The notes under the pieces: model-generated | Seen by the model: only the letters and a program-made list of their open reading frames with translations | Told to the model about the DNA's origin: nothing | Databases searched by the model: none | Translations under genes and position numbers: made by a program | Shown: piece by piece, positions 1 through 64,000 of the stretch | Layout: the number at the start of each line of letters is the position of its first letter | How positions within the stretch are numbered: the first letter of the stretch is position 1 | NCBI RefSeq assembly: GCF_035687085.1 | Contig: NZ_DASRYS010000014.1 | Coordinates: forward strand, 16,840 to 80,839 | Length of the DNA: 64,000 nucleotides | Origin: Hyphomicrobium sp. | GTDB lineage: Bacteria > Pseudomonadota > Alphaproteobacteria > Rhizobiales > Hyphomicrobiaceae | Reading direction: 5' to 3'

Positions 1-273
1 CGCGGTATCGAAGAAATCACGGTGGGACCTCGCGGCGGGCTATTGAAGTTCCGGAATGCTATCGTGCTGCGCGAGATGCAAAATCGCCTTCCCGGCGCGC
101 GCGTGAAGCAGGGCGCGCTGGTATTGAAGACGCCGCTGCGGAGCCCACAGAACCGGCTTTCGTGGGCGTTGGACACGGTCGCGGCGCTAAGCTCAGGGCC
201 GAAAGCGAAACCTGCCATAGGCCTTCCCCGCATGGAATTGTCCGTGAGCTCTTCAATGCAGCCGGTGGCCTGA
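1..273 (+). CDS. 3' end of a gene entering the window; resembles the C-terminal TRCF domain of Mfd-like helicases
   Basis: Frame 1 is open from base 1 (RGIEEITVGPRGGLLKFR...) to TGA at 271-273. The GIEEITVGPRG..LKF pattern recalls the TRCF domain. Only a fragment is visible. Confidence 0.45.
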   Translation, partial: RGIEEITVGPRGGLLKFRNAIVLREMQNRLPGARVKQGALVLKTPLRSPQNRLSWALDTVAALSSGPKAKPAIGLPRMELSVSSSMQPVA

Positions 274-318
274 CGGCGCTAGTGGCGGGCCGTCAGCCTT
301 AGAAAGGCAGCGCGGATC

Positions 319-343
319 GGAACTCCCGGCGCTGCGGATTATT
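319..343 (+). promoter_or_regulatory. Possible sigma-EcfG-type promoter (weak) for the SDR gene
   Basis: GGAAC-N16-TATT, 48 nt upstream of ATG 392; two mismatches to the CGTT -10. Confidence 0.35.
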
Positions 344-391
344 GAGCCAACTCCACCCCAGCATATTTTTGCAAAGCGGAGACGGCTCTCA

Positions 392-1249
392 ATGTCATCC
401 TATCCCGAACCCCCATTCTCCACGCCGGCTCAAGATCCGCCGGGTCTTACCGAAAAAATGTCTCCAGTGCCGGACCACGGGGAGAAGAGCTACAGGGGTT
501 CTGGGCGGCTCGCCGGCAAACGCGCGATCATTACCGGAGGCGATAGCGGCATCGGCCGCGCCGTCGCCATCGCCTATGCGCGCGAAGGAGCAGACGTTCT
601 CATCTCCTATCTCTCCGAGGACGGCGACGCTCAGTCGACGGCCGCGCTCGTCAAGGATGCCGGCCGCAAGGCCGTGCTCGTGCCTGGTGATGTCAAAGAT
701 CCAGAGCACTGCCGCCGCATTGTCGAACGGGCCGTTTCAGAGCTTGGCGGCGTCGACATTCTTGTCAACAACGCCGCGCATCAGGCGACCTTCAAGGAGC
801 TCGAAGACATTCCGGATGAGGAATGGGAAATGACCTTCAAAACGAACATCCACTCGATGTTCTACCTGACGAAGGCGGCGGTGCCGCACATGAAGGAAGG
901 CGGCGCGGTGATCAACACGGCTTCGATCAACGCCGACACGCCCAATCCGACCCTTCTGGCTTATGCCACGACGAAGGGCGCGATCCAAAACTTCACGGCC
1001 GGGCTTGCGCAGATGCTCAGCAAGAAGGGCATCCGTGCGAATGCCGTGGCGCCGGGTCCGATATGGACTCCGCTCATTCCCTCGACGATGCCGCAGGAGA
1101 CGGTAGAGAAGTTCGGCGGGAATACTCCGATGGGGCGGCCTGGTCAGCCAGCAGAACTCGCGACCGCCTACGTTATGCTTGCTGATCCACTGTCTAGCTA
1201 TGTGTCGGGCGCGACGATCGCGGTGACTGGCGGCAAGCCCTTTATATGA
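392..1249 (+). CDS. SDR family oxidoreductase (YghA/general stress protein 39 type)
   Basis: TGGDSGIG NAD-binding motif, DILVNNAA, YATTK catalytic YxxxK, NAVAPGPIWTP; 285 aa. Confidence 0.92.
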   Translation: MSSYPEPPFSTPAQDPPGLTEKMSPVPDHGEKSYRGSGRLAGKRAIITGGDSGIGRAVAIAYAREGADVLISYLSEDGDAQSTAALVKDAGRKAVLVPGDVKDPEHCRRIVERAVSELGGVDILVNNAAHQATFKELEDIPDEEWEMTFKTNIHSMFYLTKAAVPHMKEGGAVINTASINADTPNPTLLAYATTKGAIQNFTAGLAQMLSKKGIRANAVAPGPIWTPLIPSTMPQETVEKFGGNTPMGRPGQPAELATAYVMLADPLSSYVSGATIAVTGGKPFI

Positions 1250-1280
1250 TCGGAATGCAGCGATCCAATCGCGAAACGAA

Positions 1281-1315
1281 TTTGGCTATCTGAGGGGCAG
1301 TCTCAGATAGCCAAA
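1281..1315. terminator. Bidirectional hairpin between convergent SDR and catalase genes
   Basis: Perfect 14-bp inverted repeat TTTGGCTATCTGAG-7 nt-CTCAGATAGCCAAA. Confidence 0.75.
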
Positions 1316-1341
1316 CTTTATATGCTGTCCAGAACGAGTGA

Positions 1342-2211
1342 TTACTCCGCAGCCATCCGCGTCATCTGTTCGGTTTGAGCAGCCGAGTCGGATCGCGCCG
1401 GCCCGAGAACAGGTTCCTGTCCCAGCGGCTCGAAGTGGCCGGCATGGAATTCGCCGCGGCCGTCGATCGAGACACCGCTTGAGAAGCGACCCGCAGGCGG
1501 CGCCTCGCCATCGCGGTTCGTACCCATGAGGAAGTAGCTGAATTTCTGATCTTCCTGGCGCTGGTCAAAGCTGTTCGGTATCGGCAGCGACTGCGTGCCG
1601 CCCAACTCCTCGATCACGGCCAGCCACTGCTGCTGATGCATGGTATCGCGCGCGATCATGAAGTGGAGCATATCGCGCATGCCCGGATCGGACGTCGAGT
1701 TGAAGAGGCGAACGGCGAGCGTGCGTCCTGTAGCCTCGGCTGCGACGTTGCAATACATGTCGGCGACGACGTTGCCGCTGGCGTAGATGTGCGAGCAATC
1801 GAACGGCACACCGTCGGCGTTGGCCGGGAATGCAGCAAGGCCGGTTGACAGGATATGGCGCTGGATCATGCCCTCCATCACCTGGCGGGCGTTCTGGCCG
1901 CCCATCACCGCGCCCACGACGGAATCGACCGCGCTCTCCTCTTGGAGGCTGACCGGTGCCGTCTCGAGGTTCAATGCAACAGCGGTCGCCAGCATCTCGA
2001 TGTGGCCCATCTCTTCCGTTGCTGTGTTGAGCAGCAAATCGCGGACTTTGTTGTTCGGAGCACGCGCACCCCAGGCCTGGAAAAAGTATTGAAGACAGAC
2101 CCTGATCTCACCCTCGACGCCGCCAATGGCCTGTTGCAATTGGCGGGCAAACAGCGGGTCCGGCGTCTCGACGCGAACAGGGTATTGCAGACGCTTATCG
2201 TGATAGAGCAT
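1342..2211 (-). CDS. Manganese catalase family protein
   Basis: GGVEGE, EEMGHIEML and RDTMHQ dimetal-binding motifs; RBS GGAGGAG upstream; 289 aa. Confidence 0.9.
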   Translation of the reverse strand: MLYHDKRLQYPVRVETPDPLFARQLQQAIGGVEGEIRVCLQYFFQAWGARAPNNKVRDLLLNTATEEMGHIEMLATAVALNLETAPVSLQEESAVDSVVGAVMGGQNARQVMEGMIQRHILSTGLAAFPANADGVPFDCSHIYASGNVVADMYCNVAAEATGRTLAVRLFNSTSDPGMRDMLHFMIARDTMHQQQWLAVIEELGGTQSLPIPNSFDQRQEDQKFSYFLMGTNRDGEAPPAGRFSSGVSIDGRGEFHAGHFEPLGQEPVLGPARSDSAAQTEQMTRMAAE

Positions 2212-2276
2212 CGGTGATGCACTCCTCCTTGGAGATTGTTCGTTAGCGGGGCCCCGCCGTAGGGCCGCTCGCGAGG

Positions 2277-2301
2277 AACGGAACGGTCAACGATAAGTTC
2301 A
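2277..2301 (-). promoter_or_regulatory. Sigma-EcfG-type promoter for Mn-catalase
   Basis: TGAAC-N16-CGTT on the minus strand, 65 nt upstream of ATG 2211. Confidence 0.6.
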
Positions 2302-2441
2302 GAGCAAACTTGGTACGGTTCCGGACGGAGCTGTGCGTTTCTTGCTCCCACCAATGACGCTGGCAGTGCCGCGGCTCACCCGTTGCAACGCAGATGGTCC
2401 GACACCCGATTAGTTGGAGCCTGGGCTCGAGCTAACTGAAT

Positions 2442-2466
2442 GGAACATTTTCAACCCGATTCAATT
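2442..2466 (+). promoter_or_regulatory. Possible sigma-EcfG-type promoter (weak)
   Basis: GGAAC-N16-AATT, upstream of ATG 2496. Confidence 0.4.
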
Positions 2467-2495
2467 TTTCGAATTCATCTGGTTGAGGAGTTCCC

Positions 2496-2702
2496 ATGGT
2501 TGGACAAGTGCCGTCATCATTCGATCTGATCTATGCAGCTGGAAAGCGTCGCGGAAGCGAGGATCGAACAGATCTTAGCGCAGACGATTTTGAGTATCAC
2601 GTGTACACCTACAAGACATTCTTGTGGTGGACTGTTCTCTTCGTCGCTCACGTCTTCGTCATTCTCGCTTTCATGGCGTACTTCCTCGTTCCGAGGTCTT
2701 AA
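2496..2702 (+). CDS. Small membrane protein resembling aa3-type cytochrome c oxidase subunit IV
   Basis: RBS GAGGAG; FEYHVYTYKTF followed by a single TM helix, similar to the H..TY..F pattern of bacterial subunit IV; 68 aa. Confidence 0.55.
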   Translation: MVGQVPSSFDLIYAAGKRRGSEDRTDLSADDFEYHVYTYKTFLWWTVLFVAHVFVILAFMAYFLVPRS

Positions 2703-2810
2703 TGATGCTCGCGGGATAATTTCCCAACTGCGCCGGCATGGTCCGGCCGAGCCGGCAGACGGGTTGGTCCTGCCGGCTTTTTTACATCGGAAATGCGCTG
2801 GTAATGGCGG

Positions 2811-3446
2811 TTATTGCACCGCTTTGAAGCCAGCGGGATGCCAGCTATCGAGCAGGAGCTCTGTCGAAACCGTTTCGACCTGCGCGCCGAACCGATTCAT
2901 GTAGATATTCATCATCGAGTCGTGTGTTTCATCGGTCGAACTACAAAGCGCATCTCTGACGAGAATGACGCGGAAGCCCCAGTCCATTGCACCGAGCACA
3001 GTGCTGAGAACGCAAACGTCCGTCTCGCCGCCCGTGACGATGACGGTATCAATTCCCGCGTCACGCAGTTCAAGGTGGAGATTGGATCCCGTCCAAGGCG
3101 AGTAGACATACTTGTCGTGCGTTCGCGCGGGAGGCACAAGGCGCGAGAGTTCCGGCACCAAATCGATCATTTCTGGCCCAAGCTCTTCCATCGTCATCGA
3201 GGCCCAGCGCTCATAGTAGCGGCGCCACATGCCCACGCCATGACCCGGCGCCGGCGCCGGAAGAAAGCGCGTAAAAATGGTGCGCTCCGGGTGCGCCTCT
3301 GCGATCGCCACGATTTTTGGAAGCACCCGCGCGAGCCAGGGCATGTGCCAATCCGTTTGCTCCGCGAACATGCGCTGCATGTCCACGCACAGATGGACGG
3401 CCGTGTCCCCCGGTGCACCGAATTTGAGGTCGTCCTGCTTACTCAT
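2811..3446 (-). CDS. Cysteine hydrolase (isochorismatase family)
   Basis: VDMQ ... DKYVYS ... ETDVCV, the Asp-Lys-Cys triad; 211 aa. Confidence 0.88.
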   Translation of the reverse strand: MSKQDDLKFGAPGDTAVHLCVDMQRMFAEQTDWHMPWLARVLPKIVAIAEAHPERTIFTRFLPAPAPGHGVGMWRRYYERWASMTMEELGPEMIDLVPELSRLVPPARTHDKYVYSPWTGSNLHLELRDAGIDTVIVTGGETDVCVLSTVLGAMDWGFRVILVRDALCSSTDETHDSMMNIYMNRFGAQVETVSTELLLDSWHPAGFKAVQ

Positions 3447-3454
3447 GGAGCGCC

Positions 3455-3479
3455 AACGCTGGATATCTGAATGCGTTCC
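3455..3479 (-). promoter_or_regulatory. Sigma-EcfG-type promoter (perfect consensus)
   Basis: GGAAC-N16-CGTT; the -10 ends 8 nt before ATG 3446, implying a leaderless or near-leaderless mRNA. Confidence 0.75.
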
Positions 3480-3496
3480 TGCTTGTCGGACGCCGC

Positions 3497-4018
3497 TTAG
3501 ATCCTTACGAATCGCAGCTTCTTATTGGCCCAAATGGGTCCGGCATAATCCACGCCAATCCGCGGGGTGCGTTTGATCTTCGGTTTGTCATTCTGTTCCG
3601 GATAACCGAACCAGAGGCCTGAGGCTGGGGAAGCTGGCATTCCGCGCAATGACGCTTCGATCCCGAGTGCGAGAGCGACGCGACCGGGGCCGCTGATGCC
3701 TTCTACGCCGCGAATGAGGACTGCGGCTGCTTCGCCTAACTTGCCCGTCACAACGTTAAGCATCCAATGCAGCCCGTAGATCCGGTAGATATAGAAATGC
3801 CCCGCGGGACCAAACATGACTTCATTTCGAGCGGTCCGGCCTCGCGACGAATGCGACGCGAGATCATGAACACCCTCATAGGCCTCGGTCTCGGTAATCC
3901 GGAATGAAAGAATCCGCTGATCGAGCCGGCGCACCAATTGCGCTCCGATCAAATCTCGTGCAACGCGTGCGGCAGGCCTTTCGAAGAACTCAGCGCCGAT
4001 TGCCTGCGGCTGTTTCAA
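3497..4018 (-). CDS. mpg: DNA-3-methyladenine glycosylase (MPG/AAG family)
   Basis: RITETEAY, MFGPAGHFYIYRIYGLHWMLNVVT, AVLIRG, TPRIGVDY; probable TTG start at 4018 after RBS GAGGAG. Confidence 0.9.
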   Translation of the reverse strand: MKQPQAIGAEFFERPAARVARDLIGAQLVRRLDQRILSFRITETEAYEGVHDLASHSSRGRTARNEVMFGPAGHFYIYRIYGLHWMLNVVTGKLGEAAAVLIRGVEGISGPGRVALALGIEASLRGMPASPASGLWFGYPEQNDKPKIKRTPRIGVDYAGPIWANKKLRFVRI

Positions 4019-4025
4019 GCTCTCC

Positions 4026-4181
4026 TCAGGATCCCTTGCCGCGCCGCTCAACCAGCCGCGACTTCATTTCAATGGCGATGAGTTCTTCGAGTGCCCGCCG
4101 CGCATGGGCGAGGTGCACGGCGTTCGAGGTCTTCTCGAACTGCCGGAGTTCAGCCTTCACGATCCATAGCGACGATGACAT
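4026..4181 (-). CDS. Small hypothetical protein (51 aa)
   Basis: ATG 4 nt after the stop of the upstream ORF; the stop overlaps the RBS region of mpg; amphipathic helical sequence. Confidence 0.4.
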   Translation of the reverse strand: MSSSLWIVKAELRQFEKTSNAVHLAHARRALEELIAIEMKSRLVERRGKGS

Positions 4182-4185
4182 CGGG

Positions 4186-4455
4186 TTAGAGCCTCCAAAT
4201 TGCGCCGAGTGCAAAACCTATAACGGCCGCCAGACCGAGCGTGGCCTTCGGATCCTCGCGGAGAGATTTCGCGAGCGCTTCCGAGATGTTTTCTGCGACG
4301 CGATAGAAGCCGCCCGCTCCAGGATCGCCGCTGTCGCCTCCCTGCGCATATCGCGGAACCACATCGTAGGGCTCACCGCCCTCCAAATGTTTTTGGACAG
4401 CGGCCAAGCGCGCTTTCGTTTCTTCAAGCTGTTCTTCTGGAGGCCTGTAAACCAT
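4186..4455 (-). CDS. DUF883/ElaB-YqjD-like tail-anchored membrane protein
   Basis: C-terminal REDPKATLGLAAVIGFALGAIWR motif; RBS AAGGA; 89 aa. Confidence 0.65.
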   Translation of the reverse strand: MVYRPPEEQLEETKARLAAVQKHLEGGEPYDVVPRYAQGGDSGDPGAGGFYRVAENISEALAKSLREDPKATLGLAAVIGFALGAIWRL

Positions 4456-4478
4456 TCGGACGTTCCTTCGAGACCAGT

Positions 4479-4503
4479 AACGCAGTCCGGAAAGGAAGTT
4501 TCC
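4479..4503 (-). promoter_or_regulatory. Sigma-EcfG-type promoter for the DUF883-like/mpg unit
   Basis: GGAAA-N16-CGTT, 23 nt upstream of ATG 4455. Confidence 0.55.
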
Positions 4504-4556
4504 CGCTTAGGCGATTATTCCTGCAGGCGATTATGCTGCCAATATGCGCACTATAC

Positions 4557-4582
4557 GGAACAAAGCAAAGCTTCGCTGCGTT
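4557..4582 (+). promoter_or_regulatory. Sigma-EcfG-type promoter (perfect consensus)
   Basis: GGAAC-N17-CGTT, 31 nt upstream of ATG 4614. Confidence 0.75.
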
Positions 4583-4613
4583 CGTCAGGCACGCAACGCA
4601 AGGAACAAAAACA

Positions 4614-5183
4614 ATGGGCCTCTTTACACGAGATCTGAAATCACTTGAGGACCTGTTCAAACACGGCCTTCAGGACATCTATTACGCAGAGCAGCAAATC
4701 GTGAAGACGCTGCCCCAGCTCATCGAGCAGACGACCAGCAGCGAACTCAAGCAGGGTCTGAAAGAGCACCTCGAACAAACTCAGAACCAGATCTGGCGCT
4801 TGGAGACGGTGTTCGCGGCACTTGGCGAAGAGCCGAAGGGCGTGCGCTGCAAGGGCATCGACGGCATTCTGTCGGAAGGCAACGAGCTTATCGGAAATTC
4901 AGACGGGCGCAGCGTGATCGAGGCTGCCGTGATCGCGTCTGCCCAGGCCGTCGAGCACTACGAAATCACGCGCTATGGCGACCTGATCGCCTGGGCTCGT
5001 GAGATGGGCCGGAACGATCTTCTAAAGCCTCTGCGCGCCAACCTGCGCGAGGAGAAGGCCACCGATCGGAAGCTCACCCAAATTGCCGAGGGTAAGATCA
5101 ACAAAAGAGCCGACAAGACGCCGAAGCGTGGCGCCCGCCGCTCGCGCGGTAAGTCTCGGGCATCCGTCTCGGCTGCGGCTTAA
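4614..5183 (+). CDS. Ferritin-like DUF892 (YciF/YciE family) protein
   Basis: LQDIYYAEQQI, HLEQT..QI.RLE, AQAVEHYEITRYG, EEKATD.KLT; start MGLFTRD after RBS AAGGA; basic C-terminal tail. Confidence 0.9.
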   Translation: MGLFTRDLKSLEDLFKHGLQDIYYAEQQIVKTLPQLIEQTTSSELKQGLKEHLEQTQNQIWRLETVFAALGEEPKGVRCKGIDGILSEGNELIGNSDGRSVIEAAVIASAQAVEHYEITRYGDLIAWAREMGRNDLLKPLRANLREEKATDRKLTQIAEGKINKRADKTPKRGARRSRGKSRASVSAAA

Positions 5184-5326
5184 TCTGGCGCCGGGATCAG
5201 CTTCGGACGGTGCGAGCGATCGCAGCCGTCTGCAGCACCCCGATTGCAACTGGGCTGGCAATCACCTGGGATTGCCAGCCTATTTTTTTGGCCTTTTCCG
5301 CATCTTTGGTGGCTCGCGATGGGACT

Positions 5327-6154
5327 TCACGTCTTCTGCGGTTCCTTTCTTCGAGTGAGCGCGTAAGCGCGCGTCAGCTCCGCGCCAAAGAGGACGATCT
5401 GAGAGGCGTAGTAGACCCAGATCAGAAGCACGACCAACGACGCCGCTGCTCCATAGGTGGACTCGAAGCTTTGCGTTCCGATGTACCAGGCAATGGCGAC
5501 TTTCCCGAGTTGGAAGAGAGCGGCTGTCGCCGCGCCGCCGATCCACACGTCGGACCAATTGACGGTGGTGTCGGGGAAGTACTTGAACAGGGCGGCGAAC
5601 AGGACCGTAAGGACAATGAAAGAGACGACCACTTCGGCGAGTTGGCCTAGCGCGCTGCCGCCTGGAAAGAATTGCGACACGGAAGCGAGCACCGTGCTCA
5701 ACACCAGCGATGTCGCCAGTAGAAAGCCGAGCGCCATGATCCCCGCCATGGAAACGACATAGGTGCGAATGAAGGGCCAAACGCCGCTTTCCCTTGTCTC
5801 GTCGACTTCCCAGATCGTGTTCAATGCGTCCTTCAGCTGAGCGACGACGCCAACCGCAGCAATAATCAGAAGAATGATTCCGACGATGGATGCTGCCTTT
5901 CCCGAGGACTGGGAGGAGGCTCCCTGCCTCATGGCCTCCAGAGCGCGAGCGCCGTTCTCGCCAATCAGACCCGAGAGCTGGGTGTTGATAGCGGTTGTCA
6001 CGGTCTCACGGTCGAAAAGGAAAGCCGCGATGGCAATGACAATCAAGAGCAGCGGTCCTAACGAGAAGACGGCGTAATAGGCGAGCGCCGCGCCTAGCCT
6101 CGGGCTGTGGTGCTTCATCCACCCCTGGAATGCCGTAACGAGAAGATTCCACAT
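5327..6154 (-). CDS. YihY/virulence factor BrkB family membrane protein
   Basis: LGAALAYYAVFSLGPLL, YGAAASLVVLLIWVYYASQIVLFGAE; multiple TM segments; start at MWNLLV. Confidence 0.88.
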   Translation of the reverse strand: MWNLLVTAFQGWMKHHSPRLGAALAYYAVFSLGPLLLIVIAIAAFLFDRETVTTAINTQLSGLIGENGARALEAMRQGASSQSSGKAASIVGIILLIIAAVGVVAQLKDALNTIWEVDETRESGVWPFIRTYVVSMAGIMALGFLLATSLVLSTVLASVSQFFPGGSALGQLAEVVVSFIVLTVLFAALFKYFPDTTVNWSDVWIGGAATAALFQLGKVAIAWYIGTQSFESTYGAAASLVVLLIWVYYASQIVLFGAELTRAYALTRRKEPQKT

Positions 6155-6158
6155 AGGT

Positions 6159-6575
6159 TCAGGCTTCGGAGTGCGCGGAAGTTTTGCTCGTGCCGAGGTA
6201 GAGCGCAGTCGCCAACAATACAAAGACCAGCGCAGAAGACAGGACCGCGCCGCTGCCGGCTTGCGCCGAGGGGCTAAAGGCGCTTGAGACGGCCCGCGCG
6301 GCATTCACGGGCCCCTGGGTCGCCGATTTCAGCCGCGTTTCGGCTTCCTTTTCCTTGCTGCCGGAAATCAGCATCATGATCAGCCCGGCGATGCAGAAGA
6401 TCGCCGCAAAGATGAGGCTGGCAATGATCGCGCCGAAGATTTGGGCGACCCAGATGACCGCTGCGGCGAGTGCGAATGCGATGCCTATTCCGAAGAATAG
6501 GCCCATCAGGCCCGCAGCCTCGTAGGACTGCACAAATGCACCGGCGGCTGATTTCAGGTTTGCAATGATGCGCAC
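6159..6575 (-). CDS. Small membrane protein (holin-X/YqjE-like)
   Basis: Two adjacent TM helices plus a C-terminal hydrophobic segment; GTG start; 138 aa; stress-gene context. Confidence 0.55.
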   Translation of the reverse strand: MRIIANLKSAAGAFVQSYEAAGLMGLFFGIGIAFALAAAVIWVAQIFGAIIASLIFAAIFCIAGLIMMLISGSKEKEAETRLKSATQGPVNAARAVSSAFSPSAQAGSGAVLSSALVFVLLATALYLGTSKTSAHSEA

Positions 6576-6610
6576 GTTCCTGGTCCTCGCGTGTAAGATG
6601 GCAGGTGCTC

Positions 6611-6635
6611 AACCCCTTGTTTGTTCAACTGTTCC
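6611..6635 (-). promoter_or_regulatory. Sigma-EcfG-type promoter
   Basis: GGAAC-N16-GGTT, 35 nt upstream of GTG 6575. Confidence 0.6.
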
Positions 6636-6718
6636 CCCCTCTCTGCCGCGGCGGGCGCTAGTTAAGTTTAATCGGCCTGTCCAATCCTTGTGCGGACCGC
6701 CGGGGGGCGGCTGATCGC

Positions 6719-6744
6719 GGAACGGCGTGTGCGGGGCGAGGGTT
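6719..6744 (+). promoter_or_regulatory. Sigma-EcfG-type promoter
   Basis: GGAAC-N17-GGTT, 8 nt before ATG 6753. Confidence 0.6.
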
Positions 6745-6752
6745 GTCGAAGC

Positions 6753-7289
6753 ATGACGACTTCACCTAATCCAACGTATCCGCCGCCCCCAATGGATGGC
6801 CTGGCACCGACGTTGGACCGCAACATCGCGAGCTTGCGGCAGCGCCGGCAACGCGAACAGCAGCGGGCGACCTGGCAGGAACGGCTGGCCGACGCGATCA
6901 CGCTGTTTACGGGCAGCATGACGTTCGTCTTCATTCACCTGATCGTGTTCGGCTTCTGGATTATCGCCAATGCTGGGTTTGTGCCGGGTGTGCGCCCATG
7001 GGATCCCGATTTCGTCATGCTCGCTATGGTCGCCTCCGTCGAAGCGATCTTTCTTTCCACCTTCGTTCTCATCTCGCAAAACCGCATGGCCGCCGTGGCG
7101 GACAAGCGCGCGGATCTCGATCTGCAAATCAGCCTGCTGGCAGAGCACGAATTGACGAAGGTCGCGACATTGCTTGCCGAGATTGCCAAGCATGAGGGCA
7201 TAGGAGCCGCCGCGGACAAGGAACTCGAGGAAGTGCAGCGCGAAATATCTCCAAACGCCGTCCTCGACCGATTGGAGAAGGAGGAGTAG
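6753..7289 (+). CDS. DUF1003 domain membrane protein
   Basis: ERLADAIT.FTGS..FVFIH, two TM segments, SVEAIFLSTFVLISQNR, DLQISLLAEHE. Confidence 0.85.
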   Translation: MTTSPNPTYPPPPMDGLAPTLDRNIASLRQRRQREQQRATWQERLADAITLFTGSMTFVFIHLIVFGFWIIANAGFVPGVRPWDPDFVMLAMVASVEAIFLSTFVLISQNRMAAVADKRADLDLQISLLAEHELTKVATLLAEIAKHEGIGAAADKELEEVQREISPNAVLDRLEKEE

Positions 7290-7357
7290 CGGCTGGGCTT
7301 CTGCTTAGCACCGCTTCTCGTTGTTCAAATCTCCAACACTGATCAACCATCAGCACC

Positions 7358-7382
7358 GGAACTTACTGCAATCCAATCCGTT
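7358..7382 (+). promoter_or_regulatory. Sigma-EcfG-type promoter (perfect consensus)
   Basis: GGAAC-N16-CGTT, 32 nt upstream of ATG 7415. Confidence 0.75.
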
Positions 7383-7414
7383 GAAAGCATGCAATACGAG
7401 AGGAGAAAAAACAA

Positions 7415-7747
7415 ATGAAGCTCAAGTATGCAGCCGCAGTGACAGGACTCATGGTTTTCGCTGGCTCGCCTGTGTTGGCCGCTGAAAACAATGCAGCCGG
7501 CACGCAAAATACGTCCCCTAGCGCGCAGGGCGCCCCAACTTCGGGTCCCGGCATTGCTGGGGCGCCGGGCAACAAGAACGGCCCTGCAGCAAAGGAACCT
7601 TCTAATAACTCCGGAAGCAGCACTGGCACTGCCGGCAGCACGTCCGACAAGCTGAAGATGAACGACACGCAGCCGACACAGGACTCGCAAGGCGTTTCGG
7701 GCGAACAGGGAAATAAGAACGGTCCCGCCGCTCAGCCGAACCAGTAA
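7415..7747 (+). CDS. Secreted low-complexity protein with a duplicated GNKNGPAA motif
   Basis: RBS GAGGAG; signal peptide ending in VLA-A; Gly/Ser/Asn-rich; 110 aa. Confidence 0.75.
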   Translation: MKLKYAAAVTGLMVFAGSPVLAAENNAAGTQNTSPSAQGAPTSGPGIAGAPGNKNGPAAKEPSNNSGSSTGTAGSTSDKLKMNDTQPTQDSQGVSGEQGNKNGPAAQPNQ

Positions 7748-7770
7748 GCCCACGTTCACGTGAAAGCCTA

Positions 7771-7806
7771 AAATTGGGGGCCCACATTATGTGGGCTCCC
7801 CATTTT
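7771..7806. terminator. Hairpin between convergent genes
   Basis: Near-perfect inverted repeat AAATTGGGGGCCCACA-TTA-TGTGGGCTCCCCATTT(T). Confidence 0.65.
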
Positions 7807-7834
7807 CGTTCAGAGCACCGCTGTTCAAGCTGGC

Positions 7835-8608
7835 TTAATCGCGCCGGGCGGCCGTGTGTCCATGCGGCTCCGCACACAAATCCAGCAGCCGTGCAGCGTC
7901 CTTGGGGGCAGCGCTCTTCTGATCATTGTCGAAATAGACGTAGACCGTCTTTTTCGCGCTGCGCCACGATTGGATTTCATCAGCCCATAGGCCGAGCGTC
8001 CGGGTGGGATAACTGCCTTTGTAACGGCCCGTTGGCCCATGCCCGCGCACGTAAACGTGGCTCGCTGTCGAGACCCAAGGAGATGGCGCGTCGTGATGGT
8101 CCGACAGGCAGAGCGATACGTCATGCTTTGCCAGAAGCGCGTAGACGTTGTCGTCGTACCAGCTGGCGTCGCGAAATTCGAAAGCGTAGCGCCGCTTAGG
8201 CGAGAGCATGGCAAGGAAATCGGAAAGCCGGGCGCAATCTGCTCGAAAGCGCGCCGGCAATTGAAACAGAACCGGGCCGCACTTCCTGCCAAGCAGCGAC
8301 AGTCTCGTTTCCATGAGCTCAAGGGAGTTGGCGGAGCTCGGACCCAGCCGCTTCCAATGCGTGATGAATTTGGACGCCTTCCAGGCGAACAGGAAATCCG
8401 CTGGCGTCTGGTTGCGCCAGCTTTCGACCGCCTCTAGCGAAGGGGTTCTGTAGAACGAACCGTTGACTTCGGCTGAACCAAAACGCTCGGCATACCATGG
8501 CAGCCATCGGCTTCGTGGCACGCCTTCCGGATAAAAGCGGAGGCGCCAGTCATCGTAGCTCCACCCGGAAGTACCAATAAAGAGCTTTCCCGACTGCGCC
8601 TTCCTCAA
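7835..8608 (-). CDS. DUF72 domain protein
   Basis: IGTSGWSY..W, EVNGSFY, KASKFITH, LFQLP, FEFRD.SW, YVRGHG, VYFDND; 257 aa. Confidence 0.9.
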   Translation of the reverse strand: MRKAQSGKLFIGTSGWSYDDWRLRFYPEGVPRSRWLPWYAERFGSAEVNGSFYRTPSLEAVESWRNQTPADFLFAWKASKFITHWKRLGPSSANSLELMETRLSLLGRKCGPVLFQLPARFRADCARLSDFLAMLSPKRRYAFEFRDASWYDDNVYALLAKHDVSLCLSDHHDAPSPWVSTASHVYVRGHGPTGRYKGSYPTRTLGLWADEIQSWRSAKKTVYVYFDNDQKSAAPKDAARLLDLCAEPHGHTAARRD

Positions 8609-8688
8609 GGGTAACGCCGCCGCGCGCCGCGTATGCTCGACCTGCTTTGCCTCCAGATTGCGCCTCCCGACTAACCTCGCTGCGCGCC

Positions 8689-9492
8689 TCAGCGCGGCGG
8701 CTGGGCAGACGTTCCCGAGCCCGGCTCCGCAACTTTGCGATGCTGGGACGCGAGCATCTCGGCTGGCGTGATATTGGCGATCGCAGTCTGCAGCTTGTTG
8801 TACCAGCCCGTCACCACATCGCCGTCGCCTTCCATCATGGCGCGGAAGCCAACTTCGGCCACATCGGCGGGATCGTCCTTTTTCATTTGGCCGAGCTTTG
8901 TATCTTTCAGCCCGGCGCGTTCGAAGAACTCCGTTTCGGTAGCGCCCGGCATGAGGCAGGTCACGGAGACGTTGTGATCCTTCAGCTCTTCGCGGATGGC
9001 GAAGGAGAATGAATCGATGAAGGCCTTCGATGCGTTGTAGACGGCGTTGAACGGGCCAGGCGAGAAGCCCGCAATCGATCCCGTGATCAGGATTTTGCCT
9101 TCCTTCCTGCTGCGCATCTGCTGCCCGATGCGCTGGATCATGTAGAGCGTACCGGTAATATTGGTGTCGAGGACGCGCTTTACGGCGCCAAAATCCTGGT
9201 CGAAGAAGCTCCCTCTTTCACCGCGTCCTGCGTTTGCGAGAAGAGCGTCTATCCGGCGGGAAGCGACTTTATCGAGAACCTTGTCGACGCCTTCGCGTTT
9301 GGCGAGATCGGCTTCGATCGCTTCCACACCCGTACCGAACCCCGACAGTTCGGCGGCAGCGTCGTTGATCCTGGGTTCGTCGGCCACGATTATGAGATTG
9401 TATCCGTTCTTCGCACAGCACTTTGCAAGCTCGTAGCCAATGCCGGTTGAGGCTCCGGTGACGAGAGCCGTCGGGCGCGTACTGGTAGCCAT
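8689..9492 (-). CDS. SDR family oxidoreductase
   Basis: TGASTGIG, LANAG, YNASK; start MATSTRPT after RBS GGAGG. Confidence 0.9.
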   Translation of the reverse strand: MATSTRPTALVTGASTGIGYELAKCCAKNGYNLIIVADEPRINDAAAELSGFGTGVEAIEADLAKREGVDKVLDKVASRRIDALLANAGRGERGSFFDQDFGAVKRVLDTNITGTLYMIQRIGQQMRSRKEGKILITGSIAGFSPGPFNAVYNASKAFIDSFSFAIREELKDHNVSVTCLMPGATETEFFERAGLKDTKLGQMKKDDPADVAEVGFRAMMEGDGDVVTGWYNKLQTAIANITPAEMLASQHRKVAEPGSGTSAQPPR

Positions 9493-9638
9493 ATTATCTT
9501 CCTCCAACAAATTTCATGCCCAGACAATGATGCTCCGGCATCGGGTACCTTTGTGCTCTGATAGAAGCGGCGCGCCCGAGGAAGGCGCTATCGAAGCGTC
9601 CTTTCCTGCGAGCGCGGTGCTCATCGCTTCCGTCAGTC

Positions 9639-9947
9639 TTACTTTCCGCTCGCCGGAGGCGACGTCTTATTGCCAGGATCGTTCAACTGGCTCGGCGAAA
9701 GCTCACCGGATTCGCGCGCATCCTGCTTCTCTTGCGGTGCAGTCGGCTCAGAGCTTCCGGATGCTCCACTGCTGGCTCCTGAACCAGGCGAGGTCGGGGC
9801 TTCGACCGGTGAGGACTGGTTCGTCGTCGATTTTTCGGAACCGGAGTTCCCCGGAGATACCGGGCCGCTCGACAATGACGACTGGCACCACGCGGGAGAC
9901 GAGAGCGTCATGCATACTGCAACAGCGAAGGGAAGGAATCTCTTCAT
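9639..9947 (-). CDS. Secreted Ser/Pro/Gly-rich hypothetical protein
   Basis: Signal peptide MKRFLPFAVAVCMTLSSPAWC; low-complexity body; perfect EcfG motif upstream. Confidence 0.65.
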   Translation of the reverse strand: MKRFLPFAVAVCMTLSSPAWCQSSLSSGPVSPGNSGSEKSTTNQSSPVEAPTSPGSGASSGASGSSEPTAPQEKQDARESGELSPSQLNDPGNKTSPPASGK

Positions 9948-9980
9948 GCGGGATCGATCCTTTGAAGTTTGTGCAGAAAA

Positions 9981-10005
9981 AACGGCCTCAAAGATCGCAG
10001 GTTCC
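9981..10005 (-). promoter_or_regulatory. Sigma-EcfG-type promoter (perfect consensus)
   Basis: GGAAC-N16-CGTT, 33 nt upstream of ATG 9947. Confidence 0.75.
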
Positions 10006-10037
10006 CAAACTCATCCGATTAGCAGCGGGGTTCTTCC

Positions 10038-11273
10038 TCACGTTGGAAAGGTGCGAGGCGCTCCTTGCAGTTGGGCACCTCCCCGGACCATAGAGAGGCC
10101 GATGTGCGCGGCGAGCGCGTGGCCCACCTCCGAAAAGCCTAGGCGCTCCAAGGATGCCGGCTCGCATCCTGGCGAGAACATCAGAACCGGAACCTGTTCG
10201 CGCGTGTGATCGGTCCCGTACCAAGTTGGATCGCACCCATGATCGGCTGTCAGAACGAGGAGATCATTGCGATTTAGCAGCGCGAGAAGTTCCGGCAGGC
10301 GGCGGTCGAACCTTTCCAGCGCGGCGGCATATCCGGTGACGTCGCGCCGATGGCCATAGAGCGAGTCGAAGTCGATGAAGTTAGCGACAAGCAGGCCGCC
10401 GTCGGCCAAGCTCTGAGTTGCCTCGAGCGTCCGATCGAATATCTCATCGTTGCCGTGCGCCTTGAAAACCCGCCCAGTGCCCGAATGCGCGAAGATATCG
10501 GCAATCTTACCGATGGTGGCGACATCCCGGTTTTCCTCCGACGCTTGATCCAAAAGCGTCGGCATGGGCGGCGGCAGGGAATAGTCGCGCCGGTTTCCCG
10601 TCCGCGTGAAATCTGCAGGTGTCGCCCCGGTGAACGGACGAGCAATGACGCGGCCTACCCGGTAGGGGTGGAGAAGCTCGCGCGCGAGCGTGCAAAGATC
10701 GTAAAGCCGGTCGAGCCCGAACGCCTCCTCGTGCGCCGCGATTTGGAACACGCTGTCCGCCGACGTGTAACAGATCGGCTGCCCCGTCCTTAAGTGCCTT
10801 TCGCCCAGCTGCGCTATGATCTCCGTTCCCGATGCGTGGCAATTCCCGAGCACACCGGAAATTCCGGCGCGCCGCGAAAATTCCGCAATCAGTTCGTCTG
10901 GAAAGCATGGGATGGTGCGGGGAAAATAACCCCAGTCAAACAGCACAGGTCCGCCTAACAGCTCCCAGTGGCCCGACGGCGTATCCTTGCCATAGGACGA
11001 TTCCGACGCGCAGCCGTAGCGGCCGAAAGCTTCGGGTGCGTCGAGGCCCGTCGGCGTGAACCCGGTGGCGAGCTTGCATGCCTTTCCAAGCCCGAGGCGG
11101 GTGAGGTTTGGAACGTTGAGCTGCCCCCGACGTCCTGCGGCGTCGCAGCGGCCCTCTCGGCAGGCTTCAGCGATGTGCCCGACTGTATTCGCTCCTGCAT
11201 CGCCGTAGCGCTCGGCATCCGGTGCGCCTCCGATGCCGACCGAGTCCAAGACGAGCAGCATAGCGCGCGGCAC
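10038..11273 (-). CDS. deoB: Phosphopentomutase
   Basis: [17 protein letters not shown] (phospho-Thr), [41 protein letters not shown]; 411 aa. Confidence 0.92.
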
Positions 11274-11291
11274 GGAACATATCCTTGCGTC

Positions 11292-12212
11292 TCAAGCGGC
11301 CTGCATCGCAGCTGGCTGCGCGATTGCCGCATTGTAGCGGCGGATCATCGATCCGCAGAACTCCGCGAATTCTTCAGCGACTAAAGGCGGGCTCGTGTGA
11401 TGAGGCGCCAAGCCCCGATGCTCGGGCGTAAAGCAGAAGGTCACAGTCACGTTGAAGTCGCTGAGGGCAGCCATCTGCCGGTCGAACCAAGCAAGCGCAT
11501 TTGGCCGGAAACTGTCAGCCCAGGACAACCCGGTGCGTACGTGTTTCACGCCGAGCCGCTTCATCCATACGACTGCATCTTCGAGACGATGATCTTCGTA
11601 GTGGAACCATTGGCAAAGGCCGAGCTCCGGTGTGAGGCTTGCAAATGTTTCCGCAGCCGGTTTCGGCGCGCCGTCCTCGCGCAAAATCCCCATATGGAAA
11701 TGTCGGTAATAGGAGGAGCCCTCGGCTTCCTTGTGCCGTGTCGTTGCTTCCCAGGTCTTGGGAAGATCGTAAAGGCTGTACCAATGGATGCGCTCGGTCA
11801 TGCCACTGAGCAGCTCAGCCGTTCGCTTCAGGCCCCAGTCTTGGACTTCGTCGGCTCCGAAGGACGATACGCCGACCTCAGTGACCCAAAGCGGCAGCTG
11901 GGTTACTGCGCGTATCTCGGCGAGCTTCGCAGGCCATTCGTCGATCGACCATAGATTCCAGTCGAGGGGGAAGCCATGCACCGCCACGACATCGACAGCA
12001 TCGAGGACGCCATAGCGTTCCATGCGGGTGATGAAGTTCGGATCGATCGGCGAGATCCCTCCGAGAACACGCTTCAAATGCGCGCTTTCCCGACGGATCG
12101 CACGCCCTGCGAGGACCGCCGTCTCACCGAAGCGCTGCCACTCAGGATCGAGCTCAGGGTCCCAGTGCGATTTGTTGTTGGGTTCGTTCCAAATCATAGC
12201 GGCTTCGATCAT
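11292..12212 (-). CDS. Clan GH-A glycoside hydrolase (beta-xylosidase-like), apparently circularly permuted
   Basis: WNEP acid/base motif at residues 8-11, AVHGFP, LWVTEVG nucleophile; LGVKHVRTGLSW and FCFTP lie at the C-terminus. Confidence 0.75.
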   Translation of the reverse strand: MIEAAMIWNEPNNKSHWDPELDPEWQRFGETAVLAGRAIRRESAHLKRVLGGISPIDPNFITRMERYGVLDAVDVVAVHGFPLDWNLWSIDEWPAKLAEIRAVTQLPLWVTEVGVSSFGADEVQDWGLKRTAELLSGMTERIHWYSLYDLPKTWEATTRHKEAEGSSYYRHFHMGILREDGAPKPAAETFASLTPELGLCQWFHYEDHRLEDAVVWMKRLGVKHVRTGLSWADSFRPNALAWFDRQMAALSDFNVTVTFCFTPEHRGLAPHHTSPPLVAEEFAEFCGSMIRRYNAAIAQPAAMQAA

Positions 12213-12967
12213 GTGGCACTCCGAGCGGGATACACGGGGGAATGAGCGGCGGGAGCACGCTGACGCCGGCAGATATAGACCTCCTGCTCAGGGTGTTCGA
12301 TGACGTCAAAGCCGGCGCTTCTCAGCATCGCTTCGCTGCATGCATGGTTCGGCACCCACCAATTGGTGGGATCGTTGGCGTAGCTGTGCTCGACGAAGTG
12401 CAGCTTCGGATATCCGGGTTGATCGAAGTGGTCGCTGCGCCAGAAATCGTAGTTAGCTGCCACGGGTTCGACATCGTCGGAGCCCCGCTGCATGGTTTGG
12501 AAAACAAGAATATCGCCTGCCACGTGCTCACGAATGAGATCGAGTGCGAGCAGCGGGTGCCGCAGGTGATAAAGCACACCCATAAAGAGGACGATTTCGA
12601 ACTGACGGCCGAGCCTGGCCACGTCGTAGACCGACAGTCTCTCGAACTCGATGTCCTCGCCCAATGTACGGGCGGCGAGACGCGCCTGAGCGAGATAGCG
12701 ATCGTCGAAGTCGATGCCAACGACTTCCTTTGCGCCGAGCCGCTTCATCTCAATCGAATAGAAGCCGGCATTACAGCCGATATCCAGCACGCTTCGGCCG
12801 CGCACTTGATCTTCAATGGCCGACTTGAAGCGCCGCCATTTTATCGAAGGATAGTCGCCCAGGGGATGATCCGGCGCTGTCTCCACCGCATCCAACTTCA
12901 TATTATGAAACCAAGGCCGGAGAGCCTCCACCTCGTGGCGCAACGCCTCGGGGGATGCGCCATGCAT
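12209..12967 (-). CDS. Class I SAM methyltransferase (TIGR04290-like, CmoB-related)
   Basis: WFHNM.L, VLDIGCNAGFYS, FEIVLFMGVLYHLRHPLLALD, DPTNWWVPN; start overlaps the upstream stop (TGATG). Confidence 0.85.
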   Translation of the reverse strand: MHGASPEALRHEVEALRPWFHNMKLDAVETAPDHPLGDYPSIKWRRFKSAIEDQVRGRSVLDIGCNAGFYSIEMKRLGAKEVVGIDFDDRYLAQARLAARTLGEDIEFERLSVYDVARLGRQFEIVLFMGVLYHLRHPLLALDLIREHVAGDILVFQTMQRGSDDVEPVAANYDFWRSDHFDQPGYPKLHFVEHSYANDPTNWWVPNHACSEAMLRSAGFDVIEHPEQEVYICRRQRAPAAHSPVYPARSAT

Positions 12968-13773
12968 CAGCATGCGTTATCTCTCCTCTCGATGGTCTCG
13001 CTTCTCGCCACTGGCTCGGGAGTTGGAGTTTCGGCCACCGCCTGATCCGTTCCAAGGTGCTTGAGCGCCTCGGTGGCATCGCGATAGCCGCGCGGCGTTC
13101 CAACATCCGCATACGCAGTGCCGATCCGGAAGCCGCGAGCCGTGCCGCCTTGCGCAAGATAAGCATTGATGAGTGTGCCCAGATACTCGTCCTGCCGGTT
13201 GCGTTGGAGCCAGAGCCGATGCAGTTCTTCAAAGACCTTCGCGGAGAGCTTGATCGCCCCCCAAACCCAGTTGGTCTCGGGCACTTCCTGTTTGACCTGA
13301 ATTTCAAGGACGTGCTGCTCGTCATCAAGGACAACGGCGTCAAAGAACTCCGGGTGTATTGAGGGAAATAATATGAATCCCAGCTCACACGGCGGAATGT
13401 CTAGGTATGCCGTTTCGGGGAACCAGATCGTGTCGGGAAGGCCAATGAGCACGTCTTCATGAGGCGCGATAAGCGGCGATGCCCTAAAGAGTGCATCACA
13501 GAGGCCGTTCGGATCCGCCTGGACGGCATAGACGACATCAGCGCTGCCGTAGTGACCACCGAAATATTCAAGGATGTCGGATTTCCCCGAAGAGATAATA
13601 AAGCAGAGCTTCTCTGCGCCACCGATGAGCATGCGCTGGAGGAGATATTCACTCACCGCTAGCGGCCGCTCGGCTCCGCCAGCCATCGAGCTGCCGAGAG
13701 GCAGAAGCTCCTTCGAAAAGCCCAATGGTTGCATACGCGTGCCGCGGCCGGCTGCTGGAATAATTCCCCACAT
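12967..13773 (-). CDS. Sugar-phosphate nucleotidyltransferase
   Basis: IIPAAGRGTRM, SKELLP, Q..PNGLCDA, GLPD, DVGT; 268 aa. Confidence 0.88.
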   Translation of the reverse strand: MWGIIPAAGRGTRMQPLGFSKELLPLGSSMAGGAERPLAVSEYLLQRMLIGGAEKLCFIISSGKSDILEYFGGHYGSADVVYAVQADPNGLCDALFRASPLIAPHEDVLIGLPDTIWFPETAYLDIPPCELGFILFPSIHPEFFDAVVLDDEQHVLEIQVKQEVPETNWVWGAIKLSAKVFEELHRLWLQRNRQDEYLGTLINAYLAQGGTARGFRIGTAYADVGTPRGYRDATEALKHLGTDQAVAETPTPEPVARSETIERRDNAC

Positions 13774-14864
13774 CAGGCAGACTCCGCGAATGCTTGCCGC
13801 TCAAGCGGCGCCTCCCAAAGAATTCGTAAAAGCTCGTCGGCACGATGATCTGACGTATGCGCTGCAAGTGTGCGTTCACGCGCCGCTTCACCAATTCTCG
13901 CAAGTTGCTGATCGGTGGCATCGAGCGCCTCCAGAACGTCCTGCTCGTTACGCACGAGCAGGACTTCGCGCCCTGGCTCATAAAAAGCGCTTATTCCCTC
14001 CCATGCATCTGACAGGATCGCAGTGCCGCACGCGGCAGCTTCGAAGAGCCGCCCGGATGGACACCAACCCGAACGCGCCATCGCCATGCGCGTAACGTTG
14101 AGCGTCAAACGGGATGACGCAAAGAAAGCGGGATGCTCCGTCGGCGGCAAATGGCGCACGAAATATAGATTTGCAAGCCAGGGGAAATTATCTGGATATT
14201 GCGCGCCGCCGATGAGGAAGCGAAGGTCTGTTCTCGCGGCAGCTGGCTTGAGAAATAGTTCCGTGAGTGCCGCCTGACGATCGTGCGCATAGGTTCCGAG
14301 GTACGAGAGATGCGAGCGATATTGGTACATGGCTGGAACCGGCCGATACTGCTTTGGGTCGACGTGCCCGTAGAGCGGGGCCACTCGCCGCGCTCCGAGT
14401 TCGCGCCGTAGCTCATCAAGCGTCTTGCCGCCGGTATAACTCAACACAAGATCGAATTGGGTTAGACCCTGCGGCCCGATATAGTCAACGTTCCGCCCAC
14501 TGCTGATTGCATCCAACGTCACCGGCGTATCGAGATCATAGAAAACAAGGAGGCCGCGAGCGTCTTCGGCCAGTCGCGCAGCGGCTACGGCGTCGGGGCA
14601 GTAGGAGGTAACGAGAATTGCATCCGCTTCAGCAATCTCCTGCTTTGCTTGCGCAAGGACGGTGTCCCAATCGCTGTAGATGACAAGATCACCGTAATCG
14701 ATGCCGGAGATGTCTCGCGAATCCGAATAATAGGGAACGTCACGCTCGAAAAACGTCACGGCGCAATGCCTTCGGTGCAAGGCATCGATCAGCCCACGCC
14801 AAAGTGTTGCATGGCCATTGCCCCACGATGACGACATCGAGAGGCCAAAGATGACAAGTTTCAA
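13773..14864 (-). CDS. CgeB-family glycosyltransferase
   Basis: SSSWGNGHATLWRGL, YDLDTPVT, YLGTYAHDRQ, PSGRLFEAAACG, SDAWEG; TTG start overlaps the upstream TGA. Confidence 0.85.
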   Translation of the reverse strand: MKLVIFGLSMSSSWGNGHATLWRGLIDALHRRHCAVTFFERDVPYYSDSRDISGIDYGDLVIYSDWDTVLAQAKQEIAEADAILVTSYCPDAVAAARLAEDARGLLVFYDLDTPVTLDAISSGRNVDYIGPQGLTQFDLVLSYTGGKTLDELRRELGARRVAPLYGHVDPKQYRPVPAMYQYRSHLSYLGTYAHDRQAALTELFLKPAAARTDLRFLIGGAQYPDNFPWLANLYFVRHLPPTEHPAFFASSRLTLNVTRMAMARSGWCPSGRLFEAAACGTAILSDAWEGISAFYEPGREVLLVRNEQDVLEALDATDQQLARIGEAARERTLAAHTSDHRADELLRILWEAPLERQAFAESA

Positions 14865-15442
14865 GCCGCAATCCTTTGGTCGAGCTCCATCTGGCCTGAA
14901 GGTTCGACCGCGATGGTCGTGATAGATCCGTAGGGCACATCGACGCGATTCCAATCGTCGAGCGGCAGCGACAAACAATGCAGGATGACCGCTCGAATGA
15001 GCTCAGCGTGCGTGACCATGATGATGGGCGCGGATGGATTGTCCGCTGCCGTCCGCCGGATATGATTCAGGATGCGCTCCTGAACCTCCATCATGGATTC
15101 GCCATCCGGCGCCCGCGCATTGGTGCGCTGCTCGTTCCACAGCCTCCAGGCGGGATCTCGGTCCAGAGACGCGAATGTGCGCCCCTGCCAGACGCCAAAG
15201 TCGACTTCGTCAAGTGCCGTGATTTTTGCGGCGATCCGGCCGGTCGCGAAGACATGAGGCGCAATCGTCTGAAGGCAGCGCCGGCGCGGGCTGGACTGCA
15301 GGATCGCATTGCGGGGCAATAGTCGCGTGAGGCTTGCCGCCTGCTTTTCGCCGCCTGCCGAGAGCGTGCATTCGGACCGGCCCGCCAAGTGGCGCATGCC
15401 GAAGTCAAACGCCGCATGCCGCACGAGGAAGCATACTGCCAT
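14861..15442 (-). CDS. Histidine phosphatase family protein
   Basis: LVRHA, SSPRRRCLQT, LDEVDFGVWQG, GES, VTHAELIR; 193 aa. Confidence 0.85.
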   Translation of the reverse strand: MAVCFLVRHAAFDFGMRHLAGRSECTLSAGGEKQAASLTRLLPRNAILQSSPRRRCLQTIAPHVFATGRIAAKITALDEVDFGVWQGRTFASLDRDPAWRLWNEQRTNARAPDGESMMEVQERILNHIRRTAADNPSAPIIMVTHAELIRAVILHCLSLPLDDWNRVDVPYGSITTIAVEPSGQMELDQRIAA

Positions 15443-15452
15443 GCTTTCTCCT

Positions 15453-16547
15453 TTAGGCGTCGCCCGCGACGAACTGCAAAGTGCGCTCGCGAGCCTCGCA
15501 ATCTTCGAACTGCTGCGGCGGAGACTTCATGAAGTAACTTGAGGGGCCGATGAGAGGACCTCCAATTCCCCGCTCCAGGGCTAGCTTCGCGCAGCGAACA
15601 GCATCAATCACAACCCCCGCAGAATTTGGCGAATCCCATACCTCGAGCTTTACCTCCGCGCTCAAAGGAACGCCGCCGAATGCCGTTCCCTCTAGCCGGA
15701 TGTAGGCAATCTTGCGATCAGTGAGCCATGGTACGTGATCGCTCGGACCGACATGTACATTCTCAGGCGCCGGTGGATCCTCGATCAGAGACGTTACTGC
15801 GCGGGTCTTCGATAGTTTCTTCGACTCAAGGCGCTCGCGCTCGAGCATATTCATGAAATCGGAGTTGCCTCCAAAGTTCAGCTGATACGTACGATCGAGC
15901 TGCACGCCGCGGTCACGAAAGAGGCTCGCGAGCGCCCGGTGGACGATTGTCGCTCCTACTTGGCTTTTGATGTCGTCGCCAATGAGCGGAATCCCGCGCT
16001 CGGTGAATTTCGCGGCCCAGCGGGGGTCTGAAGCAATGAAGACTGGTATGCAGTTGATGAACGCGCATCCGGCCGCCAACGATTGTTCGGCATAATATTC
16101 AGTCGCTCGCTGCGAGCCCACCGGCAAATATGAAACTAGGACATGGGTGCCGGTTTCCTCGAGCACCTCAGCCACCGTCACCGGCTCTTCGCAGGATTCC
16201 GGAATTTGGTCTTTTAGATATTTTCCAAGGCCATCGAATGTCGGGCCTCGCCGAACGCTGCAGCCTAGCTGCGGAACGGCCGCAAACTTCATAGTGTTGT
16301 TCGGCGCGACAGCAATTGCATCGGAAACGTCCTTGCCAACTTTGCCGGCGTGCACATCGAATGCGCTGGAAATTACGATGTCAGCAACGCTAACGCCTCC
16401 AATGTCAGCACTCATCAGACCCGGCATCGGCGTATTCCCGACATTGCTGCCGTAGTAAGTCAGGCCCTGGACGAATGAGGAGGCGCAATTGCCGACGCCG
16501 ACCAAACCGACGCGCACAGATCTTGATGAGGAGCAGTCTTTTGGCAT
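15453..16547 (-). CDS. ino1: Inositol-3-phosphate synthase
   Basis: [59 protein letters not shown]; 364 aa. Confidence 0.93.
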
Positions 16548-16585
16548 CGATCACTCAAGACCAGGCACAGACTTCACAAGGTACA

Positions 16586-16610
16586 AACAATGGCTTTCTG
16601 GGTTGGTTCC
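16586..16610 (-). promoter_or_regulatory. Sigma-EcfG-type promoter for the ino1-to-deoB unit
   Basis: GGAAC-N16-TGTT, 38 nt upstream of ATG 16547. Confidence 0.6.
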
Positions 16611-16625
16611 TCCGCATTGCGATAT

Positions 16626-16650
16626 GGAACTGAGGTTAGGCCGCGAGGTT
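16626..16650 (+). promoter_or_regulatory. Sigma-EcfG-type promoter for the divergent three-gene unit
   Basis: GGAAC-N16-GGTT, 36 nt upstream of ATG 16687. Confidence 0.6.
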
Positions 16651-16686
16651 CATCGCAAGATCCATTCAGTTGGAGGAGCATCGAAC

Positions 16687-16959
16687 ATGAGCGCATCTAG
16701 CGAGAAGACCACCGATCACAAGAAAATCCGGAAATGGATAGAGGAGCGCGATGGTCATCCTGCCGTCGTGAAAAGTACGGAAAGCGACGAGGGCGGCGTC
16801 CTGCGCGTGGATTTTCAAGAGCCTGATGAATCTCTCGAGGAGATCTCTTGGGATCGCTTTTTCGATATTTTCGATTCGAGGAAGCTGGCATTCCTTTACC
16901 AAGACACCTTGTCTGACGGTAAAAAGAGCCGGTTCAATAAATTTGTCTCCCGCGATTGA
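16687..16959 (+). CDS. Small conserved-looking hypothetical protein (90 aa)
   Basis: RBS GGAGGAG; TTDHKKIRKWIEERDGHPA, LRVDF, EEISWDRFF..F, LAFLYQD, SRFNKFVSR. Confidence 0.75.
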   Translation: MSASSEKTTDHKKIRKWIEERDGHPAVVKSTESDEGGVLRVDFQEPDESLEEISWDRFFDIFDSRKLAFLYQDTLSDGKKSRFNKFVSRD

Positions 16960-17022
16960 GAGCGAGTAGGTGCGCTTTGTTGCGCCGTTCGCCTGAAAGA
17001 TCCTCTTACGGATCGTATCTGG

Positions 17023-18702
17023 ATGATCGTTTATGGCGATGGACATGTTCGCCTCACCGTTTCCGATGTCGCGGAAATACTGCATAAGCGGCTGAGCGCA
17101 CCGGCAAAGCCCTCTCTTCATGAGCTGCGGATCCGGTGCGCGATCGCGGGCCAGCTGGAACAGTCGGCGATCGACTCTTCGTCTAACTGGGCACCTGAAG
17201 CCGAAGCGCTCAGCATGCTCTGCGGTCACGCCTTTGCTGCGCGCGTTCTCGGCATTTCTTGGCCCAATAGCTACTCTCCTGAAGGCTGGGACCAAGCAGC
17301 CGGGATCCTCTTTGCAATCTCTTCCCGCGCAAAATCTGAGCGGCCCACCGATCCGATGAAAATTCCGGAGGGCTTTGCCTGGTACGCCGTTTACCCGGAT
17401 GCGTACGTCCAGGCTGCGCTCGCATGGGCTCGCACTGCGCGAACGCCGAGTTCTGTTACCGTCATCGGATTGCGGAGCATCGGCACGACTTTGTCCGGCG
17501 TCGTTGCGGCAGCGCTTCGCTCGCGCGGCTTTGCCGTTAACCGCATCACCGTGAGGCCAAAGGGCGATCCCTATCGCCGCCACGTGAGCCTTCCACCGGA
17601 ACTTCCTATCAACGCTGCTGCTCTCGTCGTCGACGAAGGCCCTGGCCGCTCCGGATCATCGATGGCTGCGACGGCGGATGCGCTTATTCGGCATGGCTTT
17701 GATCGAAACGCCATTGTCTTTTTACCTGCGCACACGAACGGGCCGGGTGGCGAAGTTTCAGCTTCTGTTGAGCAGTGGTGGCGGCAGACTGCAATTCACG
17801 TCGGCGGCTCCATCAGACCCGGCAAGCATCATCATTGCGACTGCATTGAAATGGGCGGCGGTCTTTGGATGCGGCGCGCGGGCGTCTCGGCGGATGACGT
17901 CCATGCTGCAGCTCCGATGCTCGAGGCTCCCAAGTTCATCACGGAAAATGGGACCTGTACGATCCTCTGGAAGTTCTCGGGCTTCACACTCGCGCCAAAT
18001 CGAAATGCCACGCTTAGCGAGGACACATCGCATAAGCTAACGTGGCTCGCTGACCACGGGTTGGTTCCTCGCCCTAAGTCCTGTGAAGATGGGTGGATCG
18101 GAACGCCTTGGGTCGATGGCCCTCGCCTAGCTTTGGGTCGTCTCACCGCCCTCGATGTCTTACAGGCCTGCAATTACATTCGTGCCGCTGCAGATCCTCC
18201 GCTCGAGTTCGCAGAGGCAGAAGCTGATCATAAACGGCTTGCAGATTTGCTTATCGAAAATGCGAAAGAGTTGTGCCCATCGGCAATCACTTCGGCGCAG
18301 CGAGCGGCCGATACACTCCTTTACGATGCGCGCCTTCACGATCTTCCAAGTTACGGCGACGGGCGCCTCGCGCCGCATGAATGGGCGCGAATGCCAACCG
18401 GCGAACTGCTGAAGCTCGACGCCGGCGGACACTCTTGTGATCACACTGCGATCGGTCCCCAAACCATTCTCTGGGACGTCGCCGGCTTGATGGTCGAATG
18501 GAACATGCACTCTCGCATCGCGGGCGATCTGCTTGATGCGTTCAAACTTAGCGCAGATCTCGAAAAAGCACTCGCGTGCTACGTCGCTGCATATGCGGCC
18601 TTTCGGGCTGGCGTCGCCACGCTCTGCGGCGCGCACGAGAGCAAGCAGCGGGCGATCGCTTACTACACCGCGCACCTCAAATCTGCCCTCACCGCGATAT
18701 GA
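17023..18702 (+). CDS. Hypothetical protein: PRTase-like domain fused to an APH/choline-kinase-like C-terminal domain
   Basis: 559-aa ORF. ALVVDEGPGRSGSSM matches the type I PRTase PRPP loop. LWKF, WVDG, DGRLAPHEW, LKLD and DVAG appear in kinase-fold order. Confidence 0.7.
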   Translation: MIVYGDGHVRLTVSDVAEILHKRLSAPAKPSLHELRIRCAIAGQLEQSAIDSSSNWAPEAEALSMLCGHAFAARVLGISWPNSYSPEGWDQAAGILFAISSRAKSERPTDPMKIPEGFAWYAVYPDAYVQAALAWARTARTPSSVTVIGLRSIGTTLSGVVAAALRSRGFAVNRITVRPKGDPYRRHVSLPPELPINAAALVVDEGPGRSGSSMAATADALIRHGFDRNAIVFLPAHTNGPGGEVSASVEQWWRQTAIHVGGSIRPGKHHHCDCIEMGGGLWMRRAGVSADDVHAAAPMLEAPKFITENGTCTILWKFSGFTLAPNRNATLSEDTSHKLTWLADHGLVPRPKSCEDGWIGTPWVDGPRLALGRLTALDVLQACNYIRAAADPPLEFAEAEADHKRLADLLIENAKELCPSAITSAQRAADTLLYDARLHDLPSYGDGRLAPHEWARMPTGELLKLDAGGHSCDHTAIGPQTILWDVAGLMVEWNMHSRIAGDLLDAFKLSADLEKALACYVAAYAAFRAGVATLCGAHESKQRAIAYYTAHLKSALTAI

Positions 18703-18713
18703 GAGGGGCCTCC

Positions 18714-19202
18714 ATGAAGTCGTCCCCGCCGAAGCTCTACATTTTCGATGTAGACGGCACGCTGCGGTGGACTCATACGCCCGGGCATCGCTTCCCTTTA
18801 TCATCCGCAGATTGGAGCTTAATGCCGAACGTCGCCGATACGTTGCGGGCAATTCCCTGGTCGACTCACGGTCCCTGGATTGCGCTGGCCTCCAATCAGC
18901 CGGGGCCTAGCGAAGGGTTGCTTACAGAAGCCAAGGCGCGCGACATGCTAGTTGCCACATTGCACGCAGCCGTCGGATTCCTTCCGCCGAGGGCTTGGAT
19001 TCAAATGTGCACATGTATGCCGGATGCGAGTTGCGCCCGCCACAAACCCAATCCTGGGATGCTGTCCGACGCGCTGCACCACTTCAATGTTTGCGGTTCC
19101 GACGCGCTCTTCGTCGGCGACCAGCCGATCGACGCAGAAGCGGCGCGGCGTGCCCGAATACCATTCTTGAGTGCCGCCGACTACTTTGGCTGGTGCTTAT
19201 AA
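18714..19202 (+). CDS. HAD-superfamily phosphatase (GmhB/HisB-N-like)
   Basis: FDVDGTL, ASNQ, C.C...C.RHKP.PGM, GDQPID; 162 aa. Confidence 0.85.
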   Translation: MKSSPPKLYIFDVDGTLRWTHTPGHRFPLSSADWSLMPNVADTLRAIPWSTHGPWIALASNQPGPSEGLLTEAKARDMLVATLHAAVGFLPPRAWIQMCTCMPDASCARHKPNPGMLSDALHHFNVCGSDALFVGDQPIDAEAARRARIPFLSAADYFGWCL

Positions 19203-20234
19203 AGCCGCCTCCTCGCCCGCACCGTTCAGCCCTCTTAAGGCCATCGCGGGAACCAATGTATTGACGCGATCCCATTCATGCCGCGTGGAGGCGAACCATT
19301 CGATGGTTTTGGTGAGGCCTTTGCGCAGCGGGACTTTCGGCGCCCATTCGAGCAATTCCTTGGCAAGTGCAATGTCAGGCTTGCGCCGGCGCGGATCGTC
19401 CACGGGCAGCGACTTATAAACGATCCGCGACGGCGAACCCGTGAGTTCTAGAACCGTTTGCACAAGCTCGCTCACGGTAATCTCGCTCGGGTTTCCGAGA
19501 TTAACAGGTGTGCGCACCGGGCTTGAATGAAATCCGAGCGCCAACAATCCTGATACGAGATCATCGAGATAGCAGAACGATCGGGTTTGGCTTCCGTCGC
19601 CGTATATCGAAATGTCGCTTCCCGACAGCGCCTGAGTGACCACATTGGAAACGACCCGGCCATCATCGGCGCGCATGCGAGGACCGTATGTGTTGAAAAT
19701 CCTAGCGACGCGGCAATCGACTTTGGCTGCGCGCATATAGTCGAAGGAAAGCGTTTCAGCTGCGCGTTTTCCTTCGTCGTAGCATGCGCGCGGCCCGATT
19801 GGATTGACGTTGCCGCAGTAGTCTTCCTTCTGCGGATGACGCAGCGGGTCACCATAAATCTCACTCGTCGATGCGAGCACGAACCGGGCCCCGAGATCGG
19901 ATGCCAGTGCTAGAAGGTTCCGTGTGCCCACGACGCTGGTCATCATCGTGTGAACCGGATCCGCTTGATAATGTGGAGGAGACGCGGCACAGGCGAGATT
20001 GAAAATCACATCGGCCCGAAGCGCCAAGGGCAATGGATCGATGATGTCCGCGTTGACGAGCCGAAAATTCGCCTCTCCGGCCAAATGTTTGAGATTGTCG
20101 GGCCGCCCACTCTGAAAGTTGTCTACGCCCACCACGTGGAAGCCGCGGCGGATGAGTGCATCGCAGAGATGCGATCCAATGAACCCGGCGGCACCGGCCA
20201 CAATAGCGTTCCGCATTTCGGCCTGTCTTGCCAT
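19197..20234 (-). CDS. UDP-glucuronate decarboxylase (UDP-xylose synthase)
   Basis: GAAGFIGSHL, LACAASPPHYQ, STSEIYGDP, YDEGKR, RIFNTYGPRM, DGRVVSN, QTRSFCY. Confidence 0.88.
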   Translation of the reverse strand: MARQAEMRNAIVAGAAGFIGSHLCDALIRRGFHVVGVDNFQSGRPDNLKHLAGEANFRLVNADIIDPLPLALRADVIFNLACAASPPHYQADPVHTMMTSVVGTRNLLALASDLGARFVLASTSEIYGDPLRHPQKEDYCGNVNPIGPRACYDEGKRAAETLSFDYMRAAKVDCRVARIFNTYGPRMRADDGRVVSNVVTQALSGSDISIYGDGSQTRSFCYLDDLVSGLLALGFHSSPVRTPVNLGNPSEITVSELVQTVLELTGSPSRIVYKSLPVDDPRRRKPDIALAKELLEWAPKVPLRKGLTKTIEWFASTRHEWDRVNTLVPAMALRGLNGAGEEAAL

Positions 20235-20252
20235 TCTCAAATCTCCACAAAC

Positions 20253-21380
20253 TCACGCCTGGTCCACTGAGGTCAGCTTTCCTTTTTGGTCCATCTTGGC
20301 GCGACTTTCATCGCGGCCACCGTCTGCAAACCAGTTTTCCAGTTCTATGGCACGCCAGTCTGAAGTGTGTTCAAGCAGCACCCGCTCTCTTGCCGCTTCG
20401 CCAATGCGGCGGCGATCTTCCGCGGGCATCTGCAGCACCCCCGTCACATGTTCGCTGCTCTCTGCAGTGACGATCTCCTGATCGGGAACGAAGAAGGCTT
20501 CCAGACCCGGCCAGTCGTCCGAGATTATGGGCGTCTCGCATGCGGCGGCCTCGAAGAGGCGGACACTTGGACTGAAGCCCGCTGTCCTCATATCTGCGCG
20601 GGTCAAATTCAGCGCCCATCCAAGGCTCGAATAAAATTCGGCGTGCTTTGACGGAGGCACGTGCTCAATTCGCTCCACGTTTTCCGGCCAGCGGATCGAG
20701 CTTGGATATTGCGCGCCAGCGACCACGAACGTCATTTCCGGCAGCTGGCGCGCAACTTCGTTTATGAAGCGCTCAACTCCGGGCTGACGGTCCGCACTGT
20801 AGGTTCCGATATATCCAAGATCCCAGCGCTTGCGCGTGAGCTGTGGCTTGTAGATTGTCGTATCGACAGAGCAATAGAGAGCGAGCGCCGACCGAGCGCG
20901 CCATTTATCGACCAGAAGCTTGAGCGTTGGTCCACCGGTGAATGAGAAGTAGCAGGCGTATTGCCGAACTTGTGCGGGCGACAAGTACGTGCAGGTGCCC
21001 CGGGCAAGAGCGCTCAAGGTGACAGGCGTGTCGATGTCGTAGAACGCGATCTTGCCGCGGGCGACGCGGAACACCCAATCCGCAACTGCGATCCCGTCCG
21101 GCACGAACGAGCCGATGATCACCAAGTCCGCCGAGGCGATCTCCCTCTTCCAATCCTCTAAGCCCGCCAGGCCATCGTAGAAGTGGAGTTCGCAGCACGC
21201 GGGTCCGATCAGGTCTCGGTTGGCGGCGTACCACGGGACATCGCGCTCCAGGAACATTACACGATGACCGCGATCCGATAGGCTGCGAATGAGCGCGCGA
21301 TAGGTGGTGGCATGGCCATTCCCCCAAGCGGACGAAAGGCTCAATCCCAAGATGACGATGCGCAAAGAACGCCTCTTCAT
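20253..21380 (-). CDS. CgeB-family glycosyltransferase
   Basis: SSAWGNGHATTYRAL, YDIDTPVT, YIGTYSADRQ, PSVRLFEAAAC; 375 aa. Confidence 0.85.
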   Translation of the reverse strand: MKRRSLRIVILGLSLSSAWGNGHATTYRALIRSLSDRGHRVMFLERDVPWYAANRDLIGPACCELHFYDGLAGLEDWKREIASADLVIIGSFVPDGIAVADWVFRVARGKIAFYDIDTPVTLSALARGTCTYLSPAQVRQYACYFSFTGGPTLKLLVDKWRARSALALYCSVDTTIYKPQLTRKRWDLGYIGTYSADRQPGVERFINEVARQLPEMTFVVAGAQYPSSIRWPENVERIEHVPPSKHAEFYSSLGWALNLTRADMRTAGFSPSVRLFEAAACETPIISDDWPGLEAFFVPDQEIVTAESSEHVTGVLQMPAEDRRRIGEAARERVLLEHTSDWRAIELENWFADGGRDESRAKMDQKGKLTSVDQA

Positions 21381-22471
21381 GCCACCGCCTGCTGATCTTT
21401 CGCCGCAACCAATTCGCTCAGGACGCGGTCCACAATCTGTGCCCTCTGATTATACGTATGTTCGCGAAGAACGCGCCTTCTTGCTCCTTCCCCGATCTGC
21501 CGCGCACGTTGCGGCGTGAGCGATGCCAGCGCTCTCGCGACATCGCGAGCGTCATTGATGACGATCACTTCTTCACCTGGCGTCAGAAATTCTGAGATGC
21601 CCTCCCAGCCGTCCGTCATCAGGCATGCACCTGCTCCTGCAGCTTCGAACACGCGCGTTGCAGGAGAGAACCCTGTGGTTGCCATCGATTTGCGTGAAAT
21701 GTTGATCACAGCGAGCGGCGAGCAATTGAACGCGTTGTGATCCCGAGTCGAGAGGTGTCCGATGAATTCGACATTCGGAGGCAGTTGCCATGGCTCCCAG
21801 CCCGATCCTGCTAGAAGGAATTTGCGGTGAGGCAGAAGGCGTGCGGCCTCGAAGAAGAACGCATCGACGCGCGCTTCGCGATCTGGCAGGCGATTGCCAA
21901 GAAATGCGAGATCGGCGGTGAAGCGCGACTGCGGCGCGACTGGAAAGTGCGTCTCAGGGTCGAGCGCGTTATAAATCGGCACACACCGGCGCGCGCCAAC
22001 ACGCCGATAGGCTTCGACGACCGGGGATCCGCCGCCATAGGTCAAGACGCAGTCCAAACGCTTCAACGCGGCGCGAAGCGGGTGCCGCGTGTCGCCATCG
22101 ATCTCCGCCAGGGTTGCCGGTGCGTCGACGTCCCAGAAAATTCCGAGCTTTCCCTTCGCGGCTTCGGCGACCGTGGCTGCAAGGATCTCATTATCAAGTG
22201 CGCCGACGCCGCTTGCTTTGACGATAATGTCGGCGCCGGCTGCGTGCCGGAAGGCTGCCTGCATCGCCTCAACTGTTGGCTCATAGACAACGACCTCGGC
22301 CCAATCCGGCGGGTCCATGTCGCGGTGCTGTTGGCGGTCAAAGGCATCCGGCTCATAGAACGTGATGCGATAGCCTTGCCGTGCAAGGGCGGCGATGATT
22401 CCACGGTAGTACGTCGCGGCGCCGTTCCAATAGCTCGACAGCAGGCTGGAACCGAAGAACGCAATGTGCAT
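21377..22471 (-). CDS. CgeB-family glycosyltransferase
   Basis: SSYWNGAATYYRGI, WDVDAPAT, FLGNRLPDRE, PATRVFEAAGAG; start MHIAFFG coupled to the upstream stop. Confidence 0.85.
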   Translation of the reverse strand: MHIAFFGSSLLSSYWNGAATYYRGIIAALARQGYRITFYEPDAFDRQQHRDMDPPDWAEVVVYEPTVEAMQAAFRHAAGADIIVKASGVGALDNEILAATVAEAAKGKLGIFWDVDAPATLAEIDGDTRHPLRAALKRLDCVLTYGGGSPVVEAYRRVGARRCVPIYNALDPETHFPVAPQSRFTADLAFLGNRLPDREARVDAFFFEAARLLPHRKFLLAGSGWEPWQLPPNVEFIGHLSTRDHNAFNCSPLAVINISRKSMATTGFSPATRVFEAAGAGACLMTDGWEGISEFLTPGEEVIVINDARDVARALASLTPQRARQIGEGARRRVLREHTYNQRAQIVDRVLSELVAAKDQQAVA

Positions 22472-23589
22472 CAGGCTGCTCCCTTCAACCGGGGCCGGAT
22501 CTGCTCCGCGATGGCGAGAAGCTCGCTGGCACGGTGAGCGCACGTGTGCTTATTTCTGATGGTCTCCAGGCCGTTGGCGGCAAGCTCGCGCCGCAGGCCG
22601 GCATCGTTCGCAAGGGCGCGCATGGCGCTCGCCATATCCGTCTCACTTGAAGCCGTAAGGAAGTCCTCGCCCGCGCGGAACAGGTTTTCAGAATCTTCCC
22701 ATGGTGCGCAGACGAGCGGCAAACCGCAGGCCAGCGCTTCGAAGACGCGGATGGTCGGAATGCCAGGAAGAAACTTCACGTAATAGCGTCTTGGCACATG
22801 AACGGTGAAAAGGTGCCGCGCGAATATCTCCGGAACCCGATCGTTCGCACTCCAACCGTGATATTCGGCGCCATGCGCGTGCAGAGCTTCGATGGCCTCA
22901 TCGGGATATCGCACCCCATGCACGTCAAGCTTGACCTGCGCATCGCGTGCCGGCCGCAATAGGTAGGCGCCAAGCTCCTCACTGCGTTCTCCATCGCCCC
23001 AGTTGCCGATCCATACGGCCCCTGAGCGCATCTGGTTCTCGTTTCTATCAGGCGATGTGGCAAGGCGAACGTCGGCTGCTTCATGAAAGACGAAGACGCG
23101 ATTGCCCCAACCCGCGCGTGCATAGACGTCGGCAAGTGATTGCCCGAAGGCGAGCACGCCGTCGTAGCCCGACAAGTCCATCTTGTTGATAGCGCGAGGA
23201 TCGCTTACTGCCCGGTGATGCGTGTCATGAAAAAGAAGCGTGAACGCCGCGCCGCGCTTTTTCTTGTCACCGAGCGCCGTCACTATCTCAGGCGCTGTCC
23301 ACTCGTGCACGATGACGAGATCCGCGTCCGCGATTGCAGGTAGGATGTCCATCGAAGAGTCATAGGTTGCAATCGCACCAGCCAGGTCGGGAAACCGAGC
23401 CGCAAATCGCGAGAGAGTTCCTGGACCCTGCTCCGCTTCGAGATTTTCTCGGCTCCAACTCCTTTCAGGCTCGAGGGCAAGCACATCGTGGCCGCGGCCG
23501 GCGAGTTCGCGGAGCAAACCGCGCAGGAAATGCGCGTTTCCGTGGTTCCAACAAGAAACAAGCGAATGCGTGAGATAGACGATCCTCAT
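22471..23589 (-). CDS. CgeB-family glycosyltransferase
   Basis: VSCWNHGNAHFLRGL, HDTHHRA, WIGNWGDGERS, PTIRVFEALACG; 372 aa. Confidence 0.85.
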   Translation of the reverse strand: MRIVYLTHSLVSCWNHGNAHFLRGLLRELAGRGHDVLALEPERSWSRENLEAEQGPGTLSRFAARFPDLAGAIATYDSSMDILPAIADADLVIVHEWTAPEIVTALGDKKKRGAAFTLLFHDTHHRAVSDPRAINKMDLSGYDGVLAFGQSLADVYARAGWGNRVFVFHEAADVRLATSPDRNENQMRSGAVWIGNWGDGERSEELGAYLLRPARDAQVKLDVHGVRYPDEAIEALHAHGAEYHGWSANDRVPEIFARHLFTVHVPRRYYVKFLPGIPTIRVFEALACGLPLVCAPWEDSENLFRAGEDFLTASSETDMASAMRALANDAGLRRELAANGLETIRNKHTCAHRASELLAIAEQIRPRLKGAA

Positions 23590-24725
23590 GCGCCGGCCTC
23601 CAGCTGAACAAGCGGTGGTGCGCGCGCGGCGAGGACGCGTGAGTAAATGTTCATCGTCTCTGCGCCCATGCGCTCGGCTGAATAGGCTCGCGATCTCTCG
23701 GCAGCGGCTGCCGCGAGCACCGCACGCTCATCCGGCGACGCCATGAGACGTAAAATGGTCTCCGCGAGTTCGGCAGGATCGTCGGGATCTATGAAGAGCG
23801 CAGCGCCATCCCAGAGCTCGCGAAAGGTCGAAATGTCGGACAAAACGAGGGCTACGCCGGCTTGAGCGGCCTCGAGCACCGCGAGGCCAAAGGGCTCATA
23901 TTTCGACATGCTGACGAACACCGCGGCGCGCCGGTACCATTCCTGCATCTCGTCATGAGCTAGCGCGCCAAGCAGGGAAAGATGCGAGAGATCGGCCGTC
24001 TCGCCGTTGGGCCCGTTTTGCGGCCCAGCCGCATAGATCTTTCTTCCGCTGAGCCTTGCGGCTTCACCAACCACCCGAAGGTTTTTTCCGGCATCCCACA
24101 GACGGCCGGCCGTGAACACAACATCCGCTCTGTTGATCGGCGCTGTCGCAGGAGAAAGCGTTCGTCCATTATGGACAGCCGTGATGGGCGTGACCGCACC
24201 GTACAGCGCAGCCAAGTCACGCGCGAATGACGCGCTCGGCGCTATGACCGCATCGGCCAAGGTCAATCCGACTCCAGTTCTTCGCGCGCGCCAGGCGAGA
24301 TCCGGCGGCATCGCACCTTTTCCAGCGTGCGCCCACCACGTTCCAACGCAGGAGTGAGCAGAAATGGTCAAAGGCACATCCCACTCCTTCAATCCGGCTT
24401 GAGCTGGCGCATTGAGGTGAACGATATCGGCGCTCCACTCGCGGGCGCGATCCTGCAGCTCGGCGGCGGTGACATCGAGTTCGCCTTCTGACGCCGCTGT
24501 CCAGTCGAGCGGCAAACGACTGACCTCGAGCGACGCGGCACCCGCGCGTCGTGCCGCCTTCTCTTGCAACCGGCTGGGCGGGGGACCGAGAACGCAAATC
24601 CGCACTTCGACATCGTTGCCGCTCAGATAGTTCGTGAGTTCCAACGCGTAGGTCCAAACTCCGCCCACGGTGTCCGAAGTCATGAAGACGCGTTTCGGCA
24701 ACGGCGTGCGGGAGTTCAGCGGCAC
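23586..24725 (-). CDS. Glycosyltransferase family 4
   Basis: DTVGGVWTY, AGRLWDAGKN, YEPFGLAVLEAA (EX7E), SDISTFRELW; 379 aa. Confidence 0.88.
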   Translation of the reverse strand: MPLNSRTPLPKRVFMTSDTVGGVWTYALELTNYLSGNDVEVRICVLGPPPSRLQEKAARRAGAASLEVSRLPLDWTAASEGELDVTAAELQDRAREWSADIVHLNAPAQAGLKEWDVPLTISAHSCVGTWWAHAGKGAMPPDLAWRARRTGVGLTLADAVIAPSASFARDLAALYGAVTPITAVHNGRTLSPATAPINRADVVFTAGRLWDAGKNLRVVGEAARLSGRKIYAAGPQNGPNGETADLSHLSLLGALAHDEMQEWYRRAAVFVSMSKYEPFGLAVLEAAQAGVALVLSDISTFRELWDGAALFIDPDDPAELAETILRLMASPDERAVLAAAAAERSRAYSAERMGAETMNIYSRVLAARAPPLVQLEAGA

Positions 24726-25999
24726 GTCGCCTCCAGTTCTTCCAGCGGCAACGGATGCGCATCCTGGATGTCACTGAAGCGAGAGAATTGTTCCAGATAA
24801 TAGCTGTGTGCTCGTTCCCAGGCGTTCTCATCTGGCTCGCCGAACAGGCGCCTATAGTCGGGCGAGCTGGGGTATGGATAAAGCGGCACCGGATCATTGG
24901 CCCAGACGCCGGCATTTCGAAGCTGCTCGCGCCAGCGGGTGACCATATCCGCTTCGTCACCAGCCATGTTGATCAGGTTCGCCTGGACGAATGGAATGTG
25001 TTGGCGCGCTTTTATCAGCAGCGTTGCCAATTCATCGGTGGTCAGGCGGCACTTCTTACCTAGCGCGTTACGTCCCTCTTCCGTCAAACTTTCGACACCT
25101 GCTTCGACAGAGACGCAGCCTGCTTGACCAAGAAGCGCGAGCATGTCGGGTTTCCAGAGATCGATGCGCGTTTGAACTCCGAATTCAACATCTCGCTCTA
25201 CGAGTGCTTCGAGAAGCGGACGATTGGGAAGAAAAATCTCGTCGATGAAATAGATGTACGTCACGCCCTGCTGCAGCAGGCCGTCGATCTCATCGAGTAG
25301 GATCGGCAGCTCGCGGCGGCGGTAGCGATCTCGGAAATCAATCTTCGCGCAGAAGGTGCATGCGTATGGGCAGCCGCGCGAGGCTTCCACCTCGGCGCCG
25401 GGACCGTCGGGCGTACGATCGAACCTGTGGTGATGATGGCCGTGCGGGTGGATATAGCAATCGTCCCACCGAAGGGCGGGCGCATCTACAAATTTTGCTG
25501 CTTGGGGCGCACCACGAACTTCGATCGCGTCCCCTGATTTGATTGCGATGCCGGTCACATTCTCGAGCTCGCTTTCTGCGAGCGCGGCGACGGTTTCCTC
25601 GCACTCTCCGCGCACTGCAATGCCGGCGTTGAGTTTCAGAAGCGTGGTTCTCGGCGTCACGGAAGCATGCGGGCCGACCACAACCCGCTTCCCTCCCCGA
25701 GTGCCAAGGAGATCGAGAAATTCGCGCGGAATGGAAAGTTCCGGCGGGGCACAGCGCCAGAAAAGGTACGACGGCGCGGTGGTGACCACGGTCATGTCAG
25801 GAGAAAAGGCGGAAACTTTATCCGCTATTTCGCCGTTCGAGAGGGACAAAAGGGGCCCGTCGACCAGAAGAGTTGCGTGCCCGCTTCGCTCCAGCAGGGA
25901 CTTGCTATAGGCGAGTTCGAGCGGCAGGTGCGGCGCGGTGCAGCCGAAGTAAGTGCTGCCTTCGAAACTCCACGCGGGATTTATCAATGCCACTTTCAT
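24716..25999 (-). CDS. Radical SAM protein with a B12-binding-like N-terminal domain (TIGR04295-like)
   Basis: EASRGCPYACTFC (CxxxCxxC), FIDEIF, QTRIDLW, EAGVES; start ATG overlaps the upstream TGA. Confidence 0.85.
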   Translation of the reverse strand: MKVALINPAWSFEGSTYFGCTAPHLPLELAYSKSLLERSGHATLLVDGPLLSLSNGEIADKVSAFSPDMTVVTTAPSYLFWRCAPPELSIPREFLDLLGTRGGKRVVVGPHASVTPRTTLLKLNAGIAVRGECEETVAALAESELENVTGIAIKSGDAIEVRGAPQAAKFVDAPALRWDDCYIHPHGHHHHRFDRTPDGPGAEVEASRGCPYACTFCAKIDFRDRYRRRELPILLDEIDGLLQQGVTYIYFIDEIFLPNRPLLEALVERDVEFGVQTRIDLWKPDMLALLGQAGCVSVEAGVESLTEEGRNALGKKCRLTTDELATLLIKARQHIPFVQANLINMAGDEADMVTRWREQLRNAGVWANDPVPLYPYPSSPDYRRLFGEPDENAWERAHSYYLEQFSRFSDIQDAHPLPLEELEATCR

Positions 26000-27093
26000 C
26001 GCGCATCTCCCGCGATCATTGCGTCGTCGCGACGTGGTGGGGGGCGCGCCTCCTTCAGCCATTGCGCCAGGAGAGACACACCGGTCTTCCAGGGCGTCGG
26101 CGGCGAAAGCTCGATCTTGCTTCGAAGGCTGCGTGTGTCGGAGACGTAGTAGCGTTGGTCACCGGCTCGCCAGTGGCTGTGACTTATCTCTAAAGGACGG
26201 CCGACGATCCGACCGATATGGTTCAGGACCTGAATCAGGCTCACCGCGTTTTCGGGGCCGCCCCCGACGTTGAAGGCTCTGCCCGCAACAAACGACGGCC
26301 TCTCGATCGCGCGCGCGTAGACCTCCGTGGTGTCCTCGACGAACATCACGTCTCGCACTTGCCGGCCATCGCCATAGATCGTGATCGGCGCCCCTTGCAG
26401 AGCTTTGATGAGAAAATGCGCGACCCAGCCCTGATCTTCAGTTCCCAGTTGCCGTGGACCATAGATGCAGCTCATTCGGAACACCGCTGCGGGTACACCT
26501 AGCGTTCTCGCGTAATCGAGCACGTATTGATCAGCGGCGCCCTTGGAGCAGCCGTATGGGGTGTGGAATGACAGGGGACGCGATTCGCCGATGCCGTGAG
26601 CGCGCAGATGCTCGTCAGCGGGGCGATACGCCAGACGCGTCTGCTCGAGTTCAACCTCGGCCAAATCGCCGTAGACTTTGTTCGTGCTTGCGAACAGGAA
26701 CGTCGGCGGCTTGCAGCAAGAGCGGGCCGCCTCAAGCAAATTCAATGTTCCGCGTACGTTGATGTCGAAGTCTTCTAACGGCCGTTCGATGCTCGTCGTG
26801 ACCGCCACTTGCGCGGCGAAGTGCACAACGGCGGAAGCTTGTGTGACGGCTTCCGCAGCGGCTTCGTTGCGCACGTCCGTTATCAGCACAGAGATGTTGC
26901 GGGGGTGGAGGCGCTTCAGTTCAGCGGCATTTTCCTCGACACCCGGCCGCGCTAACGAGTCAATGACGAGGACTTTTTTCCCGCTCCTTGCCAACCGGTT
27001 CGCGAGATTGGAGCCAATGAAGCCTGCGCCGCCGGTGATCAACACCGGATTTTCTTTTTCTCCGATCACAGCAGGTGCAACGACTGCTTTCAC
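25996..27093 (-). CDS. NAD-dependent epimerase/dehydratase (CDP-tyvelose/paratose 2-epimerase-like)
   Basis: TGGAGFIG, FAAQVAVTTS, STNKVYG, YGCSK, RMSCIYGPRQ.G.EDQGWVAHF. Confidence 0.85.
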   Translation of the reverse strand: MKAVVAPAVIGEKENPVLITGGAGFIGSNLANRLARSGKKVLVIDSLARPGVEENAAELKRLHPRNISVLITDVRNEAAAEAVTQASAVVHFAAQVAVTTSIERPLEDFDINVRGTLNLLEAARSCCKPPTFLFASTNKVYGDLAEVELEQTRLAYRPADEHLRAHGIGESRPLSFHTPYGCSKGAADQYVLDYARTLGVPAAVFRMSCIYGPRQLGTEDQGWVAHFLIKALQGAPITIYGDGRQVRDVMFVEDTTEVYARAIERPSFVAGRAFNVGGGPENAVSLIQVLNHIGRIVGRPLEISHSHWRAGDQRYYVSDTRSLRSKIELSPPTPWKTGVSLLAQWLKEARPPPRRDDAMIAGDAR

Positions 27094-28196
27094 GCCACCA
27101 GCCCCCGTGCTTCGAGTTCGGCTCGCGCTTCATTGACGCGATCGAGTGCGCGTTGCGTCTTCACCCATTCGACGAGTTCGCCAAGCGACTCTTCGAGCCG
27201 GCGTTTGGGCTTGTAGCCTAGAGCTGCCTCGGCATGGGTGATGTCAGCGAAGCAGTGACGGATATCGCCGAACCGCGCCTGATCGAGAACTTCAGGAGCT
27301 ATATCTGCGCGCCCCATCGCTTGGCCGAGTTTCTCCGCCACATCGTAGACTGAGTAACTGAGGCCACTTCCTATGTTGAAGACATCACCGTCGATGCCGG
27401 ACTGCTGCAGGGCGGCGAGAAAGGCAGACGTCACGTCTTCGACGTGAACGAAATCCCGGCGTTGCTGACCGTCTTCGAAGACAAGGGGCGGCTTGCCGTT
27501 GAAAAAGCGCGATGCAAAGATCGCGAGAACGCCGGTGTATGGATTGGAAAGCGCCTGACCTGGTCCAAACACGTTGAAGAGCCGAAGCGCGCATCCTTCC
27601 ATGCCGTGCGCTTTCGCGAGAAGCAGGGTCATTCGCTCCTGCGAATATTTGGTCAGCGCGTAAACCGATGCGAGCGTCGGGCGCTTGCTTTCCGGCGTGG
27701 GGATCGGCTCCAGCGGATAACCATTGCGATCCACTGGATCCCAAGATTTGCCAGCGCCGTAAGCACGCTCCACGTCTTCAACGAGCGATCCGTCGTGAGC
27801 GCGGTAGAGACCTTCGCCATAGATGCTCATCGACGAAGCGACGACGATCCGGCGAACGGGGGAACGCGAGAGTTCCTCCATCAAGACAGCCGTTCCGACG
27901 TCATTAACACTGACGTACTGCTCGACAGCGTACATACTTTGGCCGACGCCAACCTCGGCCGCGAGATGAACTACAGAGTCGACGCCTTTGAGCGCCTTGC
28001 GTACAGAATCGACGTTGCGAACGTCGCCGCGGAGGAATTGTACGTCGTCGGTTAGCGCAATATCTTCATTGCCATGAACTTGCTCGATCATGGAATCGAG
28101 GACGACGACGTCATGTCCTTGGGCCAGGAGAGCTCGGCACATATGCCGCCCGATAAAGCCTGCTCCTCCGGTCACGAGCACCTTTTCTCTCGACAC
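27090..28196 (-). CDS. NAD-dependent epimerase/dehydratase
   Basis: TGGAGFIG, LAAEVGVGQSMY, SSMSIYGEG, YALTK, RDFVHVED; GTG start after RBS AGGAG. Confidence 0.88.
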   Translation of the reverse strand: MSREKVLVTGGAGFIGRHMCRALLAQGHDVVVLDSMIEQVHGNEDIALTDDVQFLRGDVRNVDSVRKALKGVDSVVHLAAEVGVGQSMYAVEQYVSVNDVGTAVLMEELSRSPVRRIVVASSMSIYGEGLYRAHDGSLVEDVERAYGAGKSWDPVDRNGYPLEPIPTPESKRPTLASVYALTKYSQERMTLLLAKAHGMEGCALRLFNVFGPGQALSNPYTGVLAIFASRFFNGKPPLVFEDGQQRRDFVHVEDVTSAFLAALQQSGIDGDVFNIGSGLSYSVYDVAEKLGQAMGRADIAPEVLDQARFGDIRHCFADITHAEAALGYKPKRRLEESLGELVEWVKTQRALDRVNEARAELEARGLVA

Positions 28197-28234
28197 GCAA
28201 TGCTCCTGATGCCGTGGGTTTTGTTCACAAGGGC

Positions 28235-28259
28235 AATCCGGAGCTAGGAGGTAAGTTCC
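28235..28259 (-). promoter_or_regulatory. Possible sigma-EcfG-type promoter for the epimerase-to-UXS unit
   Basis: GGAAC-N16-GATT, 38 nt upstream of GTG 28196. Confidence 0.5.
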
Positions 28260-28740
28260 TTCTCTTTCTAAAAACGCCCTCGGTCAAAGTAGATTGTCGT
28301 TTCACGAGCGATCAGGCTCGATCGCCTTACCAACGGAATAAATCCGTCGACAGACGATCCGTTGCGTGAGCATTGCCGCTTCAGTCGTGCTGTCGTCTCA
28401 CGGCGAGAGGCGCGGAACCGCTAAGAGCAGCAATCACAACATCAATGTTGAAGTTTATTCGAGCTTAGCGGCACGGCGACTTGCAGGCCGCTGCCAAAGG
28501 GCGTGACGCAAACGCGCCGACAAAAGGCACACGCGCGATGTTTAATGGCGCATCGTTTGCGCCTCTAGAATGAAGGCTAAATGCGAAATTCGCCACCAAG
28601 CTGCTTCTGCGAGGCAGCGGCGGAGGTCAGGAATTCATATCGGGAGATTTGAAGAACCGCGCAGACGAAAGGGCGCTCAGCTAGCCTGGATTGCCATCTG
28701 AAGCTTGGCGAGCGCCCTTGTTTCTTCAGTCCGTAAGTGC

Positions 28741-29652
28741 TCAGCCAGCCGCAGAGCGGGGCTGGTTCTGTTCCTTGTGGTTGCGAAGCGCTACGCTCAT
28801 CGTTTCGCCAACGAGATGCGGGCTTTCGGCCATGATGACGCCGGCCCGGCCGAGTGCGGCGATTTTGGCAGCAGCAGTATCGCGGCCATGAACCAGAAGT
28901 GCTCCGGCATTTCCCGCACGACGTTCCGACGGTGCGTGGCTGCCCACGACGAGAGCGACGACTGGCACGCGTGGCTTTTTCTGGCGAAGGAGATCAGCAA
29001 CGTACTGCTCTTCTGTGCCGCCGACCTCACCAATGAGTACGATGCCTTCCGTTTCTTCGTCAGCCAAAAACAGCTCAACACAATCCTTCATCGTCAGGCC
29101 GTGAACAAGATCACCGCCCACTCCTACGCTCGTTGACAGACCGAGTCCCGCTGCGGAAATTTGCGCGATGACTTCGCTCGTCAGTGATGCAGAGCGGGAA
29201 ACGACCCCGATACCGCCTGGCCGCACGTTGCCGGTTGCGATGACGCCGAGCTTGCAGACGCCCGGAGCCAGGATGCCTTCCGAATTCGGTCCGACGAGCC
29301 GCGTCTGCGACCCCTTCAGGGCATGGCAGACGCGCACCATGTCGAGAACTGGAACGTGCTCCGTCAATGTGACCACCAGCGGAACTTCAGCTTCGATTGC
29401 CTCGATCATGGCGGCAGCTGCGTGCATCGGCGGCGCGAAGATCACACTCGCGTTGGCACGCGTCTGCTGAACCGCTTCTGAAACCGTATCGAAAATCGGG
29501 AGATCGAGATGGCGCTGCCCGCCCTTCCCTGGCGTGACGCCGGCGACGACATTGGTTCCATACTTCATCATGGCCGCGGTTTGCTGCGAACCAGCGCGAC
29601 CGGTCATGCCCTGGCAAATGACGCGCGTTTGGCGATTAACAAGAATCGACAT
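28741..29652 (-). CDS. Succinyl-CoA synthetase/malate thiokinase alpha-like protein lacking the catalytic His
   Basis: ICQGMTG, GVTPGKGG and GEVGG are retained; canonical RMGHAGA reads RAGNAGA and SRSGTL reads SRSASL; 303 aa. Confidence 0.8.
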   Translation of the reverse strand: MSILVNRQTRVICQGMTGRAGSQQTAAMMKYGTNVVAGVTPGKGGQRHLDLPIFDTVSEAVQQTRANASVIFAPPMHAAAAMIEAIEAEVPLVVTLTEHVPVLDMVRVCHALKGSQTRLVGPNSEGILAPGVCKLGVIATGNVRPGGIGVVSRSASLTSEVIAQISAAGLGLSTSVGVGGDLVHGLTMKDCVELFLADEETEGIVLIGEVGGTEEQYVADLLRQKKPRVPVVALVVGSHAPSERRAGNAGALLVHGRDTAAAKIAALGRAGVIMAESPHLVGETMSVALRNHKEQNQPRSAAG

Positions 29653-29663
29653 TATTTTCCTTC

Positions 29664-30806
29664 CTAGCGTGCTTCGGCTACGGCGTGCTCGGCGGCGGAC
29701 CGCATGTCCGCGCAGTCGATGATGCGGCAACCAAAATCTTCCAGACGTGCTCTCGCGGCATGAGCATTGTTACCGGCCAGCCGGACCACTGTCGGCAGCG
29801 AGCGGCCGGTGCGGCGCATAGCGATGCCAAGGCCTTCGACGACCTTATCGCAAGGCTGCATGCCGCCTCCGTGGACATTGATGAGAAGAGAACGAACCTT
29901 CGGGTTGTCGAGGATCATTGCGAAACCACGGGCAATGTCCACGCTCGTCGCGCTCGTGCGGATGTCCATGAAGTTCGCCGGCCGGCCTTTGGCTGCGCGT
30001 ATCATGTCGACGGTGGCGAGACCGAGCCCGGCGCCGTTGGCAGCAACGCCGATGTCACCATCGAGGCTGACGTAGTTCAGACGGTAGCTTTGCGCGTTGA
30101 TCTCGAGCTCGTCATCTGCGCGGAGCGCAAAGAGTGACGGGTGGCGGAACATTGCGTTGTCATCGACGGTCAACACCGCGCTTAGCGCAAGCAGCTCACC
30201 TTCCGGCATGATCGCCAACGGATCGATCTCGATGCGGCTGGCATCAAGCTCGACGAAGGCGCGCATCAGGCCGTGCGTCAACGTCGAAAAGGCGTTGCGG
30301 GCATTGTCTGGAATAGCGAGACGCGCTGCAAACAGCATCACGTCGTACTCCGGGAAGGTGTGCCCCGTGCCGAGGGTCAATTGCTGCACGCCAGCCTGGC
30401 CGAACGCGGCTACGTTGCCCGCTGCATCGCAGTTTTGCGCAGACATCACGATGCCCCGCACTGCGGGATCCACGAACAGCGACAAAGAAATTCCGCGCTC
30501 TGCGATGACGGCTGCTTCGACCATGACGCGCTTGATCGATTGCGTCTTCAGGCCGCCGTAGTCGGAAATTTTGCGCTGGAGCAGGTCGCCTGCCGCCTTT
30601 TTCACCTCGGCGGGGGAATAGACGAGATAGGCATCCGATAGTTTCCGGCGGAAGCCGTCGACCTGAGCTTTCACAACGAAGCTTGGAGTGCCGAGTCCTG
30701 TGGCTACCTCTTCTGCTTGGTCGGGTGTGATGGCGACGCCCCACTGCGGGGACTTCAAGCCGAAATCCGACAACAGCTGCTTCGTCTGGAACTCGTGGAG
30801 CTTCAT
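29664..30806 (-). CDS. Succinyl-CoA synthetase/malate thiokinase beta-like protein with a degenerate ATP-grasp domain
   Basis: LHEFQTK, VVKAQV, DDNAMFRHP, NGAGLGLATVD and VVRLAG are retained; the GRGKAGG, EINP and ALDAK motifs are altered; 380 aa. Confidence 0.8.
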   Translation of the reverse strand: MKLHEFQTKQLLSDFGLKSPQWGVAITPDQAEEVATGLGTPSFVVKAQVDGFRRKLSDAYLVYSPAEVKKAAGDLLQRKISDYGGLKTQSIKRVMVEAAVIAERGISLSLFVDPAVRGIVMSAQNCDAAGNVAAFGQAGVQQLTLGTGHTFPEYDVMLFAARLAIPDNARNAFSTLTHGLMRAFVELDASRIEIDPLAIMPEGELLALSAVLTVDDNAMFRHPSLFALRADDELEINAQSYRLNYVSLDGDIGVAANGAGLGLATVDMIRAAKGRPANFMDIRTSATSVDIARGFAMILDNPKVRSLLINVHGGGMQPCDKVVEGLGIAMRRTGRSLPTVVRLAGNNAHAARARLEDFGCRIIDCADMRSAAEHAVAEAR

Positions 30807-30912
30807 GCACTCCTCCTGTTTGGTTTTTTCCTTTTACTACTAGATCATGCGTTCGAAAAAAAGCGGCGAAAGCACGGAGGAAGCACCTTCGCCGCCGAAG
30901 CATTGCGGGTAA

Positions 30913-32187
30913 TCACTCGGCTGCGATTGGAACCTGATCGCCTAGAGCGCCGCTTGCCTCGATTTCTTGAATGTGATCCTCGTCGAGTTGCAGAACCTCG
31001 CGCAGAATTTCTGCGGTGTGCTCACCGAGAAGCGGCGAGCGCTCGACGACGGTTGGACTTTCGGAGAGCTTGATCGGATTGCCAACCGAGAGATACTTGC
31101 CCCGAACGGGATGATCGACCTCTACGATAGTGCCCGTGCGGCGAAGCGAGGGCTCTTCGGCGATTTCTTTCATCGAGAGGATCGGCCCGCATGGAATGTG
31201 ATACTTGTTGAGTATCTCCATGGCCTCGTACTTCGTCTTACTCGAAGTCCACTCCTCGATCGTTGCGAATATGCTTTTCAGACGCGGCAGGCGCGCGGCA
31301 GGCGTCGCGTAATCTGGATCGGTGATCCACTCTTCTTTGCCGATTACTTTGCAGATGTCGGCCCAGACCGGCGCTTGCGTAATGAAGTAGATGTAAGCGT
31401 TGGGATCGGACTCCCAATTCTTGCATTTGAGAATCCATCCGGGCTGACCGCCACCCGACGCGTTTCCTGCGCGCGGAACGGTGTCTCCAAATGCGCCACC
31501 TGGATATTGCGGATATTCGGTAAGCGGACCGCGCTCCAGGCGCTGCTGGTCGCGCAGCTTCACGCGGCAGAGATTCAGCACGCCATCCTGCATGGCGGCA
31601 TCGACTCGCTGCCCGCGCCCGGTGACCGTGCGCTGGTAGAGGGCGGTGACGATGCCGAGCGCAAGATGCAGGCCCGTACCGCTGTCGCCGATCTGCGCTC
31701 CCGTGATGAGCGGAGGACCATCATCGAATCCGGTTGTAGAGGCGGCACCTCCCACACACTGAGCGACATTCTCATAGACCTTACAGTCCTGGTACGGGCC
31801 CGGACCGAAGCCTTTGATCGATGCCACGATCATGCGTGGGTTGAGCTCTTGAATACGCGCCCAGGAGAAACCCATCCTATCAAGGGCACCGGGCGCGAAG
31901 TTCTCGACGAGGACATCGCAAGCTTTGATGAGGTCTTCGAGCACCGCCTTGCCCGTGGCGTTTTTCGTATCGAGCGTGATGGACCGCTTATTGTGGTTCA
32001 GCATCGTGAAATAGAGGCTGTCCGCATTCGGCACGTCGCGTAGCTGCGTCCGCGTTACGTCGCCGACGCCTGGTTTTTCCACCTTGATGACGTCGGCTCC
32101 GAACCAAGCCAATAACTGGGTACATGCCGGACCCGATTGCACGTGTGTGAAGTCGAGAACGCGTACGCCGTCGAGCGCCTTGCCCAT
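30913..32187 (-). CDS. frc: Formyl-CoA transferase (class III CoA-transferase), paralog 2
   Basis: [48 protein letters not shown] (catalytic Asp), [10 protein letters not shown]; 424 aa. Confidence 0.88.
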
Positions 32188-32274
32188 CTGAACTCGCTCC
32201 TGTTGTTGTTTTGTTGGAGCCCTGGCAGGTGCGACCGGATCCTTTAAAGCGCCGATCCCCGCCTAGTTTTAGTC

Positions 32275-32291
32275 TGGCATACTGAATACCA
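32275..32291. promoter_or_regulatory. Candidate GntR operator
   Basis: TGGCAT-N5-ATACCA upstream of frc paralog 2. Confidence 0.7.
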
Positions 32292-32401
32292 CAGCGTCAA
32301 TACGAAGCGCGACGAGATATACCATTCGCGCGCTGCTAAAGCTCGCTCTCATGCAAATCCTGCAATGCCGCAATGCAGCAAAGCCCTACAAACGCGGTAT
32401 A

Positions 32402-32418
32402 TGGCATGCTATATACCA
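32402..32418. promoter_or_regulatory. Candidate GntR operator
   Basis: TGGCAT-N5-ATACCA upstream of the 44-aa ORF; an overlapping degenerate copy lies at 32395-32411. Confidence 0.65.
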
Positions 32419-32476
32419 GACCATGACGAAGCCGGTTTTGACAGCCGCTTCAGTGACATCAGGAAGGAGATTAATC

Positions 32477-32611
32477 ATGACTGCGACAGTCCTGCGCACC
32501 GCTGGCGAGCGGTCCATTGCCACCCGGGTGTGGGCTTGGATCTCGAGCTTCTTGGCTCAGACGGCTGAAATCGACCGCCGGAATGGCTCGGTTGAGCCGT
32601 TCGGCCTCTGA
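32477..32611 (+). CDS. Small protein (44 aa) ending in VEPFGL
   Basis: Strong RBS AAGGAG 7 nt before the ATG; operator upstream. Confidence 0.55.
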   Translation: MTATVLRTAGERSIATRVWAWISSFLAQTAEIDRRNGSVEPFGL

Positions 32612-32906
32612 GAGGAGTTCCCAACCTCACCTAACTCCGAGCCACTCTTTACGTGTTGATGGAGAGCAAGTGCTTACTGAGGCTTGAATAATTGGCCCGG
32701 TATGCAGACTTGCCTCCCCGGGGGCGAAATAAGGCTGGAATATCGCCAAATAAAAATTTTTTAAGGGTTGGCGCTCCCGCCCAGGCTTCTCGAAAAATCT
32801 ATACCGATGAACACTTTGCCTCGTCTGGGATCCCTCGACGAGCGTTTCGTGTTGTGCCATTCCAAGGGCCTAATCTCCGCGACTGCGACAATAGTGTCTT
32901 GCGTTC

Positions 32907-32923
32907 TGGCATTCAATATACCA
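32907..32923. promoter_or_regulatory. Candidate GntR operator
   Basis: TGGCAT-N5-ATACCA upstream of oxlT. Confidence 0.7.
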
Positions 32924-33006
32924 GACTGCCGCTGTGACAATGTTGACGAACTTGTTGCGGACGAAACCCTCGACTACTCCCATCAGCAGAAACAAGGGGG
33001 AAGTAA

Positions 33007-34305
33007 ATGGCAGGAACTCCAGGAGAAATGGCCCCGCAGAAGGTGTCCGACGGTTATCGCTGGTGGCAGCTAACCGTCGGTGTCATCTGTATGGTTATGA
33101 TTGCTAACCTTCAGTACGGTTGGACCTTCTTTGTCCCAGACATCCAACAGAAATTCGGGTGGGATCGATCAGCGATCCAATGGGCCTTCACGCTTTTCGT
33201 GTTGTTTGAAACTTGGCTTGTGCCCGTAGAAGCCTGGTTCGTTGACAAATACGGCCCGCGCCGGGTCGTCGTTTTCAGCGGCATTCTTTGCGGCGTTGGT
33301 TGGGTCATAAACTCATACGCGACCACTCTGGGCGAATTTTACCTCGGCCAGGTCATAGCGGGCATCGGCGCCGGCGGTGTGTACGGCACCTGCGTCGGCA
33401 ACGCCCTCAAATGGTTCCCAGACAAACGCGGTCTTGCGGCAGGTATCACAGCTGCAGGTTTCGGTGCTGGCGCAGCTCTCACGGTCGCCCCCATCCAGTG
33501 GATGATCGGCGAGCACGGCTTCCAGTCTGCCTTCTACTACTTCGGAATCGGGCAAGGCCTGATCGTGGTCATCTTCGCTCTGATGATGGTCGGTCCGAAG
33601 GCCGGTCAGACACCGCAAACGGTCAACGCAAACATCATCCAGACGAAGCGAAACTACGCTCCGACGGAAGTGCTACGTCAGCCCATCTTCTGGCTCATGT
33701 ATCTGATGTTCGTTGTCGTTGGCGCCGGCGGTCTTATGGCTACGGCGAACCTCAAGCCCATCGCGGCTGACTGGGGTATCGACAGCATCCCGGTGACGAT
33801 GTTCGGGCTGACCATGACGGTGATCACGTTCGCAGCAACGATCGATCGCATTCTCAATGGCCTGACCCGCCCGTTCTTCGGCTGGGTTTCGGACCATATC
33901 GGTCGTGAAAACACGATGTGCATCTGCTTCGCGTTGGAAGGCTTGGGCATTTACCTGCTCTACCTGTGGGGCCACGATCCGATCTGGTTCGTGATCCTGA
34001 GCGGTTGCGTGTTCTTCGCCTGGGGTGAGATCTACAGTCTTTTCCCGTCGACGTGCACCGACACCTTCGGCACCAAGTACGCAGCGACCAATGCTGGCCT
34101 GCTTTACACGGCTAAGGGTACAGCCGCGTTGATCGTTCCCTTCGCCAACACGCTCCAGCAGCAGACGGGATCGTGGGACTTGGTTCTGATCATCGCCGCC
34201 GGCGCAAACGTCGGAGCCTCGATCCTCGCAATCGCGGTGTTGAAGCCCTGGCGCGCGGGCGTCGTCCGCCGCAACGCATTGCCCGAAGCACAGGCAATGG
34301 CGTAA
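33007..34305 (+). CDS. oxlT: Oxalate/formate antiporter (MFS, OFA family)
   Basis: MIANLQYGWT, GNALKWFPDKRGLAAG, NGLTRPFFGWVSD, NAGLLYTAKG; about 12 TM segments; context with oxc/frc. Confidence 0.9.
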   Translation: MAGTPGEMAPQKVSDGYRWWQLTVGVICMVMIANLQYGWTFFVPDIQQKFGWDRSAIQWAFTLFVLFETWLVPVEAWFVDKYGPRRVVVFSGILCGVGWVINSYATTLGEFYLGQVIAGIGAGGVYGTCVGNALKWFPDKRGLAAGITAAGFGAGAALTVAPIQWMIGEHGFQSAFYYFGIGQGLIVVIFALMMVGPKAGQTPQTVNANIIQTKRNYAPTEVLRQPIFWLMYLMFVVVGAGGLMATANLKPIAADWGIDSIPVTMFGLTMTVITFAATIDRILNGLTRPFFGWVSDHIGRENTMCICFALEGLGIYLLYLWGHDPIWFVILSGCVFFAWGEIYSLFPSTCTDTFGTKYAATNAGLLYTAKGTAALIVPFANTLQQQTGSWDLVLIIAAGANVGASILAIAVLKPWRAGVVRRNALPEAQAMA

Positions 34306-34320
34306 TCCGGTTACGGAAAC

Positions 34321-34350
34321 AGGGATGGCGGCAATGCCGCCATCCCTTTC
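34321..34350 (+). terminator. Rho-independent terminator after oxlT
   Basis: Perfect 12-bp stem AGGGATGGCGGC-AAT-GCCGCCATCCCT followed by a T-rich run. Confidence 0.8.
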
Positions 34351-34487
34351 AATTTTTTTCGGCCGGCAATCGGGGACGCACAAACAGTGCGGCCGGCACC
34401 GACAACCAGACAAAGCAACTTCGCAAGCACCAGCTCACGCGGGGAAGATGCATTAATTTCATCTGAATAGACGGGGGTCTTAATCAT

Positions 34488-35804
34488 ATGAAAATCGTGA
34501 ATGGAATGGGCCGCGGTTGGCGGCTCTGGGCGGCGGCGCTCTTGGCCAGCACGTGGGCCATGCCGGCAGCTGCAGCGGATCTCGGCGGCGATTGCTGCGC
34601 CGATCTTGAAGAGCGGGTGGCCGAACTTGAGGCTACGACGGCGCGCAAAGGCAATCGCAAGGTCAGCCTGACCGTTTCGGGCTGGGTCAACGAAAGCGTC
34701 ATGTGGTTTGACGACGGTGCGGAGTCGAACGTTTACGTCGGCACCAACCCCGTCGAGCAGAGCCGCGTGCGCTTCGTCGGCGAAGCCAAGGTGACGCCCG
34801 ACGTGTCGGCCGGCTACGTGCTCGAATTCGGCATCTACGGCGCCAGCGCCAACAGCTGGGACCAGGACACGCCGGACGGCAGCACGCCCAACAGCGTCTC
34901 CGTCCGCAAGAGCAGCTGGTTCTTGAAGAGCAAGACCTTCGGCAAGGTGACGGTCGGCCAGGACGGCACGGCGACCTACCATTTGCTCGACGACGCCGAC
35001 ACGACCATGACGCGTAACTTCTACGATGGCGAAGCCTCGGCGATTTACGCCCGGCCGTTCTTCCTGCGTGACTCCTCGGGCGACCGCATCGGCACGCTCA
35101 AGTGGAGCGACGCGCTGCGCGGCTTCTTCAATTCGACGCCCGGCGATAGCGGCCGCCGCAACATCGTGCGCTACGACACGCCGACCTTCGGCGGCTTCAG
35201 CGTCGCTGCGGCCTGGGGTGAGGACGACCTGTGGGACATGGCCGTCATCTATAAGGGCGAGCTCGGCGACTTCAACCTGAACGCGCGTGCCGGCTACGGC
35301 CAGTCGTCCGATGGTTTCTCAACGCCGTGCCACGGCTCGACGGGCACGCCCGACAACGCGATGGACTGCGAGTGGTGGGGTGTTTCGGCCTTCCTGCAGC
35401 ACACGCCGACGGGTCTCTTCGTCTTCGCCGGCTACGGCGACCAGAAGGATGGCTCGAAGGATCCGGCGATCGACGCGGTCATCGAGGATAAGGACTCGCA
35501 GACCTGGTTCGTGCAGGCTGGTGTCGAGAAGAAGTGGTTCCCGCTCGGCAAGACCAACTTCTTCGGCGAATACCGCCGGGATGATGCGGGCTCGAACGTG
35601 ACGGGTACGGGTACCGTCCGCACGCAGGGTGCCGAGATCAACACCTGGGCGATCGGCGCGGCGCAGAACCTCGAGGCGGCGGAAGCAACCCTCTACCTCG
35701 TCTATCAGCACGCCGATGGCGAAGTTCGGGTCGGTCCCGCTGGCACGGAGACCGACCTCTCGGCCCTGCAGCAGGTCATCGGCGGCATGAAGATCAACTT
35801 CTAA
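34488..35804 (+). CDS. Outer-membrane porin (Hyphomicrobium-type)
   Basis: Signal peptide, ADLGGDCCADLEERVAELEATTARKGNRKVSL N-terminus, amphipathic beta-strands, RRNIVRYDTP, C-terminal Phe. Confidence 0.8.
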   Translation: MKIVNGMGRGWRLWAAALLASTWAMPAAAADLGGDCCADLEERVAELEATTARKGNRKVSLTVSGWVNESVMWFDDGAESNVYVGTNPVEQSRVRFVGEAKVTPDVSAGYVLEFGIYGASANSWDQDTPDGSTPNSVSVRKSSWFLKSKTFGKVTVGQDGTATYHLLDDADTTMTRNFYDGEASAIYARPFFLRDSSGDRIGTLKWSDALRGFFNSTPGDSGRRNIVRYDTPTFGGFSVAAAWGEDDLWDMAVIYKGELGDFNLNARAGYGQSSDGFSTPCHGSTGTPDNAMDCEWWGVSAFLQHTPTGLFVFAGYGDQKDGSKDPAIDAVIEDKDSQTWFVQAGVEKKWFPLGKTNFFGEYRRDDAGSNVTGTGTVRTQGAEINTWAIGAAQNLEAAEATLYLVYQHADGEVRVGPAGTETDLSALQQVIGGMKINF

Positions 35805-35866
35805 CGCTCGAACTCCCGGGTCTTCGGGGGTGACACCTATCTGACGTTCCCGTCAGAGAGACTGCG

Positions 35867-35899
35867 AGAAGGAGAGCCGAAGGGCTTTCCTTCTTTTTT
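35867..35899 (+). terminator. Rho-independent terminator after the porin
   Basis: AGAAGGAGAGCC-GAAG-GGCTTTCCTTCT followed by TTTTT. Confidence 0.7.
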
Positions 35900-36076
35900 A
35901 TAGGCTCGGTGATTATAAAGCTGGGTCGCGAGCCGGGCCCCAACGTGGCTTGGTATTCCGGTTTTGGACGTGCGGTACTCAGCCGCTACGGGATCGTGCT
36001 AAGTAATTGGGTAAAGACCCTTTGTTGGGCTATAGTATGCCACAAGAATTTCGCGTCGGTTCGGGAGAAAAACACC

Positions 36077-36817
36077 GTGGCTGATAAAGCCCAAGCTCAA
36101 GCAAGCTGGCCTGTATCTCAATCATTGACGCCAGATCTTGTTCTCAAGCCCTTTGCGCAAGAAGAAACCTTCAAGGCCAAGGCTTACAGGGCGATCAAAA
36201 GCGCCATCATCGAAATGGACATCTACAGCTCGCCCGAGCAGGCGTGGATCGACGAGCGCCAGCTGTCGGAACAGCTCGGCGTCAGCCGCACCCCGGTCCG
36301 CGAAGCCATTCTCATGCTCGAGCAGCAAGGCTTTGTAAAATCGGTGCCGCGCCGCGGGATCATGGTCGTCAAGAAGACCAAACGCGAAGTCATTGAAATG
36401 ATTCAAGTTTGGGCGGCGCTGGAAGGCATGGCAGCGCGCCTCGTAACACAGCGGGCGAGCGATGATGAAATCGCGCGGCTGCGATTGCTCTTCAGAGAGT
36501 TCAATGCCACGCATAAGCCTGAAGACTTCCTCAGCGAATATTCCACGGCCAATATTCGCTTCCACCAGACGATTATCGAGCTGACCGGGTCTTCCTTGCT
36601 GGTCGAAATGACGGAGAACCTGCTGCTTCACGTGCGCGGAATCCGGCAGATTACGATCGGCCGCGACCACCGCGCTGCTCGGTCCATCGAGGATCATCTT
36701 AAGATCATCGAAGCGCTCGAAAGGCGTGAGACCGAGCTTGCAGAGAAGCTGGCGCGCGACCACACGTTGGGTCTTGCTGCCTACGTCGAAGAGCACAGCG
36801 AAGGCATTTTCGACTGA
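36077..36817 (+). CDS. GntR family transcriptional regulator (FCD domain)
   Basis: ERQLSEQLGVSRTPVREA HTH, N..FHQ.I, EDHLKIIEAL; GTG start after RBS GGGAG. Confidence 0.9.
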   Translation: MADKAQAQASWPVSQSLTPDLVLKPFAQEETFKAKAYRAIKSAIIEMDIYSSPEQAWIDERQLSEQLGVSRTPVREAILMLEQQGFVKSVPRRGIMVVKKTKREVIEMIQVWAALEGMAARLVTQRASDDEIARLRLLFREFNATHKPEDFLSEYSTANIRFHQTIIELTGSSLLVEMTENLLLHVRGIRQITIGRDHRAARSIEDHLKIIEALERRETELAEKLARDHTLGLAAYVEEHSEGIFD

Positions 36818-37084
36818 GTGCACTGGCGCTTCGATTGATCCTTAAGGGGCGCGGCGTCTGACGTTCGCGCCTCTACTGTTTTGGCGCCTAATTCATCCGG
36901 CGCTTCCATTCAAAGCGATAAAGCCCCGGCGGCTATTTCGCTGACCGATTCCTTCCATGGGCCGCGATGCGTTTGCTGGCCTCTTCGTCACCGCTAACCG
37001 CGCGCAGACGATCAAGCTCGAACTTCGATCCCGGTGCAATTTTCCCCCAAAAAGAGCGATGCGTGCTTGCTTGTCGCATGCATC

Positions 37085-37101
37085 TGGTATATCGTATGCC
37101 A
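37085..37101. promoter_or_regulatory. Candidate GntR operator
   Basis: TGGTAT-N5-ATGCCA (reverse complement of the other copies), upstream of oxc. Confidence 0.7.
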
Positions 37102-37182
37102 AATACTAAGGATGTGCGGCGACATGCTGCAGTTTAAGCAGCGAGCCGTTGAAGAGCGCGTCCAAAAACAGGGAGGATAGGC

Positions 37183-39105
37183 GTGAATATTATTGCGAAG
37201 ACGGTTTCAAGCAGGCCCGTTTCCGAAAATGCGGAACGATCCCCCCCGGCCCCGCTCTCAGCGGTGCCTTCCACCGTTTTTCCGGCGCCCTCGTATCCTC
37301 TTGGCATTGCGAAGCCCGCCGCCGGTGGTCCCGCCCCGACCTTCATTCCGGCTTCCTATCCGCTCGGTATTGGCCCCAAGGCGCCCGCCGCCGAGAAGTC
37401 CGCCGCAGCAGCCGAGCTTGAGCTGACGGATGGATTTCATCTGGTCATCGACGCGCTCAAGCTCAACGGCATCGAGACAATCTATGGCGTCCCCGGCATT
37501 CCGATCACGGATCTCGGCCGCATGGCGCAGGCTGAGGGGTTGCGTGTCATCTCGTTCCGGCACGAGCAAAACGCCGGTAACGCCGCGGCAATCGCCGGCT
37601 ATTTGACGAAGAAGCCGGGCATCTGCCTCACAGTGTCGGCTCCTGGCTTCCTCAATGGCCTCACGGCTCTGGCCAACGCCACGACCAACTGCTTCCCGAT
37701 GATCCTCATCTCCGGCTCCTCCGAGCGTGAGATCGTCGATCTGCAGCAGGGCGACTACGAGGAGATGGATCAGCTCGCCATCGCCAAGCCGCTCTGCAAG
37801 GCGGCGTTCCGCGTGCTGCACGCAGCCGACATTGGAATCGCTGTTGCCCGCGCGATCCGCGCGGCCGTGTCAGGCCGTCCGGGCGGCGTCTATCTCGATC
37901 TCCCAGCGAAGCTCTTTTCGCAGACCATGGATGCCGTCGCGGGTCAGAAGTCGCTCGTCAAAGTCATCGACGCAGCGCCGGCCCAAATTCCCGGCAAGGA
38001 AGCCGTCCAGCGCGCGCTCGAAGTACTGAAGAGTGCGAAGCGGCCCCTCATCATTTTCGGCAAGGGCGCAGCCTATGCGCAGGCTGATGAAGCCATCCGT
38101 GAGCTGGTGGAACAGAGCGGCATTCCGTTCCTGCCGATGAGCATGGCCAAGGGTCTACTGCCGGACACGCATCCTCAGTGCGCCGGCGCTGCACGCTCGA
38201 CCGCGCTGAAGGACAGCGACGTCGTGATGTTGATTGGTGCGCGTCTCAATTGGCTCTTGTCGCACGGCAAAGGCAAGACCTGGGGTAGCGCGCCGAAGAA
38301 GTTCATTCAGATCGACATCGAGCCGCGCGAGATGGATTCGAACGTCGAGATCGCTGCCCCGCTCGTCGGCGACATTGGTTCCTGCGTCAAAGCCCTGCTC
38401 GAAGGCATCGACGGCAAATGGCAGGCGCCTCCGGCTGAATGGACCAACGCGATCAAGGCGAAGAAAGAAGAAAACATCGCCAAGATGGCGCCGCGGCTCG
38501 CCAACACGAAGTCGCCGATGGATTTCCATGGCGCGCTTGGTGCACTCCGCACCGTCGTCAAGGAGCGGCCGGACATCATCCTCGTCAATGAAGGCGCCAA
38601 CACGCTCGATCTCGCGCGCGGTGTCATCGACATGTATGAGCCGCGCAAGCGTCTCGATGTCGGCACCTGGGGCATCATGGGCATCGGCACGAGCTTCGCC
38701 ATTGCGGCGGCGATCGAGACCGGAAAGCCAGTGCTTGCGGTTGAAGGCGACAGTGCCTTCGGATTCTGCGGCATGGAGGTGGAGACGATTTGCCGGTACC
38801 AGCTTCCAGTCTGCATCGTCATCTTCAACAACGACGGCATCTATCGCGGCACCGATACTGATCCGACCGGCCGCGATCCTGGCACGACGGTGTTCGTCAA
38901 AGGCTCTCGCTACGACAAGATGATGGAAGCTTTCGGTGGCGTTGGCGTCAACGTCGAAACGCCGGCCGAATTGAAGCGCGCCGTCGATGAAGCGCTGAAC
39001 AGCGGCAAGCCGACCCTCATCAACGCCGTGATCGATCCCGCCGCTGGCACCGAGAGCGGACGCATCGGCAATCTCAATCCGCAGAGCGTCCTGAAGAAAA
39101 AATAA
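37183..39105 (+). CDS. oxc: Oxalyl-CoA decarboxylase with a Pro/Ala-rich N-terminal extension
   Basis: [47 protein letters not shown]...NNDG (TPP motif), [10 protein letters not shown]; GTG start after GGAGG. Confidence 0.93.
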
Positions 39106-39157
39106 GCCGGATCAGCCGGCCCATTTCAACAAGCTTCTACCAAGGAGGTACGCACCG

Positions 39158-40408
39158 ATGACGAAAGCCCTTGAAGGCATCAAGATCATTGACTTCACGC
39201 ACGTGCAGGCAGGCCCTGCGTGCACGCAGCTCCTCGCATGGTTCGGCGCCGACGTGATCAAAGTCGAGCGTCCGGGATCGGGCGATGTCACGCGCAGCCA
39301 GCTCCGCGATATTCCCGATGCGGACGCGCTCTACTTCACGATGCTCAATTCCAACAAGCGTTCGCTGACTCTCGACACCAAGACGCCGGAAGGCAAAGAA
39401 GTCCTGGAGAAGCTGATCCGCACGTCTGACGTGATGGTGGAGAACTTCGGTCCTGGCGCACTTGATCGCATGGGCTTCAGCTGGGAGCGAATTCTCGAAC
39501 TTAATCCGAAGATGATCCTCGCCTCGGTCAAGGGCTTCTCCGACGGCCACCACTACGACGATCTCAAAGTTTACGAGAACGTCGCGCAGTGCGCGGGCGG
39601 CGCAGCTTCGACGACCGGCTTCTGGGATGGTCCGCCGACGATCAGCGCCGCGGCACTCGGCGACAGCAACACCGGCATGCATCTCGCAATCGGCATTCTG
39701 ACGGCGCTTCGCCAGCGCGATAAGACGGGCAAAGGTCAGAAGGTTGCAGCATCCATGCAGGACAGTGTGCTGAACCTCTGCCGCGTCAAGTTGCGCGACC
39801 AACAGCGCCTCGACCGCGTCGGCTATCTGGAAGAATACCCGCAGTATCCGCACGGGTCGTTCGGTGACGTGGTTCCCCGCGGCGGCAATGCCGGCGGCGG
39901 CGGTCAGCCGGGCTGGGTCCTGAAGTGCAAGGGCTGGCAGACCGACCCCAACGCCTACATCTACTTCACGATCCAGGGCCATGCCTGGGCGCCGATCTGC
40001 GACGCCATTGGAAAGCCCGAGTGGAAGACGGACCCGAACTATATGACGGCGCTCGCTCGTCAGCCGCACATCGTCGAGATCTTCGAGACGATCGAGGCTT
40101 GGCTCTCGGACAAGACAAAGTTCGAAGCCGTCGACATTCTCCGCAAGTACGACATTCCTTGCGCGCCGGTTCTGTCGATGAAGGAGCTTGCCGAAGATCC
40201 GTCGCTGCGTGCCAGCGGCACGATCGCGGAAGTCGATCACAAGGTTCGCGGCAAGTATCTGACGGTCGGCAGCCCGATCAAGTTCTCGGACATGAAGATC
40301 GAGATCAAGGGCTCACCTCTCCTCGGCGAACATACCGAAGAGGTGCTGACCGAACTCGGCTACACGAAAGACCGGATCCAACAGCTCCACGCTGCGAACG
40401 CCGTATAA
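39158..40408 (+). CDS. frc: Formyl-CoA transferase, paralog 1
   Basis: [24 protein letters not shown] (catalytic Asp), [10 protein letters not shown] tetraglycine loop; 416 aa. Confidence 0.93.
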
Positions 40409-40443
40409 GTACACTACCTCGACCATCCTTCGAGAGCCCACTT

Positions 40444-40470
40444 GCGACGTCCGAAAGGACGTCGCCCTTT
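40444..40470 (+). terminator. Hairpin between frc and the PAS gene
   Basis: GCGACGTCC-GAAA-GGACGTCGC followed by CCTTT. Confidence 0.5.
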
Positions 40471-40493
40471 CTCTCGTAGGCGCGGAGACCAAC

Positions 40494-40946
40494 ATGGAAC
40501 CGATGGTTGATCTGCAGGAACTGATATCACGCGCAGGCGACGCCGTTGTCGTCTGTGACGTACACGGTTCTATAATTTTATGGAACAGGGCTGCGGAGCG
40601 CATGTTCGGCTACACGGAAGCCGAAGCGCTCGGCCAATCGCTCGACCTCATTATTCCCGAGAAGCTGCGCGCGCGGCACTGGGACGGCTACCGCAAAACC
40701 ATGGCGACAGGCGTTACGCGGTATGGCGCCGATGTTCTGCAGGTTCCTGCAATCGACAAGGCCGGCCGCCAATTCTCGATCGCATTCACGGTCTCGCTTC
40801 TCCATTCGGCCGACGGCGCGGTGACAGCCATCGCTTCGATCATTCGCGATGACACGCGCCGCTTCGAGAAAGACCGCGCGCAACGTATGCGCATTTCTGA
40901 ACTCGAGGCCCTCCTTACGCACGCCCAGAAAGTCACCGGCATCTGA
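40494..40946 (+). CDS. Stand-alone PAS domain protein
   Basis: ILWNRAAERMFGYTEAEALGQSLDLIIPE, single domain with a short C-terminal helix; 150 aa. Confidence 0.85.
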   Translation: MEPMVDLQELISRAGDAVVVCDVHGSIILWNRAAERMFGYTEAEALGQSLDLIIPEKLRARHWDGYRKTMATGVTRYGADVLQVPAIDKAGRQFSIAFTVSLLHSADGAVTAIASIIRDDTRRFEKDRAQRMRISELEALLTHAQKVTGI

Positions 40947-40977
40947 CGTCAAATCCATGCTTCAAGAGGTTCGCACT

Positions 40978-41346
40978 ATGGCAACTGAAATTTTCGATAG
41001 TGCTGCACGAACTGCGGGTGATCTCGTCGGGATTTTCGAATGCAATAGCAGCGGCGGCTACTTCTACCTCTTCGATTTGACGCAAGAGCGGGGACAGCAA
41101 GCGCGCGCGGCTATACGCGTGAACTCAGGGGACGCCGGTATCCAAGCGTCCGACGTGTCGGTGAGATGGAACGCAGCTCAGGATACCGTCGGCCTTTACA
41201 TTGGCGATAAGCTCTGGGCCGCCTTCGATCAGCATGGCCGCAAGTACGGCGGCGACTACGACGGCTTCCAATCGCCGGGCGTTCCACGCTCGATCGTCGA
41301 TCGCTTTAGCGACACCCCTACGGCACGAGAATTGAGAGCCTGCTGA
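40978..41346 (+). CDS. Hypothetical protein (DUF2251-like)
   Basis: RBS GAGG; GGYFYLFD, VRWN, GLYIG..LWAAFD; 122 aa. Confidence 0.55.
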   Translation: MATEIFDSAARTAGDLVGIFECNSSGGYFYLFDLTQERGQQARAAIRVNSGDAGIQASDVSVRWNAAQDTVGLYIGDKLWAAFDQHGRKYGGDYDGFQSPGVPRSIVDRFSDTPTARELRAC

Positions 41347-41357
41347 GATCCGACTGC

Positions 41358-43658
41358 TCAGTTCTTCCCGGCCTCGCGCGCGCGGCGGAGCGCTGCAGCA
41401 AGGGCAGACTCTCCTTCTTCGGCCTTCGGCCGTGACGCTTGCATATTCGGGCGGCGAACATCTGGGCCGCGCTCCCGCGTTGGCGCGTGATTTTCGATTG
41501 GACCGGATTTCATCGTCAGCGCGATGCGCTTGCGTTCAACGTCAACGTCCTTCACCCGCACCTTGACGACGTCTCCGGCCTTCACGATCTCGCGGGGATC
41601 TTTGACGAATTTGTCGGCTAGCTCGGACACGTGCACAAGGCCGTCCTGATGCACGCCGATATCGACGAATGCACCAAACGCCGTCACGTTCGTGACGACG
41701 CCCTCGAGCATCATGCCAGGGCGCAGATCGGAGATCTTTTCGACGCCTTCCTTGAATTCCGCCGTCTTGAACTCTGGGCGCGGATCTCGGCCAGGCTTTT
41801 CTAGCTCGGCCAGAATGTCGATCACCGTCGGCGTGCCGAAGCGTTCGTCGGCGAACTCCTTCGGGTTGATCGACTTCAAGAACGCGCTATCACCGATCAT
41901 CGCCTTTACCGGCCGCTTCATCTGCTTGGCGATGCGTTCAACGACTTCATAAGCTTCAGGATGAACGGCTGATGCATCGAGCGGATTCGGGCCGTTCGCG
42001 ATCCGCAAAAACCCCGCTGCCTGCTCAAAGGCCTTCGGCCCGAGGCGAGCGACCTTCTTGATGTCCGTGCGCTTCTTGAAAGCGCCATTCTCATCCCGGT
42101 GCAGAACGATGTTGGCTGCGATGGTCGCGTTGAGGCCTGCCACGCGGGCCAAAAGCGGCACTGAGGCCATATTGACGTCGACGCCCACCGAGTTGACGCA
42201 ATCCTCGACGACGGCATCCAGCGAGCGGGCCAGCTCAGACTGATTGACGTCGTGCTGATATTGGCCGACGCCGATGGCTTTCGGCTCGATCTTCACGAGT
42301 TCTGCCAGCGGATCTTGCAGGCGGCGGGCGATCGACACCGCCCCGCGCAGCGAGACGTCCAGATTGGGAAATTCCTTCGCTGCGATCTCGGACGCGGAAT
42401 AAACCGAAGCGCCGGCCTCGGAGACGATGACTTTCGTCAGCTTGAGGTCGGGCATCTTCTTCATGAGGTCGCCCGCGAGCTTATCGGTTTCGCGACTGGC
42501 CGTGCCGTTGCCGATCGCGATGACGTCGACCTTATGCTTCACGCATAGCGCTGTCAGCGTTGCCAGCGCTCCATTCCAGTCATTCCGCGGCTCATGGGGG
42601 TAGACGGTTGCCGTATCCAGAACCTTGCCGGTTTGATCGACGACGGCCACCTTCACGCCGGTGCGGATGCCCGGATCAAGTCCCATGGTGACGCGTGGAC
42701 CGGCGGGGGCCGCGAGCAGCAGGTCTTTAAGATTGGTCTTGAACACCCCGATCGCTGCGCTGTCCGACTCCTCCTTCACGCGCGTCAGAAGATCGGCGGC
42801 GAGAGAGGTATGCAGCCTCGTCTTCCACGCGAGCTTGACGGTATCTATGAGCCACTTGTCGGCGAGGCGGCCGCGATCGGCGATGTTGAAGGCCGCCATA
42901 ATCTTACCTTCCGCAGGATGCGGCCGGCTCGGATCCACTTCGACGTCGAGGTCGAGATCGAGGAACCCTTCATTTCTTCCGCGCAGCAGCGCCAGTGCGC
43001 GATGCGATGGGATCTGGCGCACCGGCTGACGGAAATCAAAATAATCGGAGAATTTCGCGCCTTCGGTCTGTTTGCCTTTCAGCACTTTCGAGATGATGAG
43101 CCCCGTTGCCCATAGCCACTGGCGCAAGTCGCCGACAAGTTTCGCGTTTTCGCCCATCCGTTCGATGAGGATCGAGCGCGCGCCTTCGAGGGCTGCCTTG
43201 GAATCGCTTACACCCTTGTCGGCCGCGATGTACTTCTCGGCTTCCTTCTGCGGATCGAGTGTGGGATTGGCGAGGAGAACGTCGGCCAGCGGCTCCAGGC
43301 CGGCTTCGCGCGCGATCTGGGCTTTCGTTCGCCGCTTCGGCTTGAACGGCGCGTAGAGGTCCTCGAGTTCGACCTTCGTGTCTGCGGCGCCGATCGCGCG
43401 TTCGATCTCAGGCGTCAGCTTGCCTTGCTCGTTGATGCTCTTCAGTACTGCCGCGCGGCGCGCTTCGAGTTCGGTCAAATATCCCAGCCGCTCTTCGAGC
43501 TTGCGCAGCTGCGTATCGTCGAGCCCGCCCGTTTTCTCTTTGCGGTAGCGGGCGATGAACGGCACGGTCGCGCCTTCCTTGAGAAGGTCAACGGCCGCGG
43601 TGACCTGAGCCGTCTGAACGTTCAGTTCCTTGGCGATGCGAGTGTTGATCAAGTCCAA
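41358..43658 (-). CDS. tex: Tex family RNA-binding transcriptional accessory protein
   Basis: [44 protein letters not shown]1 domain ([18 protein letters not shown]); 766 aa. Confidence 0.95.
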
Positions 43659-43894
43659 GCGGATATCCTCTCCGAGGCGGTTCGAAGATGCCTCGTATGC
43701 GCAGGATACCTCGGAGATTTCGATGGCAATGGCAAGTCAACAGTGGGTCGCAAGAGGCGGCCTTCGGCCCTCACCTTAATGCGCAATAGAGACCCCTTCG
43801 TACCTGCCAACGAGCTTCGGTCGCAGGACCAGCAGAATTCCGATTGCAGTGAGCTGCAATCGGATGCTTCCGGCGATTTGGGAGGGCCGATCTT

Positions 43895-44059
43895 CTAGAT
43901 CAAGCCCGGGAGCCGGGCTGCGGCCCAGATAATGACCACGACCGCAAGGATGCCAAGCCAGATATTTTCACGGCGGACAAAAGCGGCGATGACGAGTGCC
44001 ACACATGCAAGAATCGCGAGCACGTCGATTGCCATCAGGTAGTCGACCAAAAAGTTCAT
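43895..44059 (-). CDS. Small two-TM membrane protein (54 aa)
   Basis: Read by hand: MNFLVDYLMAIDVLAILACVALVIAAFVRRENIWLGILAVVVIIWAAARLPGLI; below the ORF-track cutoff. Confidence 0.5.
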   Translation of the reverse strand: MNFLVDYLMAIDVLAILACVALVIAAFVRRENIWLGILAVVVIIWAAARLPGLI

Positions 44060-44365
44060 GTCTGCTTACCCCGAGTAAGGTTATGTTTTTGTTCTGAAGG
44101 CATTGCCACGCAGGCTTGCGGGGCAAGCCTTCCATGACCGAACGCGCGGATCGCTGCCGCCGCCGGCTAAGTAGGGCTTGTCCCGGTAGCTCTTTGTGGC
44201 CGCCGGCGGAATGCAACGTACCGGTTACGCGCTGCTTTACAGATGAACCGCTGCCCTTGGATGCATACCCTAGTTCGGTCCTAAAGGTAGGGGGTTCTCA
44301 GGCCGCGCAGAAAAATCTTTCGATCGCAGCCGCTTGAACACTCATTTGCGCGGCTCGTTGAGGGG

Positions 44366-44785
44366 TCAGCTGGAGCCTTCGATGCTCTGGAGGGCCAGCA
44401 GCCTGCGAATGTAGTCTTCGACCACGTGCGGCTCATATGGCTTTGCCAGATGAGGTCCTTCTTCGCAAAGTTTTCCAGCAGCGGCCGCGGCGCTTTTTGG
44501 AGCGCCTGCCAGGATGACTTTTATTTGCGGCCGGTTTTTGCGTGTCCACTGACTAAGCGTGAAGGCATCGAGCGCACCCGTCACGTGAACGCCACAAAAC
44601 AGAACGTCGATCGGCTGCGCGGAGTGCTGCAGTACGAGTAGTGCTTCGTCGCTGCTCGCCGCTTCGACGACGCGATAGCCGCAATCACGAAGGTACGCAG
44701 CGATCGCCATACGCACGAGCACGGCGTCTTCGGCGATGAGGACCGTCGGGCGGCCTTGGGTTATGGTCCTTGGTTTGCTCACCAA
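44366..44785 (-). CDS. Single-domain receiver protein lacking the phospho-Asp
   Basis: VLIAEDA, DVLFCGVH (Gly at the Asp position), ILAG, KPY. Confidence 0.75.
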   Translation of the reverse strand: MVSKPRTITQGRPTVLIAEDAVLVRMAIAAYLRDCGYRVVEAASSDEALLVLQHSAQPIDVLFCGVHVTGALDAFTLSQWTRKNRPQIKVILAGAPKSAAAAAGKLCEEGPHLAKPYEPHVVEDYIRRLLALQSIEGSS

Positions 44786-44800
44786 GCATCAACGATTTGG

Positions 44801-45205
44801 CTAATTGCCAAGTTCCGCTTGCGGCAGAAGGCGGCGCACGCAACGCAAAAGATCATCGATGCGGACGGGCTTCGTGAAGCCGGCGTCGAATCCGGCGGAG
44901 GTCTCGGGAATGTATTCAGCCGAGATCAGAACAATTTTTATTTCAGGGAATTTTGCGCGCACCCAGCGCGCCAGATCCATGCCATCTAGTCCGCCCGGCA
45001 TACGAATGTCGGTCAGCATGAGCCTGACCCGGTCGAGGCTCGACAACAACGTCATGGCTTCGTGAGCGTCCGCGGCTTCGCAAACGGTATACCCGGCATC
45101 GCGCAGTTCCTCGGCCAAATGCAGCCGAATGAGAACTTCATCCTCCACGACGAGTACCGAACGCTGTGCCAGGACCTCGCCCTTTTCTGCAGGCGCCCGT
45201 TCGAT
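44801..45205 (-). CDS. Single-domain response regulator; start uncertain (possible ATC)
   Basis: SVLVVEDEVLIR, LTDIRMPG, ISAE, KPV. The first beta-strand lies upstream of the first GTG (45148); ATC at 45205 has AAGGAG 7 nt upstream. Confidence 0.75.
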   Translation of the reverse strand: MERAPAEKGEVLAQRSVLVVEDEVLIRLHLAEELRDAGYTVCEAADAHEAMTLLSSLDRVRLMLTDIRMPGGLDGMDLARWVRAKFPEIKIVLISAEYIPETSAGFDAGFTKPVRIDDLLRCVRRLLPQAELGN

Positions 45206-45404
45206 TGGAGATCTCCTTCTCTCACCTGCGCGCAGCTAATTCCGCCGACCGATTTGAGTTCCCTCTGACCGGTCCTTACCGCGTCTGAGCCGTCCCGCGA
45301 TGCAATATCGAGGCCCCCCGCCAATTCGGCAATAAAATTTACAATCCCGAGTGAAACTTATTCCGAGCAAAGGCGTTATATCACTTGGCCAATTCGGGGC
45401 TCGA

Positions 45405-45713
45405 TCAATGGCCGGGCGCGTTCCACCGGGACAAGACCGCATCTTGATGCCTTAATACAATATAGCTTTCAGGGTATTCGAGGGTGGCGGCGTGATAGGC
45501 GGCAAATCCAATGCTGCTGCTGACCGTCGTCGCCAGCACGAGTTCGACCACCGACTTGGTCGAATCCCACAGCTCGACCCTATATGGAAGGTCTGGCTGC
45601 GGTGAAAGATCGGACGGAGAGCTATTGGATCCGGGTGGTAAGCGTTCCGGATCATCGAATGTCGAAAAACGATACCAGGCTCGCAGGCCAGTCATCAGTG
45701 AAAAATCCGCCAC
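45405..45713 (-). CDS. Hypothetical protein
   Basis: LPYRVELWD...VELVLA...A..EYPE..IVLR pattern typical of small Rhizobiales proteins; 102 aa. Confidence 0.55.
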   Translation of the reverse strand: MADFSLMTGLRAWYRFSTFDDPERLPPGSNSSPSDLSPQPDLPYRVELWDSTKSVVELVLATTVSSSIGFAAYHAATLEYPESYIVLRHQDAVLSRWNAPGH

Positions 45714-45864
45714 TCGATCATGAGATCATTAGGCTCATTACTCATATCACTCGTGCAGCTTGACGCAGTGAGATGCATTCCGGCCCATGCGAGAGTATGG
45801 TATCTTTGTGCCGTCGCGCAAGCCCTGCCTTCAACCACGTAATTTGCGGAAGTCGTGTTCGCCG

Positions 45865-48258
45865 ATGTCCCCCTCTGAAATCGCCAAAGCTCGACATTTC
45901 GATCGGAGCCAACAATTCGAACTTCTGGTTCAGGGGCTCAGCGATTACGCCATTTATATGGTTGATCCGGATGGGTTCATCTCCACTTGGAACGCTGGGG
46001 CTGAACGCATAAAGGGCTATGGCGCCTCCGAGATCATCGGCCAGCACTTCTCCCGTTTTTTTACCGAGGAAGACCAGCGTCAGGGGCTTCCGCAGAAGAC
46101 CATTTCGATCGCCCGCGACGCTGGACGCTATGAGGCCGAAGGGTGGCGCATTCGCAAAGATGGCGGACGTTTCTGGGCCCACTCGATCATTGAAGCTATC
46201 AAGGACGAGACGGGCACGATTATCGGGTTCGGCAAGGTCACGCGCGATATAACCGACCGGCACGAGGGGCAGCTTGCGCTGATCGAGAGCGAACGGCGCT
46301 TTCGTCTTCTGGTCGACAGCGTCGTCGACTATGCCATCTACATGCTCGACCCGAGCGGCGTCATTACCAACTGGAACGCCGGCGCCGCGCGCATCAAAGG
46401 CTTCAGCGCCGACGAGGTCGTCGGCAGCCACTTCAGCAGGTTCTACACGAAAGAGGACCGCTCGCGCGGTCTGCCGGCCATCGCTCTGGAGACGGCGCGG
46501 CGTGAAGGCAAGTTCGAAACCGAAGGCTGGCGGTTGCGCAAGGACGGCGGTCGCTTCTGGGCATCCGTTGTCATCGAGCCCATCCGCAACGAAACGGGGG
46601 AACTCGTTGGCTTTGCGAAGGTCACGCGCGACATAACGGAGAGGCGAAGCGCTCAGGAAGCGTTGCGCGAAAGCGAGCGGCAGTTTCGCATGCTCGTTTC
46701 CGCCGTCATCGACTACGCGCTTTTCATGCTCGATCCCAACGGCGTTGTCGTCAGCTGGAACTCGGGCGCGGCAAAAATCAAGGGCTATCGGTCCGAAGAG
46801 GTTATCGGCAGCCACTTCTCGCGATTTTATACCGAGGAAGACCGGCTCGCGGGCGGCCCCGCCCGGGCACTCTACACGGCCGCGCACGAAGGCCGGTTTG
46901 AAGGCGAAGGCTGGCGCGTACGCAAAGACGGCACGCGCTTCTGGGCCAACGTCGTCCTGGACGCCATACGGGACGAGAACGGGCACCTCGTCGGCTTTGC
47001 CAAGATCACTCGCGATATCAGCGAGCGGCGCGAAGCCCAGATCGCGCTTCAGCGTGCTCAGCAGCAGCTCGCCCACGCACAAAAGATGGAGGCGTTGGGT
47101 CAGCTCACGGGCGGCATCGCCCATGACTTCAACAATTTGCTGACGATCGTCGGCGGCCAAGCGCGCATTCTCAAGTCCCAGGTCACGGATCCGCGTGGAA
47201 GCAAAGCCCTTGCGAGCATCGAGGCAACCGTTCAACGCGGCGCCTCATTGACCCGGCAGCTCCTCGGCTTCTCGCGCATGCAGAGGCTCGAGCCGCAGCC
47301 CGTATCACTCGATGAACGATTGCCTGGTCTGCAGGCCATGCTGTCGACCTCGTTGCCGGTCAATACGCGACTTATCGGCGGCGTGCTTCCCGACACGTGG
47401 CTCATCATGTCGGACCCCAATGAACTCGAACTCGCCCTGATGAACCTGGTCCTCAATGCGCGCGACGCGCTGCAAGGAGGCGGTACCATCACCATAACGG
47501 CCGACAACGTTACGCTCACCCGCGAGGACAACGAAGAAGGGCTTGAGGGAGACTTCGTGGCGCTCAGCGTCTCCGACACCGGCGCCGGCATTCCCAAGGA
47601 CGTCCTCAGCAAAGTCTTCGATCCGTTCTTCACGACCAAGGCGACGGGCAAGGGCACCGGGCTCGGCCTTTCACAAGTCTACGGCTTCGCGCATCAATCG
47701 GGCGGCACGGTCACGATCGACAGCGAAGTCGGAAAGGGCACGCGCGTGACGATGATCCTGCCGCGCGCGGGAGAAGAACCTCAGACGGGCGCCGCCCCGA
47801 AGGATCAGCCGGGCGAGCGCAAGCACGCGCGGATCCTCATTGTTGAAGACAATCCCGACGTCACCGAGGTCACGGCCGCGCTCGTCATGCAGCTTGGCTA
47901 TACGATCCGGCTCGCCAGCAGTGCGGACGCGGCGATGCGCATTCTCGAACAGGAGTCGTTTGATCTCGTCTTCAGCGACATCATGATGCCCGGCGACATC
48001 GATGGGCTGGAATTCGCTAAGCTCGTCCGCCGGACTTGGCCTTCTCTTCCTGTGCTGCTCGCAAGCGGCTCCAACAAGCGCGTTGAAGAGGCTCAAGGCC
48101 AGTTCACGACGCTGCAAAAGCCGTATCAGACGGCCGAACTCGATCGCGCGATGCAAAAGTTGTTGCTCGAACGCAGCGAAAGTTTAAACCGGAAAAACTT
48201 GGTCGATCTTCAAGACGCCAAGCGGCTGCGCGCAGTGAAAACGGACAACGATAAGTGA
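45865..48258 (+). CDS. Hybrid sensor kinase PAS-PAS-PAS-HisKA-HATPase-REC
   Basis: Three internally repeated PAS/PAC units ([26 protein letters not shown]), [12 protein letters not shown]-box, DTGAGI, FTTK, GTGLGL, C-terminal receiver. Confidence 0.93.
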
Positions 48259-48319
48259 GCCGGGCTCCTGCATTCCTGTCGAAGACAGCCCCCGAGCGGG
48301 CGAATGAGAGCAGAACGTT

Positions 48320-48664
48320 TTGGCGCGAATTCTAATCGTTGAAGACGAAGCTCTGATCGCAGAGTTGCTGGCAATGTACATCGAAGAGATAGGGCATGAG
48401 ACCATCGGTCCTGCGGGCACCGTGGCACAGGCTCTGTCGCTCTTGAATGGTGAACGTCCGGCGTGCGCGATCCTCGATTGCGCGCTTGGCCGCGAAGAGA
48501 GCACGCCCATTGCAGAAACGCTCACGAAGGCAGGCATTCCCTTCGCATTCGCGACTGGGCGCGGCGCAGATGCCCTGCCTGAAGGTTTCAAGCAGCGCCC
48601 GATGATCTCGAAGCCATACGTTTTCGAGGATGTTGAGCGCGTGCTGTCAGCCATGATCGGCTAA
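48320..48664 (+). CDS. Single-domain response regulator (FATGUY/SdrG-MrrA-like)
   Basis: IVEDEALI, AILDCAL, PFAFATGRG, SKPY; TTG start; 114 aa. Confidence 0.8.
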   Translation: MARILIVEDEALIAELLAMYIEEIGHETIGPAGTVAQALSLLNGERPACAILDCALGREESTPIAETLTKAGIPFAFATGRGADALPEGFKQRPMISKPYVFEDVERVLSAMIG

Positions 48665-48677
48665 AGCGAAGACAACT

Positions 48678-49712
48678 TCACAGCGGAAATGCGAGTGTCG
48701 CGCGGGTGCCCTGCCCTGCGGCGGAGAGCTTGAGTTCGCCGCCGAGGTTCATCGCCATGGAAGCAATGACCTTGGAACCCAAGCCCGTACCGCCTGCCGG
48801 TTCCTGAGCGTTCACGCCAACGCCGTCGTCTTCGACGGCAAGCAAGCCCTTCCCATCGTCAATCTTCAGGATGACGCGGATCTCGCCCACGCGATCCTCG
48901 GGGTAGGCGTACTTATAGGCATTGGTGACGAGTTCCGTCGTTATGATGCCCAGGGAGACTGCCTTGTCGGTGGGGATAAGGACCTTCGCGCAATCGAGGC
49001 GGATGGGATGGTTTCTACCCTCATCCGTCATCGTGGCTTTGAGTTCTTCAACCAAGCCATCGAGGTAATCGTGGACATCGACGTTACGGACATCTGGCGA
49101 GGTATACAGCCGGCGGTGAACGCTTGCGATGGCAATGATCCGAGCTTGGACGCGGGCGAGCAGTTCCCGGGCCGAGTCATCGCGAATGGAATTGCGCTGA
49201 AGCCCGACAAGGCCGGCCACGATCGCGAGCGAATTGGCAACGCGGTGATTGACCTCTTTCAAGAGCATTTCGGCCCGGTCGCGCGCCAGCCGCACTTCGT
49301 TGTCGGCGGCTTCCTTTTCCCGGCGGAGGCGCTCCTGCTCCAGCGCCGTAGCGATGGCCTTTGCCAGGAGTTCGCGGAAATGGCCCTGGACATCCTTCCA
49401 GACGTAATCCACGGCGCCTGACTTCATGGCCGTGACGGCGATGTGACTGTCTTCCGACCCGGTCACATAAACGACTGGCGGCGCTTCGGGGAGCGCACGG
49501 ATGCTGCGAAGAATATCGAGGCCCGTCTGTCCCGGCAGATGGTGATCCAGCGCGACGATGTCGAAGCGGCTGCTTTGTAGAAGCTCCAAGCCTTGCGTGC
49601 CCGAGGGCGCGATAATGACTTCGAAGCTATGCGCTTCGAGCGTTTTTTGAACTAGCCGGGCGATGCCGGGATCATCGTCGATGTACAGGACCCTGGCGCG
49701 TGACATCGTCAC
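48678..49712 (-). CDS. REC-HisKA_2 (HWE-related) hybrid histidine kinase
   Basis: N-terminal receiver (YIDDD, ALDHHLP), EVNHRVANSL, ELVTNAYKYA, EDDGVG, GLGS; 344 aa. Confidence 0.88.
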   Translation of the reverse strand: MTMSRARVLYIDDDPGIARLVQKTLEAHSFEVIIAPSGTQGLELLQSSRFDIVALDHHLPGQTGLDILRSIRALPEAPPVVYVTGSEDSHIAVTAMKSGAVDYVWKDVQGHFRELLAKAIATALEQERLRREKEAADNEVRLARDRAEMLLKEVNHRVANSLAIVAGLVGLQRNSIRDDSARELLARVQARIIAIASVHRRLYTSPDVRNVDVHDYLDGLVEELKATMTDEGRNHPIRLDCAKVLIPTDKAVSLGIITTELVTNAYKYAYPEDRVGEIRVILKIDDGKGLLAVEDDGVGVNAQEPAGGTGLGSKVIASMAMNLGGELKLSAAGQGTRATLAFPL

Positions 49713-50149
49713 TGAGTTTCCGGGACCTGGATCACGGCGAAGAACAGCCCGAGCTGACGAATGGCATTGGAGAAGTTGTCGTAGTCGACGGGCTTGGTGA
49801 TGTAGACGTTGGCGCCAAGATCGTAGCAGCGTTGAATTTCGCGCTCGTCGTCGGTCGTCGTCAGGACGACTACGGGAATGCGGCGGGTATGTTCGTTGGC
49901 CTTGATCTTTTCAAGGATGCTTACCCCCGTCATATCCGGCAGGTTCAGATCAAGTAGAACCAGCAGATGCCGGCCGATGCTGATTTCGCCACTGCCATCA
50001 GGCCCGAAAAGGAAAGCCAGCGCATCCGTCCCATTGGCGAAGGGGATGATCTCATTATTTACGCCGGCGCGGCGAATATTCCGCTCGATCAGGCGAGCGT
50101 GCCCGGCATCGTCTTCGATCATTACGATCCGTACTGGATTTCCACTCAC
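49709..50149 (-). CDS. Single-domain response regulator (Rcp1-like)
   Basis: MIEDD, LLDLNLPD, VLTTTDD, GANVYITKP; 146 aa. Confidence 0.9.
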   Translation of the reverse strand: MSGNPVRIVMIEDDAGHARLIERNIRRAGVNNEIIPFANGTDALAFLFGPDGSGEISIGRHLLVLLDLNLPDMTGVSILEKIKANEHTRRIPVVVLTTTDDEREIQRCYDLGANVYITKPVDYDNFSNAIRQLGLFFAVIQVPETQ

Positions 50150-50153
50150 GTGA

Positions 50154-51635
50154 TCATTTCCCCCGGATAATCAATTTAATTGGCAGGCTCACCCGGAAGG
50201 TGGTGCCACGGGCCAACGCGGATGTCATCGTTATTTCGCCGCCGAGCCTTCTGACGAGGGTCCGGACATGCGCTAGGCCGATGCCCTCGCCTTGCTGATC
50301 CTGCGGTCCAGCCCGGCGAAATAGATCAAAGACCCTTTCCTGATCCTCAGGTCCGATTCCCCGGCCATTGTCTTCCACGTCGATATCGACCATTCCCCAG
50401 CGGCTCGAAGCTTGCCGGATCGTCACCACAGGCGGCCGGTCCTTCGCCCTATATTTCAGGGCATTGTCGACCAGATTTCCAAATATTTGCTCAAGAGCCA
50501 GCCGGTCGGACTCGATTGTGGAGAGTGGTTTGAGGATACGAACTTCCCCACCGACGGTGGAGACACGGTGCTGAACACCATCGGAGATGGAATCGAAGAA
50601 TTCGTTGAGGTTTATGCGCTCTGGAGCCAGCACCCTTTGGCCTTCGCGGGACAGCTTCAATATCGCTTTGATCAGGCCGTCCATTTTCTGGGTCGAGGTG
50701 CGAATAAACCCGATCGATTCCGGGAGATCGGTCGCGATCGCGGTTTTGGCTGCCTCGCCGTGGGGGAGCGCCTCAATGCCCGGATCGTTCGTCAACTCCC
50801 GCAACGTTTCGAGGCTCGCCTCCAGCTCGCTCGTGTATCCCATGACGTTGACCAACGGCGCACGCAGATCGTGGCTGACGATGTAGGCGAAGCGCTGGAT
50901 CTCCTCGTTTGCCCGTTGCAGATCGGCCGTTCGCTCTTTGACGCGGCTTTCCAGCCCGGCGTTAAGTTCGCCGAGTTCGTTTCGGGCCGCAACCAGTTGC
51001 CGCGTGTATCTAATGATCGTCGCTATTCCGCCTAATGCGGTGAGCAGAATGAAGCTGCCGGCCAGGAGCGCGAATTGACGGGCCATGGCGGTGTCGAGGC
51101 GCTGCTCCTCCACGCCTTCGCTCAGGTTCCTGTCGATCTGGTCCAACACGGCGGAGATCCCACCGCGGATCTGGTCCATCAGTTCCTTGCCGGTGTCACT
51201 CTTGACGATTGCAAGGGCTTCCGACGCCTTTCCAGCGTCATAGGCCTTGATCGTCTCCGCCAACTCGGAAAGCTTCAGATCAATTGCTTTCTCGACTTGC
51301 GCAATTTTGGCAGCTTCCTGCGGATTACCCGTTAGCGACGCGCGGACGACGGCAAGCCGATCGGGCATATTGGAAACCGCGGCTTGGTATGGCTGGAGAT
51401 AGTGGGCCTCACCTGTCAGCAGATAGCCTCTCTGGCCCGTTTCCGCGTCCTGGACGGTCGAGAGAAGGCGCACGAGCGCGGTGCGCTGAGCACGGGTCTG
51501 CAGCACGCCTTCCGTCGTCGTTTGGGTTCTCTGGACGAGCCAGAACGAGGCCCCGATCAGAAGGGCGAGAGCCACGAAGCCGGCAATGGCAAATGCATAC
51601 GTTGTGCGGAGAAGTCGTTGGGGACTGGGGGGCAT
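50154..51635 (-). CDS. CHASE3 sensor histidine kinase
   Basis: TM-CHASE3 (DAETGQRGYLLTG, GKELMDQIR)-TM, SHDLRAPL H-box, NLVDNALKY, DNGRGI, GIGL; 493 aa. Confidence 0.92.
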   Translation of the reverse strand: MPPSPQRLLRTTYAFAIAGFVALALLIGASFWLVQRTQTTTEGVLQTRAQRTALVRLLSTVQDAETGQRGYLLTGEAHYLQPYQAAVSNMPDRLAVVRASLTGNPQEAAKIAQVEKAIDLKLSELAETIKAYDAGKASEALAIVKSDTGKELMDQIRGGISAVLDQIDRNLSEGVEEQRLDTAMARQFALLAGSFILLTALGGIATIIRYTRQLVAARNELGELNAGLESRVKERTADLQRANEEIQRFAYIVSHDLRAPLVNVMGYTSELEASLETLRELTNDPGIEALPHGEAAKTAIATDLPESIGFIRTSTQKMDGLIKAILKLSREGQRVLAPERINLNEFFDSISDGVQHRVSTVGGEVRILKPLSTIESDRLALEQIFGNLVDNALKYRAKDRPPVVTIRQASSRWGMVDIDVEDNGRGIGPEDQERVFDLFRRAGPQDQQGEGIGLAHVRTLVRRLGGEITMTSALARGTTFRVSLPIKLIIRGK

Positions 51636-51845
51636 TTCGCTCTTGGGAAAACTTTTAGCAGAGCCTTATTACCAACCACCTCCCCCTGTGGCCAGCCTTC
51701 TTAGGCCGAATTATCTGCCTCGACCCTGTGCGATAGGCCGGATGCACCAGCGGCTTAGGCTTGCGGTCTACGGCTTTGGGGGCCGCGTCCTTTCACCCGC
51801 CCGAGGCGGGTGGAACCGGCAGTGGCCACACGAATTTAGAGTAGT

Positions 51846-52115
51846 ATGAGCGACCGTATCCTGGATGACGCCAGAGAGGCGTTTTTATTCGTTAATTCCG
51901 ATCGCACCTTGAATGCCGTCTCGCTTCGTCGCGACGGGCGGGATCTTCCGCAAACCGGCGAGAGCCAGTGGCGGTTTGAGCGGGAATTCCCACTTGGTGT
52001 GCATGAAGCCACGCCATTCGGGCTGGACCCAGAACCCATCCTTCGCGGTGTAGCGTCCGATGGATATTTCGTCTGGCCGGTCGAGCATGTGCAGCCGTTT
52101 GGAACGTCTCAGTGA
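51846..52115 (+). CDS. Hypothetical protein
   Basis: ATG preceded by GGAAC-N16-AATT (51812-51836); globular-looking 89 aa ending in RGVASDGYFVWP. Confidence 0.55.
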   Translation: MSDRILDDAREAFLFVNSDRTLNAVSLRRDGRDLPQTGESQWRFEREFPLGVHEATPFGLDPEPILRGVASDGYFVWPVEHVQPFGTSQ

Positions 52116-52390
52116 GTTTGAGTGAGTTGAGTAGCCGGCGTACCAGTCCTGAGCCACCGCGGCCCCCGCCTGAGCCGGCTGGGCCTCAGCGGCATTGGGT
52201 CGAGATTTTTACCGACGGCGTGACAGAGCGGCTGAAGGAAGTTCTCCAGGAAGATATGGATTGGATGACGTCGCGCCCAATCTTGGAGCGCCTCAATCGC
52301 CTGTACGATATCGAACAGACGCGCGGATCGGAAAAGGACGTTTCAGACATCACTCGTCCTTCTGTCCAAAGACCAGGATCCAGCAGATAA
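52112..52390 (+). CDS. Hypothetical protein
   Basis: GTGA overlap with the upstream ORF; Pro-rich N-terminus followed by a helical segment. Confidence 0.35.
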   Translation: MSLSELSSRRTSPEPPRPPPEPAGPQRHWVEIFTDGVTERLKEVLQEDMDWMTSRPILERLNRLYDIEQTRGSEKDVSDITRPSVQRPGSSR

Positions 52391-52626
52391 TCGCTCCCGT
52401 AATCGTCTGCAGCGCCAGAATGATTTCAAGAGGCAACAGGTTAGCGGTCATCTCATCTGTCCTTTCCCATTCGCAGAGAAAACCGCCCCAGAGCGATGCC
52501 AGTTCCGGCTGTGAAGAACGCCGCTGTGGATAAGGAATTCAGGCCCGCTGATACAGATACGGCAAAAAAACGTGCGGAGACGTTTCCGCTCCGCACGCGC
52601 CATATCGAAGGCATATGTCTTTAATT

Positions 52627-52881
52627 TCAGGCCCGCCGCACCATGCCGACGATAAAGAGCAGGATTAAAGATCCGATCACGGCTGCCACGATATTTCCTG
52701 CCGTCGACTCCGTATAAAGACCCATCGCTTGGGCGAGGATTCCGGCGATACCTGCGCCCAGAATGCCAATGACGATGTTGCCGATCAATCCAAAGCCATA
52801 ACCCTTGACGAGAAGCCCCGCGAGCCACCCCGCGATTGCACCAATGATAATCCAGGCTAAAACGGATTCTGGAGCGAGCAT
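52627..52881 (-). CDS. GlsB/YeaQ/YmgE family stress-response membrane protein
   Basis: WIIIGAIAGWLAG, GFGLIGNIVIGILGA, IVAAVIGSLILL; GGAAC-N17-AATT upstream (52926-52951). Confidence 0.9.
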   Translation of the reverse strand: MLAPESVLAWIIIGAIAGWLAGLLVKGYGFGLIGNIVIGILGAGIAGILAQAMGLYTESTAGNIVAAVIGSLILLFIVGMVRRA

Positions 52882-52991
52882 GTGTGACTCTCCTTTGTTT
52901 TGAGGTGTTCCCGTAGGCCTCCTTGAATTCCTCAAAACCAAATAAAGTTCCAAATTGTCACAGAACGTTTTCAGATGTGGCAGGCGCACCA

Positions 52992-53204
52992 CTATCTTTT
53001 ATCAAGCGTCGTCAGCGGATTGTTCGACGGCGCATTGCCGGTTCCGACTTTTTCGGTGGGATTTGGATCCGGCGCAGGGGGCGCTTCGGCGGTTCCATAG
53101 AATTGCCAGCCCGCAATTGCCGCCAGGACAGCAACTGCGACGACGATCGCCGAGCTGCGGAAGACTAGGGTTCGGCGCGCGCTCGCCTGGTTCGGTGTAT
53201 TCAT
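52992..53204 (-). CDS. Small single-TM protein
   Basis: One hydrophobic helix followed by a Pro-rich periplasmic tail; 70 aa. Confidence 0.45.
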   Translation of the reverse strand: MNTPNQASARRTLVFRSSAIVVAVAVLAAIAGWQFYGTAEAPPAPDPNPTEKVGTGNAPSNNPLTTLDKR

Positions 53205-53339
53205 TCGAGTTTGGCCTTGCTGGTTGAGTTCTTTCGCCCGCGAAGGGCATGCGGCTCAACGAGATCGAGGCGCGAAAGGTTGCGCGTGGTCAACCTGAGC
53301 TACATCGGGCGGCGGCCAAAGGGTGCTCGGCCAAGCTCT

Positions 53340-54308
53340 TCAGATCAGTTCGTGAACGCTGAATTGCTCGCCAGCATCGGTCCATAGGCGCTTGGGCTTC
53401 CAGCCGGCCTTGCTTGCCAGCTCACGGAACTCTGAGACCGCATACTTATAGGAGTTCTCAGTGTGGATTGTTTCACCCTGGGAGAAGTGGAAGCGGCTCC
53501 CGGCGGCCATGACGTCCTGAACGCGGTCGCTAACGAGATGCATCTCGATCCGGCCCGCGCGCGGATTGTAGAGAGCCTTATGACGGAAAGCGGCCAGATC
53601 AAATGTGCCAGCGAGTTCGCGATTGATGCGGACGAGGAGGTTCAAATTGAATTCGGCCGTGACCCCTGCGCTGTCATTATAGGCATTCACGAGGACGCGT
53701 GGATCCTTCTTCAGATCGACGCCGATGATCAAGCGCCCCCGATCTCCCAGCACGTTTCTGAAGCTCCTCAGCAGGGCGACCGCCTCATTCGGAGAAAGAT
53801 TTCCGATAGTCGATCCAGGGAAGAAGCCTGTCTTGTTAGAACCGGCAAACTCATCGGGGAGCTCTGGCAGATTGGAGAAGTCCGCCACGAGCGGCCTGAT
53901 GTCGAGCGCTGGATAGCGGCCTTGCAAGCGCGCAGTCGCCTCCGACAACGCAGATTCCGAAACGTCCAACGGCATGTACGTCACGCGACCAGCAATATGG
54001 TCGAGGAGGATTTCGGTTTTCAGGCTCGAGCCGGAGCCGAATTCCACCAGAACATCGCCGCTTGAAATACCATCGACGATTTCGGCTGCGCATTGCTTGA
54101 GGATGCCGATCTCGGTGCGCGTTGGATAATACTCTGGGAGTTCTGTGATTTCCTCAAATAAGCTGCTGCCACGAGCATCGTAGAGGAAGCGGCACGGCAG
54201 CGTCTTCTGCGGGCGAGATAAACCTTCAATGACACTCGCCCCAAAATCATCCGCCAGCGCCGTTGTGCCCGGCAGCGGCAAGGTCTCAAGGTTCGGAACG
54301 TGGCGCAT
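53340..54308 (-). CDS. egtD: L-histidine N-alpha-methyltransferase
   Basis: KTLPCRFLYDARGS.LFEEITELPEYYPTRTE, EFGSGSSLKT, GSTIGN, YNDSAGVTAEFNLN, TENSYKY. Confidence 0.93.
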   Translation of the reverse strand: MRHVPNLETLPLPGTTALADDFGASVIEGLSRPQKTLPCRFLYDARGSSLFEEITELPEYYPTRTEIGILKQCAAEIVDGISSGDVLVEFGSGSSLKTEILLDHIAGRVTYMPLDVSESALSEATARLQGRYPALDIRPLVADFSNLPELPDEFAGSNKTGFFPGSTIGNLSPNEAVALLRSFRNVLGDRGRLIIGVDLKKDPRVLVNAYNDSAGVTAEFNLNLLVRINRELAGTFDLAAFRHKALYNPRAGRIEMHLVSDRVQDVMAAGSRFHFSQGETIHTENSYKYAVSEFRELASKAGWKPKRLWTDAGEQFSVHELI

Positions 54309-55642
54309 CACTCAACCTCCGCCGCGAGACGCAAGCCGAGGAACTGCCAGCGCTGATGGGGATAAAAGAAATTGCGGTAAGTCACGCGGGAATGGCCCGC
54401 CGGCGTTGCGCATGAGGATCCCCGCAGCACGTGTTGCCCGACCATGAACTTGCCGTTGTATTCGCCGATTGCGCCTGCGGGCGGGCGGTAGCCCGGATAT
54501 GGCAGATAGGCGCTCGCCGTCCACTGCCAGACTTGGCCGAAGAGCTGCTTTGGCCCTTTTGAAGCCGATGTTTCACTTCGCTGCGGACGCAACACGCCAG
54601 ATGATTTCGCTGCTTCCTGCCCGTCTGAAAGGGCCGCCGATTCCCATTCGAATTCGGTGGGCAAACGCTTGCCGGCCCAGCGGGCGAAGGCGTCGGCTTC
54701 ATAATAGGATACGTGGGTCACGGGTTCTGCGGGCGCCACCGGCCGAAGACCCTGGAGCGACATCTGCGACCAGCTGCTGTCCGTCTGCTCCCAATACAGC
54801 GGGGCCTCCCAGCCCTCTCGGTTGACGGCCGCCCAACCGTCCGCCAGCCAGTGCGCTGGCGTCGCGTAACCGCCATCTTCCATGAATTCGAGCCATTCGG
54901 CATTCGTGACGAGCCGGTTGGCAAGCTTGAACGGCTGAATGAGCGCGTCATGCGAAGGCAGTTCATTATCCCAGCAATAACCTTCGCCGGAGTGACCGAT
55001 CTTCACGATGCCGCCGGGGTACTCCGTCCATCCAAGCGGCTCGGGTCCGGTGAAATCGACAGCGGAGGGTTTGGCTTGATACGCGGGGCGCAGAGGGTTT
55101 GATGCAAGCAGCGCCAGTATGTCGGTCAACAACAGTTCTTGATGCTGTTGCTCGTGGTTGATGCCGATTTCGAGCAGCCGGGCGACTTCGTCTTGATCAG
55201 TCCCATCGCTTGCGAGAAGACGCCGAAGCGCCTCGTCGACGTGGGCTCGATATTGGAAAACGCGCTCGGATGTTGGCCGCGTCAGCAGGCCTCGTTTTGG
55301 CCGCGGATGACGAGGGCCGAGGCTCTCGTAGTACGAGTTGAAGCAATAATTGAACGCCTCGTCGAAAACTTGATAGCCGGCGAGGTGCGGCTTCAAGACA
55401 AAGTTCTCAAAGAACCAAGTCACGTGTGCGAGGTGCCACTTCGTCGGGCTCGCATCATCGGAGGCTTGCACGACCATATCTTCGGCCGAAAGCGGCTCGG
55501 CCAAGTCCATCGAGTGCTGTCGCGTCTTGAACAGACGCGCAGACAGCGCGTCGCGGACGCTCGTGCTTGCCTCATCAGCCGGCAGCAGTAGGGAGCCGTC
55601 GGTTTGCTCGTGGGGTGCCTTGCCGGCTGCAGGATTTTCCAA
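54308..55642 (-). CDS. egtB: Ergothioneine biosynthesis sulfoxide synthase
   Basis: SPTKWHLAHVTWFFE, NSYYE, HEQQHQEL (Fe ligands), C-terminal FGE-like domain ending RNFFYPHQRWQF.GLRL. Confidence 0.9.
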   Translation of the reverse strand: MENPAAGKAPHEQTDGSLLLPADEASTSVRDALSARLFKTRQHSMDLAEPLSAEDMVVQASDDASPTKWHLAHVTWFFENFVLKPHLAGYQVFDEAFNYCFNSYYESLGPRHPRPKRGLLTRPTSERVFQYRAHVDEALRRLLASDGTDQDEVARLLEIGINHEQQHQELLLTDILALLASNPLRPAYQAKPSAVDFTGPEPLGWTEYPGGIVKIGHSGEGYCWDNELPSHDALIQPFKLANRLVTNAEWLEFMEDGGYATPAHWLADGWAAVNREGWEAPLYWEQTDSSWSQMSLQGLRPVAPAEPVTHVSYYEADAFARWAGKRLPTEFEWESAALSDGQEAAKSSGVLRPQRSETSASKGPKQLFGQVWQWTASAYLPYPGYRPPAGAIGEYNGKFMVGQHVLRGSSCATPAGHSRVTYRNFFYPHQRWQFLGLRLAAEVE

Positions 55643-55703
55643 ACGCTGTTCTCTGGATTTTTCGCCTGCGCCGCCGCGCGCAGCTAAAAGGTCAATTCGC
55701 CTA

Positions 55704-55728
55704 AACTCAGAGCTTCCAAGATAGTTCC
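55704..55728 (-). promoter_or_regulatory. Sigma-EcfG-type promoter for egtBD
   Basis: GGAAC-N16-AGTT, 61 nt upstream of TTG 55642. Confidence 0.55.
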
Positions 55729-55783
55729 CTCAGCGGCTGCCAAAGTCGCCGAGCAAGCGGACCTGAGCCCTTCTTTTGCTTCT

Positions 55784-56212
55784 CTACTTGTTTTGTTTTG
55801 GCTTCGATTTTTCGTGCTTCTCGCCGTATTTCATTCCTTCGAGCTTGATGCCGTCAGGATCTAAGAAGAAGACGGCGTAGTAGTCTTCATAATACTCATC
55901 GGCAGGATCGACAATTTCCACGCTGTTCTTCTTAAGATACTCCTGCAGTTCATCGACGTCTTTTCGGTTGCGAAGCTGGAAGGCGTAATGATGCAGCCCG
56001 ACGTCGCCGGTCCGGTGTTTATGCTTCCGTCCATCCGCGTCGGCCTGCGTAATCCAATAGCGGGTCTTGCCGTTCGTCCAGCCAATCGAGTTCTCGTATT
56101 CATCCAGCACGTCGAAGCCGAGGAACTCGAAGAGGCCGCCGTAGAAGGCCTTTGATTTTGCAAAGTTGCTGACGCGGATCGCTAAATGGTCGATGCCGGC
56201 GACGCGCGACAT
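55784..56212 (-). CDS. VOC (glyoxalase-like) family protein
   Basis: GIDHLAIRV, GLHHYAF, YYAVFFLDPDGIKLE; 142 aa. Confidence 0.85.
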   Translation of the reverse strand: MSRVAGIDHLAIRVSNFAKSKAFYGGLFEFLGFDVLDEYENSIGWTNGKTRYWITQADADGRKHKHRTGDVGLHHYAFQLRNRKDVDELQEYLKKNSVEIVDPADEYYEDYYAVFFLDPDGIKLEGMKYGEKHEKSKPKQNK

Positions 56213-56239
56213 GGCTGCACTCCATTCTGCTCACTCGGT

Positions 56240-58525
56240 TCAGTTCTCGAGAAGGTGTTCCAGGCGGATAGGCAAATGCCGGATGCGCTTACCCGTTGCA
56301 TGGAAGATCGCATTGGCAATTGCCGCGTTCGTCCCGACGTTGCCGAGTTCGCCCAGACCCTTGATGCCCGCCGGATTGACCTCGTCATCGACTTCGGGAA
56401 CGAGGATGACCTCGACATCTGCAATATCCGCATTCACCGGCACGAGGTAGTCCTGAAGCTCGCGATTGACATAGCGCGCATTGCGCGGATCGACCTGCGT
56501 CTCTTCCAGCAGCGCTGAACTCATGCCCCAGATCATGCCGCCCATCAGCTGGCTTCGGGCCGTGCGGGTATTCATAATGCGACCGGCTGCGAACGCGCCG
56601 ACCATGCGAGGCACGCGGATTTCGCGCGTTCGGGCATTGATGCGGACCTCGACAAACTCGGCGCCAAACGCGTACATCAGCTTCTTGCCGTGCGAACCGC
56701 CAACGAACGTGCTTTTGCCGGTATAGAGCGAATGCACCGCATCCGCGGGCGCGCCTTCCGGTACGAACTCGGCATACTCTTCGACCATGCCGGCGCCGAG
56801 AATTTTGAACACGTCCGAGAGCTTCTGCGAGCGTCCGTCCTTGGCGACGACTTCGCCGTTCTTGAGATCGAGATCGGCAATCGGCTTGCCGACGAGCGGG
56901 CCATCGTTCGATCGAACGGCAGCTTCGAAGAGCCTGCGCCGTATTCCCTCGCAGGCCTTGAGCACCGTGGAACAGACACTCGCAGTGCTGTTCGAGCCGC
57001 CTGCGACGGGCGCGGGCGGATGATCGCTGTCTCCCATTTCGCACTGGACCGCCGTGATATCGAGCCCAAGTCTCTCGGCCGCCATTTGGGCTGCAACGGT
57101 CCGGATGCCCGTGCCGATCTCATGGGAGGCGCTTTGAACGTCAGCAGTACCGTCGGCAGACAGGCGGACGCGCGCAGTGGCGGCCCCAACATGGGTTGGA
57201 TATACGGCGGTCGCACAGCCCCACCCGATCATCCAATCGCCATCGCGCATGCTGCCAGGGGCTTTGACTCGGTTTGACCAACCGAATGCTTTGGCCGCCT
57301 CGTCGTAGCATTCCATCAACGAGCGGCTGCTGTATGGCTTGCCTGAGATGGGATCCTTGTGGGTGTCGTTGAGGCGCCGAAGTTCGACGGGGTCCATATC
57401 CAGCTTGTAGGCCAGTTCGTCGATCGCACTTTCGAGCGGGAACATATACGGCGTTTCGGGCGGAGATCGCATGTACCCCGGCGTTTGCCGGTCCGCCTTC
57501 ACAAGTTCGACTTTGCTTGCGACTGCGCCGTATGCGTACATTCGCGATGTCGTATCGACGCCACCGACCACGTAATTATCGATGCGGGACGTCAGCTCGG
57601 TCCCTTCGTGGCTGAATGCCAAAAACTTGCCGTCGCGGGATGCTCCTAGGCGAAGGCGATGCTTCGTCTCCGCGCGGAACGTCGTAGTCGTGAATCCTTG
57701 CATGCGTGTTACGACGCAGCGGACCGGCCGGTTGAGACGGCGCGCGGCGACGGCGACGATCGCCGTCCGCGGCGTCATCGGTCCCTTGGAGCCAAACGCG
57801 CCTCCGACGTACGGGCTCACGACGCGAACGTTCTTTGGATCCAACTGCAGCTGCTTGGCGATTTCCGCTTTGAAGCCGTAAACGTTCTGCGTCGGTTCGT
57901 AGACGGTCAGCTGATCGTGCGTCCAGGCGCAAGTCGTGGAGAAAAGCTCGATCGGGTTGTGTGTCTCGGGGGCGGTCGCATATTCGGCATCGATCTGCAC
58001 AGGGGCGCTTGCGAACGCAGCTTCGAAGTCGCCAGCCTTGAGATCTTCCGGATACATCGGGCTAACGCCCGCTGCAGGGATCGTCTCCGTGCCCGGGGAA
58101 TCCAGCGTCGCGCTCGCGGGCTGCTCCGCGTAGGTCATGCGCACTAGAGATGCCGCTTGAGATGCGGCTTCGAACGTGTCGGCGACGACGAGCGCTACGA
58201 TCTGCCCGTCATGGACGATTGTCTTCTGATGCAGCGGTGCCAACGACGTCGATGTTGAATTGGAATACTTGGGGGCCTTGACGCCACTCATGTCGCCATA
58301 AGTGACGATATCGAGAACGCCCGAAACGGCCTTTGCCTCCGAAAAATCCATCCAGGTGACTTCACCGTGCGAAATGGGGCTAGTCACCAGCACGGCGTGA
58401 GCGAAATTGTTCAGTGGAATGTCGGCAGCGTAAGGTGCTTCGCCCGTTACCTTCAGTCGGCCATCAATGCGCGGCGCGGGCTGACCTTGATTTTGACGCG
58501 GCTCGGGAGCGGCTGGCTGCAGCAT
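56240..58525 (-). CDS. paoC: Xanthine dehydrogenase family Mo-cofactor subunit (PaoC/YagR-like)
   Basis: RIDGRLKVTG, VGGAFGSKG, MRSPPE, HEIGTG, AGGS, KGLGELG; 761 aa. Confidence 0.85.
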   Translation of the reverse strand: MLQPAAPEPRQNQGQPAPRIDGRLKVTGEAPYAADIPLNNFAHAVLVTSPISHGEVTWMDFSEAKAVSGVLDIVTYGDMSGVKAPKYSNSTSTSLAPLHQKTIVHDGQIVALVVADTFEAASQAASLVRMTYAEQPASATLDSPGTETIPAAGVSPMYPEDLKAGDFEAAFASAPVQIDAEYATAPETHNPIELFSTTCAWTHDQLTVYEPTQNVYGFKAEIAKQLQLDPKNVRVVSPYVGGAFGSKGPMTPRTAIVAVAARRLNRPVRCVVTRMQGFTTTTFRAETKHRLRLGASRDGKFLAFSHEGTELTSRIDNYVVGGVDTTSRMYAYGAVASKVELVKADRQTPGYMRSPPETPYMFPLESAIDELAYKLDMDPVELRRLNDTHKDPISGKPYSSRSLMECYDEAAKAFGWSNRVKAPGSMRDGDWMIGWGCATAVYPTHVGAATARVRLSADGTADVQSASHEIGTGIRTVAAQMAAERLGLDITAVQCEMGDSDHPPAPVAGGSNSTASVCSTVLKACEGIRRRLFEAAVRSNDGPLVGKPIADLDLKNGEVVAKDGRSQKLSDVFKILGAGMVEEYAEFVPEGAPADAVHSLYTGKSTFVGGSHGKKLMYAFGAEFVEVRINARTREIRVPRMVGAFAAGRIMNTRTARSQLMGGMIWGMSSALLEETQVDPRNARYVNRELQDYLVPVNADIADVEVILVPEVDDEVNPAGIKGLGELGNVGTNAAIANAIFHATGKRIRHLPIRLEHLLEN

Positions 58526-58528
58526 TTC

Positions 58529-59527
58529 TCAGATCCTCATCGCCTTCGCTTCGAGCAGTGCACGCACAATGGCGGCCTTGCCGGCCGGCACCTTGAATTT
58601 ATTGTATTGGCGGGGCTCGGCTCCGGCAAAGGCCGCTTCGGCCGCCTTTGCCGCCAACCTTTCATCGAGGATGTTGCCTCTGATGACCGCTTCGGCCTCG
58701 CCCGAGCGCCAGGGCACCGTTGCCACGCCGCCGAGCGCGAGCCGCACGTCGCGAACCCTGTCACCATCGAGATCGAGAGCCACCGCAACGGAGGCAACCG
58801 CAAACTGGTAAGACTGGCGGTCGCGGATTTTCAGATAATGAGAGCGGCGCGTGTGCGGTCCGGCGGGGACGTCAATAGACGTGATCAGTTCGCCCGGCTC
58901 TAGGACTGTCTCGACTTCCGGTGTATCGCCCGGAAGCCGGTGCAATTGTCCAAACGGAATCTGACGATTGCCGTTCGGTCCGGCCGTCGAAACAATCGCA
59001 TCGAGCGCGATGAGCGCCTGGGCAAAGTCACCGTGGTATGTCGCGATGCAGGCTGGGCTGGTGCCGAGAACCGCGTGTTCACGGTTGATGCCCTCAAGCG
59101 CAGAGCATCCCGATCCCGGCTGACGCTTGTTACAAGGCCAAGACGTTTCGCGGAAATATTGGCAGCGCGTTTTCTGCAGAATATTGCCGCCTAGGCTCGC
59201 CATATTGCGGATTTGCTGACTGGCAGCCAGCATGAGGCTTTCTGCTATGACCGGATAATCGCGTTTGATATCCGGGTGGTCCTGAGCTTCCGCCATGCGC
59301 ACCAGCGCACCGAGGTGAAGACCTTCGCTCGTCACGTCGATGCGCCCATGCACGTCCTTGGCGAGGACGTTGATGTCGACCAAGCGATCCGGTTGAAGTA
59401 CGTCGAGCTTCATGTAGTCGACGACATTCGTGCCGCCGGCGATGAATTGCGCCCGGGCCGCGTGGGCTGCGGCGGCTGCAACCGCGTCGCCCGTATCGCG
59501 GGCTTTGTAGTATCCAAACCTATTCAT
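58529..59527 (-). CDS. paoB: FAD-binding subunit with a 4Fe-4S insert (PaoB/YagS-like)
   Basis: IAGGTN, ASQQIRNMASLGGN, RCQYFR...CNKR.PGSGC...CIAT, YLKIRDRQSY. Confidence 0.88.
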   Translation of the reverse strand: MNRFGYYKARDTGDAVAAAAAHAARAQFIAGGTNVVDYMKLDVLQPDRLVDINVLAKDVHGRIDVTSEGLHLGALVRMAEAQDHPDIKRDYPVIAESLMLAASQQIRNMASLGGNILQKTRCQYFRETSWPCNKRQPGSGCSALEGINREHAVLGTSPACIATYHGDFAQALIALDAIVSTAGPNGNRQIPFGQLHRLPGDTPEVETVLEPGELITSIDVPAGPHTRRSHYLKIRDRQSYQFAVASVAVALDLDGDRVRDVRLALGGVATVPWRSGEAEAVIRGNILDERLAAKAAEAAFAGAEPRQYNKFKVPAGKAAIVRALLEAKAMRI

Positions 59528-60105
59528 CAGGCCCGCTCCATTTCAGCTTTGGCCTGTCTCACAGCAGCGACGATGTTGGGGTAAGCGGCGCAGCGGCAGA
59601 GATTGCCGCTCATGAACTCGCGGATCTCATCGTCGTCGTTGGCATGGCCTTCGTTGATGCACGCAACGGCCGACATGATTTGGCCCGGCGTGCAGTAGCC
59701 ACATTGGAGGCCATCGTTGTCGATGAAGGCTTGCTGGACCGGATGCAGCTTGCCCTCGGGACTCGCTAGACCTTCAATCGTCGTGACGGCTTCGCCTTGG
59801 GCCATGACGGCGAGAGTCATGCATGAGAGCACACGCTGACCAGCGACGTGGACGGTACATGCGCCACACTGGCCGTGGTCACATCCCTTTTTTGTGCCGG
59901 TCAGTCCGGCATGATCGCGGATGGCATCGAGAAGGCTTGTGCGCGGGTCTAAGGTTAGCCGGTAATTCTCGCCGTTGATGCTTAACTCGACGGCTTCCGT
60001 CTCACTTGCGCCGCCCGCTGGGGCACTGGCAAAGGGAATGAACGGCATCCCGGCGGAGATCTCAGACGCCTCAGAGGACTGCAGATCCGAAACATCTCTT
60101 TGCAT
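59527..60105 (-). CDS. paoA: 2x[2Fe-2S] subunit (PaoA/YagT-like) without a Tat signal
   Basis: GTKKGCDHGQCGACT, QCGYCTPGQ, GNLCRC; RBS GAGGAG; no RR motif in the N-terminus. Confidence 0.88.
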   Translation of the reverse strand: MQRDVSDLQSSEASEISAGMPFIPFASAPAGGASETEAVELSINGENYRLTLDPRTSLLDAIRDHAGLTGTKKGCDHGQCGACTVHVAGQRVLSCMTLAVMAQGEAVTTIEGLASPEGKLHPVQQAFIDNDGLQCGYCTPGQIMSAVACINEGHANDDDEIREFMSGNLCRCAAYPNIVAAVRQAKAEMERA

Positions 60106-60139
60106 TTTTTGGAACTCCTCGCCCGGCAATCGCCATGCA

Positions 60140-60165
60140 AACCCCGGGGGCCGGGGCAGAGTTCC
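60140..60165 (-). promoter_or_regulatory. Sigma-EcfG-type promoter for paoABC-VOC
   Basis: GGAAC-N17-GGTT, 34 nt upstream of ATG 60105. Confidence 0.6.
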
Positions 60166-60202
60166 GTGATAGCTGGGGGTCCGGCAACCCTCCCTCGGAG
60201 GG

Positions 60203-61609
60203 CTAAGGGCTTAGCGCGAAGGCTGGACTTGCGGTTTGATCCGCAGATCCCGAAAGCTTCATGCCGCGCCGATAGACGGCATCGAGTTCGCGCGCCATGT
60301 GATCGAAGGTGCGCTGCGGGTGGATGTTGCTGCGAAGCCTGCGGAGTTCGCAAGGAGCTGCGAGAAGGCGCGCGATCCGCTCGGCCAATTGGCCGGCTTC
60401 GCCGGGCGCGAATAATAGGCCATCAACATTATGGCGAATGCGCTCGGCGATCCCGCCAAGACGGCTTCCTATGACCGGGAGTCCTGCCGCCATAGCTTCA
60501 TAGACCGCCAGCGGCCCCGTCTCGAGCCATACCGATGGCACGAGACAAGCGTCATGCGTGACGAGTTCGTGTAGCATTTCTTCAGCCAGCACCGTGCGAG
60601 GCGGCAGCAGCCGCTTGTCCCTGGCGAAGGGTTTCAACAGCTTCGTTCCGTAGGCGGAGTCCCAGCCCGGGCCCAAAAGCGAAACCGTCAGAGGCGCGCG
60701 CTGATCGATCAGCTTCAGCGCGCCAAGGATCGTCTCGATACCTTTGACGTCACTACACCGTCCAGCGAACACAAGGCGCAGCGGCCGCGTTTCGTTGAAT
60801 TCCTCCGGGACAGAAATATCGGGCGCTATTGGATCTTGCGAGACACCCATTTCAATAAATTCGATTTTTTCATCGGGCACCCCATTCGTGCGCAGCACGC
60901 CGGCGATCCACCGCGATTGGATGTGAAATACGTCGACGAGGCCCACCGCGGTGCGGAAGGCCTCGATGAAGCTTTTCGTCATTGATCGCGATGAGAAGAT
61001 GCGGCCGATCACACTCCCTTCACGCGCTTTCCCAAACTCAGTCCGCGCGAGAAGCTCTGCGAGCTGCGCTGGCATCCCACGATTTGCCAAGCGGCAACGT
61101 GTGCAGCGGGTGGTCTCAAGCCGGCCGTCGCACGGCGAAAATCCGTTTTCAAGCAGCCCGGTCTGCGGGCATGAGATGCCGCCCGTGTGATAGGTGACGA
61201 CGGTCCGAGTACCAGCGGCTTTCGCCGCCTCCAGGTGCAGCAGCCCGGCTGTCATACTCAGCGTGTGAAAGTGCGCGACCTCGGGCTGCAACTCTTCGAA
61301 GAGTTCTTGGAGGCCGGGCGCAGCCTGCGGGCGGCGCGCATAATAGGCCTTCCTGTTTGCGCCGAGGACCGGGGGCAAAATACGGATTTCCAAATCTGGA
61401 GCCCTGGATTGCTCAGCACTGCAATCGGGTTCTTCCGCACGTTCATTGAGAACGATGATTGGCCGCCAGCCGAGGCCAGCTTGCCGCCTGGCCAAAGCGC
61501 GTATGAACGTATTTGAGCCGCCGCCTCCCGTGATGCTTGAGGCTCCGGCGAAATGGAGGCAGATCGGGCGGCTATCGGTTGGCGCCCGTTCCATGTCCAT
61601 CATGTTCAT
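60203..61609 (-). CDS. Glycosyltransferase family 4
   Basis: AHFHT, FAGRCSDVKG, PSVWLETGPLAVYEAMAAGLPVIGSRLGGIAE. Confidence 0.88.
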   Translation of the reverse strand: MNMMDMERAPTDSRPICLHFAGASSITGGGGSNTFIRALARRQAGLGWRPIIVLNERAEEPDCSAEQSRAPDLEIRILPPVLGANRKAYYARRPQAAPGLQELFEELQPEVAHFHTLSMTAGLLHLEAAKAAGTRTVVTYHTGGISCPQTGLLENGFSPCDGRLETTRCTRCRLANRGMPAQLAELLARTEFGKAREGSVIGRIFSSRSMTKSFIEAFRTAVGLVDVFHIQSRWIAGVLRTNGVPDEKIEFIEMGVSQDPIAPDISVPEEFNETRPLRLVFAGRCSDVKGIETILGALKLIDQRAPLTVSLLGPGWDSAYGTKLLKPFARDKRLLPPRTVLAEEMLHELVTHDACLVPSVWLETGPLAVYEAMAAGLPVIGSRLGGIAERIRHNVDGLLFAPGEAGQLAERIARLLAAPCELRRLRSNIHPQRTFDHMARELDAVYRRGMKLSGSADQTASPAFALSP

Positions 61610-61613
61610 GGTG

Positions 61614-62645
61614 CTAGGCTGGGCTTTGCGAAGCGACCCGCCGCAGTACGGGCGGACACGCCTTGGATGGCAAACTCCGAGCGCCGCGGAGCCTCTTCAC
61701 AGTCTCGTAGATTTGCCGCTCGTCGCGTGTCAGCAACGCGGGAGCGCGCAGCGCCGCGAAGAGGGAGAGGCACGATGCGCGGTTCAATCGTCCAAGAAGC
61801 GCATGCTTGATGATGCGAGCACAGCCCACGCCGGCGGCACGCCACGGCTGGTCCATAGCTTCGATAATCTTCGTATACTGGCCGTGCACTGCAAAGCCTG
61901 CGCCGAAGTTTGCAAAGAGACGCTTCGCATAAGAGACCGACAGCCTCCCAGGCGCGATATCGTGCTTGAACCGCAAGCTTTCGCTGAAGATCAGCCTGTA
62001 TCCGGCGGCTGAGAGGCATGCTGAAATCTCCAGGTCTTCCCCCGACAGCAGCTCTGCACCCTTCCTTCCACTGAGCGCGGGAAAGCCCGGGAGCGAGTAC
62101 AGGTGTCTGATGAAGTCCCGCCGCATGACGAGCCCCGCGCCCCATAGTGCGCTGACCAACGTTTCTGTTGCGGGCGGATCGGGCAGATACGCGATCTTCG
62201 AGATGGGAACACCTACGGCGAAGCCCCACGAGAACGTGTAGAACCATGGCGGCAACACTTCCGGGTTGGCCGGCGTGGAGCAGCCACCTGCGGCGCCGAC
62301 ATCGGAGTCGCGCATAATCCTTGCGGCCTGCATGAGATAGTCTTCGGCAAGCCAATTATCGTCATCACAGAAGATGACGATGCCAAACGACGCGGCGCGA
62401 ACTCCGGCGCAACGCGCATAGGCGAGACCCGCCTGTGGCTCTTTGATGATCGAGAACGAGAACCGATCGTTGCCGCAGGAGCTCCACATCTCTTCGGCGC
62501 GTCTCGACGTGCCATCGGTTGAATCGTTATCGACGAGAATGATTTCGACGGGGAAGTCCGCCTCACAGCGCGCGAGAGTCTCGAGCGTCGGGCGAATGCG
62601 GTCGGCGCTGTTGTGCGCACAGATGATGACGCTGATGCCGTTCAT
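61614..62645 (-). CDS. Glycosyltransferase family 2
   Basis: SVIICAHNS, VDNDSTD, GLAYAR, FCDDD (DxD), GEDLE; start MNGISV just after the upstream stop. Confidence 0.88.
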   Translation of the reverse strand: MNGISVIICAHNSADRIRPTLETLARCEADFPVEIILVDNDSTDGTSRRAEEMWSSCGNDRFSFSIIKEPQAGLAYARCAGVRAASFGIVIFCDDDNWLAEDYLMQAARIMRDSDVGAAGGCSTPANPEVLPPWFYTFSWGFAVGVPISKIAYLPDPPATETLVSALWGAGLVMRRDFIRHLYSLPGFPALSGRKGAELLSGEDLEISACLSAAGYRLIFSESLRFKHDIAPGRLSVSYAKRLFANFGAGFAVHGQYTKIIEAMDQPWRAAGVGCARIIKHALLGRLNRASCLSLFAALRAPALLTRDERQIYETVKRLRGARSLPSKACPPVLRRVASQSPA

Positions 62646-62646
62646 A

Positions 62647-63396
62647 TCAGCGCACCGGGAGGCGAACGCCGTACCGCTCTCCAACGGAACGATTGAGCAA
62701 ACGGAGGTAATGCGTGGGGTGATACTTTCCCTGCGAGAGGTCACTGAGCCTTCGCGCAAGCGGCGAGTCTGGAAAATCCATATGCCGTGTCATTTCGGGA
62801 TGGATGAGATGTTGGATGCGCGGCTCTTTGCCAGCGCCTTCGGGGTCGCGGCGTGCTGAGAAAAGATTTTGCCGGTACCAGGGCTCGATCATGCCATCGT
62901 TCCAGATCTCGGACCGCATGTCGTCACGACAAACGTAGCCCTGTGCATTGAACAAGGCTTGCCAGTAGGTTGGCCATTGGCAATTCACGTGGTGTTCGCC
63001 GTGTTGGCCCGGAGCCGCCGCCGAGAAGAATATGAGGTCGCCATGTCTGCAAAGCGTCTCGACAATGGTGCCGGCGAATTCTGCATGCAGGTGCTCGGCG
63101 ACCTCAAGGCATAGGACGACGTCGAAGCGCCTACCCAGAGACACCGGCCGGCGCAGATCGAACGTCGCAATACGATTGGCTTCAACGTGAAGCTCTGCCG
63201 GATCGGCCGCTACGCCATCGAAGCCGAATATGTCATCTATGCCCATCTCGCGTGCGGCGCGAAGCCAGTTTCCGAGGCCTGCGCCAACATCGAGCAAACT
63301 CGCGCATGGCGTGCCCGAGAGGAGATAGGCCAGCGCGTGCCGCGCGCCCGCCAACGAATGGGTGTTACGATTGAAGTGGTAGGAAATCTCGCTCAT
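62647..63396 (-). CDS. Class I SAM-dependent methyltransferase (O-antigen cluster type)
   Basis: LLDVGAGLG.W, FDVVLCLEVAEH, FSAAAPGQ.GEHHVNCQW, WYRQN. Confidence 0.85.
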   Translation of the reverse strand: MSEISYHFNRNTHSLAGARHALAYLLSGTPCASLLDVGAGLGNWLRAAREMGIDDIFGFDGVAADPAELHVEANRIATFDLRRPVSLGRRFDVVLCLEVAEHLHAEFAGTIVETLCRHGDLIFFSAAAPGQHGEHHVNCQWPTYWQALFNAQGYVCRDDMRSEIWNDGMIEPWYRQNLFSARRDPEGAGKEPRIQHLIHPEMTRHMDFPDSPLARRLSDLSQGKYHPTHYLRLLNRSVGERYGVRLPVR

Positions 63397-63453
63397 CGAT
63401 GATCTCTGCCCTGTGGGTGTCGTTGACGGCATCTGAGTTCTTCGCAGGCGCGC

Positions 63454-64000
63454 TCATAGGATCGCGCGGCAGGGCTCAGGCAAGTGGAAAGCTTCGGACG
63501 TCGCAGTGCCCCATTCAGCGGGCCAATCGAGATGACCAACGGCCGAGGCTGGTGGCAGCAGGCGGTGAGCGTCGTCCTCGCCTATGGCAAAGTTCAAAAC
63601 ATCAATTCTTGCATCATAGTCTTCATGCCAATCGCCCAGCCACGCTGACAGCGAATACCTGCCCGGGCGGATCGGCAAGCGGCGCACCTCGCATCTCAGG
63701 ACGCCGTGGGACATGCCGTTCACGCGACTCCGGCTCGGATGAAACCGGCTATTCGATCCCCAGACCGGTTCACCGGTATCGGCGCGCAGGACAATTCCAC
63801 CAACTGCCGTGGACAGCGGCCTCGGCGAAGCAAATTGAATATCGACGATCAAGTCACGGTTGACGAGCGCTTCGCCGTTTACGGCGATTGCGGTTATCGC
63901 GGGGCGCGTCGCCGTTGCCACGAACGAAATCGAATGCGCGGCATCGCTCGTATTCAGGTACTGCTTGACGACGGCATCAACGGAGCCATCGAGCACTACA
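63454..64000 (-). CDS. 3' end of a polysaccharide ABC exporter ATPase (Wzt) with C-terminal carbohydrate-binding domain
   Basis: Frame is open to the window edge; G....VVKQY linker followed by an Ig-like Wzt_C pattern (VGGIVLR..G..VWG.NS, LPIRPGRYSLSAWL). Confidence 0.7.
   Translation of the reverse strand, partial: VVLDGSVDAVVKQYLNTSDAAHSISFVATATRPAITAIAVNGEALVNRDLIVDIQFASPRPLSTAVGGIVLRADTGEPVWGSNSRFHPSRSRVNGMSHGVLRCEVRRLPIRPGRYSLSAWLGDWHEDYDARIDVLNFAIGEDDAHRLLPPASAVGHLDWPAEWGTATSEAFHLPEPCRAIL

Follow-up and report, generated by a model that had tools for sequence, protein, structure and literature searches.

The stretch of Hyphomicrobium sp. DNA analysed here, the window (64,000 nucleotides), carries motifs resembling GGAAC-N16/17-CGTT in front of many of its genes, between positions 319 and 60165. 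This raises the question of whether these genes answer to a single general stress regulon, as an earlier note on the sequence had proposed from 17 putative sigma-EcfG promoters. All 17 motifs are where the note had placed them. Four are perfect (3455–3479(−), 4557–4582(+), 7358–7382(+) and 9981–10005(−)), eight have one mismatch (beginning at 2277(−), 4479(−), 6611(−), 6719(+), 16586(−), 16626(+), 55704(−) and 60140(−)) and five combine an intact GGAAC with a weaker −10 box (TATT at 319(+), AATT at 2442(+), 51812(+) and 52926(−), and GATT at 28235(−)). Each is oriented toward a start codon 9–69 nt past the −10 box. Four sites had been overlooked: a perfect one at 44791(−), and those at 52481(−), 2275(+) and 45238(−). 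Taken together, the evidence makes it very probable that the window belongs to the block with the highest density of sigma-EcfG (ECF15) promoters in the genome, these promoters being outputs of the PhyR-NepR-EcfG general stress response.

Whether such motifs are promoters was judged against GGAAC and the −10 box at other spacer lengths; shuffles were also used for the expectation in the window. Genes were called with a simple in-house caller, and some start codons and distances are approximate. GGAAC-N16/17-CGTT occurs 97 times genome-wide. Intergenic copies number 74, where about 10 (10.4) are expected from the control spacers, and 45 of the 97 lie upstream of a gene in the sense direction, compared to an expectation of 3.6. 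The excess near starts, which the note had regarded as the real signal, is present. Intergenic copies number 30 with a spacer of 16 and 44 with a spacer of 17, against 3–10 for every other spacer from 10 to 24; the corresponding sense-upstream counts are 18, 28 and 0–4. The −10 variants GGTT, TGTT and AGTT are also enriched genome-wide, as is the −35 box GCAAC. When the perfect and NGTT classes are pooled, 154 sites are intergenic and 30 are expected. The GGTT class alone is found sense-upstream 18 times (2 expected), and tGAAC...CGTT 9 times (3.2 expected). Genome-wide, GGAAa was not significantly enriched as a −35 box (4 versus 1.6 expected) and xATT −10 boxes were not enriched as a class; xATT was consequently dropped as a general rule and kept only as a possibility at individual sites. 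The bases flanking both boxes added no information, and a position weight matrix gave no gain over the plain pattern. The median distance from the −10 box to the start codon is 37 nt (interquartile range 32–62). Because the enrichment depends on spacing, intergenic position and orientation, these statistics support the motif as a genuine promoter element in this genome, with approximately 125 predicted EcfG promoters, 12–20 of which are in the window.

The densest cluster of the genome is found in the window region, with 11 sites in 20 kb (P<0.001; matched in none of 2000 simulations). GGAAC-N16/17-NGTT is present 15 times in the window, with 12 sites intergenic and 10 sense-upstream, while the control spacers predict 4, 0.2 and 0, respectively. 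Five sites are perfect, against 1.0 expected from shuffles, and 18 of the 36 intergenic GGAAC pentamers are followed by TT at a spacing of 16 or 17, against approximately 4 expected. GCAAC-N16/17-CGTT, in turn, occurs in the window once (53258(−)), which is the chance level, and has no sensible start downstream; this variant was set aside here. The oxalate genes (28741–41346) have no site, as had been observed before: three intergenic GGAAC sequences are present there, none with TT at the right spacing. The oxalate locus stands outside the predicted regulon. The broader statement that most non-oxalate genes belong to one regulon holds only if tight gene strings are operons, co-transcription of the 7- and 8-gene strings being deduced solely from overlaps and short gaps.

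Sigma factors of this family are well known from other Alphaproteobacteria. RpoE2 of S. meliloti, SigT of C. crescentus and EcfG1 of M. extorquens and B. diazoefficiens use the same partner switch and the GGAAC-N16/17-CGTT consensus, and their regulons comprise tens to more than 100 genes, many of them coding for catalases, DUF-type stress proteins or small proteins. The genome studied here encodes two phyR-nepR-ecfG loci, C7 and C9, and only two further ECF sigma factors. NepR (PF18557) is found at C7:24151–24255 and C9:14070–14171 with 54.8 and 45.7 bits (cut-off 25.7), and both nepR genes overlap a downstream ECF sigma gene. The best NCBIfam match of these sigma factors is NF009199, which the C7 protein exceeds (227 bits against a cut-off of 219) and the C9 protein does not reach (194 bits). 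On NF006623 (cut-off 240), two PhyR proteins reach 359.5 and 339.6 bits. One locus has the classical divergent arrangement of phyR and nepR-ecfG, and the other is co-directional in the order nepR-ecfG-phyR. The C9 locus has GGAAC-N16-CGTT 110 nt ahead of nepR and GGAAC-N17-AGTT 129 nt ahead of phyR; the sole box upstream of the C7 nepR-ecfG operon is GGAAC-N16-CATT. The match to the EcfG/RpoE2 consensus, recognised in the earlier note, is thus joined by the regulators themselves. Since GGAAC/CGTT-like boxes also serve ECF sigma factors of other groups, in other phyla, the assignment of the sites to EcfG depends on putative autoregulation at one locus (C9) and on the lack of other candidates.

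The sites can be considered in order of strength, and the twelve strongest are very likely to be genuine. Four perfect sites lie at the left end. The site at 3455–3479(−), GGAAC-N16-CGTT, is separated by 8 nt from the ATG of an isochorismatase-family gene (2811–3446), a leaderless-type geometry. At 4557–4582(+), GGAAC-N17-CGTT precedes by 32 nt a DUF892 (YciE/YciF-like) gene (4614–5183). GGAAC-N16-CGTT at 7358–7382(+) is 33 nt before a gene for a secreted, low-complexity protein of 110 residues (7415–7747), and the same sequence at 9981–10005(−) is 34 nt before the ATG at 9947 of ORF 9639–9947. The latter encodes 102 residues with a signal-peptide-like sequence, MKRFLPFAVAVC, and may share its transcript with the SDR gene 8689–9492 and the DUF72 gene 7835–8608. 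The fifth perfect site, GGAAC-N17-CGTT at 44791–44816(−), is located 6–9 nt before the TTG/GTG start of a single-domain receiver gene (44366–44785) and overlaps the 3′ end of another receiver gene (44801–45148). Three further sites have a GGTT −10 box. GGAAC-N16-GGTT at 6611–6635(−) is 36 nt before a membrane-protein gene (6159–6575) that is followed by a BrkB/YihY-family gene (5327–6154). GGAAC-N17-GGTT at 6719–6744(+) is separated by 8 nt from the ATG at 6753 of a DUF1003 gene (6753–7289), again with leaderless-type geometry, and at 52481–52506(−) it is 30 nt before an uncalled hydrophobic ORF of 33 residues (52350–52451).

Conservation of these sites was followed gene by gene through orthologue searches, since genomes of the same genus are only about 70% identical at the DNA level and rearranged, making intergenic alignment impossible; distances to starts in relatives are estimates from alignment offsets. 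The motif is kept before orthologues of the egtB, PaoA-like, inositol-1-phosphate synthase, epimerase, Mn catalase, DUF892 and isochorismatase-family genes. Isochorismatase-family orthologues in two genomes (G010 and G014) have it directly upstream, and about 8 of 10 DUF892 loci in the genus have a sense motif 55–75 nt upstream.

Two of the remaining strong sites concern metabolic operons. The putative egtBD promoter, GGAAC-N16-AGTT at 55704–55728(−), is approximately 62 nt before egtB (54308–55642), which is followed by egtD (53340–54308). Both genes have equivalog-level HMM matches, with 593.7 bits for EgtB on TIGR03440 (cut-off 360) and 397.3 bits for EgtD on TIGR03438 (cut-off 290.9). A sense motif is found upstream of egtB at four, possibly five, of 20 loci, where about 0.1 would be expected. 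Together with the ecfG-dependence of these genes in sphingomonads (PMC6599016, PMC7083833), this supports the proposal that egtBD is a putative general-stress output. The second operon is preceded by GGAAC-N17-GGTT at 60140–60165(−), 35 nt before a PaoA-like [2Fe-2S] subunit gene (59527–60105), and continues with an FAD subunit (58529–59527), a Mo subunit (56240–58525) and a glyoxalase-family gene (55784–56212). The PaoABC-like enzyme belongs to the xanthine-dehydrogenase family and has Fer2_2, FAD_binding_5 and MoCoBD domains. PaoA and PaoC are the best HMM matches, yet fall below the equivalog cut-offs (218 versus 322 bits and 586 versus 1180 bits), and the PaoA-like N-terminus, MQRDVSDLQSSEAS..., has no RR motif and no twin-arginine signal. 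Identity with the periplasmic PaoABC of E. coli fails on both counts. A sense motif no farther than about 100 nt upstream is present at 7 of 13 loci homologous to the PaoA-like gene, from at least five families, and CoxSML-type genes are ecfG-dependent in sphingomonads. Of the claim that paoABC is a stress output, the regulatory part is thus retained and the gene name is reduced to PaoABC-like.

The last two strong sites form a back-to-back divergent pair within the inositol/sugar cassette (10038–28196). GGAAC-N16-TGTT at 16586–16610(−) is 69 nt before the myo-inositol-1-phosphate synthase gene (15453–16517), which heads a tight string of seven genes (10038–16517), and GGAAC-N16-GGTT at 16626–16650(+) is 37 nt before a gene for 90 residues (16687–16959), followed by one for 559 residues (17023–18702). 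Loci in relatives were taken from a scan using an alignment of the synthase; the related-locus search with the 559-residue protein gave no match. Five of the seven closest synthase orthologues have a sense motif 50–120 nt upstream, and the motif is present at 5 of 13 named alphaproteobacterial loci and at none of about 67 non-alphaproteobacterial loci. It is also found upstream of the gene in Tianweitania, Microvirga, Phyllobacterium and two MAGs, and three orthologous intergenic regions (L061, L062 and L081) contain divergent motif pairs as well. The third transcription unit of the cassette has a weaker site, GGAAC-N16-GATT at 28235–28259(−), 39 nt before an epimerase gene (27090–28196), the first of a tight glycosyltransferase/radical-SAM string of eight genes (19197–28196). 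While this −10 box is degenerate here, it is canonical in orthologous loci: three epimerase orthologues (L075, L077 and L078) have a perfect GGAAC-N16/17-CGTT 50–130 nt upstream and a fourth (L076) has a GGTT site at 315 nt, giving three or four of four. Retention of canonical motifs in other families supports the suggestion that the cassette is a predicted general-stress output.

The 8-gene glycosyltransferase operon probably belongs to the regulon, and the same applies to two genes at the left end. The Mn catalase gene (1342–2211) is preceded at 66 nt by tGAAC-N16-CGTT (2277–2301(−)), which is overlapped face-to-face by GGAAC-N16-AGTT at 2275–2299(+); in the one clear orthologue of this gene (G094), a perfect GGAAC-N17-CGTT stands some 100 nt upstream. 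GGAAa-N16-CGTT at 4479–4503(−) is 24 nt before the gene for a tail-anchored protein of 89 residues (4186–4455), whose paralogue in the same genome (C5:155443) and homologue in G125 have perfect motifs. These three sites are graded as probably genuine.

The five other xATT sites have, at best, an even chance of being genuine, and the membership of four or five such sites in the regulon is evenly balanced. They consist of GGAAC-N16-TATT at 319–343(+), 49 nt before the ATG at 392 of an SDR gene (392–1249); GGAAC-N16-AATT at 2442–2466(+), 30 nt before a gene for a small membrane protein of 68 residues (2496–2702); GGAAC-N16-AATT (or N17-ATTT) at 51812–51837(+), 8–9 nt before the ATG at 51846 of an 89-residue ORF (51846–52115); GGAAC-N17-AATT at 52926–52951(−), 45 nt before a Transgly_assoc (GlsB/YeaQ-type) gene (52627–52881); and GGAAC-N16-AATT at 45238–45262(−), which was absent from the earlier list and lies 90 nt before the receiver-domain gene 44801–45148. 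The 89-residue ORF is conserved (53% identity in G136), yet its orthologue there has no motif. Similarly, the closest orthologue of the Transgly_assoc gene (76% identity) lacks the motif, which accompanies 1–2 of 24 family homologues.

Could the motifs be chance matches to a relaxed pattern, picked near starts and sharing no regulon? The relaxed form GGAAC-N16/17-NNTT, excluding NGTT, is frequent (470 copies in the genome and 16 in the window), the xATT class shows no genome-wide enrichment and the two weak sites followed into relatives were not conserved. The excess of perfect and NGTT sites is nevertheless specific to spacing, position and orientation, half of the intergenic GGAAC pentamers in the window have their TT in place, and the motifs recur before orthologues in other families. 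For the twelve strong sites chance is already refuted, and as an account of the whole it is exceedingly improbable. A different concern is that the promoters are real and read by another ECF sigma factor, or by one EcfG paralogue, as a narrower sub-regulon for envelope or oxidative stress, for example. The genome has two candidates of each kind, the boxes before the C7 and C9 operons differ (CATT versus CGTT), and promoter preferences specific to an EcfG paralogue are documented in Sphingopyxis (PMC7083833). Against this, the upstream regions of the two non-EcfG sigma genes contain no GGAAC-type motif, although ECF sigma factors are usually autoregulated, the consensus is exactly that of ECF15 and the gene content fits published EcfG regulons. 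On balance, this narrower reading is unlikely.

It would be equally unlikely for the stress island to be confined to the first 10–17 kb, with the egtBD, PaoABC-like and glycosyltransferase sites as decayed look-alikes and their genes served by sigma-70 promoters. The −10 variants of these sites, AGTT, GGTT and GATT, are indeed weaker. However, canonical motifs occupy equivalent positions before orthologues in several other families, two sphingomonads show lower expression of egtBD and CoxSML-type genes when ecfG is mutated (PMC6599016, PMC7083833), and GGTT and TGTT are transcribed by EcfG in vitro (PMC7083833).

A window-wide EcfG regulon would operate as follows, by a mechanism that is established in this family and inferred for the present genome. 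Kinases activated by stress would phosphorylate PhyR, and phospho-PhyR would bind the anti-sigma factor NepR, releasing EcfG. EcfG would then guide RNA polymerase to GGAAC (−35) and a (C>G,T>A)GTT −10 box, 16–17 nt apart. About 12 well-supported units would be turned on: the isochorismatase-family, DUF892 and DUF1003 genes; the membrane protein with the BrkB/YihY-family protein; several small secreted or membrane proteins; the single-domain response regulator; egtBD, for ergothioneine; the PaoABC-like molybdo-flavoenzyme with its glyoxalase-family protein; and the two divergent operons, one beginning with myo-inositol-1-phosphate synthase and the other with the 90-residue gene of the 90/559-residue pair.

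Published EcfG regulons typically contain genes like those of the window, among them catalases, egtBD, CoxSML-type genes, glycosyltransferases and genes for small proteins that are secreted or lie in the membrane. In Sphingomonas melonis Fr1, GGAAC-N17-20-GTT is enriched no farther than 100 bp from start codons, and AATT or CATT serves as the −10 box of some bona fide targets. Genes that depend on ecfG there encode catalases, TIGR03440 (EgtB) together with its methyltransferase, molybdoenzyme subunits of the CoxS/M/L type, glycosyltransferases, single-domain response regulators and numerous small proteins, secreted or hypothetical (PMC6599016, Sci Rep 2019). The kind of motif is the same as here and the gene content is similar, whereas that regulon was defined by mutant transcriptomics in a different order and ours by sequence statistics and conservation. 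Sphingopyxis granuli TFA has two paralogues each of EcfG, NepR and PhyR; GGAAC-N16-CGTT stands ahead of its nepR-ecfG operon, its commonest −35 boxes are GGAAC and GCAAC, its −10 box is flexible (transcription in vitro occurs with CGTT, TGTT, GGTT and CATT) and egtB and egtD are reported as direct targets (PMC7083833, Sci Rep 2020). Both organisms have duplicated core regulators, but their regulator loci are arranged differently, and the experimental evidence is on the Sphingopyxis side. The variants enriched here (GGTT, TGTT, AGTT and GCAAC) match those transcribed in vitro in Sphingopyxis.

The window is thus a well-supported yet unexceptional case of a regulatory system that is already known, and the mechanism itself is textbook. 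It provides a statistically grounded list of general-stress targets for a little-studied alphaproteobacterial lineage, and it indicates that ergothioneine synthesis and the PaoABC-like molybdoenzyme are recurrent EcfG outputs well outside the sphingomonads, where they were first noticed. The part of the regulon least described so far is the predicted conserved control of the inositol/sugar cassette by EcfG. The cassette is unmentioned in the S. melonis Fr1 report (PMC6599016), and no open-access paper was found that ties inositol-1-phosphate synthase to EcfG, RpoE2 or PhyR. We consider it possible, at slightly less than an even chance, that all three cassette transcription units are direct EcfG targets, with wiring conserved across several families of the order; the cassette would then make, as a dedicated product of the stress response, a glycoside or solute that contains inositol and is as yet undescribed. 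The main use of these results is the regulatory context that they give to this uncharacterised cassette: if it is stress-induced, a comparison of the wild type under stress with ecfG or cassette mutants could be used to look for its product.

Motif statistics and regulator genes support the earlier note in its reading of these promoters as a putative PhyR-NepR-EcfG general stress regulon, governed by the general-stress ECF sigma EcfG, the anti-sigma NepR and the anti-anti-sigma PhyR. When the sequence was re-read, all 17 motifs listed there (named here by window start coordinate and strand) were found at their coordinates and strands. The four perfect GGAAC-N16/17-CGTT sites (3455-, 4557+, 7358+ and 9981-) were recovered by exact search. 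The eight one-mismatch sites (2277-, 4479-, 6611-, 6719+, 16586-, 16626+, 55704- and 60140-) and the five weaker ones, with -10 boxes ending in ATT (319+, 2442+, 28235-, 51812+ and 52926-), were verified by reading each with its downstream sequence. Each site is aimed at a start codon 9–69 nt away once starts are corrected, and none precedes the oxalate genes of the window. The corrections put the start of an SDR at ATG 392, that of a DUF1003 gene at ATG 6753, that of a 102-aa secreted protein at ATG 9947 and that of inositol-1-phosphate synthase at 16517, the last on the basis of orthologue alignments that begin at residue 1. Exact search also returned a fifth perfect site, 44791–44816(-), absent from the earlier list, so that the window holds 5 perfect sites versus 1.0 expected from shuffles. 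Also unlisted were GGAAC-N17-GGTT at 52481–52506(-), GGAAC-N16-AGTT at 2275–2299(+) and GGAAC-N16-AATT at 45238–45262(-). The first of these sits 30 nt upstream of a 33-aa hydrophobic ORF (MTANLLPLEIILALQTITGAIICWILVFGQKDE; 52350–52451(-)), which was not called as a gene and has the ribosome-binding site GGAAAGGA.

The positional enrichment near starts on which the earlier note relied was checked by scanning the whole assembly (3.72 Mb; 3356 genes, called with its own codon-usage model and covering 85% of the genome), with the spacer between the two boxes as internal control. Enrichment is well above control at spacers 16 and 17. Genome-wide, GGAAC-Nx-CGTT occurs in 25–55 copies at each spacer from 8 to 27, but 30 of 42 copies are intergenic at spacer 16 and 44 of 55 at spacer 17, versus 3–10 at other spacers. 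The sense-upstream counts are 18 and 28, respectively, and 0–4 elsewhere. By class, sense-upstream intergenic sites number 45 for CGTT (control 3.6), 18 for GGTT (2.0), 17 for TGTT (2.0), 7 for AGTT (1.6), 12 for GcAAC-CGTT (2.8), 9 for tGAAC-CGTT (3.2) and 4 for GGAAa-CGTT (1.6). Genome-wide, -10 boxes ending in ATT are not enriched, and the bases flanking the two boxes of the genome's sites carry no information content. Between the -10 box and the start codon the median distance is 37 nt (interquartile range 32–62). The window itself has 15 sites of the GGAAC-N16/17-NGTT class, 12 intergenic and 10 sense-upstream, against 4, 0.2 and 0 at control spacers. Here, 18 of 36 intergenic GGAAC pentamers have TT at spacing 16/17 (about 4 expected), and 0–5 have it at any other spacer. 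Within coding sequence, GGAAC-Nx-CGTT falls to 12 and 11 copies at spacers 16 and 17, versus 18–38 (mean about 27) at spacers 10–15 and 18–24, as if spurious EcfG promoters inside genes were selected against.

The genome encodes six sigma-70-family proteins: RpoD, RpoH and four ECF sigmas. Two of the four ECF genes are overlapped from upstream by NepR genes scoring above the Pfam cut-off, and each has PhyR beside it (340–360 bits on NF006623; cut-off 240), giving two complete phyR-nepR-ecfG sets on separate contigs, C7:19277–24282 and C9:12895–21432. The C9 locus has the classical divergent phyR / nepR-ecfG arrangement, with GGAAC-N16-CGTT 110 nt before nepR and GGAAC-N17-AGTT 129 nt before phyR. 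The C7 locus is co-directional (nepR-ecfG-phyR), and the sole box before its nepR is GGAAC-N16-CATT. No GGAAC-type motif was found upstream of the remaining two ECF genes. Assignment of the promoters to EcfG, although indirect, is therefore well founded, given the NepR/PhyR-linked ECF genes, the motif at the C9 set and its absence from the other ECF genes. The regulatory system would be the well-known general stress response. Neighbours of the C9 set include a DUF892 gene and, preceded by a perfect motif, the gene for a 1990-aa HAMP-repeat kinase; near the C7 set lie genes for an HWE-type kinase and for a single-domain receiver.

The densest cluster of EcfG sites in the genome begins about 2.3 kb ahead of the window and ends near window position 16.7 kb. 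Seven sites lie inside 8 kb (P=0.004) and 11 inside 20 kb, a count that none of 2000 simulations, with sites placed at random in intergenic positions, attained. A second dense block, C12:235660–279378, has 15 sites in 64 kb. Genome-wide, in three NGTT-class promoters the -10 box is separated by exactly 8 nt from the ATG of a good ORF (window 3446–3479(-), window 6719–6755(+) and C14:191670(-)), two of them in the window, and neighbouring gaps occur 0–1 times. The weak site at 51812–51848(+) has the identical geometry, and such promoters suggest leaderless mRNAs. GGAAC and GTTCC are reverse complements, so GGAAC-N17-GTTCC would be an EcfG promoter on both strands. Seven such overlapping, face-to-face pairs occur genome-wide, including window 2275–2301, C12:250850–250876 and C12:263310–263337. 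The divergent promoters of the ino1-headed cassette lie back-to-back in the window, 15 bp apart; in two other genomes they are fused face-to-face (L061 2609–2635 and L062 2604–2630).

Predicted targets, assigned with Pfam and NCBIfam, include Mn catalase (1342–2211), an isochorismatase-family protein (2811–3446), DUF892 (4614–5183), a membrane protein with a BrkB/YihY-family protein (5327–6575), the DUF1003 protein, a Transgly_assoc protein, two single-domain receivers (44366–45148), small secreted or membrane proteins without a family, and EgtB and EgtD, each of which passes its equivalog cut-off. The SDR at 392–1249(+), behind weak site 319+, best matches NF004782 and NF005214 at full length from ATG 392; these models cover SDRs of the YghA/YdaD-type 'general stress protein 39' kind. 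The cassette comprises a tight seven-gene string headed by myo-inositol-1-phosphate synthase (10038–16517), a divergent pair encoding 90 and 559 aa, and a tight eight-gene string of epimerase, glycosyltransferase and radical-SAM genes (19197–28196). At 55784–60105(-) lie a three-subunit xanthine-dehydrogenase-family enzyme and, in the same string, a glyoxalase-family gene. The name paoABC holds only in part: PaoA and PaoC are the best matches, but neither reaches its NCBIfam equivalog cut-off and a twin-arginine signal is missing from the small subunit, so the enzyme is probably cytoplasmic. Provided that the tight strings are transcribed as operons, well-supported sites would reach about 33 of about 52 non-oxalate genes, and up to about 40 with the weak sites.

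Genomes of the same genus have diverged too far for their intergenic regions to be aligned, and motifs were therefore located orthologue by orthologue in 1.5-kb flanks, across 80 genomes of the order or 40 of the family, with distances estimated from alignment offsets. Among 20 egtB loci, L026, L034, L035, L043 and possibly L037 have a sense GGAAC-N17/18-GTT no more than about 200 nt upstream (about 0.1 expected), and orthologue sequences read directly have normal ribosome-binding site and start geometry. PaoA-like genes have the motif at 7 of 13 loci from at least five families. Inositol-1-phosphate synthase has it at 5 of 7 orthologues of at least 62% identity. In a scan of named genomes it occurs in Tianweitania populi, Microvirga sp., Phyllobacterium salinisoli, a Xanthobacteraceae MAG and a Hyphomicrobiales MAG, whereas none of about 67 actinobacterial, chloroflexal and other loci, a natural negative control, has a sense upstream motif. 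Three of four orthologues of the epimerase heading the glycosyltransferase operon carry a perfect CGTT motif 50–130 nt upstream, in the place of GGAAC-N16-GATT in the Hyphomicrobium genome. A perfect motif precedes the single clear Mn catalase orthologue, and DUF892 and isochorismatase orthologues within the genus carry the motif as well. For the 89-aa tail-anchored protein encoded behind the GGAAa site, perfect motifs occur at a paralogue in its own genome and at one homologue elsewhere. The weak Transgly_assoc site is not conserved at homologous loci, and no motif precedes the orthologue of the 89-aa ORF behind 51812+. Motifs at orthologues thus support the proposal that egtBD, the PaoABC-like genes and the cassette are general-stress outputs.

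Class enrichment and conservation were combined for each site. The four reported perfect sites, 6611-, 6719+, 16586-, 16626+ and 60140- are very probably real. Sites 55704-, 52481- and 44791- are likely to be, the last despite its odd geometry, overlapping the end of the gene upstream and standing 6–9 nt before a TTG/GTG start. Orthologues raise 28235- and 2277- to a reasonably good chance, and 4479- is slightly favoured. Sites 319+, 2442+, 51812+, 52926- and 45238- are doubtful, with an even chance at best.

Work on Sphingomonas melonis Fr1 defined the EcfG motif as GGAAC-N17-20-GTT and found it enriched no further than 100 bp from start codons, with AATT or CATT boxes at some ecfG-dependent targets; loss of ecfG there lowers the expression of, among others, catalases, TIGR03440 (EgtB) and its methyltransferase, CoxS/M/L-type subunits and glycosyltransferases (PMC6599016). 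In Sphingopyxis granuli TFA, egtB and egtD were placed in the general stress response 'for the first time', the most frequent -35 boxes are GGAAC and GCAAC with 14 different -10 boxes, and EcfG transcribes CGTT, TGTT, GGTT and CATT promoters in vitro (PMC7083833). The literature search found no paper joining inositol-1-phosphate synthase with EcfG, RpoE2, PhyR or SigT. The least-described part of this regulon is the conserved, predicted EcfG control of the inositol/sugar cassette.

Follow-up and report, generated by a model that had tools for sequence, protein, structure and literature searches.

Judged from profile scores and synteny, positions 10038-28259 of the 64,000-nucleotide stretch of Hyphomicrobium sp. 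DNA analysed here (the window) are a full rhizo-twelve cassette with six accessory genes. The best explanation of the block as a whole, to which we assign a probability of about 0.5, is that under stress it builds a small glycoside or oligosaccharide, soluble and cytoplasmic, through a core and an accessory pathway. The B12-binding radical SAM protein and the methyltransferase pass the curated cut-offs of TIGR04295 (B12_rSAM_oligo, 400 bits) and TIGR04290 (meth_Rta_06860, 300 bits), and the block is therefore the "rhizo-twelve" cassette as the databases define it. A sequence-only reading had placed it in this neighbourhood and held that the neighbourhood was known but not its product; HMM scores and synteny bear out the assignment, and we found no paper that describes the product.

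The core twelve are epi1, epi2, the B12-radical SAM protein, GT4, three CgeB-like glycosyltransferases (GTs), a UXS-like SDR, Ino1, a histidine phosphatase, the TIGR04290 methyltransferase and a permuted GH-A barrel, while the accessory six are a fourth CgeB-like GT (CgeB-d), NTase, DeoB, p559, a HAD-IIIA phosphatase and a 90-aa protein. All 18 open reading frames were present, in three transcription units (28196 to 19197, 16687 to 19202 and 16547 to 10038; Table 1), and coordinates and junctions confirmed the overlapping stop and start codons described earlier. With the likeliest start codon taken for each gene, successive genes of unit 1 are spaced by -4, -4, -10, -4, -1, -4 and +12 nt, and those of unit 3 by +10, about -4, -1, -7, -4 and +18 nt. 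In unit 2 the start of the HAD gene and the end of p559 share 4 nt, and the HAD gene converges on the UXS gene with a 6-nt overlap. The longest frame of the radical SAM gene runs from 26062, with ATG 25999 the likelier start, and that of CgeB-b from 22543, with a likely start at 22471 that shares 1 nt with the stop codon of the gene before it. The start of CgeB-d is uncertain (TTG 14864 or ATG 14837; longest frame from 14978). Profile and PDB matches also upheld the gene content listed before, namely four PF13524 GTs, one GT4, three extended SDRs, NTase, His_Phos_1, HAD, Ino1 and DeoB.

Table 1. Genes and promoter motifs of the cassette in the window
Feature	Coordinates	Strand	Evidence or description
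EcfG-like motif, unit 1	28235..28259	-	GGAAC-N16-GATT; ~40 nt upstream of GTG 28196; one -10 mismatch to consensus
epi1, extended SDR, NDP-sugar 4-epimerase-like	27090..28196	-	PF01370 E 3.4e-54; ~40-aa insert
epi2, CDP-tyvelose 2-epimerase-like SDR	25996..27093	-	PDB 9rl0 E 2.9e-78; 1orr E 1.6e-73
B12-binding radical SAM protein	24716..25999	-	TIGR04295 681.5 bits, alignment from residue 23; CPYACTFC motif
GT4 glycosyltransferase	23586..24725	-	PF13439 and PF13692
CgeB-like glycosyltransferase a	22471..23589	-	PF13524 E 1.3e-34
CgeB-like glycosyltransferase b	21377..22471	-	PF13524 E 2.9e-37
CgeB-like glycosyltransferase c	20253..21380	-	PF13524 E 1.4e-36
UDP-glucuronate decarboxylase (UDP-xylose synthase, UXS)-like SDR	19197..20240	-	Human UXS1 structures E 1.6e-108, 366 bits
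EcfG-type promoter, unit 2	16626..16650	+	GGAAC-N16-GGTT; 36 nt upstream of ATG 16687
90-aa acidic protein	16687..16959	+	No family match
p559 (559 aa)	17023..18702	+	N-terminal helical region, PRTase-like Rossmann domain (VVDEGPGRSGSS loop), C-terminal choline-kinase/APH-fold kinase domain
HAD-IIIA phosphatase (GmhB/histidinol-phosphatase-like)	18699..19202	+	TIGR01662 45.9 bits (cut-off 44.6); DVDGT motif
EcfG-like motif, unit 3	16586..16610	-	GGAAC-N16-TGTT; ~40 nt upstream of ATG 16547
Ino1, myo-inositol-1-phosphate (inositol-3-phosphate) synthase	15453..16547	-	PDB 1gr0 (M. tuberculosis Ino1) E 7.3e-138
Histidine-phosphatase superfamily enzyme	14861..15442	-	PF00300 E 3e-33
CgeB-like glycosyltransferase d (accessory)	13773..14864	-	PF13524 E 1.1e-40
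Sugar-1-phosphate nucleotidylyltransferase, NTase (accessory)	12967..13773	-	PF00483; weak GlmU, AglF and RmlA model matches
SAM-dependent methyltransferase	12209..12973	-	TIGR04290 373 bits
Circularly permuted clan GH-A-like TIM-barrel protein	11292..12212	-	Permutation by BLASTP; AF2 barrel
DeoB phosphopentomutase (lineage-specific accessory)	10038..11273	-	NF003766 514 bits (cut-off 256)

The twelve genes occur in identical order in Methylorubrum (META1_0137-0148 in M. extorquens AM1) and at many other loci, and the proteins of our block share 40-76% identity with the Methylorubrum orthologues. The cassettes are alike in their soluble proteins and their link to EcfG, and the sub-orders epi1-epi2-radical SAM-GT4-CgeBabc-UXS and Ino1-histidine phosphatase-...-methyltransferase-GH are kept here, but the genes form three units rather than one string and are joined by the six extra genes. 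We had to reject Ino1, the histidine phosphatase, the UXS-like SDR, the GH-like barrel and the methyltransferase as candidates for an expansion, all five being within the conserved twelve. The idea that this version had gained its own inositol supply does not hold either, since Ino1 belongs to the twelve and has an orthologue in 43 of the 50 TIGR04295-bearing genomes sampled; what does stand is that the block encodes Ino1 and sugar-nucleotide tailoring enzymes, as PDB and profile matches indicate. The proposed co-occurrence of ino1, deoB and the PRTase/kinase gene with the core was strong for Ino1 and partial for p559 (25/50 genomes, mostly linked to the cassette), whereas DeoB lies inside the cassette in just three other genomes of the 50 (G068, G073 and G088).

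In the core pathway, Ino1 would make inositol phosphate from glucose-6-phosphate, GT4 would glycosylate it, and the GpgP-like histidine phosphatase would remove the phosphate, following the synthase/phosphatase logic of glucosylglycerate and mycothiol. Ino1 scores 510 bits against TIGR03450, under the mycothiol-type cut-off of 638. The best PDB matches of GT4 are to PimA, a phosphatidylinositol mannosyltransferase (E 1e-8, C-terminal domain only), and that of the phosphatase is to the glucosyl-3-phosphoglycerate phosphatase GpgP (E 8.5e-13), so that the apparent likeness of the two to inositol- and glycerate-pathway enzymes is weak. The block shares with GpgS/GpgP (glucosylglycerate) and with MshA and its phosphatase (mycothiol, Ino1 upstream) an Ino1-supplied phosphorylated acceptor, a GT-B GT and a histidine-superfamily phosphatase nearest GpgP, but similarity to these systems is weak and the block has four to five further GTs as well as methyltransferase, radical SAM and glycosidase-like barrel proteins.

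CgeB-like GTs a-c would then extend the chain with NDP-sugars that the three SDRs (4-epimerase-like, CDP-tyvelose-2-epimerase-like and UXS-like) have remodelled. A PDB sequence search gave no relative of CgeB-a; the best matches of epi1 are UDP-hexose and UDP-uronate 4-epimerases, each aligned in two stretches. The UXS-like SDR carries STSEIYGD and YDEGK motifs, but the UDP-xylose donor suggested earlier is uncertain because no UDP-glucose dehydrogenase gene (ugd) to feed the enzyme was found in the assembly, a further difference from rhizo-twelve elsewhere. The TIGR04290 enzyme would methylate the chain, the B12-radical SAM enzyme may add C-methylation or other radical tailoring, and the GH-A barrel would trim, transglycosylate or recycle the product. 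Mycobacterial MGLP, a polymethylated polysaccharide, is made by the MMP cluster with a mannosyltransferase, methyltransferases and a hydrolase. The resemblance is one of general enzyme content, with GTs, one or more SAM methyltransferases and a glycoside hydrolase of the pathway's own working in the cytoplasm on a small primer, but the primer here would be inositol instead of glucosylglycerate, and the block adds B12-radical SAM and pentose-related enzymes.

In the GH-like protein the clan GH-A barrel is circularly permuted: compared by BLASTP with an unpermuted paralogue (L082:8013-10004), its residues 7-184 correspond to 111-288 (E 2e-29) and 198-290 to 5-99 (E 7e-9). NEP (E10) and TE (E112) motifs are invariant, identity across phyla is 60-81%, and the AF2 model (pLDDT 86) gave partial Foldseek matches to GH10, GH2, GH128, GH5 and GH53. 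Fold evidence likewise backs the PRTase/kinase fusion called earlier, although Pfam and NCBIfam searches matched neither protein and p559 had no PDB sequence match. In its AF2 model (pLDDT 91) p559 is predicted to join a choline-kinase/APH-like fold, typical of small-molecule and sugar kinases, to a PRTase-like fold; Foldseek matched LicA choline kinase (E 1.4e-6), MTR kinase, glucosamine kinase and APH enzymes, and also uracil PRTase (E 0.01). K304, D446, D466 and the DEGPGxSGSS loop are invariant.

In the accessory pathway, the p559 kinase, the HAD-IIIA phosphatase and DeoB, the genome's sole copy, would supply a sugar-1-phosphate, probably a pentose-1-phosphate, which NTase would convert to an NDP-sugar for transfer of an extra residue by CgeB-d, a paralogue of CgeB-c (42% identity). 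This arrangement resembles the NDP-heptose triad of anomeric kinase, GmhB and nucleotidyltransferase in having the p559 kinase domain, a GmhB-like HAD-IIIA and an NTP_transferase, with a dedicated GT to act after them, and AmgK/MurU (an APH-fold anomeric kinase with an NTase) in pairing an APH/choline-kinase fold with an NTP_transferase. It differs from both in that p559, a match to no known family, has an additional PRTase-like domain, the HAD falls under the GmhB cut-off (PRK08942, 47 bits) and DeoB is an added route. NTase has an orthologue in 29/50 cassette genomes. The order NTase-DeoB-CgeB_d recurs on a single strand in G088, the p559-HAD pair in G073, and three metagenome loci (L163, L170 and L181) group NTase, CgeB_d and p559 with no other cassette genes close by; remote p559 relatives lie in unrelated gene contexts. 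In counts uncorrected for phylogeny, p559 co-occurs with DeoB (22/25 versus 12/25; Fisher p 0.005) and with Ino1 (25/25), and NTase is independent of DeoB (p 0.22), being found without it in seven genomes.

General-stress-response (EcfG) control of the cassette is well supported. The unit 2 promoter fits the published consensus GAAC-N16,17-C/GGTT (PMC4814048), but unit 1 with GATT and unit 3 with TGTT are each off it at one -10 base and none of the three unit heads matches the strict GGAAC-N16/17-CGTT pattern, so that the earlier statement that an EcfG-like motif heads each unit holds with this caveat. No sigma-70-like promoter was found at any of the three heads. Nine EcfG consensus sites lie within 19 kb around the block versus 0.74 expected from the genome-wide density, and the genome has two PhyR loci, in each of which ECF sigma genes adjoin the PhyR gene. 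A search of related loci for GGAAC-N15-18-NGTT within 300 nt upstream of epi1 found the motif in 23/75; it also precedes Ino1 in 13/39 loci, orthologues of the small gene in 9/11 and internal cassette genes in 0/91. Upstream of Ino1, the closest relatives (L055 and L064) have the canonical CGTT form. The M. extorquens orthologues were 1.4-3.1-fold lower on arrays in ecfG1 ecfG2 and sextuple ecfG mutants (PMC4814048 S2 Table). Site density, the PhyR loci, the motif kept in relatives and the mutant arrays together sustain the stress link proposed from the sequence.

The inositol and glycan modules can be apart or alone and therefore may not build one molecule. Ino1, phosphatase, methyltransferase and GH, with or without p559, could yield a methylated inositol derivative (an O-methyl-inositol osmolyte or glycoside), and epi1, epi2, radical SAM, GT4 and CgeB enzymes, with or without UXS, a separate glycan, the two modules being only co-regulated neighbours. 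We consider this unlikely, although an Abditibacteria MAG (L095) has Ino1-MT-GH-p559 in a genome lacking TIGR04295, an Acetobacteraceae locus (L041) has only epi1-epi2-rSAM-GT4-CgeBa-CgeBb before unrelated genes, Ino1 is missing from seven Acetobacterales/Rhodopila genomes, and the two modules are separate transcription units in the window. Chloroflexia point both ways: the locus there lacks the radical SAM gene, but the methyltransferase and GH-like protein accompany the CgeB GTs. Against two products stand the single co-directional string of all twelve genes in Methylorubrum and a non-permuted GH paralogue that is fused to epi2 in Rhodopila, a connection between the barrel and the glycan module.

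The wealth of GTs, epimerases and UXS recalls surface-glycan loci, and the sole PDB sequence match of the GH-like protein is the exopolysaccharide hydrolase PslG (E 0.06), so the cassette could instead build or decorate an envelope polysaccharide (LPS, capsule or EPS side chain) with export genes elsewhere. This is improbable: all 18 proteins look soluble, none having a membrane, hydrophobic or signal segment, and neither they nor the conserved 12-gene form include a priming transferase, flippase, polymerase or exporter. Ino1 and the phosphatase would also be atypical of such loci, and the cassette is kept across very unlike envelopes, from Alphaproteobacteria to Chloroflexia. CgeB has a role in the spore crust, and on that model the four PF13524 GTs might glycosylate a macromolecule such as a protein, possibly the 90-aa acidic protein, whose gene has its own EcfG promoter, adjoins the cassette in 12 related loci (41-60% identity) and is the first gene of the epi1 operon in G068 and G073. 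That gene is missing from most cassette loci, Methylorubrum included, and Ino1, the phosphatase and the sugar-phosphate enzymes suggest small-molecule chemistry, which makes a macromolecular target very improbable. Cyclitol synthase, GTs, B12-radical SAM, methyltransferase and PRTase-like/phosphatase genes bring aminocyclitol pathways to mind, and a five-membered-cyclitol-phosphate synthase ranks second among the PDB matches of Ino1 (E 2.5e-60). We nevertheless give hardly any credence to a bioactive, aminoglycoside-like cyclitol glycoside made for competition, as Ino1 is far nearer true MIPS (E 7e-138), the 18 genes include no aminotransferase, resistance gene or exporter, and the cassette is a very widely conserved part of the general stress regulon rather than a strain-specific island.

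In conclusion, under the preferred reading of one stress-controlled pathway with a core and an accessory branch, the product is probably intracellular, a small sugar chain that is methylated and carried on inositol. Inositol would be its scaffold, and the compound may serve the cell as a desiccation protectant.

All 18 genes that the sequence-only reading had placed between positions 10038 and 28259 of the window were present in the ORF listing, and its assignment of the region to the rhizo-twelve neighbourhood was confirmed: the B12-binding radical SAM protein and the SAM methyltransferase both scored above the cut-offs of the defining families, with their genes 11.7 kb apart, and the remaining ten conserved genes were present. 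Families were assigned by NCBIfam, Pfam and PDB sequence searches. The radical SAM protein carries the CxxxCxxC motif, and the glycosyltransferases comprise four proteins with the CgeB-type PF13524 domain (CgeB-a to CgeB-d) and one GT4 enzyme. Three extended SDRs resemble human UDP-glucuronate decarboxylase (UXS; E 1.6e-108), CDP-tyvelose 2-epimerase (epi2; E 2.9e-78) and, with an insert, a 4-epimerase (epi1). An NTP_transferase (NTase) and a HAD-IIIA phosphatase are also encoded, and the best solved relative of the His_Phos_1 enzyme (HisPhos) is glucosyl-3-phosphoglycerate phosphatase (E 8.5e-13). With the likeliest start codons, the junctions within units 1 and 3 are mostly overlaps of 1 to 10 nt; the genes for a 559-aa protein (p559) and the HAD phosphatase overlap by ATGA, and the UXS and HAD genes are convergent with a 6-nt overlap. 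At 59.5%, the GC content of the cassette is below the genome's 61.2%. A membrane-like hydrophobic stretch was sought in all 18 proteins and none was found, which argues for a cytoplasmic product. The cassette also lacks an exporter.

Positions of the cassette units, selected genes and unit-head motifs in the window
Feature	Position	Strand	Evidence or context
Unit 1	28196->19197		headed by epi1
Unit 2	16687->19202		headed by a small gene (90-aa protein)
Unit 3	16547->10038		headed by Ino1
B12-binding radical SAM protein, TIGR04295	24716-26062	-	681.5 bits vs cut-off 400, full length 1-422
TIGR04290 methyltransferase	12209-12973	-	373 bits vs cut-off 300
DeoB phosphopentomutase	10038-11273	-	514 bits vs cut-off 256
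Inositol-phosphate synthase Ino1	15453-16547	-	TIGR03450 510 bits; M. tuberculosis Ino1 E 7e-138
UXS-like gene	19197-20240
p559	17023-18702	+	unit 2
Barrel protein GHlike	11292-12212	-
EcfG-type motif GGAAC-N16-GGTT	16626-16650	+	precedes small gene (unit 2)
EcfG-like motif GGAAC-N16-TGTT	16610-16586	-	precedes Ino1 (unit 3)
EcfG-like motif GGAAC-N16-GATT	28259-28235	-	precedes epi1 (unit 1)

The cassette is real and conserved, and it is a variant of a known orphan system. With the radical SAM protein as query and each species represented by one genome, a scan returned more than 560 relatives, and the best 80 loci, mostly from Methylobacterium/Methylorubrum, Beijerinckiaceae, Lichenihabitans, Acetobacteraceae, Azospirillum and Mesorhizobium, were taken for synteny. 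A tblastn comparison of the 18 proteins with these loci gave a recurrent string of twelve genes (epi1-epi2-rSAM-GT4-CgeBa-CgeBb-CgeBc-UXS-Ino1-HisPhos-MT-GHlike), where rSAM is the radical SAM gene, MT the methyltransferase gene and GHlike a barrel protein. The identical twelve, with order kept and lengths matching, make up META1_0137-0148 of Methylorubrum extorquens AM1 (microarray supplement of PMC4814048), and all testable defining features of the rhizo-twelve system were found in the window cassette. That array supplement was the sole informative literature source; searches on TIGR04295, TIGR04290, rhizo-twelve, the META1 locus tags and EcfG/PhyR combinations found no paper on the cassette, its product or its enzymology. 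Since Ino1, HisPhos, UXS and GHlike belong to the recurrent twelve, they are canonical, and the earlier view of Ino1 and inositol supply as an expansion does not survive either the 80-locus synteny or the M. extorquens gene order. Within the window's own genus TIGR04295 was detected in 2 of 25 genomes, and the distribution is thus patchy; the closest cassette relatives are MAGs labelled Hyphomicrobiaceae and Methylovirgula.

By these sequence comparisons, the true additions here are CgeB-d, the NTase, p559, the HAD phosphatase, the 90-aa protein and DeoB. The expectation that ino1, deoB and the phosphoribosyltransferase (PRTase)-type gene would accompany the core held in part: among 50 TIGR04295-bearing genomes, 43 have a single-copy Ino1 orthologue (61-73% identity), the seven others being Acetobacterales and Rhodopila, and 25 have p559, but DeoB, the sole copy in the window's genome, lies inside the cassette in only three other genomes (G068, G073 and G088). 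CgeB-d is a paralogue of CgeB-c (42% identity), NTase orthologues occur in 29 of the 50 genomes and usually lie 2-3 kb from p559 where the latter is present, the 90-aa protein has orthologues at 12 loci, and the HAD phosphatase gene elsewhere adjoins p559 in G073 only. With that pair confined to the window's genome and G073, the HAD enzyme was rejected as a general partner of p559. A general rule in which DeoB feeds the NTase was likewise rejected, as seven NTase-bearing genomes are without DeoB (Fisher p 0.22). DeoB ends the Ino1-module operon in G068 and G073, while G088 has NTase-DeoB-CgeB_d on one strand. The G073 copy is a still larger cassette variant, in which genes for a further GT4-type glycosyltransferase and a further SAM methyltransferase lie on the same strand between GHlike and DeoB (12832-15875 of its locus, L100). 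In the Methylovirgula locus from G088 (L101, 1-9600), an amino-acid-permease-family membrane protein is encoded between NTase and Ino1, and the cassette is flanked by genes for an isochorismatase, a DUF6496 protein, an ATP-dependent DNA ligase and a topoisomerase IB, which is typical stress-island content. Specific to the window are the three-unit layout in a stress island, the six accessory genes and the absence of a UDP-glucose dehydrogenase gene (ugd).

That absence bears on the UXS-like gene, which is intact. TIGR03026 gave no match at E <=1e-20 and PF00984 no match in the window's assembly (22 contigs, estimated completeness 99.98%), and tblastn there with the Ugd proteins of G088 and of another genome of the genus reached E 0.2 at best, whereas each of the 53 further cassette genomes tested encodes one or more UDP-glucose or NDP-sugar dehydrogenases. 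The UDP-xylose donor proposed earlier therefore keeps its homology support but is left with no UDP-glucose dehydrogenase in the assembly. The absence may be an assembly gap or a true loss; UDP-glucuronate may come by another route, for which p559 and the NTase, as a salvage pair, are candidates, or the UXS-like enzyme may use another substrate. MIOX, which would feed UXS by converting inositol to glucuronate, had no match in this genome, but control genomes were also without a match.

The most conserved cassette protein is GHlike, which is 60-81% identical across phyla. In clan GH-A, the acid/base Glu (NEP) normally follows strand 4 and the nucleophile Glu follows strand 7. All GHlike orthologues instead start with MIEAxxxWNEPNN, at the acid/base motif, and E10 (WNEPN) and E112 (W(V/I)(T/S)E) are invariant. 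A normal-order paralogue in Rhodopila is fused to the N-terminus of epi2 in one 663-aa ORF (L082:8013-10004), and BLASTP aligned residues 7-184 of GHlike with 111-288 of the paralogue (E 2e-29) and 198-290 with 5-99 (E 7e-9), a split alignment which indicates that GHlike is circularly permuted. Non-permuted paralogues lie between epi1 and epi2 in that locus and also in L088 and L038, with the fusion seen in L082; this position and fusion would link the barrel functionally to epi2. AF2 modelling gave an eight-stranded barrel (pLDDT 86), which Foldseek matched in part to GH10, GH2, GH128, GH5 and GH53. With the clan GH-A barrel in the model and the NEP and TE motifs in the sequence, GHlike is a putative hydrolase. 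In an alphaproteobacterial MAG, the GHlike orthologue has two in-frame stops (L044:18936-19817) and may be a pseudogene or reflect a sequencing error.

Neither p559 nor its family profile had a match in Pfam, NCBIfam or the PDB sequences, and the family has at least 468 proteins, for which every source name shown was "hypothetical protein". The C-terminal half of its AF2 model (pLDDT 91) matched choline, ethanolamine, homoserine, methylthioribose and glucosamine kinases and APH enzymes in Foldseek (LicA, E 1.4e-6), and the middle domain gave a weak fold match to uracil PRTase (E 0.01, 164 columns). APH-fold kinases are bilobal and have a Lys that binds ATP, a catalytic Asp and an Asp that binds metal; in p559, K304, D446 and D466 vary little if at all, and the family conserves a PRPP-loop-like VVDEGPGRSGSS motif (VVDEGPGxSGSS). 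On the modelled APH/choline-kinase fold, p559 is a putative kinase that stands outside the sequence families. Across the 50 genomes, uncorrected for phylogeny, it co-occurs with DeoB (22/25 vs 12/25, Fisher p 0.005) and with Ino1 (25/25, p 0.01). Among the 39 metagenome loci that carry a p559 relative and are 8 kb or longer, eleven have at least one cassette gene alongside it, and three of the eleven (L163, L170 and L181) have just NTase-CgeB_d-p559. The genes around distant relatives (about 30% identity) are mixed and encode, among others, SH3_3 proteins, a TetR regulator and an aminotransferase, and these unrelated neighbours rule out that the family as a whole is cassette specific; they suggest a second, unrelated context. 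An SH3_3-domain protein is encoded immediately upstream of the p559 relative on the same strand in L125, L139, L158 and L176, and an aminotransferase upstream of a distant relative in L119.

An EcfG-like motif had been proposed at the head of each unit. The strict pattern GGAAC-N16/17-CGTT had no match at any of the three heads, and the search was widened to the published M. extorquens consensus, GAAC-N16,17-C/GGTT (PMC4814048), and its one-mismatch forms; the unit 2 site fits this consensus, but those of units 1 and 3 are each one -10 base off. In related loci, GGAAC-N15-18-NGTT was found within 300 nt upstream of epi1 in 23/75 cases, of Ino1 in 13/39 and of the small gene in 9/11, compared with 0/91 for internal genes, and Mesorhizobium and the closest relatives keep the motif at about -50 to -85. 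A sigma-70-like promoter was found at none of the three unit heads, and a terminator scan gave nothing useful at the unit boundaries.

The first 28 kb of the window are a stress island. Nine consensus sites fall within 19 kb, where the density across the genome would predict 0.74, and each just precedes an ORF typical of the EcfG regulon, including isochorismatase-like, YciF-like and DUF1003-like genes and small secreted proteins. It is the local density alone that is striking, as the strict motif is weakly enriched across the whole genome (97 sites vs 52-89 for control patterns). Strict sites lie at 3455(-), 4557(+), 7358(+) and 9981(-), with 5 in the window against 1.0 expected. Genes between 1 and 10040 encode a manganese-catalase-like protein (1342-2211, -), an isochorismatase-like protein (2811-3446, -), a YciF/DUF892-like protein (about 4611-5183, +), a YihY-like membrane protein, a DUF1003-like protein, SDRs and two small secreted Gly/Pro/Ser-rich proteins (7415-7747, +; 9639-9947, -). 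The gene directly downstream of another strict motif (44791-44816, -) encodes a single-domain response regulator of 139 aa, and such proteins are typical signalling components of the general stress response. Two genes of the genome score above the PhyR-family cut-off, at 359 and 339 bits, and an ECF-sigma-like gene adjoins each. Expression of all twelve orthologues was 1.4-3.1-fold lower in two M. extorquens ecfG mutants, the ecfG1 ecfG2 double and the sextuple (PMC4814048). The proposed link to stress is supported by the motif kept in related loci, the dense island, the PhyR genes and these array data.

For the core, we favour a reading in which Ino1 would supply inositol phosphate, which the GT4 enzyme, whose best solved relative is by a weak match the inositol-lipid mannosyltransferase PimA, would glycosylate before a GpgP-like phosphatase removes the phosphate. 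The three SDRs would shape the NDP-sugars with which CgeB-a to CgeB-c then lengthen the chain; tailoring would fall to the methyltransferase and the B12-radical SAM enzyme, and the permuted barrel would trim, transglycosylate or recycle the product. The accessory block can be read as a sugar-activation-and-transfer unit, its logic mirroring the NDP-heptose and AmgK/MurU systems: the p559 kinase would act, possibly on a phosphoribosyl-type substrate held by its PRTase-like domain, the GmhB-like HAD phosphatase and DeoB would give a sugar-1-phosphate, the NTase would convert this to an NDP-sugar, and CgeB-d would transfer the sugar.

Whether both halves of the core serve one product is where the main rival reading differs, holding that two modules make separate products. 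Gene layouts show that a glycan module, running from epi1 to CgeB/UXS, can be separated from an inositol module that runs from Ino1 to GHlike. In an Acetobacteraceae locus (L041), the cassette stops after CgeB-b and unrelated genes follow, while a Chloroflexia MAG has p559 and, apart from it, HisPhos-GHlike(64%)-two unknowns-MT-CgeBc-b-a-GT4, and an Abditibacteriaceae MAG p559 and RidA-GHlike(60%)-MT-Ino1(67%). TIGR04295 is encoded in neither of these MAGs, and some lineages can dispense with the radical SAM enzyme. From the MAG layouts, the widest-ranging elements are the methyltransferase and GHlike, with Ino1 and the glycosyltransferases. We regard separate products as improbable. A bolder reading, to which we give a probability of about 0.3, is a stress-induced cytoplasmic glycoside of a class not seen before, an inositol-anchored hetero-oligosaccharide that is methylated and radical-SAM-tailored, with a lineage-specific extra pentose that a new activation route would deliver: p559, the GmhB-like phosphatase and DeoB would yield pentose-1-phosphate, the NTase NDP-pentose and a dedicated CgeB-like enzyme the transfer, the permuted barrel being a biosynthetic transglycosylase and not a hydrolase.

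Hundreds of bacteria of several phyla, from soil, deserts, leaf surfaces and lichens, carry the cassette, and in Alphaproteobacteria it is under the general stress response. Its product, if identified, would add a protective or storage glycoside to trehalose, glucosylglycerate and the methylated polysaccharides, and would assign functions to TIGR04295, TIGR04290, the CgeB-like glycosyltransferases, the permuted GH-A barrel and the p559 family. The variant in the window is a rich one, and through the orthologous operon in the tractable M. extorquens the question can be tested directly.

Follow-up and report, generated by a model that had tools for sequence, protein, structure and literature searches.

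PRPP-dependent O-ribosylation, followed by the action of a HAD phosphatase, has been described for the Bcs3 CriT/CrpP pair (PMC10299916) and for gPRT/PRP pairs (PMC11127046). In these systems, Ribf-5-P is transferred from PRPP and the product is then dephosphorylated at the 5 position. BtrL and BtrP of butirosin, ribostamycin and neomycin synthesis operate in the same order, with PRPP-dependent O-ribosylation of a cyclitol-containing pseudo-oligosaccharide preceding the action of a dedicated phosphatase (PMC13707489). A different arrangement, comprising HldE, GmhB and a nucleotidyltransferase, serves ADP- or GDP-heptose activation.

A locus that can be compared with each of these systems resides in a 64,000-nucleotide stretch of DNA from Hyphomicrobium sp. 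(hereafter the window). Its central gene encodes a PRTase-like/kinase-like protein (hereafter the fusion protein) that combines two well-understood folds in a fixed and, to our knowledge, previously undescribed architecture. The genes and promoter-like sites of the locus are as follows.

14861..15442, minus strand: His_Phos_1 phosphatase (Pfam/NCBIfam), context gene
15453..16547, minus strand: inositol-3-phosphate synthase, Ino1 (PF01658, E 1e-34; TIGR03450, E 4e-153), context gene
16586-16610, minus strand: mirror GGAAC-N17-GTT site preceding Ino1 (motif scan)
16626..16650, plus strand: GGAAC-N17-GTT promoter-like site upstream of the unit formed by the small ORF, the fusion gene and the HAD gene (motif scan)
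16687..16959, plus strand: 90-aa ORF, first gene of this unit, with a GGAGGAG ribosome-binding site
17023..18702, plus strand: fusion protein, 559 aa, PRTase-like/kinase-like
18699..19202, plus strand: HAD-IIIA (GmhB-like) phosphatase (Pfam HAD_2/PNK3P; TIGR01662 above cut-off)

The CriT/CrpP and gPRT/PRP systems (PMC10299916, PMC11127046) resemble this locus in that a PRTase-like core is flanked by helical bundles and has a HAD-family phosphatase as its partner. However, the pairing with a HAD phosphatase is found in the window and five other loci and is absent beside most members of the fusion family. The HAD protein is of the capless type IIIA (GmhB-like), in contrast to the capped PRP domain of gPRT systems, and the fusion protein carries a kinase-like domain in a locus that lacks export or polymerase machinery. 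The two acidic ribose ligands of CriT are located on different loops (D680, E818), whereas those of the fusion protein are vicinal, which is the classical PRTase arrangement. Neither the 50 top-ranked Foldseek PDB matches of the two models of the fusion protein nor PDB searches by sequence or profile at E <= 10 contained a Bcs3 or gPRT chain.

The likeness drawn here to BtrL/BtrP is one of pathway logic; the cluster around the fusion gene lacks aminotransferases, and its distribution across many phyla is unlike that of an antibiotic pathway. As in the heptose activation loci, a kinase-type domain, a GmhB-like HAD-IIIA protein and an NTP_transferase occur together. In this case, the HldE kinase has a ribokinase/PfkB fold rather than the APH fold, the fusion protein has an additional predicted PRPP-type site, and the NTP_transferase is not consistently linked to it.

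Architecture and conservation of the fusion protein

The first-pass annotation had reported a 559-aa ORF bearing a series of motifs. The frame at 17023..18702 (+) is indeed open and every quoted string can be located in it: VIGLRSIGTTLSGVVAAAL at residues 147-165, VRPKGDPY at 177-184, ALVVDEGPGRSGSSM at 200-214, ILWKF at 314-318, GTPWVDG at 360-366, DGRLAPHEW at 446-454, LLKLD at 462-466 and WDVAG at 484-488. The start codon can be considered fixed because homologues retain the N-terminus M-[IL]-V-Y-G-D.

More than 468 homologues were recovered by homology search, the family comprises 2,880 representatives at 50% identity (about 2,900 clusters), and relatives were confirmed in at least 575 stretches of species-representative genomes. 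Members occur in Chloroflexota, Verrucomicrobiota, Acidobacteriota, Armatimonadota, Gemmatimonadota, Proteobacteria and Myxococcota, and the named homologues are all annotated as 'hypothetical protein'. Searches with the single protein gave no match in Pfam (E <= 0.1) or NCBIfam, and PDB sequence searches with the single protein or a 60-sequence profile yielded nothing useful. The two-domain architecture is fixed, with the kinase-like domain found only in fusion with the PRTase-like module and never free. Candidate fusions to further domains were set aside, as the long stop-to-stop frames proved mostly to be GC-rich read-through; among these long frames, only one (L068) carries a methyltransferase in frame. 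A PADLOC match of the N-terminal helices to CARF_m4 (15.8 bits) was regarded as noise, and a defence-system reading was ruled out by genomic context and PADLOC.

Conservation within the family is far beyond chance. In a set of 82 sequences drawn from at least eight phyla, the PRPP-loop decapeptide and three Arg residues (R151, R178 and R186) are identical in all 82. The domains and conserved elements are listed below, each on the plus strand.

17023..17442, plus strand: N-terminal helical bundle, residues 1-140 (AF2 models, conservation)
17443..17808, plus strand: predicted type I PRTase-like alpha/beta core, residues 141-262 (Foldseek, hhalign, conservation)
17467-17487, plus strand: predicted PPi-loop, G149-R151-S-I-G154-T155
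17554-17580, plus strand: predicted flexible loop, R178-P-x-G-x-P-x-x-R186
17632-17661, plus strand: predicted PRPP loop, D204-E-G-P-G-x-S-G-S-S213
17809..17904, plus strand: linker, residues 263-294, of lower AF2 confidence, with G280 and W282 conserved
17905..18702, plus strand: predicted bilobal domain of choline-kinase/APH-like type, active site non-canonical, residues 295-559 (Foldseek, hhalign)
17971-17973, plus strand: K317, the beta3 Lys
18358-18384, plus strand: catalytic-type loop, D446-G-R448-L-A-P451-H-E453-W (conservation)
18412-18444, plus strand: K464-x-D466-x3-H470-x2-D473-H474 (conservation)
18472-18501, plus strand: W484-D-x-A-G-x3-E-W493 (conservation)

An AF2 model of the entire protein (pLDDT 90.9, pTM 0.91) depicts a single rigid body. 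Its N-terminal bundle comprises helices at residues 13-24, 32-51, 57-76 and 86-105, in which G43, E46, D51, E116, G117, Y121 and P125 of the bundle region are invariant or nearly so, and Foldseek gave no specific structural match for it. For an AF2 model of residues 1-268 (pLDDT 91), PRTases make up the majority of the 50 highest-ranking PDB matches (Foldseek prob 0.96-1.00, E 3e-3 to 2e-2, TM(target) 0.36-0.52). These include UPRT, HGPRT, APRT, OPRT, XGPRT and PyrR, and the whole model retrieves PRTases as well. Alignments by hhalign against single sequences were too weak, and family profiles from sampled genomes were used instead. The middle region aligned in the same register with an APRT profile (P 0.0024) and a UPRT profile (P 7e-4), such that GIRSIG corresponds to GIEARG/ILRAG, VRPxG to VRKKG, and VVDEGPGxSGSS to VDDLIATGGT. 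Both AF2 and Foldseek recover a PRTase alpha/beta core, and on these models the middle domain is a PRTase-like fold.

As in type I PRTases (UPRT, APRT, HGPRT, OPRT, PyrR; PF00156/PF14681), the predicted domain has a five-stranded alpha/beta core with an Arg loop after strand 1 and a basic flexible hairpin, as well as a hydrophobic strand, two acidic residues, a Ser/Gly-rich phosphate loop and a helix. However, the protein itself falls below the Pfam threshold for PF00156 (no match at E <= 0.1). Weak PF00156 matches were obtained for 4 of 60 homologues (best E 0.007), and a PF00156 scan of the genome found six other genes but not this one. HMMs built from its domains and searched against all ORFs of its own genome did not reach the APRT, HPRT, OPRT, Prs or APH genes. 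The loop A-L-V-V-D-E-G-P-G-R-S-G-S-S is 100% conserved among the 82 sequences and aligns to the APRT/UPRT loops, but departs from the classical signature (PROSITE PS00103), in which the second acidic position is Asp and a hydrophobic residue follows. Here D-E precedes G-P-G, and D-E-G-P-G-x-S-G-S-S takes the place of D-D, hydrophobic residues and T-G-G-T. The protein is also without the nucleobase hood of type I PRTases, has an extra 140-aa N-terminal bundle and a 265-aa kinase-like domain, and is encoded in a context of glycan synthesis rather than nucleotide metabolism.

For the C-terminal domain, the best Foldseek match is LicA (4r77; E 7e-7, TM(target) 0.57 over 279 columns), with further matches to HSK (2ppq), the ethanolamine, glucosamine, NahK and MTR kinases, and APH(3'). 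An hhalign comparison with a LicA-like profile (Prob 94%, E 1e-7) also recovers the bilobal kinase fold, and by these models the C-terminus is choline-kinase/APH-like. Features held in common with choline/ethanolamine kinase, homoserine kinase II, APH and sugar kinases include the bilobal fold of about 280 residues, K317 as the conserved beta3 Lys, a P-x-[N/E]-hydrophobic turn that precedes beta7, an Asp that follows beta8, and a W-D-x-A-G ... E-W helix equivalent to the D-[LV]-A motif. No family match to PF01633 or PF01636 was obtained with Pfam or NCBIfam, and a PF01636 scan of the genome matched six other genes and missed this one.

The active site differs from that of the superfamily in that the family consensus D-G-[R/H/K]-x-x-P-H-E replaces H-x-D-x-x-P-x-N, the alpha-C Glu is not conserved among the 82 sequences, and a 7-residue insert contributes H470, D473 and H474. 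An ungapped profile alignment places R448 on the catalytic Asp position and E453 on the Asn position, and the Brenner motif H-x-D-x4-N with its catalytic Asp is absent from this alignment. Residue 448 is Arg in 59, His in 16 and Lys in 6 of the 82 sequences, and is thus basic in 81. An alternative register, with a 2-residue insertion that would put the invariant D446 at the catalytic Asp position, is conceivable. K317 and D466/D473 are retained, with K317 replaced by Arg in 6 of the 82 sequences. This systematic rewriting of the catalytic loop makes it likely that the protein performs new chemistry or employs the kinase fold in a new way, and the conserved kinase-like site (K317, D446, E453, K464, D466) suggests a second chemistry beyond the phosphoribosylation model discussed below.

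Structure prediction and Foldseek, in agreement with profile-profile alignment, thus bear out both fold assignments that had been guessed from motifs. The placement of Arg at the canonical catalytic Asp position also holds in the ungapped register. For the middle domain, the proposed type I PRTase fold stands, but the PRPP loop is non-canonical and PF00156 is not reached.

The HAD phosphatase and the inositol/glycosyltransferase cluster

The HAD gene begins either at ATG 18699, overlapping the stop codon of the fusion gene as ATGA, or at ATG 18714, located 11 nt downstream of the fusion gene. The solved structures closest to its product are 3l8h and the D,D-heptose 1,7-bisphosphate phosphatase 4pnh. 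A HAD-IIIA gene lies immediately 3' of the fusion gene and on the same strand in six loci (the window and five others) from Alphaproteobacteria, Gammaproteobacteria and Gemmatimonadota. In two of these six, no other cluster genes are present: one pair resides among TonB-receptor/MCP/FolD genes and the other among GlgX genes. GmhB removes the distal phosphate from a sugar bisphosphate, and phosphatases of this type act on substrates that carry both an anomeric and a distal phosphate. The HAD protein is probably a partner that dephosphorylates the product of the fusion protein. The adjacency is found in only 6 of 83 loci, and therefore most fusion genes have no dedicated neighbouring phosphatase.

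Among solved structures, glucosyl-3-phosphoglycerate phosphatase is the closest to the upstream His phosphatase, which points to dephosphorylation of a glycosyl-inositol-phosphate and not of a phosphoribosyl product; this enzyme probably serves the Ino1 branch. The genes for Ino1 and the His phosphatase also occur side by side in clusters that lack the fusion gene (in genomes G108 and G050), and therefore neither is a specific partner. Ino1 is a frequent neighbour of the fusion gene, which also occurs far from Ino1. The first-pass annotation was correct that a HAD phosphatase follows (Pfam, with TIGR01662 above cut-off) and that the His phosphatase and Ino1 are divergently adjacent, both upstream on the minus strand with profile matches. 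Its broader pairing of a PRTase with phosphatases is retained for the HAD protein, given the six loci and the two unrelated surroundings, but not for the His phosphatase and Ino1.

The fusion gene travels with a cluster marked by TIGR04290 and TIGR04295, which score 373 bits (cut-off 300) and 681 bits (cut-off 400) in the window and which we take to be the cluster named 'rhizo-twelve'. TIGR04290 is above cut-off in 16 of 20 genomes with the fusion gene versus 0 of 14 control genomes, and the 16 include all 10 Acidobacteria genomes, where the fusion gene is unlinked. In a sample of 151 genomes of the order, TIGR04290 occurs in 10 and the fusion gene in 4, all of them among those 10 (hypergeometric ~1e-5). 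The fusion gene is missing from the other 6, and some clusters contain Ino1 and the His phosphatase but no fusion gene; thus it is an optional, accessory component.

The widespread, conserved, cytoplasmic cluster comprises inositol, glycosyltransferase, B12-radical-SAM and methyltransferase gene types, together with an NTP_transferase and a phosphopentomutase-like gene. A sister cluster without the fusion gene has a mycothiol/aminoglycoside-like set of Ino1, GT4, PIG-L deacetylase and GNAT genes. No dedicated partner of the fusion gene was found inside the cluster: a GH-like gene, the His phosphatase and a methyltransferase are frequent neighbours, yet occur without it. Acidobacterial synteny was likewise set aside as a clue, the SH3-domain neighbour being lineage-specific and uninformative. 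Literature searches on TIGR04295, TIGR04290, Rta_06860 and 'rhizo-twelve' found no paper, and a search on cluster content returned nothing relevant.

Candidate functions of the fusion protein

Starting from the two folds and their invariant residues, together with the HAD operon and the genome-level linkage to the cluster, we infer a donor (PRPP), an acceptor, an order of steps and a role for the kinase-like domain. Our leading proposal, which we hold tentatively and rate at somewhat below an even chance, is that the fusion protein catalyses PRPP-dependent phosphoribosylation of a pathway glycoside, which the HAD protein then dephosphorylates. The fusion protein would be a cytoplasmic tailoring enzyme of the TIGR04290/TIGR04295 cluster, and its optional presence fits this role because tailoring steps are expected to be optional. 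Its central domain would bind PRPP as type I PRTases do, with the pyrophosphate held by R151, R178 and R186, the ribose hydroxyls held via Mg by D204 and E205, and the 5-phosphate held by S210-S213. An inositol glycoside or inositol(-phosphate) formed as an intermediate of the pathway would accept the 5-phosphoribosyl group on one of its hydroxyls, and the GmhB-like HAD-IIIA protein, presumably made from the same transcript, would remove the 5-phosphate to leave a ribofuranosyl decoration. The rigidly packed N-terminal bundle and kinase-like domain would replace the nucleobase hood and would bind and present the acceptor. The D-G-[R/H/K]-x-x-P-H-E loop and the H470/D473/H474 insert could form a binding site or a second catalytic site that may accommodate an anionic phosphorylated group. 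Counting against the proposal are the failure of the protein to reach PF00156, hhalign P values of only about 1e-3 and Foldseek TM values of about 0.4-0.5 for the PRTase matches, the non-canonical PRPP loop, the small share of loci with an adjacent HAD gene, and the conserved kinase-like site, which the proposal does not explain. If the fusion protein does ribosylate, PRPP-dependent O-ribosylation, so far known for capsules, O-antigens and aminoglycosides, would extend to soluble metabolites of soil bacteria, and knowledge of its function would open an entry to the pathway of the cluster.

We also consider, as a rather doubtful possibility, a composite active site. In this arrangement, the pseudokinase, its catalytic Asp exchanged for Arg/His/Lys, would bind an anionic phospho-acceptor (such as Ins-3-P or a glycosyl-inositol phosphate) and present it to PRPP on the PRTase core, and no phosphorylation would occur; the reaction would yield either a soluble 5-phosphoribosyl phosphodiester or an O-riboside. 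If true, the protein would represent a new class of enzymes, in which a PRTase has recruited a pseudokinase to serve as the acceptor module, and would offer a first chemical way into a bacterial inositol glycoside pathway that is widespread and stress-linked.

A PRTase fold can also bind ribose 5-phosphate (PRPP synthetase) or act as a sensor (PyrR, PurR), a further point against the leading proposal. Sugar activation as in ADP-heptose synthesis, which we regard as unlikely but as meriting attention, would have the PRTase-like domain only hold ribose 5-phosphate, and ribose 1,5-bisphosphate or PRPP would arise through phosphorylation of the anomeric position, or of a 1-phosphate, by the kinase-like domain; the HAD protein would remove the 5-phosphate, and the NTP_transferase would then supply an NDP-pentose for a glycosyltransferase. 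The kinship of the HAD protein with GmhB, the anomeric sugar kinases (NahK, MTR kinase) and glucosamine kinase among the structural matches, and the NTP_transferase and phosphopentomutase-like genes are all consistent with such a route. Moreover, K317, E453, D466 and D473 could bind ATP-Mg, and a basic residue 448 would match an anionic acceptor, for example a 1-phosphate. However, the canonical catalytic Asp is out of register, the alpha-C Glu is not conserved and K317 is not strictly retained. An NTP_transferase is located within 10 kb of the fusion gene in only 10 of 83 loci and also occurs in clusters lacking that gene; the phosphopentomutase-like gene would make the route redundant. In addition, the invariant R151, R178 and R186 fit pyrophosphate better than bare ribose 5-phosphate, and the genome already encodes a standard PRPP synthetase.

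The basic residue 448, which has the conserved K464, H470 and H474 in its vicinity, would also suit phosphoribosyl transfer to a phosphate oxygen, for which DPPR synthase and Rv3807c provide a precedent (PMC11127046). By this improbable route, the kinase-like domain would bind the phosphate of inositol 3-phosphate or another phospho-intermediate, which would attack C1 of PRPP to form a phosphodiester, X-P-ribose-5-P (where X is the acceptor moiety), a soluble analogue of decaprenyl-phospho-ribose-5-P; the HAD protein would trim this to X-P-ribose. The anomeric and distal phosphates of GmhB-type substrates and the frequent adjacency of Ino1 agree with this scheme. Yet it is pure inference, and the fusion gene is also found far from Ino1. 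We know of no soluble enzyme that performs such a transfer. Loss of the kinase catalytic-loop signature could instead indicate that the fusion protein is non-catalytic, a PRPP- or nucleotide-sensing pseudoenzyme that combines a PyrR/PurR-like module with a pseudokinase to tune the cluster pathway to metabolic or stress state. PyrR is among the structural matches, the gene is optional for the cluster and often unlinked, and stress-type promoter-like sites lie upstream. We nevertheless judge a regulatory role to be very improbable, because the extreme invariance of both pockets (about 40 invariant or near-invariant polar residues) and the operon with a phosphatase are typical of enzymes and not of sensors; furthermore, the protein has no DNA- or RNA-binding or output domain.

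Promoter-like sites and the upstream small ORF

The GGAAC-N17-GTT motif, which we take to be a general-stress/EcfG-type consensus, occurs at 10 putative sites in the window versus 2.9 +/- 1.8 expected, and none of 100 shuffles reached 10. The TIGR04290/TIGR04295 cluster may be stress-induced. The 90-aa ORF that begins the putative transcription unit of the fusion gene has no Pfam or PADLOC match, and in four genomes of the order its homologues are neighbours of the cluster.

Folds and family of the fusion protein

The open frame at 17023-18702 (+) encodes a 559-aa protein in which all eight motifs quoted by the first-pass annotation are found, in the order claimed. An identical N-terminal M-[IL]-V-Y-G-D, shared by homologues across many phyla, makes its start codon secure. 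The AlphaFold2 model of the full protein, which used a 60-sequence alignment, predicts a single rigid body rather than beads on a string (pLDDT 90.9, pTM 0.91). When searched against the PDB with Foldseek, the C-terminal half matches the choline kinase LicA (E 7e-7, TM 0.57, 279 columns), with further matches to homoserine kinase II, ethanolamine kinase, glucosamine kinase, NahK, MTR kinase and APH(3'), and the middle of the protein matches UPRT, HGPRT, APRT, OPRT and PyrR. Residues 1-268 modelled alone, using 57 sequences cut from the fetched loci, reach a pLDDT of 91.2, and PRTases make up most of their top 50 Foldseek matches (E 3e-3 to 2e-2, TM about 0.4-0.5). The N-terminal 140 residues are modelled as a helical bundle for which Foldseek found no specific structural match in the PDB.

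Profile-profile comparison with family profiles made from sampled genomes aligned the kinase-like slice with a LicA-like family (94% probability, E 1e-7), and the PRTase slice with APRT (P 0.0024) and UPRT (P 7e-4). The latter two alignments share one register, in which the strand-1 loop G-[IL]-R151-S-I-G corresponds to G-I-E-A-R-G / I-L-R-A-G, V-R178-P-x-G to V-R-K-K-G, and V-V-D204-E-G-P-G-x-S-G-S-S to V-D-D-L-I-A-T-G-G-T. Because the structure matches are joined by two profile alignments in the same register, the earlier proposal that the middle region is PRTase-like is well supported as a predicted fold and distant relationship, which is not the same as membership of PF00156. The APH/choline-kinase-like character proposed for the C-terminal region is likewise borne out by the LicA match and profile alignment.

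Neither the single protein nor its 60-sequence profile matched Pfam, NCBIfam or PDB sequences. A word-indexed search returned 468 relatives, every named one of which is 'hypothetical', and an exhaustive HMM search covering 1.84 billion representatives yielded 2,880 clusters (50% identity) at E <= 1e-3, of which 1,591 reach E <= 1e-30. Among the best 150 of these 2,880 matches, almost all span most of the profile, and thus the three-part architecture is fixed. Relatives were confirmed in at least 575 stretches of a one-genome-per-species scan, and occur in Chloroflexota, Verrucomicrobiota, Acidobacteriota, Armatimonadota, Abditibacteriota, Gemmatimonadota, Planctomycetota, Bacteroidota, Myxococcota (Sorangium), and Alpha- and Gammaproteobacteria. 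The family is real, large and uniform.

Predicted active sites

Conservation was counted over 82 non-redundant sequences. The most conserved stretch of the protein lies in the PRTase part, where G149, R151, G154, R178, P179, R186, D204, E205, G206, P207, G208, S210, G211, S212 and S213 are invariant (82/82). These residues would meet the needs of a PRPP site: the three Arg would hold pyrophosphate, the vicinal acidic pair would serve ribose-Mg and the Ser/Gly loop would take the 5-phosphate.

Within the kinase-like domain, D446 (82/82) and W454 (82) are invariant, and K464 (81), H474 (80), P451 and E453 (79 each), D466 (77), H470 (76) and D473 (73) are kept in most sequences; W484-D-x-A-G...E-W is nearly invariant. 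Position 317 is Lys in 76 sequences and Arg in 6, position 448 is Arg in 59, His in 16 and Lys in 6, and the alpha-C Glu is not conserved (Glu 32, Asp 16). A 7-residue insert carrying H470, D473 and H474 comes after the Asp that follows strand 8. AlphaFold2 places P451-E453 in a helical turn and W454-R456 in a strand.

It had been claimed that the usual HGD is changed to DGR, so that Arg occupies the canonical catalytic Asp position. A profile alignment that takes the P-x-N-hydrophobic turn and strand 7 as its anchors agrees: within H-x-D-x4-N, the His is matched by D446, the catalytic Asp by R448 and the Asn by E453 (posterior about 0.5-0.8 in this stretch). An alternative register with a two-residue insertion, for which a beta-bridge at S443 and an upstream h-h-x-D pattern speak, fits about as well; the catalytic Asp would then be matched by the invariant D446, and the Lys of the protein-kinase motif H-R-D-L-K-P-E-N by R448. 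In either register the loop is non-canonical, and since its pattern holds throughout the family, the site is rebuilt rather than decayed.

The phosphatase partner and a candidate reaction

Directly downstream of the fusion gene lies one further gene:

ATG 18699 (ATGA overlap with the stop of the fusion gene) or ATG 18714, +: HAD-IIIA (GmhB-like) phosphatase

The alternative start at 18714 stands behind GAGAGGGG. When all neighbouring ORFs were searched with an iterated HMM, a HAD-IIIA gene was found directly 3' of the fusion gene, on the same strand, at six loci: the window, a metagenomic relative, two Gemmatimonadaceae, one gammaproteobacterium and Rubellimicrobium. At the last two, tblastn found no other gene of the window cluster within 10 kb. 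One has a TonB receptor, an OmpA-like protein, an MCP and FolD nearby, and the other a class IV aminotransferase, GlgX and a GlmU-like nucleotidyltransferase. Because the pair is kept amid unrelated genes, it moves as a unit. In a Gemmatimonadaceae MAG (L068, about 9100-11900), a TIGR04290-like methyltransferase frame reaches the fusion frame without a stop codon, representing either a methyltransferase fusion or tightly abutting genes; the HAD gene follows here too.

The reading with the best support, still a tentative one, is a two-step PRPP-dependent ribosylation. The PRTase-type site would pass 5-phosphoribosyl to an acceptor from the cluster's pathway, either an inositol glycoside or inositol(-phosphate), and the HAD phosphatase would then take off the 5-phosphate. 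Both folds and this ribosylation-then-phosphatase logic are already known. The Hib capsule polymerase domains CriT, a PRTase-like core between helical bundles, and CrpP operate by two-step ribosylation (PMC10299916), and transfer is likewise followed by dephosphorylation for the gPRT/PRP ribofuranosyltransferases of O-antigens (PMC11127046) and BtrL/BtrP of aminoglycosides (PMC13707489). Unlike all three, the fusion protein retains the vicinal acidic pair of classical PRTases, bears a kinase-like domain and has a capless GmhB-like HAD as its partner; in a further difference from CriT/CrpP, Bcs3 is not among its best PDB matches. What is new is the fixed PRTase-kinase fusion, the rewriting of its kinase loop, how large this wholly unnamed family is, and its tie to an uncharacterised inositol-glycoside cluster.

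Among solved structures, the HAD partner is nearest to GmhB, whose members take the distal phosphate off a sugar bisphosphate. An ADP-heptose-like activation, in which the kinase would form a bisphosphate for the GmhB-like phosphatase and a nucleotidyltransferase would act last, we consider unlikely. Less probable again is that a phosphate oxygen receives the phosphoribosyl group while the kinase cleft, with its Arg, binds the phospho-acceptor. A sensor or pseudoenzyme is the least probable of these, and the remaining probability belongs to something else.

The surrounding cluster and its distribution

The window carries the following features around the fusion gene.

10038-28196: extent of the cluster
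10038-11273, -: phosphopentomutase-like Metalloenzyme-superfamily gene (PF01676, E 4e-38), ending the Ino1-side operon
11292-12212, -: GH-like TIM-barrel protein, 306 aa (weak Glyco_hydro_cc match, E 0.002)
Divergent, upstream of the fusion gene: His_Phos_1 phosphatase and inositol-3-phosphate synthase (Ino1), by family matches
16687-16959, +: small ORF upstream of the fusion gene, 90 aa, with a strong GGAGGAG ribosome-binding site
Within the cluster: TIGR04290 methyltransferase (373 bits, cut-off 300)
Within the cluster: TIGR04295 B12/radical-SAM protein (681 bits, cut-off 400)
Within the cluster: NTP_transferase, four Glyco_trans_1_2 proteins, one GT4, three SDR epimerase/dehydratases
16586-16610 (-) and 16626-16650 (+); also 2275, 3455, 6611, 7358, 9981, 40582, 55704 and 56969: GGAAC-N16/17-GTT sites

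The TIGR04295 cluster presumably corresponds to 'rhizo-twelve'. The GH-like protein has WNEPN and VTEVG motifs, as would suit a barrel of clan GH-A. For the His phosphatase the closest relative is glucosyl-3-phosphoglycerate phosphatase, in keeping with a common scheme in which a phospho-acceptor, here inositol phosphate, is glycosylated and then dephosphorylated.

The same gene set surrounds the fusion gene in a metagenomic relative, and a partial set does so in Chloroflexia and another phylum. Across 83 loci, the most frequent neighbour within 10 kb is the GH-like gene (30), with the His phosphatase at 27, the methyltransferase at 22 and Glyco_trans_1_2 genes at 16-17. TIGR04290 scores above its cut-off in 16 of 20 genomes with the fusion gene versus 0 of 14 controls. 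Among 151 genomes of the window's order, 10 carry TIGR04290 and 4 the fusion gene, and each of the 4 falls within those 10 (hypergeometric about 1e-5). Both are missing from a genome sampled in the same genus, and the cluster is thus patchily distributed, which suggests horizontal spread.

Six of the ten TIGR04290 genomes of the order lack the fusion gene, which is therefore an optional module of the system. Ino1 can still adjoin the His phosphatase in such genomes (G108, G050), so these two, divergent neighbours of the fusion gene in the window, are not private partners of the fusion protein. One such variant is as follows.

G108:C1:3127000-3166999 (L096/L097): Ino1, His phosphatase, Glyco_trans_1_2, NTP_transferase, TIGR04290, GH-like, PIG-L deacetylase, GT4, GNAT (Acetyltransf_6), a second methyltransferase and a phosphopentomutase-like gene

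Its deacetylase, GT4 and GNAT resemble the GlcN-inositol set of mycothiol, an addition that supports an inositol glycoside with variable tailoring as the cluster product. The phosphopentomutase-like gene recurs in this variant, and pentose phosphate therefore seems to enter the pathway independently of the fusion protein.

In Acidobacteria the fusion gene lies apart from the cluster, and all 10 such genomes tested, which are among the 16 above, have a TIGR04290 gene elsewhere. At 31 acidobacterial loci with the unlinked gene, a conserved 389-aa protein with bacterial SH3 domains precedes it on the same strand (for example, L036 8234-9403).

The 90-aa ORF has no family in Pfam or PADLOC; homologues sharing 52-61% identity border the same cluster in four further genomes of the order. 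The GGAAC-N16/17-GTT sites, which we take to resemble the alphaproteobacterial general-stress (EcfG) promoter, number 10 in the window versus 2.9 expected, a count that no shuffle attains, and two form a back-to-back pair in the divergent region that separates Ino1 from the unit formed by the small ORF, the fusion gene and the HAD gene.
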